DNA of 63,156 nucleotides, filler included, from Welwitschia mirabilis (lineage: Eukaryota): assembly GCA_051453625.1 (NCBI GenBank). It is 3 parts of one record of this genome, joined end to end, with 100 filler letters (N's around TTAATTAATTAA, not from the genome) between each part and the next. Parts side by side here need not be neighbours in the genome. Positions count along the whole stretch, not along the records: positions 1 to 16,734 come from JBOZIK010000001.1; positions 16,835 to 33,024 come from JBOZIK010000001.1; 1 more part is not named here. The stretch is one strand, 5' to 3'. Under the pieces are notes generated by a model that was not told the DNA's origin, did not search any database, and saw only the letters and a list, made by a program, of their open reading frames with translations. Shown in pieces: positions 1 through 63,156 of the stretch; position 1 is the stretch's first letter, and every line of letters begins with the position of its first letter. The translations under genes were made by a program, and so were the position numbers.

Positions 1-451
1 CTCTTCTACTTGTGCCATACTGGGAACTATGGTTAATCGCAGTTCTCACTCCATACTGTCATTGTGCAAGTTCTAAAGCACCTATGGGCCCTAGATTGAG
101 TGCAAAACAATAATAGCTACTAGTTTCTAGGATGGATTTTTCAAAGTTTTGTATTCCTGCATAGTTGTGTATATATCATAAATTTTGCACCTTAGGGTGT
201 CTAAAGTTGAGAGACCCCCATAACTTTATTGGTTCCATAGACTTACTCCTCTTGTAAGTTATAAAAGGCCATACTTTTGTGTTATGGCTATGACCATTTT
301 ATTTATTTGATATTGGAATAGAAATGGCCTTTTATTTCCATTAGGATATTGTATTTTTGTGTTTATTATTATTTGGCCCCCTTGTTGGTAAAAGCATTAT
401 GCATATATGTTAAGGTAATGATGACTTGTATCCTTGCTTACAGTGAGTCTA

Positions 452-610
452 CTTATGGCCTATGGGTATGCTGCTACAAGTGTAAAATTTATACGTGCTG
501 CTACAAGTGTAAAATTTATACGATAAGCTATTATTGAACTCTCTATTTATGGCCTATGGGTATGCTGCTACAAGTGTAAAATTTATACGATAAGCTATTA
601 TTGAACTCTC
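452..610. repeat. Local near-perfect tandem duplications inside the LTR
   Basis: TTATGGCCTATGGGTATGCTGCTACAAGTGTAAAATTTATACG...TTGAACTCT occurs twice; its internal 27-mer TGCTGCTACAAGTGTAAAATTTATACG occurs three times. Confidence 0.85.
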
Positions 611-692
611 ATAACTTACTCGCATTAAGTTGCATTTCAAAGTATTTGGCTTATTTTGAGATCTTTCTCTAGGCTTTATAATACATTGCCTT

Positions 693-2471
693 AGTTATAA
701 TAGAGGAATTTTATCCACTCATCATTCATACAAAAAAAAGAGGGATTGGGAAAGGGGAAGGGGCCAAGAAGAGGAGACGAGAAATGACCCTTTCGTTATT
801 TCAAGGTTTATGATTTATAAAGCAGAGATGTAAGAGTAATGGACATACACAAACTGAGTTAGACCAAAGTGCCATGACGAGTGCCCTTGTTGTTTATGCT
901 TTCTCGAGTTTCATCCCACTCTTTCAAACCATTTAGGCAACAAGGCACTTTCATTAAGTGTTCTATTCAGCCAAAGGAGTTTCTAACTCGAAGTTAATGG
1001 GAGCAATGTAGGTCAGGCAATTCTATGGTGTTAAATATTTGAGACATAGAAAATATCCCACTTGATGATTACATTAGCTCTAGTGTAGCATAACAGCCTG
1101 TTGAGCATGATAGCTCATGAGTTCAGTTAACAACAACACTTACACTTAAATTTAAGTCAAGCTATAGAGACTATTATTTATAACATCTTTGACCATTGTT
1201 CATTAAGTTAAAAATAAGTTTGGTGTCAAGTCAAAGGCTCTTTTTTTTTTTTTTGGGTTCAAGTTATGGGTTGACAAGATTGCTATGATGAATCACGCCT
1301 CATGAGCTGCGCTACCTCGCTCACCAATAGTGTTTTAAAAAAAAATTATTTGGGTCGATTTATTTTTAAAAGAAGAAAAAACTTAAAGAAGAAGGGGTAA
1401 AGTTTTTACTAGTTGGATTCATCGGCCTAAAAGAGGTAGGTGGGTTGGCACATGAAATACATCAATTTCTATAATTTGAGATGCATCATAACGATACTGG
1501 GATGTATGTATTTGCAACTAAATTACACAACATTTATGTTTTCAATCTGACTATCTTGTTAATTGTTCTTATAAAAAATTGGCAAAACAATTCTCTGTTC
1601 TCCATCAATATAGTTATTCTAATTACTGAATCATGCACCATTCAAAATTTCCATTATATGATTTGAATTAAATTGCCATTGCTACTACATATTTACATTA
1701 CTATTTACATCAAAATTAGGCCATTCAGATAAAATTTTAAAAGAATTTAGAGTTTCTTGGACACTACATTTTTATTTTTCTCTTTTAATACCGAATTCAT
1801 TGAAACATTTAATTTCTAATAAGGTTACATTTGCTTTATTGACTTGCATTTTGTCTCCGTTCATTTCATCAATAGGTAAAAATATATAGAAAATTCTTAA
1901 TTCATAAAATTTTCCTTTTATATTTTTTTGAACTATTTTACCAAACTCTGCTAGACTAAATCTTTATATTTGCAACTTCTACAATCATAGTGTGTCATTA
2001 AAATGTATTGTATTAGGTATAGCTGTAATCACTCATCACGACTTACATTTCGAGGATCAAATTTTAGCTTAATATATTGTTGTTTTTTTGGCATATAGTT
2101 AGTTTTGATATTGTTTTGGAATACAATATTAAGAAAATACAATATTAAGAAAGGAAAACATGAAATATCGTCACTTTGATTAAAAAAATCTATTATATAT
2201 TTCATCATTGAATCATGAGGTATTCCCTAATAAACACTACTCATTGCTTAATCAGTAAGATTTTATTTCTAGATAATTTAAAGGTAATTTAGCGTTTTGT
2301 TTTTATGTCCATAAACTTTTGCTTCATACACTCATTCTTAGAATTTTAATAATTTCAAATTTTAAAGGAATTACACCTCTTGAAAACTAAAAAAATAGCA
2401 ACTTGATGTTATAAAATAGCATCATATTAAGCATACGAAGTAAATTTAGATTGTGAAAAATCATTGCAACA
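693..2471. mobile_element. ~1.8 kb insertion in the 5' LTR, probable old solo LTR
   Basis: Absent from the homologous 3' LTR at ~8210. Ends in CATTGCAACA; the start AGTTATAATA resembles a decayed TGTTGCAATG. No clean TSD. Confidence 0.5.
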
Positions 2472-3895
2472 TTTGCCCTTGTTTTAACTTTTTGTGTAAA
2501 AGCATCTATAGTGAGTTGGTTCTTATTAATATGATCTCTTACTATTTGCTAAGTCAATTCTTGAATTTCTAAGGTTCTATAGCTTTAGAGGATTTTGGTT
2601 GGTCCTCTTGAGGTGTTCCTTCTCTCTTAAGATTGCTTCAACTTAATTTAGGTACACTCTATTGATTGAGTTTTGTTTAGCCCATATCCTTACAAACTTG
2701 CCTTCATCTATTTAGTGTAGCCTTAACTTGGATTATCTTACCTATTCACTGTATAAGGGGATGTCTCCAAGCCTCATCACTCTAGCTTTTCTAGCCATGT
2801 GTTTATTTTGGGCTTACAGAATTTTTAGTAATGAGTTGCTGCTAGTTAGATTTATGAAGGGAATATGGGATATCTAGTTATCAAAGTAGAAATATTTTGC
2901 CAAGGCTCTAAGTTCAAGTCCCTTACAATGTTCCCTTACTTTCCATCTTCATGGACTTTCTACTTTTCACAAAATTTTTCCAAGTTATTTTATTTTCCGG
3001 CAGATTTGTTACCTTTTTATTATTCTTCATTCATTTTCTAAAATATCTAAATATTCTATTTTCTTCTCTATAGCCTTAATTTGGTGTTCAGTAGTTTGGG
3101 GGAAATCTGTACATTTTCCACGTTTTTTTGAATTTAATAAATTATTCTATTTTTCACAACCTCAGAATAGTGGTTAGTAGCTTAGTAAAAATCAAGTTAA
3201 TTTATGGTATTTTATTAATTTATACATGAATTTATTCTCTCATCTATAGATTTTGCATGATAGCTGACGACTTTGTAGGATTTCAATTAGTTTCTTGTAT
3301 TTTATAAATTTTATAATTACTATAAATTCCTTGTGGCTTGTGGCTCATGATAATTCTGTTTTTTACATTCCCAAGATGGTAGCTTACAACTCATAGCAAT
3401 TCTTATTTTTGTAAGTTTCTCATGGTGGCCGCCTGCAACCCACGACAAATCTCATATTCCATCTTGTTCTAAGATTTTGTGTAATCGACTACCACAACTG
3501 TAAATTTCCTATGGCTTAGGGCTTTGGGCTTATGGCTGGAGATTCTGAGCCCTATTATTGACTTCTATTACCTGTTAAACTATGATTCTAATGGGCTCCC
3601 ATGATTTACTGTTCCAAGCATTTAGTAGCTTATTTAAATTATACTCTAGACACTTTTTATCTACTAGTGCACTAGCCAAGTTTATGGCCCATTAGCATGG
3701 GGCTGTGAGTTTAAAGTTTTGCAATGCTTACTTCTTTTAAAATAAAGCTATGTCAGGTCAACCCTGAGTCCAGCTAGTAATCTTAATAACAAGCCTTGTT
3801 CTTTGGCAACTATGTTTTTTTAGTTTCTTAGCAAGCTAGTTGTGGTTAGGTGTATCTTGAAGAAGTTGATCGTGACTTTTCGGTATGACAACCTA

Positions 3896-3909
3896 TGGTT
3901 ACTAAGAGC
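3896..3909 (+). promoter_or_regulatory. Degenerate primer-binding site (initiator tRNA-Met type)
   Basis: TGGTTACTAAGAGC versus canonical TGGTATCAGAGC, a few bases after the LTR-terminal CA. Confidence 0.55.
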
Positions 3910-4024
3910 TGTGCATCTTAGTAGCAAGTTTAAATAGGAAATAATCAAATGACACCCTAAAAATCTATCTTACTCTCCTTTTGATATTTTTAAAACTCCA
4001 AATCTTCTTATGGAATGAGAATTC

Positions 4025-4355
4025 TATAGATCATTGAGTGAGGCAATGGAAAATTGGAACCACAAATCGCCAAATGAAGTAGTGGAAAAATAAATCCACA
4101 GATCACCAACTGAGGTAGTGGGAATGATATTCATAGATCACTAAATGAGGTAGTAATAAAATGGAACCACGGACCATCAACTAAGATAGTGGGAATGATA
4201 ATCCATATATATCTGAATGAGACAGTCAAAAAATGAAATCACAGATCATTGACTAAGGTAATGGGAATGATAATCCACAAATCACCAAGTAATGTAGTGA
4301 CAAAAAATGAAACCACAAATCACTGACTGAGGTGATGGGAATGATCCACAGACGA
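4025..4355 (+). repeat. ~36-bp tandem array (~9 units) in the element 5' UTR
   Basis: Units resemble CCACAGATCACCAACTGAGGTAGTGGGAATGATAAT and start near 4060, 4096, 4131, 4167, 4203, 4239, 4276, 4313 and 4346. Confidence 0.85.
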
Positions 4356-4799
4356 GGAAGTAGAAAGATAACAAAACTGACTATTCTCATTCCATTTCTA
4401 TGAAAATCAAGTACTCACAAACTTTGGGGTTTTTCTTCTTGCCTTATCTTAATTCATTTTATATCTTAATCCTTGTCTGATCTAGGTCATGTAAGAAACT
4501 ATGATAATTCATGATTTTCACACCTTTTGTATTAACAAATGATGAGCCAAAACAAGGCAAAAACTGATATGTTTTATTGATAAGGGAATATGTATCCTTA
4601 ACATATTTTATTGCTCTATTTATTAAATGTGAAGCTTTGATCCTACTGTAAGTCTTACGGTTATAACTTTGCTTGAAGCCTCAATTTAACATGTTTAGCT
4701 AGCATGTGTTGTTTTTATATTTTAAATATTCCTTTCTTATGGGGCTCGACCTTGAGGTATTCATTTTAATTTTAGCAAAAAATAATCTTATAAAAGTAG

Positions 4800-5630
4800 T
4801 AAACAATCTAGTGGATGACATGTAAAAGCAAAGTAATGGCAGAAACAATGTTGACTCATTTAAGAAACTAATGATGCAAATTTGATGGACAAATCCTCTA
4901 GCATTTGCAGGATCAAAAAATGTAGCAGAGCCATAGGCATGACTAGTATTGATAATAAAGAAGGTAAAGTTATTCAATGTTATCTTAAAGCAAAACACTA
5001 TATTGTTCACACATTAGCTAAAATAGGATGTAGCTTTGTGGAAGCACAGATTAAGAATCCTAAATAGCTAGACTGGAAAGAGTTTAAAACTTGATTTTGT
5101 AGTAGATACATATCCAAAAACTATAAGAATGCAAAGGCATAGAAATTCTATAGACTTAAGGCAAATATTCTTGATAGTACAAAAACAACTTCATAGGATT
5201 GTTAAGATATGTTTCAGAGATAGCTATGAGTGAAGCTGTGAAAGTAAGGAGATTAATGGCTAGATTGTATCATACAATCCAAAACCAAGTTAATCTCTTT
5301 TAGCCTATGACTGTTATTGGAGCCTTAGAGAAATCCAAGATCAATGAAAAAGCATGGAGCAGAGATGAGAACTTCTAGGTGAGAAAAAAGGCATCACAAG
5401 AGGATGAAGAAATGCAACCACAGACGAAGCCATCTATCATAAATACAAGTTTTGTAATGAATAATGACAAATCTAGAGCAACTAGAGTAAACAGATTGCG
5501 ATCTTAGGAAAGGAATAAGCCTTCTTCTATGCAGAAATAAAGAACTACATTAGAAAATGTAGTTGATGGTTCTAGGAGCTTTGGGTGTTTTACTTGTAGA
5601 GGTCCTCATGTTGTGAGGAATTGCCCTTAA
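4800..5630 (+). pseudogene. gag: Degenerate gag of a Tekay/Del-like retrotransposon
   Basis: NPLAFAGSKNVAEP*A*L resembles the PPxFxG...EAEAWL motif. Zinc knuckle GCFTCRGPHVVRNCP at 5583-5627. Many stops and frameshifts. Confidence 0.75.
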
Positions 5631-5699
5631 ATAAAAATCACTCCTCTAAAATATGTAGTAAATGATTCTAAGACCTCTTGATCTTTTCATTATAAATAT

Positions 5700-6121
5700 T
5701 CTCACATGGTCAGAAATTACCCTTAGAAGAAGAAACTTGAGGAAATGCCAAAAGATGCTAGGAAGCTTATTTTTTGAAAGAGGACACCCAACCATCTACA
5801 AGCTAGAATGTGTAGAAATACCATTCATTATTAAGGAAATTTTTTTCATGTCTCTACTAAAGGAAGTATTTGTAGACATATCAAGGATGATCTCAGTTTA
5901 AGAAGTGAAAATTTAATTTAATTACACTTTTAAATCAAACCAATTAGAATTCGAGATAAGAGATAAGTTGATTTAACAGGAAGGAGTATCCACTCTGATA
6001 AGGTTTAATGATCATGTCAAAAGAAAGCAAAAGCTATTTGGGAATATGAAGATGATATCTTATAGTGAAAACTAGAACTTCTTGTAAGTTTTTAGGAGGA
6101 AACTTCTTAAGGGGGAGAGTA
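5700..6121 (+). pseudogene. Pol scraps (integrase C-terminus, chromodomain) and PPT
   Basis: LEFEIRDK at ~5944 (LEFxVGD-like) and AIWEYEDD at ~6033 (EATWE-like). PPT AAGGGGGAGAGTA at 6109-6121. Confidence 0.55.
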
Positions 6122-6122
6122 T

Positions 6123-6630
6123 TTTCATATTTAGATTTGTAGGCTTGATAATTAATAACTAATCTCTATTAATAAAAATTAAAAATGATATGAATCGCTA
6201 ATATAAGGCTAATTGACCTACATTGAAAAGTGAAAATATATTTTAGTTGTGTGTGTATTAGACACTTTGCCTGAAATATTTATCATGCTGGTTGACTCTC
6301 TATTTATTTTTATTCATAGCTGAGTTGCAAAATTTTGATTTGGTTATGAATATCTATGATTTCTAAGCTGGCATTGAAATTTTACCTCTCTAGTTAATGA
6401 AAATTAAATTATATTAGTAGAATTATTTAAATTATGCATTTTTACCTAATGGCTAAGTACTTAGTGAGAATAGGTTAGTGGATCTAAGTCATTTTCTTAA
6501 AGCTCTTAAATTCTTCGATGATTAGATCTATTAAAAACATTGTCAAATCCATTTATTGTCNNNNNNNNNNNNNNNNNNNNNNNNNNNNNNNNNNNNNNNN
6601 NNNNNNNNNNNNNNNNNNNNNNNNNNNNNC

Positions 6631-6665
<35 letters not shown>

Positions 6666-9600
6666 TTAGAGTCGTACTAGCTGATTTTGAGCTAGAAGTT
6701 ACAAATTTAAAGTGTAGGTATGGTTCTTGATCTTCTTATACCTCTTATATGGTTTTCATCCTTCTTGGATCTCTTGTATGGCTCATTTTGCGTTCTATCT
6801 CTTACATGGTTTTATTATATGCTTAACATCTTGATATCTGTATTATGCTTACTTCTTGATTGATTTGAAACTGTCTACTCGTATGAATTAAGTGGCTCGA
6901 CTACACTCCTTATTTTTGGGATGTTGATGTTATCTTAGTTGTTCTTTTAAATTTGTTAAGAGTCTATAGTAGACACTTATATTGCTATAAATTGACAGCT
7001 ACTTCTATATTCATGATATTTTCCATAAGTTGGATCTTTTAAAATCTAGTTGGAATGATCATTTTTATGAACTTTAGTGGGTAAAACCTCTTGATTTCCT
7101 TGGTTATAAAATTGAACTGTCAAGGTATAAAATTAAGAGTGATGATGTTACAAAATATGTTTACATAATGAAGTATTATCTATGTGGACCATAGGAGAAC
7201 AACCCACTATGGTGGTTCCTACTAATCATAAAAGTGTTTTATCTAGTTTCCACCCTTCTAGTTAATGCATCAATGGTTATGGGGAGAGAATTTTAATGGC
7301 CAATGTATCGCGCTATGTCTTGGAAAAGCATTATATCATAATTCNNNNNNNNNNNNNNNNNNNNNNNNNNNNNNNNNNNNNNNNNNNNNNNNNNNNNNNN
7401 NNNNNNNNNNNNNNNNNNNNNNNNNNNNNNNNNNNNNNNNNNNNGTTTCATCTAGTTTCCACCCTTCTAGTTAACGCATAAATGGTTGTGGGGAGAGAAT
7501 TTTAATGGCCAATGTATCACGCTATGTCTTGGAAAAGCATTATATCGTAATTCTATTATGTGGGATTTGGCTTCATCTTTGTGTTTTCCCCACTAGTTAT
7601 GCCATACTAGGAATTGTATTTAATCACAATTCTCACTCCATATTGTTATTTTCCAAGTTTCAAAGCACTTGTAAGTTCTGTATTAGGTGCAAAATAGTAG
7701 TAGCTACTGGTTTCTAGAATGGTTTTCCAAGGTTTTGTCTTCCTACATGATTGTATAAATATTTTATAAATTTTTCACCATAGCATGTCTAAGGCTGAGA
7801 GATCCTTATAACTTTATTGGCTCCATGTCCTTACTCCTTTGTAAGCTCTAAAAGCCTATACCTTTGTATCATGACTATGGTAATTTAATTTATTTGATAT
7901 TAAAATATAAATGGTCTTTTATTTCCATTAAGCTATTGTACATTTGCATTTTATTATTTTTTGGTCTTGATGTTTGCAAAAGCATTATGCATATACCTTA
8001 ACATAATTATGACTTATATCCTTGCTTATAGTTAAACTATTTATGATCTATGTTTATTATTGATTATGTGCTGCTATAATTTTAAAAAATTATATGATAA
8101 GCTATCATTGAACTCTTATAACTTATTGACATTCAGTTATATTTCAAAGTATTTGGTTTATTTTAAAGCCCTTTTTCCTTTTTTGCTGAAGACTTTATAA
8201 TGCATTTCCTTGATCCTTGTTTTATATTTTTGTATAAAATCATGTGTGGTGGATTGGTTTTTATGTGTTTTATTTTTAACTATTTGCTAAGTTAATTCTT
8301 GAATTTCTAAGATTTATAGCTTTAAAGGTTTTTGGTTAGCTCTCTTAAGGTGTTCCTTCTCTCTTAGGAGCCCTTCAACTTAGTTTAGATAGGATACCTT
8401 AGTTGAGTTTCATTTAGCCCATATCCTTATAGCCTTGCCTTTATCTATCTAACATGACCTTAACTTGGGTTATCTTACCTATTTATTTCAAAAGAGGACA
8501 TGTCCAAGCCTTGCTAGTCTGGTTGTTTTGGCCATATGTTTATGTTGGGCTTGCAAAATTTTTGGTAATGTGTTGTTGTGAGTTAGATTAAAGAAGGGAA
8601 TATGGTATGTCTAGTTGTCAAAGTAGAAATCTTTCATCAAGAGCCTATGTTTGAGTTCCTTTTAGTGTTCCTTTACCTTTCATCTCTGTAGNNNNNNNNN
8701 NNNNNNNNNNNNNNNNNNNNNNNNNNNNNNNNNNNNNNNNNNNNNNNNNNNNNNNNNNNNNNNNNNNNNNNNNNNNNNNNNNNNNNNNNNNNNNNNNNNN
8801 NNNNNNNNNNNNNNNNNNNNNNNNNNNNNNNNNNNNNNNNNNNNNNNNNNNNNNNNNNNNNNNNNNNNNNNNNNNNNNNNNNNNNNNNNNNNNNNNNNNN
8901 NNNNNNNNNNNNNNNNNNNNNNNNNNNNNNNNNNNNNNNNNNNNNNNNNNNNNNNNNNNNNNNNNNNNNNNNNNNNNNNNNNNNNNNNNNNNNNNNNNNN
9001 NNNNNNNNNNNNNNNNNNNNNNNNNNNNNNNNNNNNNNNNAAAATTTTTATTTTCCTATAGCTTCCTTGCCTTTTTGCTATTCTTCATACATTTTCTAAG
9101 ATATCTAAATATTTTACATTCTTCTCTACAACATTAAATTGGTATTTAACACTTTAGTAGAAATCTATACACTTTTTGCTATGTTTTGGATTTAATAAAT
9201 TATTTTATTATCCATGACCTCAGAATGGCGGCTAGCAGCTTAGCAGAAATCCATTTAGTTTTTGGCATTTTATGAATTTATTCTCTCTTCTGTGGATTTT
9301 ACATGGTGACCAGAAGTTTCATAGGATTTCACTTTGTTTTCTATATTTTATAAATTTTATAATTGTTGTAAATTTCCTATAGCCCGTGGCTCATGAAAAT
9401 TCTCTTTTTGGTGTATTCTAAGGTGGTGGCTTATTACTCATAACAATTGTCATTCATGTAAGTTTTTTAAGATGGTGTTTTATGGCTCACAACAAATCTT
9501 ATATTCCCATATTATTTTAAGATCTTATGTAACCCACCACTTTTATAGCTTGTGACTCATGATTGGAGCTCTGATCCATCAATTTTAAGCCCTATTAATG

Positions 9601-9672
9601 GCTTTCATTATCCTCTGAACTATGATTATGATGGAATCTTATAATTTATCATTTCAAGCGTTTAATAGCCGA
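6123..9672 (+). mobile_element. 3' LTR of the same element, interrupted at 9673 by an Athila-like insertion
   Basis: Follows the PPT and is homologous to 1-3632. Homology stops exactly where TGTTGC begins at 9673. Confidence 0.75.
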
Positions 9673-11318
9673 TGTTGCACTGCCAATTTATGGTTATTTG
9701 ATGGGTTTTATGAGTTGTTTTGCAGGAATTTTATATAGGTTTAGGTGTAATTCTAAGGATTTTGGAAATACAAGAATAGATCTCGGAAATGTATGATTAT
9801 TATTCAAAATTTATGCATTAAAGGCATTTTCTGATGAACAGAGCTTTCATGATAAAAATCATTAAAGAAGACCATCGTCCCCTCTGTCGTCCACACAATA
9901 GACAAGATGACGATTGCTAATATGGACGACTGATTCATCACTTTCAAAGATATTTTATAATGTTTTGTCATCCCCCATGTCATCCAGACGACAGCTTACT
10001 AACATGTAACTATTAATGATACATTCCATTAGCTGTTTCATCCATTTCTAAGACCTTAATGAACACGCCTAACTACACCTTCTGTCTGTCTTTTTCTATT
10101 ATATTTTCNNNNNNNNNNNNNNNNNNNNNNNNNNNNNNNNNNNNNNNNNNNNNNNNNNNNNNNNNNNNNNNNNNNNNNNNNNNNNNNNNNNNNNNNNNNN
10201 NNNNNNNNTGCTAATATGGACTACTAATTCATCACTTTCAAATATATTTTATAATGTTTTGTCATCCCCCATGTCATCCAGACGATAGCTTACTAACATG
10301 TAACTATTAATGACAGATTCCCTTAGCCGTTTCGTCCATTTCTAAGCCCTTAATGAATGCACCTAACTACACCTTCTGTCTGTCTTTTTCTATTGTATTT
10401 TCCTATAAATAAGTCCCCCTTCGACTCTCCATCTCATCTTCAATGCATCAGAGATTCTCGTGACAAGAAAGTAAAGGGTAGAAGATCTATCTTAAGTGTT
10501 GCAGAAAGATAAGCACTTGGTGGAGGGCTGAGTATCTTCCANNNNNNNNNNNNNNNNNNNNNNNNNNNNNNNNNNNNNNNNNNNNNNNNNNNNNNNNNNN
10601 NNNNNNNNNNNNNNNNNNNNNNNNNNNNNNNNNNNNNNNNNTCCATTAGCTGTTTCATCCATTTCTAAGACCTTAATGAACACGCCTAACTCCACCTTCT
10701 GTCTGTCTTTTTCTATTATATTTTCCTATAAATAAGTCCCCCTTCGACTCTCCATTTCATCTTTAATGCATCAGAGATTCTCGTGACAAGAAAGTAAAGA
10801 ATAGGAGATCTATCTTAAGTGTTGCAGAAAGATAAGCACTTGGCGGAGGGATGAGTATCTTTCATTGAGACCTTACTATTTCGTAACCTGAATATTGTTA
10901 CTCTTTAATATAAATCTTGGTTTTATTTTATGTTTGCATGTTAGGTTTTCTTATGTTTCTTATAGTCTAATGTTACCCTTGATCTGATGACAATTTCTTG
11001 GGTAATATAGATTATTAAGGGTAGCCTTTGTTAATGCTGCAAGTAAGTAGGTTTAGGGTCATTTTGCATTGCATGATAGTTTAGATTGCATATTGCACTT
11101 TGCATGGTATCTTTATCTACTTGCATTATTATTTACTTTTGGTCCCAAGTTTCAATTACAAAAGAAATCTGAGTCTCATACTCGCATACTTCAATGAGAT
11201 ACGATATTTTGAGTCACTCGCATTATACTAGTATGATGTATTATGCAAATATCTATTTTGATTATTAATAACAATATCTATTTGAATGTAAAAGCTTGCA
11301 CAAATACACACCGCAACA
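9673..11318 (+). mobile_element. 5' LTR of an Athila-like element
   Basis: TGTTGC...GCAACA inverted termini and a CCTATAAATAAG TATA motif (~10403, duplicated at ~10725). Length is inflated by gap-flanking duplications. Confidence 0.8.
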
Positions 11319-11340
11319 AATTGGCATCGTTTCTCAGGAA
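11319..11340 (+). promoter_or_regulatory. Athila-type PBS (tRNA-Asp-like, decayed)
   Basis: AATTGGCATCGTTTCTCAGGAA versus the Athila-type TTGGCGCCGTTGCCGGGGA, directly after the LTR-terminal CA. Confidence 0.65.
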
Positions 11341-12824
11341 GGCTATCAAGGAATACAAATGTTGTCATCATTCAGATAAGTATATTGACCTCTATTTATG
11401 TGGCATTATATTTTATTAGGAGCTTTAGGTTTTCTATGTGCTGTGTTTTAGTTTCGATTTTTTAGATTTAGGTTTTCTATAAAAAAGTGTGGTTGCCCCC
11501 TCTGATGTCCTCACGACAGTTAGGATGATAGTCTATTTTTNNNNNNNNNNNNNNNNNNNNNNNNNNNNNNNNNNNNNNNNNNNNNNNNNNNNNNNNNNNN
11601 NNNNNNNNNNNNNNNNNNNNNNNNNNNNNNNNNNNNNNNNATATGGCATTATATTTTATTATTAGCTTTAGGTTTTCTGTATACTGTGTTTTAGTTTTGG
11701 TTTTTTAGATTTAGGTTTTCTATAAAAAAGTGTGATTGTTCCCTTTGTTGTCCTCACGACAGTTAGGACAACAATCTATTTTTATCTTTGGTTTTATTTT
11801 TGGATTTGAATTTTTCCTACAATAAATTAGTTTCTGTCATCTTCTGTGACGTTCAGACGACTAGGTGAATGACAAGTCTATTTTCTATGTTTTCTACTTT
11901 TTGTTTTAGTTTCTGTTCTATTTCTATTTTTATATTTTTTGTGTGCGTTGTCCCCTCTGTCGTCCAGACGATAGATAGGATGTCAGTCTGTTATTTTTTT
12001 GATCTATTTTCTATTATTTACTATTTGTAGGATGCTNNNNNNNNNNNNNNNNNNNNNNNNNNNNNNNNNNNNNNNNNNNNNNNNNNNNNNNNNNNNNNNN
12101 NNNNNNNNNNNNNNNNNNNNNNNNNNNNNNNNNNNNNNNNNNNNNNNNNNNNNNNNNNNNNNNNNNNNNNNNNNNNNNNNNNNNNNNNNNNNNNNNNNNN
12201 NNNNNNNNNNNNNNNNNNNNNNNNNNNNNNNNNNNNNNNNNNNNNNNNNNNNNNNNNNNNNNNNNNNNNNNNNNNNNNNNNNNNNNNNNNNNNNNNNNNN
12301 NNNNNNNNNNNNNNNNNNNNNNNNNNNNNNNNNNNNNNNNNNNNNNNNNNNNNNNNNNNNNNNNNNNNNNNNNNNNNNNNNNNNNNNNNNNNNNNNNNNN
12401 NNNNNNNNNNNNNNNNNNNNNNNNNNNNNNNNNNNNNNNNNNNNNNNNNNNNNNNNNNNNNNNNNNNNNNNNNNNNNNNNNNNNNNNNNNNNNNNNNNNN
12501 NNNNNNNNNNNNNNNNNNNNNNNNNNNNNNNNNNNNNNNNNNNNNNNNNNNNNNNNNNNNNNNNNNNNNNNNNNNNNNNNNNNNNNNNNNNNNNNNNNNN
12601 NNNNNNNNNNNNNNNNNNNNNNNNNNNNNNNNNNNNNNNNNNNNNNNNNNNNNNNNNNNNNNNNNNNNNNNNNNNNNNNNNNNNNNNNNNNNNNNNNNNN
12701 NNNNNNNNNNNNNNNNNNNNNNNNNNNNNNNNNNNNNNNNNNNNNNNNNNNNNNNNNNNNNNNNNNNNNNNNNNNNNNNNNNNNNNNNNNNNNNNNNNNN
12801 NNNNNNNNNNNNNNNNNNNNNNNN

Positions 12825-14723
12825 ATTTAGATGATGGATGGATAAAATTAGAAGAACTTGTAAAGGTTAGTAAAACATGGTCAACACATAAAGAAAATCA
12901 AACAATGGGACAACTCATCAAGGACTTAAAAAGTGGTAGAAGACAACCCTACAAATTCTATGAGAGATTTTACAACAACCTTGGAAAAGTATACAAAAAT
13001 AATTTTAGATGCTAAAAATGCAACTGAAAGAAATGTTATGCAAACCTATGATTTATATAAGGACAACTATCATGTTACCAAAAATTGTCCTCTTGTGCCA
13101 ACTTATAAAGAAAGGATTTGTAAAGAAGTTTTTCCTTTAATTAATCATCTCAAAACTTTCGAAACCAAAATCAAGTACAATCTAGGTTGAACACATATTT
13201 TCAAAATAATCATCAAACTTTTAGAAACTGATTCGAAAATGCATACTACCCACCAAGTCCATCAATCTTTNNNNNNNNNNNNNNNNNNNNNNNNNNNNNN
13301 NNNNNNNNNNNNNNNNNNNNNNNNNNNNNNNNNNNNNNNNNNNNNNNCATTTTTTAACAAACAATATTAGCAAACCAAAGACCTTAAGGAGCTTTACCTA
13401 CACAACATTTACCTAACCCAAATGAATTTAGAAGAGATTGCAAGGTTGTGACAATAAGTGGATAAGAAACAAACCCTCCTCCATGTGAACCTTCCACCTC
13501 CCAAAACAATGAAGAAGAAGAGGAAGAGGACATTTATATTTTAGATGATTACAACTTCCCTTCTCTTGGCAATAAGAAAAAGAAAAATCCTTTTACTCCT
13601 TGTCTTGATAGGCTTAACAACAATTCAAATTTTACTGATCATTCAAAAGCATTAATGAAAAACATAAGCATAAACTTACCATTTTGGAAATTTTTAAAAA
13701 AAATCTAAGGTACTTAAAACTATGGAGAGATTTAATCAGAAGAAAATAAAAAAGAGTTATTCCTAGTAAAGTCTTTCTTACCCAATCCCTCATGAATTTA
13801 GTGTTACAAAAATCACCCAAATTTAAAGACTAGGAGCAGCAACAATAAATGTTATGATAGAGGAAAATAAAAATATAAGGAAAGCTTTGATTGACATTGG
13901 AGTGAGTGTTAACATTATGCTACTTTACATTTGTAAGAGGTTTGGTNNNNNNNNNNNNNNNNNNNNNNNNNNNNNNNNNNNNNNNNNNNNNNNNNNNNNN
14001 NNNNNNNNNNNNNNNNNNNNNNNNNNNNNNNNNNNNNNNNNNNNNNAAAGACTAGAAGCAGCAACAATAAATGTTACGATAGAGGAAAATAAAAATATAA
14101 GGAAAGCTTTGATTGACATTGGAGTGAGTGTTAACATTATGCCACTTTACATTTGTAAGAGGCTTGGTTTAGAGGATAAAATAGAGCCTACATCGGTTGT
14201 CCTAGAATTAGCAGATACTTCAGTTAGGAAACTGTTAGGCATCATCAAAAATTTAACAATACAAAGTGAAAAGGCTNNNNNNNNNNNNNNNNNNNNNNNN
14301 NNNNNNNNNNNNNNNNNNNNNNNNNNNNNNNNNNTTCTAGGTAGAGCCTTTTGTGCAATAGCCCACTGCATTATTGATACAAGAGTAGAAACTATGAAAT
14401 GTCATTTTGGAAATAGAACTTTTACAATTAGAGTCTTTGATGCAACTGAGAAAGATTTGGGTAATTATGATATGAATATTAAAGATAATATCAAACCTAC
14501 TTTATTTTTACAACATCATCCACTTAAAGAAAGAGAGATGAAATTAAATGAGCCTATGCTTTGTGATGATCAACTTAAGAATGAAGAAGAAAAGAAACTT
14601 TTTGAGTGTAAGGAAGTTCAACCTTTTAAGAAAAATCATGAGGGATATTGTCCATTTCATAAGTCAAAAATTAAAAATAATAATTGGAATTTAAAAAAGA
14701 AAAAATGTTTTCCAAAAACTTAA
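12825..14723 (+). pseudogene. Athila-like gag-aspartic protease remnant
   Basis: KALIDIGVSVNIMPLYICKRLGL...LELADTSVRK...LGRAFCAIAHCIID matches the Athila protease pattern ALxDLGASINLMP...LQLAD...LGRPFLAT. Upstream gag motifs include WIKLEELVKVSKTW and HVTKNCP. Confidence 0.85.
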
Positions 14724-16734
14724 AGGTAAAACTCTAGCATTTAATGAAAATCTTTCACCGGAGTTACCTTTTCTCTCCATTGACTTCTAAAATCTATACT
14801 TTAATATGGCCTCATAAAGTGCTCTTCATTACTCCTCTCTCCATCTAATTGATTTTACATAAAAATAATTGGTGAATTTCTAGTTTGGAGCATACTTCTC
14901 TGAAAAATTTGGGACCAAAACAGATCCTTAGTTTTTCCTTCTTTCTTTTTCAATAAAAGTGTGCTTTAAATTTAGGATTTGAATAAAAGTTTGCTTACCT
15001 TGAAATTTTCTTTTCAGTTTTCTGTTTTGAGAGTCTCTATTTTTATTTTTCTGTTTTCTATTTTTATTTCTCTCTATTTTCTATTTCTGCAAAAATAATT
15101 AGCCGCCTTTTATGTTGTCCCCATGATAAGATGGACGATAGTTGCTTTTGATAGTTTTTTAGCTTTTTTGTTAATTTTTAATGTTCTATTTTTTTTCTTG
15201 CCTTGGTCGTCCTCTCTGTTGTCTGAACAACGAGTNNNNNNNNNNNNNNNNNNNNNNNNNNNNNNNNNNNNNNNNNNNNNNNNNNNNNNNNNNNNNNNNN
15301 NNNNNNNNNNNNNNNNNNNNNNNNNNNNNNNNNNNNNNNNNNNNNNNNNNNNNNNNNNNNNNNNNNNNNNNNNNNNNNNNNNNNNNNNNNNNNNNNNNNN
15401 NNNNNNNNNNNNNNNNNNNNNNNNNNNNNNNNNNNNNNNNNNNNNNNNNNNNNNNNNNNNNNNNNNNNNNNNNNNNNNNNNNNNNNNNNNNNNNNNNNNN
15501 NNNNNNNNNNNNNNNNNNNNNNNNNNNNNNNNNNNNNNNNNNNNNNNNNNNNNNNNNNNNNNNNNNNNNNNNNNNNNNNNNNNNNNNNNNNNNNTTTCTA
15601 TTTTTGCAAAAATAATTAGTCATCTTCTATGTTGTCCCCATAATAAGATGGACGATAGTTGCTTTTGATAGTTTTTTAGCTTTTCTGTTAATTTTTTATG
15701 TTCTGTTTTTTTTTTCTTCCTTGGTCGTCCTTTCTGTTTTCTGAACAACGAGTAGGATGACAGTTAATAAAATGTTGATTTTTGCTTTGTGTTATTTTAA
15801 GAAAATGCATTTTTATGGCTCTGTTGGGATTTCTGACTTGACTGCTTGAGAATTACAGGAAGTAAATGGGCGAAAAAAATTTTGAATTCATGAGAAAACC
15901 ATCTGAATTTTTTCTTAGCTTTTTCCTTTGAAATATTATTATGGCATTACTTAATCATATTCCAAACTTGAGTTATGTATTTATTGCCATGACTAGTCTT
16001 TTGACTTGGGCATTTCAGTGATAAGATTGGATTCATCCAATCTTAGAACATTTACAAGTTCATAAACTTTAATTGAAGAAAGATGCTTTATGTTTTATGT
16101 TTTTTTTAATGGTGAAAGGGTCTTAGATTATTTCAGAGTGTTCTTTTCTGTCTTAATCTTTGACTTTTACCTTTTTCTTTTGAAATGTTTAATCATGTGG
16201 AATGTTGTTTTTATTTGTTTAAAAAAAAAAGTGGAATAAAGCCCATGATGTTTTATATTTATATCTAAAAAACATGGTCATGATGATGTCCTACTGTAAG
16301 TACACNNNNNNNNNNNNNNNNNNNNNNNNNNNNNNNNNNNNNNNNNNNNNNNNNNNNNNNNNNNNNNNNNNNNNNNNNNNNNNNNNNNNNNNNNNNNNNN
16401 NNNNNGTCTTAATCTTTGACTTTTACCTTTGTATTTTGAAATGTTTAATCATGTGGAATGTTGTTTTTATTTGTTTAAAAAAAAAAAGTGGAATAAAGAC
16501 CATGATGTTTTATATTTATATCTCAAAAACATGGTCACCATGATGTCCTACTGTAAGTACACTAGGCAAATATTTCCGAGAGGAGCCTTTGACAGTGTAA
16601 TATGGTAGCTATGGGAGCTTCACTGGGAGGTCAGTTGGTCATGCTTTATAGGTCTTTACTTCTCTGATAGTGGTTGCACTCCCCTCATCATGGATAATAA
16701 AATTATATTTAAAACTTTGAGGCTATGGCATTAG

Positions 16735-16834
16735 NNNNNNNNNNNNNNNNNNNNNNNNNNNNNNNNNNNNNNNNNNNNTTAATTAATTAANNNNNNNNNN
16801 NNNNNNNNNNNNNNNNNNNNNNNNNNNNNNNNNN
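16735..16834. other. Assembly linker: 44 N + TTAATTAATTAA + 44 N
   Basis: A six-frame stop spacer centred in a 100-bp gap; an identical construct is at 33025-33124. Confidence 0.9.
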
Positions 16835-17832
16835 ATCATTTATTGTTTTAAGCACTTGATCTTTGTTGTCGTTACAATCACTGCCTTTTTAAGTGAAACT
16901 TTATGGAGTCAATATATCTTGGTATGCATTTTTACTCAAGTGGCTTTATGATATCTTCCAAAGGGGTTTGCTAAGTTAGAATTTAGGAAAGGTAAGCTAT
17001 CTTCTTCATGTTCCTTATGTTTATTTTCATTCTGTTTTTCTTTGGTCCTTTAGTTTATTATTTCAAAGTCATTTTCGTAATTTCTCATCCTCACCTAGAA
17101 CCCTATCATTCAATAGTTTTCTTATTATTATTCATGTCATTTCTTTCAAATAATAGTTGATTTTCTTTTATCATATTTAATTCTTCATTATTTTTATGAG
17201 TTTCCTTTAAGTCTATTGGAGTTCTACATATTTTTAGGAATATGTATCAATTTGGGTACATTTGCTAGTCTTCTTTATTAGGTTTTAACCTACTTAGTAT
17301 GTTTTCATCATCCTATTTTTTATTTATTTTGGGTTTTTCTCATCATCATGATTTGTCATGACTCTTCATCATTCCCTCTTTTTTAAAGATTTCTGATACA
17401 TTTTGATACCTTCATGATGATATCTAAGCCTAATTTGCTTGGCTAACATTTTTATTTTAAATAATGTTTTCAAAGTTCTGTCGTCCACCTAGTTGTTCAG
17501 ACGACATTGGAGATGACACCAAGATTTTTTCTGATAGTCTTCTTAGGGCTGTTATCCGGACAACGCGATCAGATGACAGTGTGATAAAACCATGGCATCC
17601 ATTTTTTTCCTTATTTTTGTTCCATTCTTTGTCATTTCTGCCCATTTTCTTGATAAACAAAAGTGCCTCTAATCCCTATTGATGTGTTGGAGCTTGTTCC
17701 CACTAAATTTATCCACTAGATTTCCATATTTAAGTGAATTTTCAAAAATGAGGTATATTTTTTTCTTCCCTTTTTTTTCCAACTTTTTTTTCCATTTCTC
17801 AGCTTTTTAACACGTAGTTTCCATGTATGTTA

Positions 17833-19886
17833 TGAAGAGGTAATGGTATACCATTAAGGTCACAACTAATAAAATTCAAAGTATGTTTTGCAAATCATTT
17901 TGCAAATTCTTCATTTATCCTTAATGTNNNNNNNNNNNNNNNNNNNNNNNNNNNNNNNNNNNNNNNNNNNNNNNNNNNNNNNNNNNNNNNNNNNNNNNNN
18001 NNNNNNNNNNNNNNNNNNNNNNNNNNNATCATTTTGCAAAATTCTTCATTTATACTTAATGTTTATGATGCATATGATTGAAATATTTACAAAATCTTGG
18101 TAAGGGTAAAATGCTATTCTTATATTTAAATTCTAGAATAACTCAAGAATAATTTTTGGCAAGTTAATTTTTTTAAAGAAATTAGGGTTTCAGTACATTC
18201 ATAATGTCTCATAAGAAAGAAAGCAAAGTCTAAAAGTATAATTGACATAAACAAGAAATGTGGGAAAACCCTTACAAATAAGGAAAACCATGGTAGTACC
18301 TATCATTATCATCCTGGACTAGCTATTTTCCATGACATATTAAGAGGATGGAAATGTTGTGATGTGCATGTTAAGGAGCTTGATGAGTTTTTTAGAAATA
18401 GCTCCATGTAATAAGGATGGACACAATGCAAATCCAGGATCTTGATATCAAACTTGGTATCTAAACATGCGTGTCTTTTATTCCAAAAGGAGTGAAAAAA
18501 ACATAGTTCATGGAAATTGACATCGTGCTAAATTTTCTACTGCCTTTCCTGACTTGCTAAATGGTGTTTTTAACTGCATGTATTTAACGGTTACCGGCTG
18601 GTTCTCTGACAACGATAAACGCATATTTTCTTCTTTTCCAAAGCTAAGAATTTCCATCTCACAAGGACCTTCATGCATGCTCTAGAAATTCAGCTTCTAT
18701 GGGCCTCCTTTGGAAGTACTTTAATGCAAAGTATAAATAGAGCACGTTAACGAGGATCTGGTCCTGTCAGATATTCAGGTGTAGCAGGGAAAAAAAAGAA
18801 TTGCAGTACTAGGGTTTCCGACGCAAAAACATGTAGCGGTTTCGAAGAATTGTTGATGAGAAGAGTTCAGACTTCTGTGTTGTAAGGATCTTGTCTGAAA
18901 GTGATTCCAAACATGCACAGCACCTTTTCTTGTGCCAGATCTAGAGTCATTCAGCATCGAAGACAATAGATTTTTTAATTTGATTTTGGTTTTAAAGACT
19001 CAGGTGCAAGAGCAGGCGCAGGTACAGAAGCAGACCAATCTGAATTTGATTTTTTATTTGGCAATGCTTTCTCAAAAAATTCTGGAGTAAAAACAAAAGA
19101 GAAGAGCAAGAAGAAAAAGCACGTCTTCTCGTAGTTATAGATCATAATGACTGTATATCCAACGTCTGATCTGTAGACTTGCTGATCAAAAATCTGAAAT
19201 AGATTCTGATAAGACTCTATCACAGAAGAACAGGACATCAAGTAAAATCTCATTTCCTTTAAAGCCAGCATCCTTCAAAACGAAATGACAGGTCTATAAA
19301 ATCTTACCAAAGCCTTATCCTTACCAAATTAAACTTTAGATAATCTATTTAAGAAACATGTTCGCTCAGTAAACTATGTGGGATGAAAAGGAAGCTCCAC
19401 TTTATCTGTTTTGATCTGATTCTTGAAAAGAGCAGCTAATGCTCTGACCATGCCCAGTTCTAGTACCATTGCATAACATACAACAATATCTAGAAAGCAC
19501 AGATTTAACTCAAGATCTTGCTTTACATCTACATCAAATTCTGCTGCAGAACAAATTCATCTCAAGCATCTACAACAAATTCAGAAGCTACATAGATCCA
19601 TATTTTACCTTTTTGTTCAATCAATTTGTATAAACTTTAGTTAAGAAAGATTAGTGTCAGAAACAGAATTAAAAGTTTTGTTATATGTAGTCATTTAATT
19701 TCTACTATGATTTTTCCAAGTTTTCATTAGAAAGACAAAATAATTAGGCAGTGCTCATATGTATTTAAATTACATGCCAAATTGAAAATAAGAACAGTTT
19801 TGTTTTTAAGAAACTATTATCATACACTCTCATAAAATATGAGAATTTGAATTTTGATGAATATTTTTGGATTTCTTAAACTTTCA
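17833..19886. mobile_element. Solo LTR inserted into the Athila-like spacer
   Basis: TGAA...TTCA termini and a perfect 5-bp TSD TGTTA (17828-17832 and 19887-19891). The flanks join seamlessly in the sister copy at ~31490. Confidence 0.85.
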
Positions 19887-20354
19887 TGTTATTTAGTTTT
19901 TCAAGCTCTTCGATTAGAAACTTACAGATCTAATTTTCGCCACATATTTTGAAAGTTATGATGAATTATGTGTTTTATAAGATAGAATTAGGTTTTTAAC
20001 TTTAAAATTCATTTTCTCATAAACTATAAGTCAAAACTAGTGGTCCTTTAGGGTAAATTAATCAATACGACATGCTCTATATTTTTAGTGGATTAGATTT
20101 TCATTTGAGAACTTTTATTTTTCACCTTATGTGGCGCCCACCTAAAATAGAATTTTCAACTTTTCACGCATTTCAAGTTTTTCTTCACACAACTAGGTAA
20201 TACAGGATGTATTGACACTTTTAGAGATGGGGTAGGACATATTTTCACAATTTTTACACATTTTTAAACCAATTTCGAGGTTGTTTCGAGCATTCATGCG
20301 ATGTATTTTAGCTATATCCACCACATCTTGCATAACATATTTCATATTTATGAT

Positions 20355-22258
20355 TGAGTCCGCCACGTACTCATAGAACTAGACAGGCTAAGGTTAAGGC
20401 CAAAGCTGTTAAGTAGGAGGTGTGCCCACTAGAACCACTAGAGGTTAAGTGTGTAGAGTCGGTACATCCCCCATCTCAACATGTTAGATCTCTCACTATT
20501 CAGATGGCTATTATTCACGTTGAGAGATACTTCAAGGATTTTATGAGATGATTAGAGCCAGAGGTAGATCAAAAGCTCATAGACTTACAAATCTAGTGGA
20601 TCTTAGATGCATAGGGGATGTACTATGTATCTGAGACTAGGGAATTCTATAACATCATACACATAGAGTGATGCAACCAGTACTCCATCCAACCCAAAAT
20701 GCCAAGGCACTTTGGTGGTAGGGCACTTTTGCTTATATTTACCACTTCCATTCTTTTTCCAATTCATGGGGGATTATTCACCATTACCTTTCCATCTCCT
20801 CTGGCTTAACACAATTCACCATCACTTTGCCATCTCCTTTGGCTTAACACAATTCACCATCACTTTTGTCATCTCCTCTAGTTTAACATAATTCACCATC
20901 ACTTTTGCCATATCTTCTGGCTTAACACTTTGTCGCCTCTTATGAATTTCTTGTGGGCACTCTTGCATCAACTAGTCCACCTTAAAATTGAGCTCATCCT
21001 CGAGCTCCACATACCAGTGATCTTTTGGCTCTGATACTAATTAATGTAACCAGTACCCCATCCAACCTAAAATACCAAGGCACTTTGGTGGTAGGGCACG
21101 TTTGCTTATATTTACCACTTTAATTCTTCTCCCAATCCATGTGGGATTATTCACCATCACTTTGCCATCTCCTATGGCTTAACACAATTTACCATCACTT
21201 TGTCATCTCCTCTGGCTTAACACAATTCACCATCACTTTTTCCATCTCCTCTGGCTTAACTCAATTCACCATTACTTTTGCCATCTCCTCTGGCTTAACA
21301 CTTTGTCGCCTCCTATGACTTTCTTATGGGCACTCCTACATCATATAGCATCACCCTAATTCCTGTGGACATCTAGTAGATATGATTATAGACATGATTT
21401 GGGGCCATGAGATTTCTATCCTTCCAATCCACATTACAGCAGTGACAAATTTTGATAGTATTGGGAGTTTTCATATACATTCAGCTGGTGGAATGAAGGA
21501 GCACTATATGTATAATGCAGCATTAGATATAGTAGCAGATTTGATATTAGGTAAGTGAGGTGTTTTGATAACACAGTTGACTTCTACCTATCGAATTTTG
21601 CACAAAGGGCTAATTCACAACATCAGCTCATCTCTTCATGATAGTCATGTAATGATGATCCACTCACAGATAGTGGTATTTTTCAGGTAAGGTCAGCAAA
21701 TGAACTTACCCACATTTATATGGAGGGAGACTCTGGTTGATAGTAAAGGCATGATAGCTTTAGATTCTAGGATATTCATGCTTCCTCTTGGTCATGTTTA
21801 GATGCTTCAATATATCAGATCCTGTAGTCGAGTAGTGATTCATGCACATACAGACTTCAGCTCATTACTTACAGGACATGGGCATACAAGTACCAGGAGA
21901 GGCAGAGAGACCTCAAGTTCAGAGACCTGTGGTTGGTGCTTCACTCAAGCAGATTTAGGCCTTCTTAGCAGAGAGCACTAAGACCCTCAGAGGCATTATA
22001 GGCTGAGGCATCTTTACATTAGAGTAAAGGATTCAAACGGTTGAGAAAAGAGTACATCACACTAAGGAGTATCTAGTGGATGTGTAACAGCACGTCATAT
22101 GGATAGAGCACAGTGTGATAATGGATCTTCCAAAGACAGTGGAAGTATAGGAAGACAAGATGGCATAGACTATCATGACATCACTTGACCACCATTTCCC
22201 TATAGATCCTAAGCATCCTCCCTCTTCTACTCTTGCACCTGAGCCTGCCGCCCACTAG
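20355..22258 (+). pseudogene. Accessory 3' ('env-like') ORF of the Athila-like element, ~400 aa, interrupted by a TRIM
   Basis: The frame reads ...WILDA*GMYYVSETREFYNIIHIE|HHPNSCGHLVDMII...LTSTYRILHKGLIHNISSSLHDSHV...MNLPTFIWRE and the ORF ends in a Pro-rich tail. The frame is restored when the TRIM plus TSD is removed. Homologous to ORF 30483-30800. Confidence 0.75.
20669..21343 (-). mobile_element. TRIM (terminal-repeat retrotransposon in miniature), 675 bp
   Basis: 302-bp LTRs at 20669-20970 and 21042-21343. The 71-bp interior has a minus-strand Met-PBS (GCTCTGATACTA) and PPT-like TTTTAAGGTGGACTAGT. TSD TAGAG/TATAG (one mismatch). Confidence 0.9.
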
Positions 22259-22340
22259 CAATTCATCATGACTCGACAATGGGAGTGATTTCTCATTGTA
22301 TTTTTGTATCTTCCCCTCCATGTATTATTAAAAATTCTTA

Positions 22341-22357
<17 letters not shown>

Positions 22358-22371
<14 letters not shown>

Positions 22372-22574
22372 TACATCTTATTTTCAATATCAGCATGGTG
22401 TATATTTTTATTGATTTTATGCGTACTTTTACATACCATTTTTACACTTCATGATAAGGACTATTTGTACACACACATACATCTTATTTTCAATATCAGC
22501 ATGGTGTATATTTTTATTGATTTTATGCGTACCTTTACATACCATTTTTACACTTCATGATAAGGACTATTTGT
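22358..22574. repeat. ~106-110 bp near-perfect tandem duplication next to a (TA)n(CA)n microsatellite
   Basis: ACACACACATACATCTTATTTTC...GATAAGGACTATTTGTA occurs twice with about one mismatch. Confidence 0.85.
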
Positions 22575-23639
22575 ATTATTCATGATTATATTTTATCTAC
22601 TATACATTTCAATGGGAATCTATTAATTGTTAGAGTATTTAATGTCTATATTTCTGAAAAAGTTTTCATAGACTTCTATTTTTCAAGATCCATTTTTGAG
22701 CCTATCGTCCCCTACATCGTCTGGATGACAACCGGGACTATAGTACGGCCAATTGTACTACACAGGTCAAATGTTTAGTTATCTATTTTTGATTTTTTCA
22801 TCCTACATTCTGAGATTCCTGAAAATCTTTTTGGGTTTGTTTCATAGTTTCTTAGTTGATTTATTATTAGATAATTTGGCTTATAGTCGTGGTTGTTTGC
22901 CTGGTTTTATTAGGAACTAATAAGACTAAGTTGGGAGTAAAATCTATCAATTACATAATACAAAGAAGAAAATATTTATTTATAATATAGTACACCTATC
23001 ACGTTTACTAAGAATCTAAATGAGTAAATAAGATGTAAAATATATTATTTTGTTCTCTTGAAACGTCCAATTTAGTAGTTTTATCATGTGATTTTAATTC
23101 CTCACATAATGGGATTATCTAATTTTAAATGTTTAGATATATTTTTTCATAAAAACCTTTTAACATAATTTTTATTATTTTCATTGTAAATTATAAAGAT
23201 TACAAACTAAAGTTAATTTTAAAATGACATCTTATTTAATAAGAAACTTAAATAAAGATAATTATTCTTTTGACTAAAAGCTTAATATACTTATTATTCA
23301 AGTAATTAAGGTTTATAAAATATAGGATATGACATTACCATCCTTGAATAGGATGTGAACACTACCTATATTTCATATTAGACTTTAAAACTGACCAATT
23401 TAATAATTTTTATCATGTAATAATCAATTTAGGCCCCTTGTGTTAGAATCTATCTCCTTCACATTAAGAAATTTTAAATAAAGTACCTTTGTTTTTTTCT
23501 TTCTCATGCATGTAGGTTTTCACTGGTAAGCAGGGGTTTATTGGTTATCATACTTTGTCATTTAGATAGATCACTCGATTTTTGGGCTTGATTTCTTTTC
23601 GTTGCGACTATACCTCTCCATAGTAACATTTTATCTCTT

Positions 23640-25620
23640 TGCTTTAATTGCATTATAACTTAAATAGATTACTTGAAATTGTGGATGAGAGTAAGATTCC
23701 AAAATAAAATGTTTATTTTTCCATATTTCACCATCAAAGGTTAGGTGAATCTCATTATTATCATCATCATGAAATGTATGCAAGCTATGTCTAGTTTCAG
23801 TTTTACCAATTCTTATCATTAGGAACATCTTGGAAAGTAGGCTATAATAAAGTACTTCGATGTTGTCTCTAAGTAGTATCAGATTCTTTACTTAGAGAAC
23901 TCATTAAATTGATAACAAAATCATGATTGAGCATGATAGGAACACAACATTACTTAATGCCTATAGGTTGCAAAGTAGACATATTAATAGAAGGAATTGA
24001 AGCATTACTAGTGGACACATCTTATCCCTCAAACATAGGATATTGAGCATCCAAGATCATCACTGGGTTAAAGAAAGAGGAATACTTTAAAGGATTAAGT
24101 TGAGAATCATAGTTTAAAGCCTTTATAAACATGATGTTATAAAAAACAATGATCTTACAATGCTCAGAGAGATACACTCGATAATCCTATGGTCAGTTGG
24201 ATATTTCACAAAGATGTTAATGAGAGCATGTACTCCAAATTTATCACAATGTTCACTTAGAATATGGATGTAACATTTGCAACCAAAAACATGAAGATGG
24301 TTCTTTGGCTTTTATCTATACTACTTTTCACTTGGAAATACTCCCTTTATAGTAAATCGACCAATATGATTATTAAGATGTAATGTAATTTTTACTACTT
24401 TATCCTAAAGATAGGTCTTATAACCACCAAAATAATTTATAGAAAGCATCATATACATGATAGTATGATTAAATCACTTAATAATGCCATTTTTTTAGGG
24501 TTTTTTTTGATAGATATTCAATTGTGGAGATACTTTGGAAGCAAAAAAGTCCTTGAATTTGATGTATGTGTACTCATCAACATTATTTAAATGAAAATTT
24601 TTAATCTAATAATTCACTTTCTTTTTCACTTTAGTTTTAAACTTTTTGAACATATTCAAAGTCTATGATTTGGATTTGATGAAATAAACCTGAGATATTT
24701 GAAAATAGTCATCAATAAAAGATATAAAATAAAAAAAATCATGGAGAGTGGAAACTAACATAAGTTTACATAGATCATTGTGAATAAGCAAAAGATTTCA
24801 ATTAGCATGCCATTTACTTGGTGCAAATCACTGTCTACTTACTTTATTCATAATACATCCTTCGCACTGAAGAACATCCTATGTAATGGATAGAAGAAGC
24901 TGGTGGCCATTCTCACACATTGCATTTGTTATACAAGAAGAAGGATTTCTTAGTTAAGCATGTCACAGTAGGAATAGAGAAGTCACATCTTGTGAAATTG
25001 TGCAAGTGATCTCTCACATTCTAACACAGCCATGAAGATAATCTAGCTTTTCATCTATGTAGTATTTCATAATTAGTTGCTGATTTCCATTATAAATATC
25101 CGCTGAGTACTTCATCATAGCAATAGAGTTGAAAGCAATAGAATATGTGACCTTAAAGTAAAAACATACAAGACATGTAAAATAGTCTTTAGAGAGGGTT
25201 ATGCCAAGTTAAGCATAACTAAAAAATAGTCTTCCATAGCAGCTGGTGTCCTGTGTGCTAAATAAACATGACTTGGTACTTTGACAAAGTCATCAAAATA
25301 ATCATACTGATGAATCATGTGATGAGTTGCACTTATGTTAAGAAACAACATTTGGGCATGAGGTATGTACTTCCTCATAGCAACAAAGTCAAAATTCTTC
25401 AAAGAGTATTAAATTCCAAATTTTTAGCTTTATTAAGAAAATTAGATTCTTTAGTGACTACATTTACCTTAGGTGTAGATTTTATCTTATCCTAAGAAAT
25501 CCTTCAGAAGTCAGTTGTATGATCTTGTCTTCCACATCATAAGCACTAATGCTTGTTCTTCTTAGAAGTGGGAGTATTTTTAACTTCTTATTTTGCTAAG
25601 TTAGATTTGACTTCTTATTT
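23640..25620 (-). pseudogene. Highly decayed Ty1/copia pol (protease, integrase, RT/RH scraps)
   Basis: LFLNISATHHMI..FDDF..VYLA (copia WxLDSGATxHM protease) in ORF 25199-25402, and FISFIDDYFQISQVYFIKSKS..MFKKF (integrase) at ~24640-24735. Confidence 0.7.
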
Positions 25621-26049
25621 TGTTATTTTTTGTACAGCATTACCTTTAGCATGATTCATTTCTTTTTATAGACGGGATTATTGGCAGACTGTTATTTTGA
25701 TAAGGAGAACCATGAGAATGAGAAACTTTACATATAATATTAGAAGAAAAAGATCCTTGAAGTTAAATTGAGCTTTAGTAAAAATGAGATCCTTATTAAG
25801 TGTATCAAAAGTCATACTATTTGATTCCTTACTGTAATGTAGTGACATAATATAACTATGCAAAGTGGATTCTTCTAATCAACAGTGAATCAAGTTGACA
25901 TAATTCATGTAAACATATTTTTGTGAATTAATATCCCCTACCTTTACCTTAATTTCTTGCACTTATGAAATCCTTTATCTTATCTTTCCCTTCTCTTAAT
26001 ATAAACTATTCATGCAAGTTATGATGTTAGGGAGTTCTACATCATTTTT

Positions 26050-26920
26050 GAAATAGAATGTCTCCTTTAAAGTACAAAATTATTGTACCTGGTTTTGGTC
26101 TAGTCAACCAACTTCTTATTTGATAGGCAATAGATTTTTACATAATTTTTATTAATTTCTCATTAATATCTTATCAAGAAACTTCTTAAGTCTGATCTAA
26201 AAAGGTATATAACCATTTTTTAAGAATATTCTATCTTTTTTTGAATAATTTTTACACCTATGTAGAATCTAGTCAATCTAAGATTAGAAATCTTGAATGA
26301 CTTATTTAAGGTAATTTTGTTCTTTTTACATCTTCTTTGTTACTTTTATTCATCAGCATATCATCTACATGTACCACTATATACATAGATTTGTGTCTAT
26401 CAGATTTATGAATAATGTGACATCCACATCTCGATAATCATATAATCTAAATCCAAGGAACTTAAATAATTTACAAGCTTAGTGTACCAAGTTTTAAGTG
26501 CTCATTTTAGCCCATTTAGAGAGTGAATCAATCCATATAATGTATATTCTTTATTTTTTCTTCAAACCCCTTTGGTTGCATCATGTACATTTCTTCTTTT
26601 AAGTATCCATGGAGAAAGGTAGTCTTTATGTCTAATTGATGAAGTTTCCACCCTTTTTGTGCTACAGAGGCAGTCACTATTCTGATGCTAGCCCATTTTT
26701 CTATTAGAGTGAAGACTTTATTATAATCAAGTCTTTTCTTCTATCGTAGGCCTATAGTAATAAGTCAAGATTTATGTTGCTTTAGAATATTATCTGCATT
26801 ATATTTGAAGAGGGGAAAATTCCATTTTTTTAGGTAATGTTATGCACTATAATGAAAGGTCTACCAATTTCTAAGTATCATTTTTTGGTATTCTTCTTAG
26901 ATGGCTTTTATCTTATGATC
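26050..26920 (-). pseudogene. Ty1/copia reverse transcriptase remnant
   Basis: KNDT*KLVDL, LDYNKVFT..KWASIR, GWKLHQLDIKTTFLHG..MYMMQPKG and YIVVHVDDML (YVDD motif). Confidence 0.85.
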
Positions 26921-27078
26921 GTGTTAAAGGACATTCTTGAATTAATTTGATTCACCATTAAAGATCAAGTGAAGCTCATCATTATTATTAGCATGAGATG
27001 TATGTTGCCCCTGTCTAGTTCTAGTTTGACCCTTTTCATCATTACAAACATCTTAGAGATTATACTAATTAAGTAATT

Positions 27079-28105
27079 TGTTACGGTACGTATTTATGCA
27101 ACATTATGTCTTGAGTAGAATCCTATCAATGACAAATATCATGCATAAACATAACACACTAATATAGACGGGAGTAACCCGAATGTGGTAATCCATCAAA
27201 GGTCAAAGCAGGAAATAAAAAAGTTACTTTTCACAAGGAAAATACTTGCACTCTAGCTACAAGAAATAACTTGCAATGCATGAAAGTAAAATATAACACA
27301 CTCATGCAAAGCTAATCTAGGAAAAGTAAATAACAATGAACCTAAACTAAACTAACTATACACAACCCTGATAAAAGTTACCCTCATAACCTATATTACT
27401 AATCACGAACCACATCCATGTTATAAAGTAGCCTCACCCTAATGGAATAAATGCCACCCAACACAAAGGAGAATGTCTTTCTGTAACTATAAGAATGAAT
27501 CTCTAGCTTTTTAATCTCCTGTCACAAGAATTGCAAGTGCAAACGAAGACAAGCAAGAGTTAAGGACGAGATCACTATTTATTAACTCACACTCATACAA
27601 GAACACAGACAAAAATGCACGAGTAAAATCATAATGACTACACTAAGGAAAAACAGATACACATGTGGCAAAATTTAGGTGAATGTTTAGTATAGATGTT
27701 ATAACAGTGTCATCTATCTAGCCATCCGGATGATAGAGAAGACGATGCCACCCCATAAGATATCCACATCAGCTACCAGATTGGTTATAGTCAGCATCCC
27801 GTTAACATGAACTATTTGGTTATCTGTCCAAGTTGTTTAGACGATGACATGGATGATGGCCTTTTACAAATCTTTAATCAGTGCATTAGCCTCAACGTTT
27901 TACAAGAAATTGTCTTAGGAATGTAAAGTATTCAAAATTGCTTAAAATGCTATAAATCATCATGGAGATTGCATGTCTTTATCTCTTTCATCTCAGCTCT
28001 CCATTATCATAGAAATCATTACATAAATCAAGAATTTACCTATCTATAAACCTATAAAACCACTTAAAATACCTTATTAAATATGTACAAGTTGATGACG
28101 TAACA
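27079..28105 (-). mobile_element. 3' LTR of a second Athila-family copy
   Basis: TGTTAC...GTAACA termini similar to the reverse complement of the 9673-11318 ends; minus-strand purine tract GGGAGTGGTAAGGCTAAGTGGAGGACTA is adjacent at ~28106-28133. Confidence 0.8.
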
Positions 28106-29042
28106 TAGTCCTCCACTTAGCCTTACCACTCCCTAATAAAACCAGGTGGTAAACTATGTTCACGAACCAACTTATTAGACAATAAAACAGCTAGGATACT
28201 TAAGGAAATCATCTTAGAAAGATTTTTAGATTTTACAAAGATACATATTAAATTTTAAAAAATTAGAAAAAGTAAACATTTCACTTACTAGAAGCTCAAC
28301 CAGTTGGTTGTTTGGGTAGTCATCAGGACGACGAAGGGAATGATAGGCTCAAAAAAGGTTTTTGAAAACTAAAATCTATGACAAAATTTTTGTTTTTATA
28401 GATAATTAGAAAATGTAACAGAATAGCCCCCCATTAATTTAAGAAATAATGAATGAAAAATTGTCTAGGTAAAATAAATCCTCATCATAACCTGTAAAAA
28501 ATTAAAAGATAGACATGAAAAATCAGATTCAAATTAGTACATCATGCTAGAAAAATAAAGTGTCTATAAAATATCAAAAGATAGTTTTCAGTATAAAAGA
28601 TGTATATAAGGGGAGATACAAAATAATAATACAAAATCAATTCCCTCATCTATGCATGATAAACTATGGTTTGATAGCTTGCTCAGGAGCAGGGGAAGAA
28701 TAAGAAGGATGCTCAGGGTCTGTGGGGAAACAGAGGTTCAAAGATGTGGAAATCTATTTGATCGTCTCATCATCCTTGACATGTACAACCTCAGAAATGT
28801 CTACTATTACACTCTGCTAAATGGAAATGATACACTGGCGCATGTCAATGATATGATCCTCAGAGTGTTTGAGTCTCCTCTCAATAAATAGGATCCTCTA
28901 CTCAAAGGTTTACTATTTTTGATCAAGTACTTATGTCCTTTGATCGAGAGCCCAGATCCTTTAATGTAGTGATTAGATACCTCTATTAATGAAACCTCTA
29001 ATGGTATCAGTGGTCTCAGCCAGGAGAGTCTGTATCTACTTG
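28106..29042 (-). mobile_element. PPT, 3' UTR and C-terminus of the accessory ORF of the second Athila-family copy
   Basis: Diverged homologue of 29159-30115 and of ~21960-22940 (reverse complement). Confidence 0.75.
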
Positions 29043-29142
29043 NNNNNNNNNNNNNNNNNNNNNNNNNNNNNNNNNNNNNNNNNNNNNNNNNNNNNNNNNN
29101 NNNNNNNNNNNNNNNNNNNNNNNNNNNNNNNNNNNNNNNNNN

Positions 29143-32100
29143 AGTTGGCAGCATAACATAGCCATCTACTTAGCCTTATTAGTCCTTGATAAAACCAGGT
29201 AGTAAACCATGTTTGCAAGCTAACTTATTAGACAATAAAACAACTAGGAATCTTGAGATAATTATCTCAGAAAGATTTGCAGAAATTATAGAGATACAAA
29301 CTAAATTTTGAAAAATCAGAAAAACTAAATAAACATCTACCAAGAACTTGGTTAATTAATCACCCAAGTCATCCTCCAGATGATGAAGGGGACAATAAGC
29401 TCAAAACAGATTTTTGAAAACTGGAACCTCCGATAGAATTTTTATTTTTATAGATAATTAGAAAACATAATAAACACCTCCCCACTAAATTAAGTGATAA
29501 TGAATGAAAAATTAATCAAGTAAAAGAAAAATAGATCCTCATCATGACATGTAAAAATCAAAAGATAATCATGAAAAATTAGATACAATGAATACACTAT
29601 GCTGGAAAAATAATATATCTATATAAATATTAGAAGAGAGTCTTTCAGTACAAAAATGTATAGAAGGGGAGATACAAAATATCAATACAAAATCAATTTC
29701 CTTGTCTATCCATGATGAACTGTGGCTTAGAAGCTGGCTTAGGAGCAAGGAAAGAAGAAAGAGAATGCTTAGGATTCATAGGGAAATGGACGTATAAAGA
29801 TGTAGAAATGGATCTGATTGTCTCATTACCCTAGACATGAACTGCCTTAGGAATGTCTTCAGTTACACTCTTTGAATGGAAACAACACACTGACGCATGT
29901 CAATCATTAAGTCCTTAGTGTGCTATACTCTCCTCTCAATAGATAAGATCCTATGCTCAAATGTCTGCTATCTCTGATCAAGAGTCTGTGTCCTTTGGTT
30001 GAGTACTATGTCTTCTGATAAATAGCCTAGATACTTCGATCAAGTATGTAGATACCTTTGTCCATGAAATCTCTAATATTATTAGTGGTCTCAGCTAGGA
30101 GAGCTTAAATCTACTCAAGAGTAGCTCTAACCATAGGTCTCTATACCTAAGGTCCATCTGCCTCTCTTGGAACTTGTATACCCATGTCCTGTAGATAGCA
30201 AGCTGAGATCTGAATGTGTAATAAATGCTACTCGCTCATGGGCTCTAGTATCCCAAATTATCTACAGAATGCTAATAGGATGCATGAATAACCAAGTATC
30301 TAAAGCTGTCATGCCTCTACCAAGGAACTAAGTCTCCTTTAGATAAAATGTAAGAAGGTCCATCTACTCCTCCTATCTAAAAGATGCAAATATTTGTAAT
30401 TGTACTACCATGGTGTGACTATCGTGGAAAGATGGACTGATATTATGGATCAGCCCTCTGTGTCAAAATCTGTATGCAGGGATTATCTGAGTAACCCTCT
30501 GTCGATCAGTAGCAAAATTAGCTGAAATATCCAAAATGACACCATATGCTGGCACTTCTCAGTCCCACTAGCTAAGTGAATGTTCATACTTCCAAGCCCA
30601 TCAAGATCTATGATAATTGCAATATGGAATGGGAGAATAGCTATCTCATGGTCCCATATGAATGCAATGATCATGTCCTGTAGCTGACCACAAGCATCAG
30701 GTTGCCTCTTAATATGCATGATGTCGTAGAACTCTCTCATCTCTAACACGTAGTATGACTCATACGCATCTATAATCCATCTGAGCCATAAATTAGTCAA
30801 TATCTAGTCTATGTAAGGCTCAATACAACTCATGAAATCACGAAATTGATGCTCAACATGTATACTAGCTGTCTGAATGGCCATGAAACGTTCATGTCAA
30901 GGTGGTGGATATGCAGGCTTTGCACACTCTATCTGTGGCTCAACTATAGGGCCTATCTCCTACTCTACTACCTCGGCTTAAGCCTTAGACTATCTAGCTC
31001 TATGCATACGAGGCCTACTTAATCAGAAACATAAAAAACGTCATGTAAAAATAGAAAGACATGGCAAAAACATCACATGGATGTGCAATAACGACCCCTA
31101 AAAATTGATGACAATAAAAAAAATACTAAAAATATGTCCTACTCCCCTCCACCAAAAGTTGCAATGCATCCTTAATTACCTAAACATGTGAATAAAAATG
31201 AGAAATACACAAACAATTCTAAAACTGTAATTGTAGTGGGACCCATATAAAGTGAAAATTTGAAGTGCTCAAATAAAAAAATCTAATCTAGTAGAGTCGT
31301 AGAACATATTGAACTTATCAATTTTTCCTAAAGGACCACTTTGTTTTGACCTACGATTTAGAAAATGAGTTGGAAACATAGAAATATAAAAATACTTTGT
31401 AAAACATACAAATTCTTATAACTCAAAAAATATGTAATGAAATTCAAATTCATAGGCCCAAATCAAAGAGCACGAAAAACTAACCGATATACATGGAAAC
31501 TACATATGGAAAGGCTGAAAAATGGGAGGAAAAAAATCAAAAATAGGAGGAGAGATAAACATACCTCATTTTTGAAAATCTACTGAGATCTAGTGAATCT
31601 AGACATAAAATTAGGTGAGACAAGTTCTAGAACGCTGGTACATGCCAAAGGGATCATCGTTTGAGCCGCAGTTTTATCACACTATTATCTGGTTACGTCA
31701 TCCAAACGACAGCCCTAGGATGACTCTCAGAGAAAAATCACATTGTCGTCTTCCAATATCATCTTAACGACCAAGTGGATGATAACCCTTTAAAAGATTT
31801 TCAGAAAGAAAAATGTCAGTCAGAAAGCTTAGGCTCAAATATGATTGTATCAGTTCTAAACAAGCAAAAAAAAACTTAAAAAGATAAAAAGAACTAGACA
31901 GAAAACCAAGAAAATTGAGAGAAAAAGGACAAACTCTCAAGAAAGGAAAAACTATGGCTGAAGAAAACAGACTATCTAGGCTGAAACCTATAAGAAAAAC
32001 TACATAAACATGCTCGAATAGAAAAGATAATCATGATAAACGCAGAACTCCATAAGCTACTAGGCAACTTATAAAAATAGGAAACAAAAAGATGTTCTTT

Positions 32101-33024
32101 TTCAATTTTCAAATGCTTACTACAAAATAATATAACATGAAAGAATATCAAGGAAACTACTAAATGATTAAGGTCTTATAAAAGAATGAGAAAATACATA
32201 AATGACTTTGAAATCCCAAACTCAAAAACTAAAGAAACACAGAANNNNNNNNNNNNNNNNNNNNNNNNNNNNNNNNNNNNNNNNNNNNNNNNNNNNNNNN
32301 NNNNNNNNNNNNNNNNNNNNNNNNNNNNNNNNNNNNNNNNNNNNNNNNNNNNNNNNNNNNNNNNNNNNNNNNNNNNNNNNNNNNNNNNNNNNNNNNNNNN
32401 NNNNNNNNNNNNNNNNNNNNNNNNNNNNNNNNNNNNNNNNNNNNNNNNNNNNNNNNNNNNNNNNNNNNNNNNNNNNNNNNNNNNNNNNNNNNNNNNNNNN
32501 NNNNNNNNNNNNNNNNGTCTTATAAAAGAATGAGAAAATACATAAATGACTTTGAAATCCCAAACTCAAAAACTAAAGAAACACAGAATGAAAATGGACA
32601 TAAGAAACAAGGAGAAGATTACTTACCTATCCTAAGTACTAACCTAGCAAACTCCCAAAGAAGACATTATAAATTCACCTGAGTAAATATGCATGATTAT
32701 ATATATATATATATATATATATATGGTGATACCCAAAAATTCAAGTGTTTAGAATAATGAATTTTAAGATCATAAGATACTTAGAAATAAACTCACCTAC
32801 TCTTATCCCACAAACACACTCGAATATTCAAAAGTAAAATGACCAAGTGGAAATAATAAGAGTCTAGGAAGCAAGCAATGCTTCTGATCACACCAAAAAT
32901 ACCACTGATCCCATAACCTTAAAGTTTTATTACAACTTTTTCCATGATGAGGGAGTGCAACCATAGTCAGAGGAGTAAGAACCCTTGAAGCATGGCCAAC
33001 TGACCCCCCGGTGCAATTCCCACA
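29143..33024 (-). mobile_element. Third Athila-family copy: LTR tip, PPT, 3' UTR, accessory ORF (~29715-31023) and spacer
   Basis: LTR start TGTTATGCTGCCAACT (minus strand, 29158-29143) matches 9673. ORF 30483-30800 contains YYVLEMREFY. Collinear with 16560-22940. Confidence 0.8.
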
Positions 33025-33124
33025 NNNNNNNNNNNNNNNNNNNNNNNNNNNNNNNNNNNNNNNNNNNNTTAATTAATTAANNNNNNNNNNNNNNNNNNNN
33101 NNNNNNNNNNNNNNNNNNNNNNNN
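33025..33124. other. Assembly linker: 44 N + TTAATTAATTAA + 44 N
   Basis: Same construct as 16735-16834; the sequences on either side are unrelated. Confidence 0.9.
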
Positions 33125-33400
33125 TCTACTTCTGACTTATCGTTAGTGGAAATACTCCTCCAACTTTAAGAATATCTTGATATGAATGCAGCCAGATAGG
33201 AGGTACTGCTGGCAACGATTCAAGGGTTGAAAAGGTAACCATTTATTACCCTGCGTCTATCCCACGGATCTCTAACCCAGGCCATAAAATTGACCTACAG
33301 GAAGAAAGCTCTTCGCCTTCATCGAGATAAAAATCCGGCAAATTCTGAAGAATTTAAGGAAATAAATCAAGCATTTAAAGTCCTCTCAGACGTTTTGGGT
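33125..33400 (+). pseudogene. DnaJ/J-domain pseudogene fragment
   Basis: The frame at 33239 reads PFITLRLSHGSLTQAIKLTYRKKALRLHRDKNPANSEEFKEINQAFKVLSD (J-domain, HPD>HRD). In-frame stops upstream at 33167, 33197 and 33236. Confidence 0.8.
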
Positions 33401-33731
33401 AGATTTCTCCTCAAACACAACCATGGTAATATGTTTCCTTTTTGTAAAGGACTGTAATCCTCTCTCTTCATTGCTTCTCCCATCTAACTCTAAGTTCTCT
33501 ATAAGTTCTAGTTTCAAGGGGCATTTTTGCCCCAGCCTTTTAGTAGTTCTATGTTTTATTTTATCCATTTCTACTAGTGTTTATAATCCTATAGGTAGTT
33601 TCTTATTGCTTCATTGTAGTTTCGCCCCCTTTTTTTGCTTATTGTTTTAGTTTCCCTTTACCAACTAGTAGATTACTTCACTATTATGAATAGTGCAGTT
33701 CTAATGTTATCCTCGGATGGTTCCCCCCCAA

Positions 33732-36700
33732 TGTACATTTCCTAGTTTAATATATATACTTTTTTTCAAAAAAAAAGAAAAAACTATAGACCCTTTTCAT
33801 TTGCATACAATAATGAGGTCAAAATTGTGTCCTATATTTATTCCTAACTTTTGTTTTTGCCACACAAAGATATCTTATATAAAGCTAGTAGGATGTTAAC
33901 TTGTTTTAACACATATCATGGATAAGTTTTAGGATAGTACCTAACCAATATTATAGAAGGTTGCAACTCCTATTAATGGCATTCCAACTCGATATCTGGC
34001 CACCCTCTAGATATGAGTTGATTCTACTTCAGGCTCTACACTATACAAACATGGCTTAGCTCAACTCTATTGGCTTAGACTTTACCTTTTCATACCCCTA
34101 ATATAGGTGATAGGTGGTACATGAGTTGAATGCATGCTTACAAATAATCATTGCTTCCTTGAAGCATCTAAAAATGGTGTAACATAATCCTTTGATATCA
34201 AAGGCTAGAGATATTAAGTCGGAGTAAGTCCATGCATGGGGAGGCAAGAGAGTGATGATCAAATCCACTTCTAGAAGGGTTCATAAATAAAAGTACAGTA
34301 CAACCCAAGTCGGTGATGAAATCCAAGTACGGGAATGAATAATTATTAAGATTATCTTAGTTTAGTTGAATAAATACATCATACAAATGCAAGCATACAA
34401 TTATGTGAATATTTAGTGGATTGTTTATCTAATAAAACTAATTCTAATCATCATGGATTTTATTTAATGGATACAATCATATAGGAAAAAAATGGAGTAT
34501 ATAAGCATCATTTTGCTTTTATATAAAAGCAAAATCATACATTTTTAAAGCATAATAAATAAAAGAAAGCACTCGTTTATTTTTCTACATTATAGGAATT
34601 CTTTTCAAATAAGGCACATTAATACATCTAAGTTCTATTGTAGAAACATGCTTTATTTATGGAATTGAGCCAACTTCTACACTCTCTTTATAAATTATAA
34701 GTATCTATATCAAAATAAGGTTATGTAATATATATGTATATATATATACATATATATGTATATATATACATATATATATATGTACATAATCAAAATAAAA
34801 CATTAATAAAGCTAAATGATTGTGCTACACATCTCTAGAGTTATTAAGTAGATAACCCTAACATTTATGCTTGAAATGTAAGAATAAGAGACTAAATATT
34901 AATAAATAGTATATAAAAATGATGAAAGCAAATTTAATTAACTAGAAATCATATATCGCATTTTAAAATAATTTGGTACTTGCATTATGTAATTTTCTAT
35001 AATTATTAAAATTATTTACAAATCTTCTTAACTTTTAAAAGGCATTAAAACTAAAAAATTTTAATTAATTATTTAAAAAATGTAAAAATAAATTAGACTT
35101 ACGCTTTTTAAACTAGACTCATCATATTATCCCTAGAAACTAATTTTATTAAATTCAAATTAGTATAGATACATGTTATAGGGTTAAACTTCAACTATAA
35201 AAACAGCCTAAATTTTAGAGTTGCTAAAATAATACCCCTCACTAAAATGGCTATGACATTTAATCTACTTGAAGTTTTTAAATAAGTAAATACTTTGTGG
35301 AAAAATTATTAACTTTCTATAGGTTGGATTATTCAATTTTTATGTAGAACTTTCTGTTCATTCTGAAAACTAAGACCTTTTGCTTGTTGCTTTCAGTTTC
35401 TAATTTTTGAGTTATTTTCATAAAATAAATTTAAGAAATTAATTTACTCTCATAAAAATCATTGTTTTAAAAATTTTAAATTCCTAACATGATTTTAAAC
35501 ATACATAAAAACTTTCATAATTTTTTACTTAGAATTGAATGAGTTATAGCTTTTGTAATTTTTGCTTCACTTTTGGGAAAAAGAAAACTTTGACTAAGCT
35601 AAGAATAAGAAAATTTCATACTAATTTATAGAAATAAAAATCAATTAAAGTAAGTAAAAATTCATAATAGAATTAGCATTCAAAGTATATAAAACACAAT
35701 TATAAGCAATATAAACTCAACTTACAATAATAAATAATGCATTAAATACCATAAGCCTTAGGATTTTCTAAGAAGTAGTACCAAGAGTAAATAGATTTTT
35801 GAGGATCGAAATTATTCACCCTAATAATAAATTTAATTACAATTTGATGGAAAATGCATTTAAATAATAACATAATATAAAATAACATGGGTATCCAAAA
35901 TTATAGTGAACCCCCTAGTCACTTGACTAAAATATTGATTAGATACATAGAAGCTAAGTATATTAAAAGGTTCATTAACTCTCTTGCTTATCTTACTTTG
36001 TGCTGATGGGAGAGAAAAGTTATGCACTAGCATCCTCATTAACTAAGCATGTAAAAATATCCCTCCAATCTTTTCGTTATCTTAGTATCAGCCAATGGAA
36101 GGGAAAATACAAATGCTACATTGATACTACACTCATATGCATAGGTTTAAGGTAATAATAGAGATAAAATTCTTATGAAAGAAGGACATAATTAGAGGGA
36201 AAAATATTGATAACCTTAAATACTATTGGTGAAGTTCTAACCTTCAAGATCCTAGCTCCAAGCTTCCAAGCTCCAAGCTCCAAGATTTAAGCCCCAACTC
36301 CACACTTAAAAGGTTTAAAGATTAAGAAAAAATTTTGGTAGCATAAACTTCCTTGAAGAATATTAGCTTGAGAAGAAGAAAAAGGCTTTATTTATAGATA
36401 AATAATTCTAAAGTTTTGGATATAAGTAGTTAAAGATAACCCATCTTATTTTAGCTATAACATAAACAATTCTATTTTACTTAATAAGATTGATTAATGA
36501 TAAGTTGAATAATCTTATGTAGAAGTGACATTGACACATGAATGACTAGTTATAAGATTAATCAATGAGAAGTGTTAAGATCTTATATAAGAAGTAAAAG
36601 TAATGTATGAATGACAAAAAGAATCTTATTTGTAACTCATACACCTAATTTAGGTGAGTAATTTTCTTGCTTTAATTAGCAAGATTAATTACATGCATCA

Positions 36701-37593
36701 TTTCCTCATGCTAGTTCCTTCTTAATCCTTCATAGGCTCATAATTATTCTAAAACATATTTAAAATGAATTGGAAGAAGAAATGCATCGATTTCAAATTT
36801 TCCATGTAACACAACAAGAAAGATAATAATTTATATATAAAGTACTTTCACAAATATTAATAAGGATTAAAGTGTTGATAGAATAAATTCTACTTATTTA
36901 TCTTTTTTTATTTATAGATAAGAGTGCATGTCCTTATTCACGTATTTTCACTCTTCATGATCCATCACCTCAATAACACAAATCATAAGAAATAAATGTC
37001 ATAATTAAATATAAAAATAATGTCATAACTGAATGTAACAAAATGTCATAGTTGAACATAGTACTCATAGCTTTTACCTACTTATTCTTCTTTCACTTTT
37101 ACTAAGTAATTTTAGTTTTTTTAATTTTTAGATTTAAATAAGGCACATGGATAAATGATTAAAATTAAGACATTATATGCCATTTTTGTAAACCTTTTAT
37201 TTGTATTTGACACCTTCATATAAATTTTTCAATTTAACTATTTAACCATGTATATGACATGCCTTATTGTAAACATGTTTATTTAGTACTAAAATTCTTA
37301 TAATTATCATTATTATTTAAAACAATAAAATTATCTGACACTAAGATTAATTAATAACCTTATGAGTACTTATAACTCAAAATATATCTTTGGCATAAGA
37401 AATTTAATACATTATTAATTGTAAGGCTACACATTAATTTTTATTAATAGAAAAAAAGGATTTTCATTAAAATTTAATATTAAATTTTATTACATAATTT
37501 ATAGATCTCGTAATCATGTCATTACAGTTAGAGACTCTCGTAATCATGTCATTACATTTACTAATTAAATATTACAAAATGTGAGATGTAACA
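33732..37593 (-). mobile_element. 3' LTR of the Tekay-like element
   Basis: TGTA...TAACA termini, homology to 43144-47005, and a minus-strand TATAAATA at 36389-36396. Confidence 0.8.
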
Positions 37594-37674
37594 TACTCCC
37601 CCACTTAAAAATGATTCGCTCCTGAAAATCAAAGTACATAATGATTTGAGAGTTTAATATTACATATTATGGGA

Positions 37675-40600
37675 TTAAAAAAGGCTTGGGTATTGATTTT
37701 TTATTGATTCTGCTAGATCTTAACTAGCTTTATCAGGACTATGATTACTTCATTTTTATTTTGCAAAGTGACAGTTCATCAGTCCCACACTACTTTCAAC
37801 TCCTCTATAGTCGAACAATTGGGTTCCACCAGAATATGAGACTAGTTTAACACATAAGAAGGATATGCAATGTGCTTTCTTAGCATATTCACATGGAAAA
37901 CATTATACATGTGTAACAATTAGGGAAGTAGAGTAAGTTTGTATGCAATAGGTCCAACATAAATATAGGGAATAATTTTGATCTCTTAACTCCTTACATA
38001 AATAATTTCATTGGTGACATCTTAAGGAAGACATAATCAGCTCCTTGGAATTCAAGATCTATTCTTTAATGATCTGCATAGATCTTTTACCTATTTACTA
38101 CTTCTTTTAGTCTATTCTTAAGGGTTCTCATCTTAATTTTCCATTTCTTCTGATACTTTTCATACTATCATAAATTTTTCTTTAGGTTCCATCCATGTAG
38201 TAGCTACTCTACATTTCTTATCATATAGAGCTTCAAATAGAGCCATTTTAATAGAACTTTGATATTTATTATTATTATATGCAAATTCCACTAATGGTAG
38301 GTATTCTTTCCAACTCTTGGGCTTATCAAGAATACATGCTCTAAGAAGATATTCTAGGATTTGATTGACTCTTTTTACTTGACCATTTGTTTGAGGATGA
38401 AATGTCATGCTTATATTTAGCTTAGTTCCTAAACCCAATTCTAGTTCTTTCCAAAATTCAAAAGTAAATGTTGAATCTCTACCAAAAATAATTACTAAGG
38501 GCATACCATGCAAACGAATATCATTCTAAATGTATACACTATAAGTAGATTTTACTAGAATGAAGTATACTAACTTAGTTGCTCTATCAATTATAAACAT
38601 GGTTGGGTCATTAACTCTTAAGATTCTTGAAAATTCTAATATAAAATCCATGAGAATCACATCCTATTTATGTACTGAAACATTTCGAGGATAAAGTAGT
38701 CATACTAGATTTCTATGTTCTGTCTTGATTTGTTGACAATTTAGAAAGTTTGATACAAACTTTGTTATATCTTTTTTCATCCTTAGCCATCAAATTTTTT
38801 TGCTTCATGTTTCAATACATTTTTATTCCTCTAGAATGATCTGATATTGGAGGATTATGAAATTCAAACGTTAGCTTTTGTCTGATCTCATCTACATTAG
38901 AAACTAAGAATTTTCCCTTGAATTTAATAATACCTTTTGAATTAATACCAAAGTCTCTTAAATCTATTGATTTTCCTAATTTATCCTTTAATTTTTGACA
39001 ATTTTCTTTTTTTTAATCCTCTATAATAATAGTAGGTATTTGACTTTAAATTTTTATAATTATTTTAAGATAACCATATCTACTAAGAGCATCTGCAATT
39101 TTATTCCCTTTTCTCTCATGGTATAAAATTTTAATATTAAAATCACACAAAAATTTTATCCCTACTTTTTACCTAAGGTTCAAGTTTGGTTAAGTGAAAA
39201 TGTATTTTAAACTCTTGTGATCAATTCAAACTTGAAATTTGATGCTATAGAGATAATGCTTCCATAACTTTAAAGCAAATATTACTATATCTAATTCAAG
39301 ATTATGAATAGCGTTGTTTCTATTATGTATCTTAAGTTACCCTAATCTATAGTCTATTACTCTTTTATCTTATTTAATAATATCTTCAGGACCTTATCCT
39401 GATACATCAGTGTAAACTAAAAAGGTCTTAGAATCATCTTATATTAGTAAAAATGGAGTACTAGTTAAACACTTTTTAAGATGATCAAAGGACTATTGAC
39501 ATTTTTCTATCCACTAAAAGTATTTATTTTTTCTTAAAAGACTTATTAAAGGAGAATTTATCTTAGAAAAGTTGAAGATGAATCGACGATAGTACCCAGC
39601 AAGATTAAGGAAACTTCTAATTTTAGTAATAATTATAGATACTATCCATTCCATAATTTCTTTACCTTTATCTAGATCAACTAGAATATACTTCCTAAAT
39701 AATAAATAACCCAAGAACTAAATGGATTTCTTCCAAAAAGAACATTTTTTTATGTTAGCATATAGTTAGTGATTTTTTTTAAAAGTGTCTAAAACTATTT
39801 TCAATTGTTTTTCATGTTTCTCATAAGACTCAGAATAAATGTGAATGTTATCAATCGACATAATTGCAAAGAAATCAAGATATGCCTGGAAGATGTGATT
39901 CATAAGACTCATGAATATTACAAATGCATTAGTTAAACTGAAAGATCTGACAGTGAACTCATAATGTCCATAGCAAGTTCTAAAAGATTTTTTATGAATA
40001 TATTTTTTTCTTTATTCAAACTTTATGATATCCAGATTTTAAATCAACTTTATAAAATACCTTACCTTCATTTAGTTGGTCAAAGAGGTCATCTATTCTT
40101 GGTAATGGATACTTGTTCTTAATTATAAATTTATTTAACTATCTGTTATCAATGCACAACCTAAGTGTTTCATCCTTTTTCTTTACAAATAGCACTGATG
40201 CATCCATGGTGATACACTAGGATTAATAAAATCTTTTTGTAAAAGTTCTTTAAGCTAAATTTTTAATTCTTTCATTTTTGTTGGAGACATGCTATATGAT
40301 GCCTTAGAAATAGGTTTAGTTCCTAGAATTAAATTAATAGCAAACTCAACTTCTTAAATAGGTGGCATTCCTAGTAATTCTATTATAAATATATTAAGAT
40401 AATCTTGGATTAATGGTATATTCCTCATTAAAGTTTATCCTTTCTTTATGTTAGCTGATTTTACACAAAGCATATAGATTAATGATCTCTTCTTAATTTT
40501 TCTCTTCATATGCTTGGCTTTAGTCAAGTTATTCATAGCTAATTTGGACTAACTTTAAAAGATTATTTTTTAACCATGATTTATCATCTCTACTTGACAC

Positions 40601-41900
40601 TTCTTACAATTTATAACCACTTTATTTTACATGAATCAATTTATGCCAAAAGTAACATCATATTTTCATAGATTGATAACAATTAGTTAAATTTAAAAAT
40701 ATTTTCCACTTATAAATAAAGTATAATTTTGGACCTGCTGATTAACCTTACTTATAAACCCATTTGCAAGCTCTATGTAACCCTCAAATGGAAGTATAAC
40801 TTAATTTTTCTCTTAGAATAACTCTATGGGATATAATGCAATGAGTTGATCCACAATCAAATAGAATAACTAGTTTTGTATTATTAAATAAAGCTTTACC
40901 TTTTGTAACTAAGCTCTAAAATTGTAACTCTTGATTATCTATTTCTACATGAAGTCGTCTAATTGGCTGCTGAATGGTTTGTGATCCTCGAGGATTTTCT
41001 GATTATTATTTAGGTTGGCTCTTAGTAAGTAATACATATTCTTTAACCTTATGGTTTACTTTATAATTAAAGTATTAAAAGCCATTATTAGATTAACCTT
41101 AATAATGAATTTGGCTAGGATTATGCTTAAAATTAAATCTTTGTTACTGATTGCTCACATGACTCTGAGTGATAACATTTCAATTCCTCTTAAAAGTGCA
41201 TGTTTATTTTGGTTGAAATTCATGTTTCTATTGTTATTATTAGCAACATTACTCTTATTGAAATTTTAATTCTTATTGTGATGAGGTGCATGCAATTGAT
41301 TTTTCTTAAAGCTAGAATCCTTAGGAGGAATTTGTTTCTTATTTTCTTGTTGTCTTTACCAATTTTGTTCTACTATTTTTTCTTTCTTTATAACCGCAGC
41401 TAAAGTTCTAAGTTGGAACATAAACACCTTAGTAGTAATAAAAGGAAGAAGACTATTAATAAAGATATTTGGTTTAGCTTCTTCATCAAGGTGCATATGT
41501 GATACATATCATAATAATTCCACAAGTTTACATTTATGAGAAGCTATGGTCATATTCTGAGCTTGCCTGAGATTGTAGAATTTGATAATCTTTTTAGTGA
41601 ATGTAGAACTTTGTGACATACTTTTTCTTAAATATGTGCTCAAACTCTCCTTATAGAAGTTTTCACTTGATTTTTCCATCTCTGTTTTGCACCATAAGTT
41701 AGCTTCTTATTATAACATGTAGATAGCTAAAGAAGCCTTTTCATATTCATCACGTTCTAAGGTGCCTAAAACATTTTTAATATCACTTAGCCATGCTTCT
41801 GCTTTTGATGGATTTAAACCTCCTATTAACTTTGGTGGGTTAACTTAATAAATGTTTGAATTAACTTCCTCATGTTTACATCCTTATTAGGTTTATTGAT
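37675..41900 (-). pseudogene. gag-pol remnant with many stops and frameshifts
   Basis: gag NPPKLIGGLNPSKAEAWL (~41780-41845); PR ILFDCGSTH (~40840-40870); RT/RH IRSFLNLAGYYRRFI; INT FHPQTNGQVKRVNQILE..LRAC; chromodomain ..SNHSPDKAS*..QYPSLF (~37680-37775). Confidence 0.9.
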
Positions 41901-42429
41901 ATGATTGTTCATTTGTTGATTTTGGACTTGATTTACTATTTGTTATAGAAATTGCATATGCACTCATTAATACTTCTAGCTTAAGAGTGATGGAAGGTTT
42001 ATTTCCATCATTATGTTGCTAATTAGTCCTTTGGTTTTCTTTATGTTGATTAGTTGGTGTAATTGAATTAACCTTAATACTTGGTTGACGATGGCGACCC
42101 ATCTCGAAGGAGTGGAAAATATTATTACATTTGGTTAATAAGAGGAAAAATATTATATTAAAAGTTGAAGTTCGTAAGTTCTTAATAAAGATTGCATTAT
42201 AACCACTAAGTAATTAATTTAAACTAAATAATCAAGTTAATTCCTCTTTCTTACTCATGAAGGGATTCATTATATTAGACTTATAAGTTACTAATATGGG
42301 TTATAATTAGAAAGGATGGGGAGAATTATAAAAAGTTAGTATAAACTAATTAAAGGTTTAATTTATTTTTTTAAAGAGTATAAACACTCATGATATATTT
42401 ATTTATCTTTTTCTTAAAATGATCAAGCT

Positions 42430-43085
42430 CTATAAGTGATCATATGAGATTATGAGTTTCATGAGTAAAGATCATTATCCTTATCCATAAGGTAATAAAT
42501 TTCTTAAATACATGAATAAGCATTAATTATCTACTTAATATTTCTTAGGAATTAGAGTTATCATAGATTAAATTAACTTAATAATTATTTTGAGATTAAT
42601 ATTATCATGAGTATAATCAACTTTATGATTAATTGATCATTATGATTTTCATAAATATAATTATTTAATAACTAGGATTATCATCAACATAATTACTACA
42701 TAGCTATTAAGGTTAGCATAAATATAATATATTAATTATTTATGGGTTAGGACCATCATGAATATAATTAAATTCATGATTAGTTAAGAATTAGGGTTAT
42801 TAAAAATATGATTAATTTCATGTTTTCTTAGAAAATGGGGAGTAACTTATATATAACTAACATTAAGATGATTCATGAAATAGGATTATAAGAGATATAA
42901 TTAACTACATGATTATTTGATAATCAAGATAACTATAAATATAATTAATTCCATAATTATTTATTACTCGAGATGCTTATGAGGATAACTAAATTCATGA
43001 TTATTTTAGGGATAAGGATTATCAAGAATGTAATTAATTTTTCTAGTTAACTAGAAATTAAGTTTATAATGGATATAATTAAATT
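42430..43085 (-). repeat. Degenerate ~41-bp tandem array in the Tekay 5' UTR
   Basis: Recurrent AATTAGGRTTATCATGAATATAATTAA..TCATGATTA units between the PBS and gag. Confidence 0.65.
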
Positions 43086-43143
43086 TATTTTCAAATAATT
43101 AACATAGACATGATTGAAGTTAACCTAAGATTTGATACCATTA

Positions 43144-46100
43144 TGTAAATGCCTAAACATAATTTTTTTAAAATATTATTAAATGACATGCATAATAAAT
43201 CTAGAATTAATTCCTATTTAGACTCTATTAAAATGTTATAAGATTTAGAATAATTAAATAACATAATTACTACTTAACTATAGATCATTTTGGTTTTCAT
43301 ACAATAACAATGTCAAAATTGTGTCTTATTCATAACTTTTATTTTTTCCACACAAAGATATCTTGTATAATGTTGATAGGATGTTAACTTGTTTTATCAC
43401 TTACAATGAATAAGTTTTAGGATAGTGCCTAACTAATATAATAAGAGGCTACATCTGCCATTAATGAAATTCTAACTCAATATCTAATCACCTTCTAGAT
43501 TTGAGTTAGTTCTACATTAGGTTTTAGACTATACAAACATGGCTAAGCTCAATTCCATAAGCTTACACTTCATTTCAATATACCCCTAATACAAGTGTCA
43601 GGTGGTACATGGGGTGGATGCATATTTACAATTAATCCTTATTCTTTAAAGCATCTTAGGATGGTATAACATGATCCTTTGATAGTAAAGACTCAAGATA
43701 TTAAGTTAGAGTAAGTTCATGGATGGGTGAACTAGGAGAGTAGTGATATAATCCACTTCTAGAAAGGTTTATAAATAAAAGTATAATGCAACCCATCTTG
43801 GTGATGAAATCCAAGTATGGGGATAAATAATTATTAATATTATATTGGTATAGTTAAATGAATACACCATAAAAATGTAAGCATACAATTATATGAACAT
43901 TTAGTGGATTATTTAATTAGTAAAAATAATTATAATCATCATTGGATTTATTTAAAAAAACATTCATCTAAGGAAGGGGAAAAATAGTGTACAAGCATAT
44001 TCTTGATTTTATATGAAAGGGAAGTCATACATTTTCAAAGCATAATAGTGAAAATAATTGAAAGAAAACATCCTTTGATTTTTCTACATTATAGTACTTC
44101 TTTCCAAAAAAGGCACATTAATACATCCAAGTTCTATTATAGAAACATGCTCCGTTTATTGAATTAGGCCAACTTCTAAACCCCTTTTATAAATTCTAAG
44201 TATCTATATTAAAACAAGTTATATATATATATATATATATATATAAACATTAATTAAGCTAATTGATTAGGCTACACATCTCTAAAATTATTAAGTAGAT
44301 AACCATAATTATTGTGCCTAAAATGCAAGAATAAGGGCCTAAATTTTAACAAATAATATATGAAAATTAAAAAAATAAAGTTAAATTAATAAAAAATCAT
44401 GTATAGGATTTAAAATAATTTGTTACTAGCATATATAATTTTCTATAATTATTAAAATTAATTACAAATTTTCTTAGCTTTTAGAAGGCATTAAAACTAA
44501 AAACTTCTAATTAATTATTGAAAAATGTTAAAATAAATTAGAATTATTTTTCTTAAACTAGACTCATTATACCTTAATTAAAAACTAATTTTATTAAATC
44601 TAAATTAGTATAGATATATTTTATAGGGTTAAATTTAGAATTGCTAAAATAACACCCTTCACTAAAATGGCTATAATGTTTAATCTACTTATAGTTTTTA
44701 AATGAGTAAGTACTTTTTGAAAATATTTTGAATTCTCTATAAATTAGACTACTCATTTTTACTCAAGGCTTTCTATAAATTTTGAAAATTAATAATATTT
44801 GATTATTCTTTTTTGCTTGTAATTTTTAAGTTATTTTCATAAACTAATTTTTTTGAAAATTATTTTACTCTTAAAAAATTTACTATTTTTAAACTTTTAA
44901 ATCCCTAACATGATTATAAACCTATAGAAAACATTTAATTAGTTTTAGTTAGTGCTAAATTAATTATAACTTTCTTAAATTATACTTCACTTTTAGGAAA
45001 AAATAAACTTTAACTAAACTAAGAACAAGAGAACTCATACTGATTTATAAAATTAAAAAAAGCAATTAATTAACTAAGAATTTATAATAAAAATTAGTAT
45101 TAAAAGTATATAAAACACAATTATAATCAATATAAACTCAACTTATAATAATAAGCAATGCACCAAATACCATTAACCTTAGGATTTTCTAAGAAGGAGT
45201 GCCTTGCCTAAATAGATTCTTAAGGATCAAACTCATTCACACTAACAAGACTCTAATGTGAAGCTGATGCAAATTTCCTTTGAGTTTTCAAAATTATAGT
45301 AAACCACTTATTTATTTTGCCAAAATATCCATTAAACACATAGAAGCTAAGCATGTTAAGAAGTCCTTCAACTCTCTCTCTTATGCTAGTGGAAGAGGAA
45401 AATTATTCATTGATAGCCTCATCAACTAAGCATGTAAAAATATTTCTAAGATCTCTTCATTATATTAGCATTAGCTAATAGGAGGAAAAATACAAATACT
45501 ACATTGATACTATAATTATATGCATAGGCGTAATGCAAGAAATGAAGCTAAAACCCTTATGAAAGAAGAATCTATCTGGAGGAAAATAGATTAATGATTT
45601 TTGAAGAAGATTAATAAAGTCCTAAGCTCCAACTCCATATTTAAGAGGATGAAAGATTGAGAAGAAATTTTGGTAGCATAAATTTACTTAAAGAATACTA
45701 TTTTAAGAAAAAAGAAAAAGGCTTTATTTATAGATAAACGGTATACACAGATTCTTGATATAATTGGATAAAAACCACCCACATCATTTTACCCATAAGG
45801 TAAATAAATCTCTTTTAATTGATTATATTAATCAAATGATAAGTTGAATGAACTTTATAAAAAAGTGGTATGGATGTATGAATAATAATGATAATATTAA
45901 TTAATGATAAGTTGAATGGACTTTATACAAATGTGATATGGACATATGCATAACAATGATAAGATTGATCAATGACAAGTTGGATAAGCTTGTGTAGAGG
46001 ATACATTGGCATATGAATGACTAGTAATAAGATCGATTAATGATAAGTTGTAAGAGCTTATATAAGAACAAAAACTGATGCGTGAATGATAAAAGGAATA

Positions 46101-47005
46101 TTATGTATGAGTTATACACCTAGTTGGGTTGAGTAACTTATTTGCTTTAATTAACAAGATTAATTACATGCATAATTTCCTTATGTTAGTTCCCTTTTAA
46201 TCCTTCATAGGCTCATAATCAACCTAAAACATACTTAAAATGCATTAGAAGAACAAATGCACCAATTTCAAATTTGCCATGTGATACAACTTTATATATA
46301 AAGTACTTCCATAAATATCAATATGGATAAAAGTTATGGTAGAATAAATTCTATTCATTTATTCTTTTTGGTTTATAGATAAGAGTGCATGTTCTCACTG
46401 ACATAGTTACACTCTTCATAATTCATCACATCAATCACAAATCGCAAAAAATAAATGTAATAATTAAATGTAAGGAAATTTTCATATTTGAATGTAAGAA
46501 AACATCATAGTTGAATGTAAGAAATTGTCATAGTTGAACATAATACTCTTACTTTTTACTTACTTCTTATTCTTTTAGCTTTACTAGGTAATTTTAGTTT
46601 TTCCTTTTTTTATTTGAATAAGAAACAAGGATAAATAATTAATAAAGAGGTCACATGCCATTTTTGTAGACATTTGATTATTATTTATAGCTTTACATGA
46701 TTTTTTAATTTAACTATTTAATAACATAAATAACTTAACTAATCATAAATAGGCTTATTTAGTATTAAATTTCTTATAATTATCATTATTATTTAAAATA
46801 ATAAAATTATTCAAAATTAAGATTAATTAATTAAGTGACCTTATGAGTAGCTATAATTCAATATCTATCTTTACCATAAGAAATATAATACATTATTAAA
46901 TGATAAGGCTATACATTGATTCTCATTTGATTAAGAAAAAAGGATTTTTCTCATAATCATGTCAATACATTTACTAAGTAGAGATTAAAAATGTGGGATA
47001 TAACA
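43144..47005 (-). mobile_element. 5' LTR of the Tekay-like element
   Basis: TGTA...TAACA termini, adjacent to the PBS, homologous to 33732-37593; contains ~66-bp repeats at ~45835-46070. Confidence 0.85.
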
Positions 47006-48020
47006 AATAGACCATGCATGATCATATCAGCAAAGGCATTTTCAATTCTTTGATTAGTCTAAGATAACCATGTAGTACTTGTATCCACAGCTACATCTTT
47101 ACTTAATCATATCAATATGATAGAAATTTAGTAATTTGCTTGCATTAGGAAAACAATAAAGCAATATTAACAACTAGTTTTCTTCTATAAACATTGGCAC
47201 TTCCTCCTTGATTTTCCCTTCAAGATTATAGTATTCTCTAACCCATATGAACATAACATTAATAATACATAATTAAGGTATTAAGTAATAGATCAAATAA
47301 CCAATATAACAAAAATCCATCACTCCAACATGAATATATTAAATCTTATAGCTTTTGCTCAAGATAGAAGTTACATTTGTGGCATAAGTTTTTATCCCAT
47401 TATCGCTACTTCTTCAATTTAACATTCAATTTCTAATGCAATTTCATTTTCCTTCTTACTGTCTATAAAATTTTTGAGATAATCGTAAGATATTCATGTA
47501 AATTTTTACACCTTTAAACATCAAACATTGAAGATTCTCTTAGTGGAATTTGTCAACCATTGATAGTTGACAAATTTGCAAATGTTATCTTCTTCCTAAG
47601 AATTATTATATTTAAATTTTTAAAACTAATAATAATAATAAAAAGGGAAAGGGGAAAAAGATGTGCTTGTATGAATTCTTGTATGTATGGTGTAAGGTAT
47701 ACCTTTTTATTTTCACTAATTCATATTATCTATCTCTAGTACTAGGAACATGAGGCAAATATTAATGAAAGTAAAGAAGTCATATGGTTGACTAGCAAAA
47801 TTTATAGAAAAATGCATTCTAAAAATATAGGTAGATTAGATAGGATCTGTTATAACTCACATTTTGTAAGCTTTAATTAATAGAGTTTCTAAACTATGTA
47901 AAACATTTTTGATATCAATTNNNNNNNNNNNNNNNNNNNNNNNNNNNNNNNNNNNNNNNNNNNNNNNNNNNNNNNNNNNNNNNNNNNNNNNNNNNNNNNN
48001 NNNNNNNNNNNNNNNNNNNN

Positions 48021-48499
48021 TGAAGGAAACCAAGAAAACCAGACTCTCCACGTCACGCTCTGTTCTCCTTCACCGCACCACACGTCCACGCCCAGCTCTC
48101 CACGCCATGCTCTATTCTCCGCAGTCCACACCGCACCAAACATCCACACCCAGCTCTCAACGCCACGCTCTGCTCTCCGCAGTCCGCACTGCATCACACG
48201 TCCACACCGAGCTCTACACGCCACGCTCAACTCTCCGCAAGTTTAGCTCTTCATGCCACAATCTCCACCTTTCTGTCATTCATTCGCGCCAAACGGGTGT
48301 TTTCTATGACAGATTTCTCCCAGATTGTTGGATTTATTGAAGTTTTAACCGCATGTTTTTTACGATTTTTTCCCTTTTTTTAACAAACAATCTGCGATTA
48401 GTTGCGTCGAAGAGAGTCGGCGACTAATCGTCGAGAGTCTGTGTCCGATTGAAAGGCGACTGTAAAATAGTCGCAGGCGAAATCCAGAGTTAAACACTG
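48021..48499. mobile_element. Terminus of a hAT-like DNA transposon (other end lost in the gap)
   Basis: GC-rich island ending TAAACACTG (reverse complement CAGTGTTTA) with subterminal GGCGACT/AGTCG motifs. Tekay LTR sequence resumes at 48500. Confidence 0.6.
48039..48240. repeat. 58-bp GC-rich minisatellite, ~3.5 units
   Basis: CCAGCTCTCCACGCCACGCTCTGCTCTCCGCAGTCC... units at 48092, 48150 and 48208, plus a shorter unit at 48039. Confidence 0.85.
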
Positions 48500-49113
48500 G
48501 TTGGATGCATGCTTACAAATAACCTCTACTTCTTTAAATCGTCTTAGGATGATACAACATAATCCTTTGATACCGGAGGCTTGAGATATTAAGTCAGAGT
48601 CAGACTATGCATGAGTATGATAAGAGAGAAAGGGTGATATTCGCTTTCAAAAGGATTCATAAATAAAAATACAATGCAATCCATTTTAGTGATGAAATAC
48701 AAGTATGGAGATGAATAATTATTGAGATTATCTTTGTTAAGTTAAATGAATACATCATATAAATGCAAGCATACAATTATGTGGATATCTAGTGGATTGT
48801 TTTTCTAGTAAGAATAATTCCAATCATCATTGGGTTTATTTTATGAAGATAATCATACAAAAGAAAAATAGAGTGTATAAGCATCATTTTGATTTTACAT
48901 AGAAGAAAATCATACATTTTCAAACCATAATACTGAAAATAAATGAAAAAAAGAATTTCTTTATTTTTCTATATTATAGTAATTCTTTTTAAATAAGGCA
49001 CATTAATACATCTAAGTTTTATTATAGAAACATACTGAATTCATTGGACTGAGCCAACTGCTAACCCCCCTTTATAAATTTTAAGTATATATATCAAAAC
49101 AAGGTTAAGTTAC

Positions 49114-49148
<35 letters not shown>

Positions 49149-52100
49149 TAGGTGATTGGGCTACACATCTTCAGAATTATTAAGTAGACAACCCTAATGT
49201 TTATGCTTGAAATGCAAGAATAAGAGTCTAAATATTAATAAATAGTATATAAAAATAATTAAAACAAATTTAAATAATTATAAATCATATATAGTATTTT
49301 AGAATAATTTGGTACTTAAATTAGATAATTTTTTATAATTACTAAAATTATTTATAAATTTTCTTAACTTTTAAAAGGCATTGAAACTAGAAATTTTTAA
49401 TTACTTATTTAAAAATATAGAAAAAATTTAGACTTACTTTTCTTAAACTAGACTCTTCATATCATCCCTAAAAACTAGTTTTATTAAATCTAAATTAGTA
49501 TAGACATATTTCATAAGGTAAAACATTGATTATAAAAGCTCTCTAAATTTTAAAGTTACTAAAATAATACCCTTCACAAAAATGACTCTAATGTTTAATC
49601 TACTTGGTATTTTAAACTGAGAAATACTTTTTGGAAAGCTTATCGAGTTTTTGATAGTTTGGACTATTCAATTTGTACCAGAGCTTTTTGTTAATTCTAA
49701 AAGCTGAGACTTTTTACTTATTATTTTTTGCTTGTAAATTTTAATTTATTTTTATAAAATAAATTTGAAAATTTATTTTACTCTCAAAAAAATTTGTTTT
49801 TTGAAACTTTTAAATTCTAATATTATTCGAAGTTATACTAAGTGTTGAATGAGTTATGGCTTTATTAAATTATGATTCACTTTTGGGAAAAAGTAAACTT
49901 TAACTAAGCTAACAACAAGAGAACTTATACTAATTTATAGAAATAGAAATCAATTAAATTAACTAAAAATTTATAATAAAAATTAGTACTCAAAGTATAT
50001 AAAATACATTTATAAGCAATATAAACTTAACTCACAATAATAAACAATGAATGAAATACCATGGGCCTTAGGATTTTCTAAAAAGGAGTACCTAGCCTAA
50101 ATAGATTTTTGAGGATCAGAATCATTCACCCAATAAGAAATCTAATGCCAATCTGATGTAAAATGCATTTCAATAATAAGATAATGTAAAATAACATGGG
50201 TACCCAAAACTATAGTGAACCTCTGTGCCACTTGACAAAAATATCCATTAGACACATAGAAACTAAGCATGGTAAGTGATCTCTCAACTCTATCCCTTAT
50301 CTTAGTCTATGCCAATAGAGGAATAAATTAACCATTGATAGCCCCATCAACTAAGCATGTAAATAGATCCCTTAGATCTCCTCCTTATCTTAATATCAGC
50401 CAATGGGAGAGAAAATACAAATTCTACATTGATACGACAATCATATGCATAGGCCTAATGCAAGAATGCAGCTAAGATTCTTATGAAAGAAGAACCTAGT
50501 TGAAGGGCAAAAGATTGATGATCCTTAAAAAATAATGGTAAAGTTCTAAGCTCCAAGCTTTCAAGTTCTAAGCTTCAAGCTTCAAGCTCGAAGCTTCAAG
50601 ATCTAACCTTTAACTCCACACTCAAGACGATGAAAGATTGAGAAGAAATTTTAGTAGCATAAAATCCCTTAAAGAATATTATCTTGAGAAGAAGAAGGGG
50701 GCTCTATTTATAAATAAATGGTATACTGAAGGTGTCACAACCCACACTTGGGCTAGACTTAAAAAAACACGAAAAACATGAGATTTTTTTTTTTTGAGCT
50801 TAAACTTAAATAAAATTAGCTTACCACACATGATTAATGATTACAGCGGATCATTTAGTTTGAGACTAAGATAATCACTTCTAAATTACCCACAGGGTAC
50901 ACCTCAGGAGAGCTATATGAAGATAGCTCACCTGATGAACACCACATCCAACTTAAGGTCATTTTAAAGCCTCGTTTAGTAACACACCGGAAGGGTGTGT
51001 GAGTTGTGGTCGAACGGTTGATTGCATCCACAGCCAAGCAACCATGCCTATGTATCCTTATCCAAAGGAGATCAGACCACACGTAGTTCTATCTTGGACC
51101 TCATTTCCTTCTCCACCAATACACATGAGCGTATGATAGATCAGGGTGATCCGTGTCAGTGGCATAGGGCAGAATTAAACATAAACCAATACAAGAATGT
51201 AATATCGAATTCAACTAGAAAAGAGTACCACGACATGAAATGACATGTCATCAAAACATATTACTCACACAAATATATACATAAGCATCAATAGCTATGT
51301 TAAAATATAGGNNNNNNNNNNNNNNNNNNNNNNNNNNNNNNNNNNNNNNNNNNNNNNNNNNNNNNNNNNNNNNNNNNNNNNNNNNNNNNNNNNNNNNNNN
51401 NNNNNNNNNNNATAAAAGTGATATGGACATGTGAATAATAATGATAAGATTAATCAATGACAAGTTAGATGAGCTTGTGTAGAAGTGATATTGACATATG
51501 AATGACTAGTCATAATATTGAACAATAAGAAGTGGTACGAGACTATGTAAGAAGTAAAGTAATGTATGAATGACAAAAGTAACCTTATTTATGACTCCTG
51601 CACTTAATTTGGGTGAGTAATTTTCTTACTTTAATTAGTAAGATTCATTACATGCATCATTTCTTCATACAAGTTTCTTCTTAATCCTTTATAAACTTAT
51701 AATCAATTCAAAACATATTTAAAATGCATTAGCAGAACAAATGTATTAATTTCAAAATTGCCATGCGATACAACAAAAAAATAATATTTTCTGTATAAAG
51801 TACTTTCGTAAATATTAACAAGGATAAAAGTCATGGTAGAATAAATTTTACCCATTTATCCTTTCTGGTTTATGGATAAGCACGCATGTCCTTATTTACA
51901 TGTTTACACTCTTCATGATCCATCACATCAACAACATAAATCATAAGAAATAAATGTTATAATTGAATGTAAGAAAAATGTCATAATTGAATGTAAGAAA
52001 ATGTCATAGTTGAATATAGTACTTTTGCTTTTTACGTGCTTATTATTCTTTCACTTTTACCATGTAATCTTAGTTTTATTTTTATTTTTATATTTAAATA

Positions 52101-52652
52101 AGGCACATGGATAAATAATTAAAATAAAGATACCACATACCATTTTTGAAGACCTTTCATTTTTATTTTACACCTTCATGTGAATTTTTTAATTTAACTT
52201 TTTAACCATGTATATGACATCTCTTATTGTAAATATGTTTATTTAGTACTAAAATTCTTATAATTATCATTATTATTTAAAATAATAAAGTTATTCAACA
52301 CTAAGATTAATTAATTAAGTGACCNNNNNNNNNNNNNNNNNNNNNNNNNNNNNNNNNNNNNNNNNNNNNNNNNNNNNNNNNNNNNNNNNNNNNNNNNNNN
52401 NNNNNNNNNNNNNNNNNNNNNNNNAACTAAGATTAATTAATTTAGTGACCTTATAAGTACCTATGATTCAAAATATATCTTTGGCATAAGAAATATAATA
52501 CGTTATTAATTATAAGGCTACATATTGATTCTTATTAAAAGAAAAAAGAATTTTAATTAAAATTTGATATCAAAATGTATTACATAATTTAGGGACTTGT
52601 AATCATATCATTATAGTTAGTAATTAAAGATTACAAAATGTGAGATATAATA
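48500..52652 (-). mobile_element. Third LTR of the Tekay family (truncated and interrupted)
   Basis: Homologous to ~34125-37593; ends ...GTGAGATATAATA. Confidence 0.85.
50733..51311. mobile_element. Unrelated LTR fragment inserted in the third Tekay LTR
   Basis: Begins TGTCACAACCC where LTR homology breaks and runs into an N gap; homology resumes at 51412. Confidence 0.6.
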
Positions 52653-52899
52653 GTAATTGTCCTACTCACTCTTTTAGTTTGTTAGCTTAGTGATGTCACA
52701 CTACATGAGAATTAGGAATTATCCTATCCATTCCCAAAGATACTTATTTATAGCTGGTAATCATGAATATCAATATATTTCTTCTATGTTTGACCTTTTT
52801 TCTTACCAAATCTAATAAGATCAACTAAAAGTTCAAAGTTAACCCTTATTATCTAATGCTAAAAAGCATTTACAAGTCTAGGAGGTCTACTTTACTTCT

Positions 52900-55872
52900 A
52901 GCGTTTAATCAAAAGTAGATTAATTTGGTTGTACATTTAGGATGTTATCTATAAAATGTTTTTAAGCTTTTAAAACCAAATGCTAGTGAAAAGTAGGGTC
53001 TCTCTTAGTTTCTTATCCGTAATTCTTTAGTCTTTAAGGAGGACGATGTTTTAAATTTAATAGTAGATTATTTTGTAGCTATGTTTAATGCATATGTTTT
53101 TAATTCCAACTTATTTTATAAAAACATAATCTTTATTTCCAATAAAATGATTCTAGTTCATAACTATCTTTTAGAACAAGGTAACATTCTCATTAAATTG
53201 AAATAAGTTTATTATAGTTGAGTCAATGAAAAAGTTTTAGGTATTGATGGTTTCCCAACTAAATTTTATAAAAATCATTAGATATAATAGGATAAGAGGA
53301 CTAACGTGTCATATAAGGCTTTTTAGCATCTCATATTAATTAAGGACTTATTTAATATCCTTCCAAATTTAGAAAACTTTATCTTATTAGTAATTGATGT
53401 CTAATCATCTTGCTTAGTCTCTCATATAAAAATTTTTAGTAAAATGTTTATATTTTAAATTAAAATCGGTTTCACTTGACATTATTTGTAGCACATAATC
53501 TAGTTTTATAAAAGACACATAAATACTCAATAATGTGGTTGCTAAATGGAAGGAAATGCAGTGGATGAAATACTTTGGTTAAGATGTGATTTATGTCAAG
53601 CTTGATTATGTAAACCTCTATGATAAAATTCAGTGAGGTTTATTTTAGAATGTATAAGAAAGATAGGATTTGGCTAGAATTTATTCTATCTTATTACTTG
53701 TTTACTTAAAGATGGCAATGGATGTGTTGCTACAAAACATGGTATTTGAAATACTTTTAATATTAAATGCTCAATTTAGCAAGGATGTCCACTAGCTCTT
53801 TTTCTATCTATTTTAATAGCTAATTTTTTAATGCCCCATAATTTGCATAGGTGAATAATCAAGCCTAATTTAAGATGTTTAAATTCATAATGATCTTAGA
53901 CAACTTCTTAATATACATTTTACAAATGAAGCTATATTTTTTATTAAAAATGATAGATCAGTGATCTCATCTCTTCTTTACTTAATAAATCAATGTTTCG
54001 TGCTCTTAGGATCAAAACTACGTCAGGAGATATCTTCTATTTTTGCTTTATTTATCAATTACCAGTGGCTTTCTATACAACCTTGGTCTTTTATTTAACT
54101 TACAAAAATCTTTATAGCTTTAGAAATTCATTTTATCTTTGCTAGATCTCTTAGAAATCTTTAAAAATGGGTTTTAAATACAATTATTATTAAGGGGAAA
54201 AAAATCATTTAAGAACCTTGCACTTGTTTGCAAATTCATGATATGTAAGTCTATTCTATCTCGTATTCAACTTATTATTCTTCTTAATGGGCTTTCTCAC
54301 ATTGAGCTAAAAAGTTGAAGGTTGTTTTAAGAAGTTTTATGTGGTCAACATCAAAAAGGTTTTGTTATAGTGACTTGAAATATTTTTGTTGTCTTCCCCA
54401 AAAGAGGGGCAGGCTAGGTTTTATAGATTATTTTAATTAGGTTTAAGATTTATGTAGTAAATGTATTTTGCAAATAATTAATAAATCTAGTCCTATTACT
54501 TTTTCAATTTTAAATAAATTAGCTAATATCATTCTTAAATATTAGTTTATTTAGAAAGACATTCATCCTATGAATTGGATATTCTTCTTATGGAACATTA
54601 AAATAACAGGTACTCATGTTTTTCATAAAAACTAATAAGCATGAAAATCCATTCATCATCTTATACATTGTTAAGATATTGCACTTTCTTCATTAATGCT
54701 TTAAGAATTAAATCCTTGGTAGTTTTCCTAGCTTGATGGTCCCCTATCACGTCGTTATCCTAAGTTAGCATCAAGGTGGTTTTAGAAAGGTATTATTTCT
54801 TGAAGTTGTATCCATTTTCAAGAGCACTAGATTCAATGGATAGACTTTTAAATGTTATGCAAATCACCCATAGAAAATTGCCTTACTTGCTTCAAGCTAA
54901 AGGATTTCCTAGAACATGATCTCTAGCTAATTAATAATGACGAATCTATATGGAATTACCTCAGATGGACAAATGGATCATGTTTCTTACTTTTTAAGTT
55001 GAAAATGTTTATAGCCTTCTTTATTTTGCTCACCTTCTTGCTCTTTGGGTATCAACGTCAATGGAATGTGGATGATTTAAACCATGTTTAGAAATCTCAT
55101 TTTTATTCAAATTGGAAATTGCTCGCTCTTCTTAAAGTTAAGCATTTTCTGTGGTATTTCTTTCATCATAGCCTGCCTTTAAGACTTTGTTTGCTTCATC
55201 TCGGATTTTCTTTAAAAGTTTGCCTCTCTTATAGCTTAGATGAGAGTTTCTTTTTTCTTTTTCTCTTTTTCTTTTTTTTTTTCAAACTTATGAATGTAGA
55301 TTTGTAGGTTCTATTTAGCTTTGGGTGTCTAAAGCTCTGCAAAGTTACAAGCTACACTGGAAAAAGATTTTCTTTGGTGATGGCTTCTTCTTAACCCTTT
55401 TTATGGGAATGCATTCATCCTATGGTTTTATATTAAATGTGAAAACATTATAATCATCTAGTTTCCCATTATAAAATGCTTATATACATTTCTCTTATGC
55501 TGAGAAGGTTTACATTTTTCATCATGTTATTTTTTAAGTTAGATCGTAAATATAGATTGTCCATGTAAATGTCAATTACTTCCTACATTCTTTGGTGCAC
55601 TGAGTGGACAACTGTTTAGTTTCTCACAGGAGTCTACCTCTTCATCCACATTCCAATGTAGACAACCACTAGTAATTAATCTACTTTATTTTAAATATTA
55701 ATTTTTTTCATATTCCGATCTATAAGCCTTTTTAGGCTTTTATCTACAGTTCTTGCTTTTTAATCAGTAAATATTCTTTCTCACATAGGCTTTTATCTAC
55801 AGTTCTTGCTTTTTAATCAGTAAATATTCTTTATCACATATGCAGGCTTAATGTTGTTAACTAAATAAAAAA
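52900..55872 (+). mobile_element. Decayed L1-type LINE (ORF2 RT and zf-RVT), 5'-truncated
   Basis: GIDGFPTKFYK (~53240), KLDY..YDKIQ* (~53598), QGCPLA (~53780), LPQKRGRLG (~54393) and LKVKHFLW (~55131). A possible A-rich tail lies at ~55863-55872, so the boundaries are approximate. Confidence 0.8.
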
Positions 55873-56442
55873 GTTTTAATTTAAGGTTTGACACCCAAAA
55901 TATAAAGCTCACTTGAAAATGTGTGTTGACCATCTAAAAAACGGTTTTTTTTTTTTATAAAAAAGGTCAAAAACTCGAACCCAAATCACAAAATCTCACA
56001 GCATATACGACAAACTTTGTGGTGACGTGTATGGAGCTGTTGCCCGTGGTAAATAAAGCAGTGCTTTAAACAAGTCTGAAAAACGTAATTTCAAATGGGG
56101 AATCAGACTCTCATATCCATGACAACGAAAATTCTCAAGCTCGCCATTTGCAGAGTTTTCAAAGGTTACTGTATGCATAACGCGCTTGCTTCTTCTGGGC
56201 GAAACTGAAAAGAAGAAAAGTTTGACGGCAAAATTGTGTAAAGGCGCCTGCTCGTTCGTCTTCCGCGGAAAGGATAAACGTCTCTGCAAATGGAGCTGTA
56301 ACTTGGAATATCAGTTTTGTTTCCAGAATCTGCCAATCTGGCTCTGTTGAATTTGAGGCGACTCTTCCGCAGTGACGGTGCCAGAAATTTGGATCTCGCT
56401 CCCACTCTCCTCCTCCTGTCCTTTCGCAGGTCACGCTTTCGA

Positions 56443-56631
56443 ATGGCATGGAATGCTTTCAAATACTGCTCCGGATTCCGTTTTTTGGGCTCTTTTATGG
56501 TTGCACTTGTTGCAGGGATCGTTGCTGTCACATATTACGCTCTTGTAATTTCCACGTATGGTCCTCAGCTTCTCATAGGCGGCCTTCATTCTGTTGGAGT
56601 TTTTCTTCTTCTCCTAATTATCCACTTTCTG
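56443..56631 (+). CDS. PAT14: DHHC protein S-acyltransferase (PAT12/13/14 clade), coding exon 1
   Basis: MAWNAFKYCSGFRFLGSFMVALVAGIVAVTYYALV..YGPQL..HFL resembles the Arabidopsis PAT13/14 N-terminus MAWNVFKFC. GT donor at 56632, phase 0. The symbol is clade-level only. Confidence 0.9.
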
Positions 56632-59192
56632 GTAAATTTTGTTTCTCTTCTCAGTTTCTGTAAGAGAATGCAAAGAACTGTGCGTATTTTGCGCGCGAGG
56701 GAAACTTTTCTGTTTCTTTGTTCTTTGGGCAACTGCTTTGAATGCTTTTCTGGGACACTTTTAAAGGCTTCGAGGTGGATTCTCGTTTTCTGCTATGCCA
56801 CATTTGTAAACGAGCGTTTAATTCAGAAATTAGTAACTGGGTCCTCAAAGAAGGTCATTATTTATAACTGCTGTAACATGTCTCTTCGCAGCATGGTGCT
56901 CGCCCCAGTTTTGTGTCAAAAATCTGCTTATTGCCTCTGATTCTCCTTGACGCCTTGATCAACGATCAGTGAAAATACACAGGCGCTTCTGCAGCTGAAA
57001 CGAGGACAGTGCAAGTGATAAAAAAAAGTCCTTTATTAATTTAATTTAAGTCACACTTAGATTGTTCTTTATATTTGCTGCTACTCATCAAAACATCGTA
57101 CAAACCAGTTTGACAAGAAAATTGTAAAGCTTACAAAATAGGTGTCCCAGAAGGAGATTCCACATCTTGTAGTGTAATAGCCTGAAGTATCAGCAATCCA
57201 CAAAGAAAAGCACATTAGTTTTAAAGTTCATAGAGAATCATACAGCTTATGACTGTTATCAATATGATGAAAACAGGTGCAATGCATGCCAACCTGATGA
57301 TGACGAGTTTACCATGATTTACATAAATTACCTCTTCTATAGTAAATAGTAATCACAAATGGGGACTTTTGAGACCATAAATGCCAATCTGATGATATTT
57401 AAAAAAAGCTAGAAAGATGGCCCATACTTAACAAAAAGGCTCAAGTAATGCATAATCAAAAGTCTGGACTACCCAGAAGAGACTATTTTGTAGTATATGC
57501 AATCATTGGCTCTAAGGTAATTGCCTTTGACATATACTAGAAATGAGGATGGTATTTTTAAGAAATTGTTTCAAAACATTAAAAGATGTATAGAAGACAT
57601 TGTTCAAAATTTGAAAGTGTTTAATACTTGTAACATGATTTGTCCATAATTTGTTAAGTGGTTTTTTTCACTCTTTTTCGATAGATTGTTTAATGCTTAG
57701 TGGCTATAGCCAATGCTTCATTACATAAGTAAGCAGGCAACTTCTTGTCAATGAGCATTCCTTTTATTATATCAAGAAATGTGTGTGATTTAATCGTTAA
57801 TGCAACATTATTTTATGTGGCATTCTTGGAACTGTTGTTTGGTAAGGCATACTTACCTTATCTACTTGCTGCTCAAACTTTTGTGATACATTCCTTTCCA
57901 TTATTAGTCTCGATTTTGTGGTCAAACTTTTCAACAAGCTTTTGCGGTGCTGAAAACCCTTCTGAACTGTATTAAAAGCATGCGATCATATCTTCTTTTG
58001 TATAGTCCTCAATGAAAGTGAGAAGATATTTGTTATCTCTTAATGCTTCCAGTGACAATGATTTACAAACATCAAAGTGCAGTAAGTCCAACTATTCATG
58101 GTTTTGTGATTTACCTTCTTGAATGGTTGTGTCATGCCTTAATCAGAGTACATGCCATACATTTAAGAATCTTCACCTTTGTATCTTCGAGAATTTCTTT
58201 GATTTTGCATTGTAGCGCTGAAATTATATTGATTTTATATTTTACTATCATTATATTTGCAAGATTTGTTCAAGAACCCAAAGAACTACCATTCTTAATG
58301 TTTTCAAACTTGGGATTCCACATGATTTTGGCAAGCAACAATCCACAATCTTTAAAATGACAAAACACTTCTGCTTTTGATCTGCTCTTGATAAGTATGA
58401 TTTTAGTGGAAGAAGAGCCACTTTTGTTTGAGTTTTTCCTACGTTGGAGTTTGTAAATGCCAACAAATTTGTGTCTTCCTTTGTGCGTATCCTCCTATGG
58501 CATGTTTCTGTGTTCCACTCTCTTTTTTTTTTTTTTTTAATTTTAAGAGAGACCAATCATATGGTGTGCATCAAACAATGCCAAGAAAAGAATTGTATTT
58601 AGTCAACAACAGAATATGGGAGCATGGAAGGAATAGAAATCTACTTATAACAATTAGGGAAGCACATTTTTCCAGTCTGATAATGAAGCCATGCTGTTTT
58701 ATTGCTTGATGGTAACGCATTGCGTTTGAGGCATGCATAAAACCTCTTGTGATTCATGTATACTAAGACACCCAGGGTTAGATGCCTTTGGTGTTCAAAC
58801 ATTGTTCTCTGTGTCTTGATCTTTTTGTGCAATGCGATGTGTCCAAAAACACATTATGAAGCATGTGTCGTGAAGCATTTTTCTAAATCAGCAACTAACG
58901 ATGTACTTGTTAATTTGTTGCAGACCATCTCCATACCATCAGAATAAGATTGGCATTTGAGAAAAGTCAAAAACATAATAAGAAAAGCTTAAAATCCTAG
59001 CAAACTCTTCTGTGATAGTTTATTTAATACAGAAATGCTCACGCTTTTGATTGTCACCCTTGAAAACTGTGTGATATCATCTGCCATTACGATTGCAATG
59101 CAGGACAGAAGAGGCTTTCTGTTTATAGGTATCTCTGTTCATATAATGAATGACAAGCGTTGATGTTGATTTGCCATGTTGTCATGTTGCAG

Positions 59193-59424
59193 CTGGCAAT
59201 GCTTATTTGGTGCTACCTGATGGTAGTGCTGACAGATCCTGGAAGTGTTCCACCTAATTGGAGGCCAGAAATAGATGAGCAAGATCTAGAGGCTCAAGCT
59301 CTCTCTGCCTCTACAAGTTTGTCAATGGAAGAGACTAGTAAACCATGTGAAGTAATTCTTGGTGTAAGTTATTGCACCAAATGCCAGAATTATAGACCTG
59401 CACGGGCCCATCATTGTCGTGTAT
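59193..59424 (+). CDS. PAT14: DHHC protein S-acyltransferase, coding exon 2 (gene continues beyond the window)
   Basis: TTGCAG acceptor; LAMLIWCYLMVVLTDPGSVPPNWRP...YCTKCQNYRPARAHHCRV (DPG motif and first half of the DHHC cysteine-rich domain); GTAAGT donor at 59425, phase 1. Confidence 0.92.
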
Positions 59425-61745
59425 GTAAGTATTCTATGATTCACTACTTTTTTCTGACTTTCATGGAAAAGCGTATCCATATAACTAGATACTGGCTTTC
59501 TATGTTAAATATGTTGCTGTGAAAGCAATTGTAATTGCTAACAGGTTTATAATACTTATATTTTTTGTGATATAAATTATTGGATTCTGGACAACTGAAT
59601 AAAAATCATGGTTGTTGTTTACTAATGCAGGCTTTCTATGTGTTGTATTATCCTTCCTTCTGTAATCTACATTTATTTATTTTTAATAAGTTTTTCACTT
59701 CATAATCTTGATGCATGCATTTTTATTTATTGATAATATGTTTTTTGCTTCATAATCTTGATGCATGCATTTTTGGAGCCTTTTTGCGACAGAAACTACT
59801 CTTTGGTAGTAGCTCACTACAAGTGCATCTTATAATGATATTCCTCTTCCACATAAAATGAGTCAATTTGTAATCATAATTTCTATGGAGGAAAAGCAAA
59901 CAAATCGATTGAAAAACCAAAATAATCGAAAGGATACATACCACTTGCAATAGTCATGCTTTTACAAACTTTGCCATTTTATGTAGCTCTAGACTTGCTA
60001 CAAATTTATGATCTTCTGAAATTTTCATTTTTGAGCTTTTGGACATGAGATGATCTTCAATGGTAGCTCACAGCAAAGTTACATTAGAATTTATTGATTC
60101 AAAGCAAGGTAAAGTGTCTTAAGAAGTGAACATATTGTGGTTTTAAGAATGAGACTTTGCTTACACACAAGATGGACCAAATCATAATCAGCGTTTATAG
60201 AATGGAAACAGAAATGAACCTATTGAGAAACTGATAGTTAAAGTTATCACACACCAAAGTCATTACTGATTTGACCCTTATATGTAGCTTCAGACTTCTC
60301 CAAGTTTATGTTTTTTCTGAAATTTCCACTTGGCATGGATCTTATCAATTGATAAATTCAAATGGATTTTGATGATGTCTATCTAATGTGATGAAATTAT
60401 ACATGACTGATAATAGCTAATACAGGCACATTATCCTTATTTGGCATGCTGTTTCACAAATGAGTGAAGCCTTGCCCTTAACCATGTTAAAAGAAAGAAT
60501 TAGTTCTTCAGTTCCATTATATTTTGCTTGATCCAAAACATAGTAGTTGATATTGGTATCAATCAAAGAGTGATAAGCTTGTTTAGCACAAATCATTGAC
60601 AACATCATGACATTTGTCTTCACCCAATCCTCATTTGACGCTCTAATGGAACTGTTGTGCAACTCTTTCAAGCATGCATTTCACATCATTCAATAATCTT
60701 GAATATTGTAACCAGTGAAGGCAAGAGCTTTGAGAAGAGAAAAGCACTTGGGAGAGAGAGAGCGAATGCAAACTGTTTTATAAAAGTTAGATTAGTAATA
60801 AAAGAAACAACAATGTATTTAAACTAAACAATGCAAGTCATAACAAAGGTCTAGTTGCGTGTCACCCCACTAGTCTCAAACCATGTCTCAAGTTCACATT
60901 AATAATTTAACATTAATTTGCAATCCAAATTGATGCACAATTTCAGAAATAGAAATGAATTTTGTACTAATTCAAATACCAACAAAATTCATAACTTACA
61001 TTGAGGGCTTGAGTATAAGGTTCTCATCCTAACTAACAAGATGAGGCAAGGGTCTTGGATCCAAGTCTTTCTCAATGGATTTCCTAACACCTGCTACTTT
61101 TTGTCACATCATCTAAGCAATAGGAAGGTCATACTTGCAAGGACAAGCCCCTTGCTTAAACAACTTTGGAGTTAGATGGAATTTAAGAAGGAGCTTAAGG
61201 GAGTTGGTTAAAAAGTACTACCATTGCTACTTGCGTCACTAGGCGACATCTAGTTGTGATGCTTTTGAGAAAACACAGAAGAAGGCATTGTCAAGTATTG
61301 TCGCTGGGTACCGCCATGTGGCAATGATTGAGATAAAAAATGTATGGTTGCTAGGTCATGACTAGGCGATGGCATGTGGAGACACTACCAGACAAAGTGT
61401 TGTTGGACCCTTGCTGGGCAGTGGTCTTGTTCACAATTCCATCACTACTTGCGTTGCTAAGTGATAGCAAGGAGCCACATTTTTGAAAGGTGCCCGTTTT
61501 CTTGTGATTTTAAATCCAATTGCAGTTTATCCCTAGTTTGGTTTCGATGAAGACCTATAACTTTATACACTCTTAGAATTTCCACCATTATTACATTTCG
61601 TATGTCTCTTTTTGATGTCTATCATAGCCCCTTGTTAGGCCCTTGGCAAAACTTGGCAAGGTAGGCCAATTATAAATGAATGACGCCTACAGAATAAAAA
61701 TGTGAAAACTAAAATAAGAGGACAAGGAACATGATATGCAGGAGT

Positions 61746-62983
61746 TGTTAAGATCGATTGGCACCTTAGGGGGGAAGGGGTGAATAGGGTGAATTACCAA
61801 AAATAACTACTTAATTTCAAGAAGCTAAAATCTGAACTTTGCTTAAGAAAATGAATNNNNNNNNNNNNNNNNNNNNNNNNNNNNNNNNNNNNNNNNNNNN
61901 NNNNNNNNNNNNNNNNNNNNNNNNNNNNNNNNNNNNNNNNNNNNNNNNNNNNNNNNTGAACTTTGCTTAAGAAAATGAATCAGAAACAATTGAAACACGA
62001 ACACAATGAAACGAACTCAAGGAAGCAGAAAGAGTGCACCACATATTTATAGTGGTTCGACAATCCTTCCCTACTGCACTCACAAGGGGCAGCAACATGC
62101 TTTCAGCCTCCTGGATCCCTTAGAACACCCTTCTCTAGGGTAGCTTACAACCCCCTTCACCAAGGGTTCCTTTACAATACCCTTCTCAAGGGTCATATTG
62201 CTCAACTACGGAGCATTCACTAGGATTCAATCCAGTTGAAGGTTATGATGGATTGTATGCCTTTTATGCACAGTGCATCTGCTTGTACTACAATGAACTC
62301 TCTAGGAGATGACACAAGTTAGGAGCAGAGATAGAGAGGGATAGAGTTTTCTCTTCAGAAAATTATATCATAGATTAGGATATTTATATCATAGATTAGG
62401 GTATTTTCTGAAGAAGGCACAAGGCCTTGTATAGACTCTCCTATAAAACTAGTTGTTTGAACCTTGAGAAGAGTGCAATGGGTCATTGTTAACTGTGCCA
62501 GGAGTTTTCTTAGCTGTTCCCTTTTTGAATGCCACGCTTATGCAGTTAGAAGGGTCAATTTTTGCTCCAACATTCGCCCATCCAAACGTCCCCTTTGAAT
62601 GATCCAATGTCCCTCTTTTTATTGGAACAAACCGGGTGGAACCTAGACGTCCCATGATGATAGGTCGGACGTTCCCTCATACTATTCCCGTATAAAGCCC
62701 AGACGTTCAGGTTTGACAGGTCGGATGTCCTCATGCATTTTGGCTGAACTTTCCCCGGATGTCCCGGTTTGGTAGGGCGGATGTCTGCATATGTTGAACC
62801 CGAACTTTTCCTAGACGTCTCGATGTGCTAACTCGAATGTCCTGACTGGATTCTCTTGGAGTGACATTCGTTCAGGCTCCTGCTTTTGATTTTTCACTTG
62901 AACTTCGCAATCATAAGCATTAGGAAACTTCCATTCATTCTTGGTAGTTGCATCATCATCATTGAAACTTCTTTTCTTCAACA
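61746..62983 (-). mobile_element. Sirevirus (SIRE/Maximus copia)-like 3' LTR in PAT intron 2
   Basis: TGTT...AACA termini, a minus-strand C-rich end motif CTATTCACCCCTTCCCCCCTAAGG, and a cluster of CGGACGT/GACGTC palindromic repeats at ~62630-62850. Confidence 0.75.
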
Positions 62984-63012
62984 ATCTTTCCCTTTTCAAT
63001 GATGACAACCTT
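62984..63012 (-). promoter_or_regulatory. Sirevirus-type polypurine tract
   Basis: The minus strand reads GGTTGTCATCATTGAAAAGGGAAAGAT|TGTT, compared with the Sirevirus-type TTGTCATCATCAAAAAGGGGGAGATTG. Confidence 0.7.
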
Positions 63013-63156
63013 TTCTCCAATAATTTGATCTTGATGAAATAGGTTGATTAACTAGTTGCTTCTCCTAAATTTGTGGTCCTTGTGATCTGCACACATTAAG
63101 CTCAAAATGAGATGGTTTAGACACTATCTCCTCGTTTTGTCAGATCAAGATAAATA

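Follow-up and report, generated by a model that had tools for sequence, protein, structure and literature searches.

A GC- and CpG-rich compound palindrome, specific to one retrotransposon family, was found in a 63,156-nucleotide stretch of Welwitschia mirabilis DNA (hereafter, the window). Its four GTCGTCC units form a direct pair at 12-bp spacing and, beyond a central CCGG, the mirror image of that pair. Judging from its sequence signatures, the host is an old and degenerate Ty3/gypsy LTR retrotransposon with an Athila-type (Ogre/Tat/Athila group) primer binding site (PBS), and the window holds two copies of it in opposite orientation. Similar repeat modules have been reported from other plant retrotransposons. 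I tentatively favor the reading that it is a reiterated cis-acting DNA module of the Athila-type element and a candidate site for a sequence-specific protein, likely a host factor.

Sequence, geometry, and distribution of the module

The initial annotation gave a 40-bp pattern of four heptamers and ten sites. The recurrent fixed geometry was found at every one of these coordinates, but the literal pattern was not. A pattern search of the window gave no match with three or fewer mismatches, and the ten sites have, in order, 7, 8, 6, 5, 8, 7, 4, 6, 8, and 9 mismatches at the 28 specified positions. The 40-bp pattern is an inferred ancestral consensus, and the module is real only in a degenerate-consensus form. 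The unit conserved among the copies is GTCGTCC instead of the annotated TGTCGTC, with CCGG at the center. Nor are the ten sites independent; the modules at 11491 and 15101 have duplicates flanking assembly gaps, and that at 28306 is a paralogue of that at 22703.

The exact heptamer occurs six times on both strands, versus 0.95 expected. The 40-bp pattern was then scored with tolerance for transitions, with 100 dinucleotide-preserving shuffles as the control. Twelve sites score 22 or more, versus none in the 100 shuffles, and 16 sites score 20 or more, versus a shuffle mean of 0.21. The distances between units are also sharply peaked: 12 bp in 9 of the 12 same-strand pairs within 40 bp, and 7, 19, or 31 bp in 31 of the 38 opposite-strand pairs. 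A chance resemblance, or an artefact of reading degenerate AT-rich sequence, would agree with the lack of any site within three mismatches and with the presence of four assembly duplicates among the loci. It is effectively refuted by the shuffles and the distance peaks, and module positions are moreover conserved between the element copies, which leaves it with hardly any probability.

The modules are CpG-rich in a CpG-poor background, as had been annotated; their observed/expected ratio is 0.84 with 4.5 CpG per 100 bp, versus 0.26 and 0.65 for the 9.7-32 kb around them. The heptamers are better conserved across copies than the spacers, both in relative entropy (1.01 versus 0.59), where equal conservation had been named as an argument against a cis-site, and at the purine/pyrimidine level (0.93 versus 0.80). 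The annotation had the spacers varying freely, which they do not: they are pyrimidine-rich on the left and purine-rich on the right in mirror symmetry.

A profile scan (nhmmer) revealed 20 module loci, all inside 9.87-31.8 kb. Scanning 1-9.8 kb and 32-63 kb gave no module even at E<=10, and no profile locus lies in the remaining ~39.6 kb of non-N window sequence. Inside the window, the modules are confined to the two elements; no relatives turned up outside this single window. Four of the 20 loci are duplicates beside assembly gaps, and six lie in the second, inverted element copy at positions homologous to those in the first. The annotated occurrence in the LTR, leader, and internal non-coding DNA was borne out. 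The coding remnant of this family covers only ~1.7 kb of the window, where 1-1.6 modules are expected by density, too few for their absence there to count statistically. Modules in different contexts are homologous only across the module itself, as are 9877-9909 and 11950-11982 (33 bp), and the modules of the U3 and 3′ regions have no flank homology to the array units.

Two copies of the host element

The features of element 1 are as follows (modules without strand):

9790..11318, plus strand: 5′ LTR (LTR1), ~910 bp minus two gap-flank duplications
9873..9912: distal U3 module of LTR1 (score 24; nhmmer E 5.9e-8; aligns with 27860-27819 in LTR2)
9966..10005: proximal U3 module of LTR1 (right outer unit decayed; score and profile)
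10404..10411, plus strand: TATA box of LTR1, TATAAATA (direct reading; duplicate at 10727-10734)
11322..11334, plus strand: PBS, TGGCATCGTTTCT (9 of 13 positions match the Athila tRNA-Asp/Asn PBS)
11426..12036, plus strand: leader array (units of about 101-111 bp, T-rich spacer plus module; ends in a 788-N gap)
11491-11530, 11734-11773, 11835-11874, 11946-11985: leader array modules (score and profile)
12827..14500, plus strand: gag and aspartic protease remnants (translation; zinc-knuckle remnant near 13.05 kb)
14990..15765, plus strand: second T-rich module array (61-65% homologous to the leader array)
15101-15140, 15203-15235: second-array modules, the latter cut by a gap (score and profile)
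15618-15657, 15723-15762: gap-flank duplicates in the second array (15618 duplicates 15101)
17479..17518: 3′ non-coding module (best pattern match, 4 mismatches; paralogue 31744-31785)
17536..17578: spacing-variant module (spacers of 7 and 6 bp, central CCGG intact; paralogue 31683-31727)
22703..22742: 3′ non-coding module (score and profile; paralogues 29358-29397 and 28306-28345)

Those of the inverted element 2 are:

27079..27973, minus strand: 3′ LTR (LTR2), by homology to LTR1
27708..27747: proximal U3 module of LTR2, 124 bp 5′ of a TATA-like box (27584-27576)
27819..27860: distal U3 module of LTR2 (degenerate; nhmmer E 0.0019; aligns with 9873)
28306..28345: 3′ region module (inside the tandem duplicate 28101-29040 ~ 29154-30115)
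29358..29397: degenerate module, paralogue of 22703 (score 21; nhmmer E 0.016)
31683-31727, 31744-31785: two degenerate modules, paralogues of 17536 and 17479

The anatomy comprises a TATA box, an LTR terminus, an AAT spacer, and a PBS, with the second LTR on the minus strand. The end of LTR1 is well defined by the terminus CAACA followed by AAT and the PBS, and its putative start at 9790 was placed by alignment to LTR2. The part from the TATA box to the end matches 27614-27075 on the minus strand. A purine-rich tract (28002-27974; 24 purines of 29) comes before LTR2, which no PBS follows. The assignment to an Athila-like family is supported: the 5′ junction is similar to the Athila signature in the literature, and the gypsy superfamily is indicated by relatives of the gag/protease remnants. 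Of the four PBS mismatches to the 13-position reference, which was taken from the ATHILAfinder preprint, three are transitions. The Pfam gag-asp_protease match is weak (E 8.8e-4), and a protein library gave 3720 proteins at E<=0.001; the ten of these that were domain-scanned have gag, protease, RT, RNase H, or integrase domains. No RT or integrase was found 3′ of the remnants.

Each element has two U3 modules about 105-235 bp 5′ of the TATA box, a leader array directly past the PBS with ~65-bp T-rich spacers between the modules, another such array beyond the protease, and three further modules in the 3′ non-coding region. The U3 modules hold their position 5′ of the TATA box, while the LTRs are otherwise only ~51-62% alike. 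Assembly duplicates were recognized at 10260-10299, a copy of the 9966 module lying 105 bp 5′ of the TATA box within a 93% identical duplication (9915-10108 = 10209-10402), and at 11734-11773, a copy of 11491. The leader units 11426-11540 and 11886-11995 have 70.7% homology. The nhmmer match of the spacing-variant module at 17536 is weak (E 0.07-0.1).

Decay of the modules and their possible roles

Between paralogous copies, transitions are about twice as frequent in the modules as in the flanks (19.4% versus 11.0%), whereas transversions and gaps are rarer (16.5% versus 24.9%; odds ratio 0.60, p=6e-4); alignment anchoring and slippage in the T-rich flanks could account for part of the latter difference. 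Overall identity is 0.642 in modules and 0.643 in flanks, and thus gives no clear indication of constraint.

This equality would be expected of a functionless by-product, in which tandem duplication or abnormal strand transfers amplified a palindrome-bearing ~105-bp unit that hitch-hiked in the family's non-coding DNA. The leader and 15-kb arrays do consist of homologous ~105-bp units that are 61-71% alike, and covariation is absent. According to two reports on such elements (PMC11963269, PMC7004042), the Ogre/Tat/Athila group commonly bears family-specific tandem arrays of unknown function, and abnormal strand transfers during reverse transcription have been proposed as the origin of the Ogre/Tat hypervariable arrays. 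However, the by-product reading does not agree with the modules in the U3 and 3′ regions that lack array-unit flanks, the position kept 5′ of the TATA box in two strongly diverged LTRs, the conservation of heptamers above spacers, or the scarcity of transversions and gaps in modules. It is possible but doubtful.

Alternatively, the modules may be hairpins in the genomic RNA, for packaging or dimerisation at the leader or as templates of small RNAs that trigger silencing. Every module lies inside the predicted transcript (R-U5-leader through U3-R), a location compatible with an RNA role, and the leader array is directly 3′ of the PBS. Sirevirus palindromes are described as hairpin-forming siRNA hotspots and were proposed to be hairpin templates for silencing small RNAs (PMC4728375). 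Five of 11 copies fold at z -2.0 to -3.2 relative to shuffles (lowest -3.17), but the other six are within about 1.5 sd. Spacer co-variation had been suggested as the check for an RNA stem; within-copy pairing of the arms is not above between-copy pairing in the spacers (0.26 versus 0.36) or in the heptamers (0.62 versus 0.63; permutation p at least 0.6 for both) in these decayed copies. With G-U pairs allowed, 137 of 209 pairs form in the sense and 138 of 209 in the antisense direction, with no strand preference. Because all copies are dead and decayed, tests of covariation and strand are of low power, and neutral decay of one ancestral palindrome predicts the same outcome. The conservation of heptamers above spacers and the absent arm covariation suggest a better fit to a DNA site than to an RNA stem, which the decayed copies keep from being decisive. 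An RNA element is rather unlikely.

The annotation had also proposed a two-part system, in which an oligomeric protein, possibly from the element's own 3′ ORF (an antisense ORF would be another source), recognizes the modules as operator-like sites and has a regulatory or VANC-like anti-silencing role. The four-unit dyad geometry would suit a dimer of dimers, and Retand arrays were reported often to accompany antisense ORFs with a probably DNA-binding TRP28 domain (PMC11963269). Nevertheless, no accessory ORF or domain was detectable in either element copy: the only Pfam matches among 282 ORF fragments (140 of at least 55 aa, 142 of 33-54 aa) were to gag-protease, Copia, and host genes, and a comparison of the paralogous 3′ regions did not reveal robust codon periodicity (best of 10 segments p=0.008, lost on correction). 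The family's 3′ ORF product thus found no support as the partner. Moreover, the transition excess of the modules is a methylated-cytosine signature, so the copies were not kept unmethylated, unlike the VANC-like prediction, and the anti-silencing role fares no better. A two-part system is very unlikely.

I return to the favored reading of a DNA site. In the active family, the module most likely worked as double-stranded DNA that offered repeated binding sites to a sequence-specific protein, dimeric or tetrameric and probably supplied by the host, to the benefit of the LTR promoter. A role of this kind may be paralleled by Sirevirus LTR palindromes and, in the leader of Drosophila gypsy, by the cluster of Su(Hw) sites. 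Tandem duplication of ~105-bp units would have spread the module within the arrays. After silencing, the module cytosines would have been methylated and then decayed by deamination, which may be why no intact module copy is present in the window.

Comparison with known systems

Bousios and colleagues reportedly described palindrome arrays in Sirevirus LTRs in 2010. The comparison with these arrays, already drawn in the initial annotation, is apt. In Sireviruses (Ty1/copia, SIRE lineage), palindromes occur both 5′ of the TATA box and internally (Bousios et al. 2016, PMC4728375). As far as that account describes them, both are short, family-specific, and GC-rich relative to their surroundings, with proximal pairs in U3 5′ of a conserved TATA box and extra copies in the internal non-coding region. 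Both have arms conserved above the center, are hairpin-prone, and are presumed to be cis-regulatory. In contrast, the Welwitschia host is of the gypsy type with an Asp/Asn-type PBS, and the module differs in sequence from the Sirevirus palindrome, published as CACCGGACtGTCCGGTG. Its palindrome is compound, with four units phased at 12 bp over 40 bp, and the module also occurs in leader arrays of ~105-bp period with T-rich spacers.

In Ogre/Tat/Retand elements, the internal non-coding DNA contains hypervariable tandem arrays (Vondrak et al. 2020, PMC7004042; Retand survey 2025, PMC11963269). As with the leader and 15-kb arrays, their short tandem units are specific to a family and lie in the untranslated regions of gypsy elements other than chromoviruses. 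However, the Welwitschia units are too diverged for Tandem Repeats Finder, and what is conserved in them is a palindrome, single copies of which also lie in U3 and elsewhere without unit flanks. The arrays described in those reports are mostly in the 3′ UTR, while one Welwitschia array is in the 5′ leader.

The 5′ UTR of Drosophila gypsy has 12 Su(Hw) sites in AT-rich sequence, the cluster known as the gypsy insulator (PMC2374998). There too, conserved short sites with variable AT-rich spacing lie in a gypsy-type leader, and they are bound by a host protein. On the other hand, the element is from an animal, its sequence is unrelated, and its sites are described as 12-bp non-palindromic motifs within 340 bp. 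Binding is proven in Drosophila and predicted for the Welwitschia module.

VANDAL is a DNA transposon whose encoded VANC protein binds motif arrays and causes loss of methylation. It shares with the present family the dispersal of short motifs through the non-coding DNA of one transposon family. It differs in that neither Welwitschia copy has a detectable encoded partner and that the decay pattern points to methylation.

Finally, the Short Interrupted Repeat Cassettes (SIRC) of Arabidopsis are a descriptive class of mostly non-palindromic 10-29 bp repeats (PMC10342631). Compared by description, SIRC resemble the Welwitschia modules in being short repeats with dissimilar spacers between them that are missed by standard repeat finders, and they were reported to be frequent within mobile elements, including ATHILA.

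A degenerate palindrome and its distribution

The initial annotation had proposed a 40-bp palindrome at ten places, made of two TGTCGTC heptamers followed by two GACGACA heptamers at a fixed spacing. As written, this pattern has no match in the window at up to 3 mismatches, and the ten sites have 4 to 9 mismatches over the 28 specified positions. Counting both strands, there are 6 exact heptamers, compared with 0.95 expected. When the pattern was scored with a transition as half a match, against 100 dinucleotide-preserving shuffles, 12 sites scored at least 22 (0 in 100 shuffles) and 16 sites at least 20 (shuffle mean, 0.21). Recurrent sites at these places are thus real and derive, with decay, from a single ancestral sequence; C>T or G>A changes make up 47 of the 76 mismatches seen in 11 non-redundant copies. 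The alignment-refined unit is GTCGTCC, and the centre is CCGG, frequently decayed to CCAG or CTGG. Same-strand units are spaced by 12 bp in 9 of 12 close pairs, while 31 of 38 opposite-strand pairs are spaced by 7, 19, or 31 bp. The CpG richness noted earlier was borne out (46% GC and a CpG o/e of 0.84 in the modules, compared with 32% and 0.26 in the surrounding 9.7-32 kb).

A profile built from 11 module copies found 20 loci at E<=0.1, all within 9871-31785, and no further module in the rest of the window even at E<=10. Eleven of these loci match by construction, 4 are duplicates or partners at assembly gaps, and 5 are weak variants that had already been noted. Ten module positions lie in one plus-strand element (element 1) and 6 more at homologous places in a second, inverted element (element 2). 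The module is real, decayed, and within the window restricted to two copies of one gypsy-type family, for whose annotation it may serve as a signature. Metagenome contigs scanned with an intact four-unit core and with a three-unit core gave 0 loci each.

The features of the two elements and of the assembly gaps are as follows.

9790..11318, + strand: LTR1 of element 1
10404, + strand: TATA box TATAAATA of LTR1, from direct reading of 9.0-12.0 kb
11318, + strand: terminus CAACA of LTR1, then the spacer AAT, then the PBS TGGCATCGTTTCT
11426..12036, + strand: leader array directly after the PBS, in units of 101-111 bp (T-rich spacer plus module), ending in a 788-N gap
12827..14500, + strand: gag and protease remnants
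14990..15765, + strand: second array (15.0-15.8 kb), after the protease, 61-65% identical to the leader array
17479, 17536, and 22703: modules in the 3′ non-coding region, all three with counterparts in the inverted copy
27079..27973, - strand: LTR2 of element 2
9915-10402, 10319-10864, 11398-11783, 13825-14168, 15078-15753, and 16150-16562: gap-flanking repeats found by self-comparison
10260 (of 9966), 11734 (of 11491), 15618 (of 15101), and 15723 (of the gap-truncated 15203): gap duplicates of modules

Self-comparison revealed that the sequence before six N gaps recurs directly after the gap with 88-97% identity. The six repeats, which inflate repeat counts locally, are probably overlapping contig ends (allelic or paralogous) that were left unmerged. 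Read in this way, four of the profile loci would be second copies of neighbouring sites. Self-comparison also showed inverted paralogy between 16.6-22.9 kb and 33.0-29.2 kb (67-80% identity), and a second occurrence of 28.1-29.0 kb at 29.15-30.1 kb. The stretches 16735-16834 and 33025-33124 are alike (44 N, TTAATTAATTAA, and 44 N), an artificial contig-joining linker, and lie at corresponding points of two inverted paralogous blocks.

Each of the two LTRs has two modules in U3. The proximal module lies 105 bp upstream of the TATA box in LTR1 (with the gap duplication removed) and 124 bp upstream in LTR2; the distal module is about 100 bp further upstream, and together they span 105-235 bp upstream of the TATA box. 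The roughly 105-bp units of the leader and post-protease arrays are 61-71% alike. This periodicity emerged only from sensitive self-BLAST, and Tandem Repeats Finder reported no array at the module clusters, a reminder that standard tandem-repeat finders miss such arrays. Across contexts, only the module itself is homologous (e.g., 33 bp between 9877-9909 and 11950-11982). The modules are indeed absent from the coding remnants, as had been observed, although this has little meaning because only about 1.7 kb of family coding remnant is present, in which 1 to 1.6 modules are expected by density. The possibility of a MITE or foldback insertion was rejected; the flanks have neither target-site duplications nor terminal repeats beyond the palindrome itself, and the array flanks belong to the repeating unit.

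The host element and its neighbourhood

Is the host an Athila-like element, as the initial annotation claimed? In element 1, remnants of a gag zinc knuckle and a protease lie downstream of the PBS. For the latter, a search of the protein library gave 3720 relatives (E<=0.001; about 30% identity), and each of the ten scanned with Pfam has at least one Ty3/gypsy-type domain among Retrotrans_gag, Asp_protease_2, RVT_1, RT_RNaseH, and integrase. The LTRs, the PBS, and the order of gag before an aspartic protease with gypsy polyprotein relatives are the features of a Ty3/gypsy element, and the gypsy-type assignment is well supported. From its TATA box to its end, LTR1 aligns with 27614-27075 (minus strand) at about 60%. 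LTR2 has a purine-rich tract ahead of it (24 of 29 residues are purines) and no PBS after it; therefore, LTR2 is the 3′ LTR of the inverted copy, and 16.6-22.9 kb is paralogous to the 3′ internal region of that copy.

It is the 5′ junction only that suggests the Athila lineage. In Athila, according to the ATHILAfinder preprint, 3-6 bp of AT-rich spacer separate the LTR terminus from a tRNA-Asp/Asn PBS, TGGCGCCGTTGCC. The spacer AAT agrees with this description. The PBS equals the Athila signature at 9 of 13 positions and differs by 3 transitions and 1 transversion, which is more than the published seeds allow, and such a match seems plausible after decay. The protease, whose relatives are only about 30% identical, speaks for gypsy without establishing the Athila lineage. 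Placement in the Athila clade uses RT, RNase H, and integrase domains (Neumann et al. 2019), and a Pfam search of the ORF fragments of the window found no remnant of these three in either copy; the protease was the only domain found in the element. The Athila ORF-1 domain, present in 16% of Athila elements (Neumann et al. 2019), and an env-like extra ORF were likewise not found by Pfam in 282 ORF fragments, which is weak evidence since the copies are degenerate.

The neighbourhood contains further repeats and gene-like fragments.

6-3629 and 7593-9669: repeat of about 2.1 kb, 71-78% alike, from a different element without modules; it ends about 120 bp before the inferred start of the module-bearing LTR (9790)
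17829-19892: segment of about 2 kb in the plus-strand copy of the element 3′ region, absent from the inverted paralogue, with an exon-like ORF carrying a CHORD domain (18205-18408, + strand, Pfam E 3.9e-13); possibly a gene fragment that the retrotransposon captured or that was inserted into it
20776-20928 and 21149-21301: blocks of a 39-bp tandem repeat, 373 bp apart, in the element 3′ region, its most GC-rich part (39%)
22363-22575: 106-bp unit repeated twice with 99% identity
24126-24311 and 26531-26740, - strand: Ty1/copia remnants between the module-bearing elements (an integrase SH3-like domain and RVT_2), with a strand order that misfits a single intact element
33239-33454, + strand: exon-like ORF with a DnaJ domain (Pfam E 3.6e-11), just past the inverted element
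33.8-37.4, 43.3-46.8, and 48.5-52.3 kb: three copies of another repeat family of about 3-4 kb, 60-89% alike, without modules
39769-40011, - strand: RVT_1 fragment near the three-copy family

Candidate roles of the module

Because every copy in the window is dead, the following tests of conservation, covariation, folding, and substitution are weak. The heptamers are kept better than the spacers, as had been claimed (relative entropy, 1.01 vs. 0.59; purine/pyrimidine conservation, 0.93 vs. 0.80), while the spacers do not vary freely; the left spacer is pyrimidine-rich and the right one is purine-rich. The modules had also been suggested to be RNA hairpins. Fold z-scores of the 11 copies range from +0.27 to -3.17, and 5 of them are at or below about -2, as a hairpin would predict. 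On the other hand, the arms do not co-vary; heptamer pairing is 0.62 within a copy and 0.63 between copies, spacer pairing is 0.26 and 0.36, and the permutation p for the arms is 0.63 to 0.99. With G-U pairs allowed, sense and antisense pairing are equal (137 and 138 of 209). A role as an RNA hairpin is thus considered unlikely.

A comparison of the paralogous copies bears on whether the modules ever had a role. Identity is 0.642 in the modules and 0.643 in the flanks, as expected if the modules were functionless by-products of duplication. However, the two kinds of difference are distributed unequally: transitions amount to 19.4% in the modules and 11.0% in the flanks (p=5e-5), while transversions plus gaps are fewer in the modules (16.5% vs. 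24.9%; odds ratio, 0.60; p=6e-4), a contrast to which slippage within the T-rich flanks and the anchoring of the alignment may contribute. This pattern may be read as cytosine methylation and deamination acting on an otherwise somewhat protected sequence. I regard the by-product explanation as rather improbable, but less so than the hairpin.

The initial annotation had proposed an accessory protein, possibly the product of a 3′ ORF of the element, as the partner binding the modules. No extra ORF was recognised in either 3′ region (Pfam, 282 ORF fragments). Among 140 fragments of at least 55 aa across the window, the module-bearing element gave no family except the weak protease match, and 142 fragments of 33-54 aa from its coding and 3′ regions gave one sub-threshold chance match only. 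The mismatches between the two paralogous 3′ regions showed no robust three-base periodicity (1 of 10 segments had p=0.008, uncorrected). In the VANC/VANDAL-type anti-silencing pair, an element-encoded protein binds the motif, and the motifs lose DNA methylation; no accessory ORF or domain was found in these two copies. Moreover, the transition excess argues for long-term methylation, rather than shielding, of the modules in these dead copies, and it is silent on active copies. An element-encoded partner is very improbable. The more specific version, in which a dimer-of-dimers protein, encoded on an extra or antisense ORF lost here, binds the four-unit palindrome cooperatively as a composite operator, is equally a long shot. 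If true, an LTR retrotransposon would possess a two-part system like VANC, acting in regulation or anti-silencing, and its sites would lie in U3, the leader, and the 3′ UTR.

Tentatively, and at less than even probability, I propose as the most likely former role that a host factor recognised the modules as repeated sites in double-stranded DNA, within the LTR promoter and the leader. Among known plant transcription-factor motifs, the TGTC core bears a resemblance to auxin-response elements, but its spacing does not fit theirs. If the module were a protein-binding site, it would provide a defined 40-bp probe for the factor driving or silencing an Athila-type family.

Comparison with known systems

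A limited literature search on palindromic modules in Athila found no paper describing the present module, which does not prove absence. Reiterated host-factor sites are known from the Drosophila gypsy leader, which has 12 of them within AT-rich sequence (PMC2374998). Family-specific tandem arrays, whose function is unknown, are common in non-coding internal regions of Ogre/Tat/Retand elements, as described in PMC7004042 and PMC11963269, and in the latter, a survey of Retand elements, the arrays often coexist with antisense ORFs probably binding DNA. Like the arrays of the Ogre/Tat/Athila group, those found here consist of family-specific tandem units (101-111 bp) in untranslated internal regions, namely the leader and the region after the protease.

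The closest parallel is the palindromes of Sirevirus LTRs, to which the modules had already been compared. According to Bousios et al. 2016 (PMC4728375), the Sirevirus palindrome is family-specific, is found in proximal pairs that precede the LTR TATA box, and recurs close to the envelope-like gene; this GC-rich sequence tends to form hairpins, is better conserved in the arms than at the centre, and is presumed to have a cis-regulatory role and to be an siRNA hotspot. The comparison holds for the arrangement, with U3 pairs upstream of the TATA box in both LTRs and more copies in the leader and the 3′ region. In contrast, the Sirevirus host is a SIRE element (Ty1/copia) and its consensus is CACCGGACtGTCCGGTG, while the protease here is gypsy-type, the PBS resembles the Asp/Asn type, and the module sequence is another. 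If the module were a protein-binding site, gypsy-type plant retrotransposons would use reiterated palindromic cis-modules as Sireviruses do. As seen in the window, it is a decayed, family-specific repeat of an already described kind.
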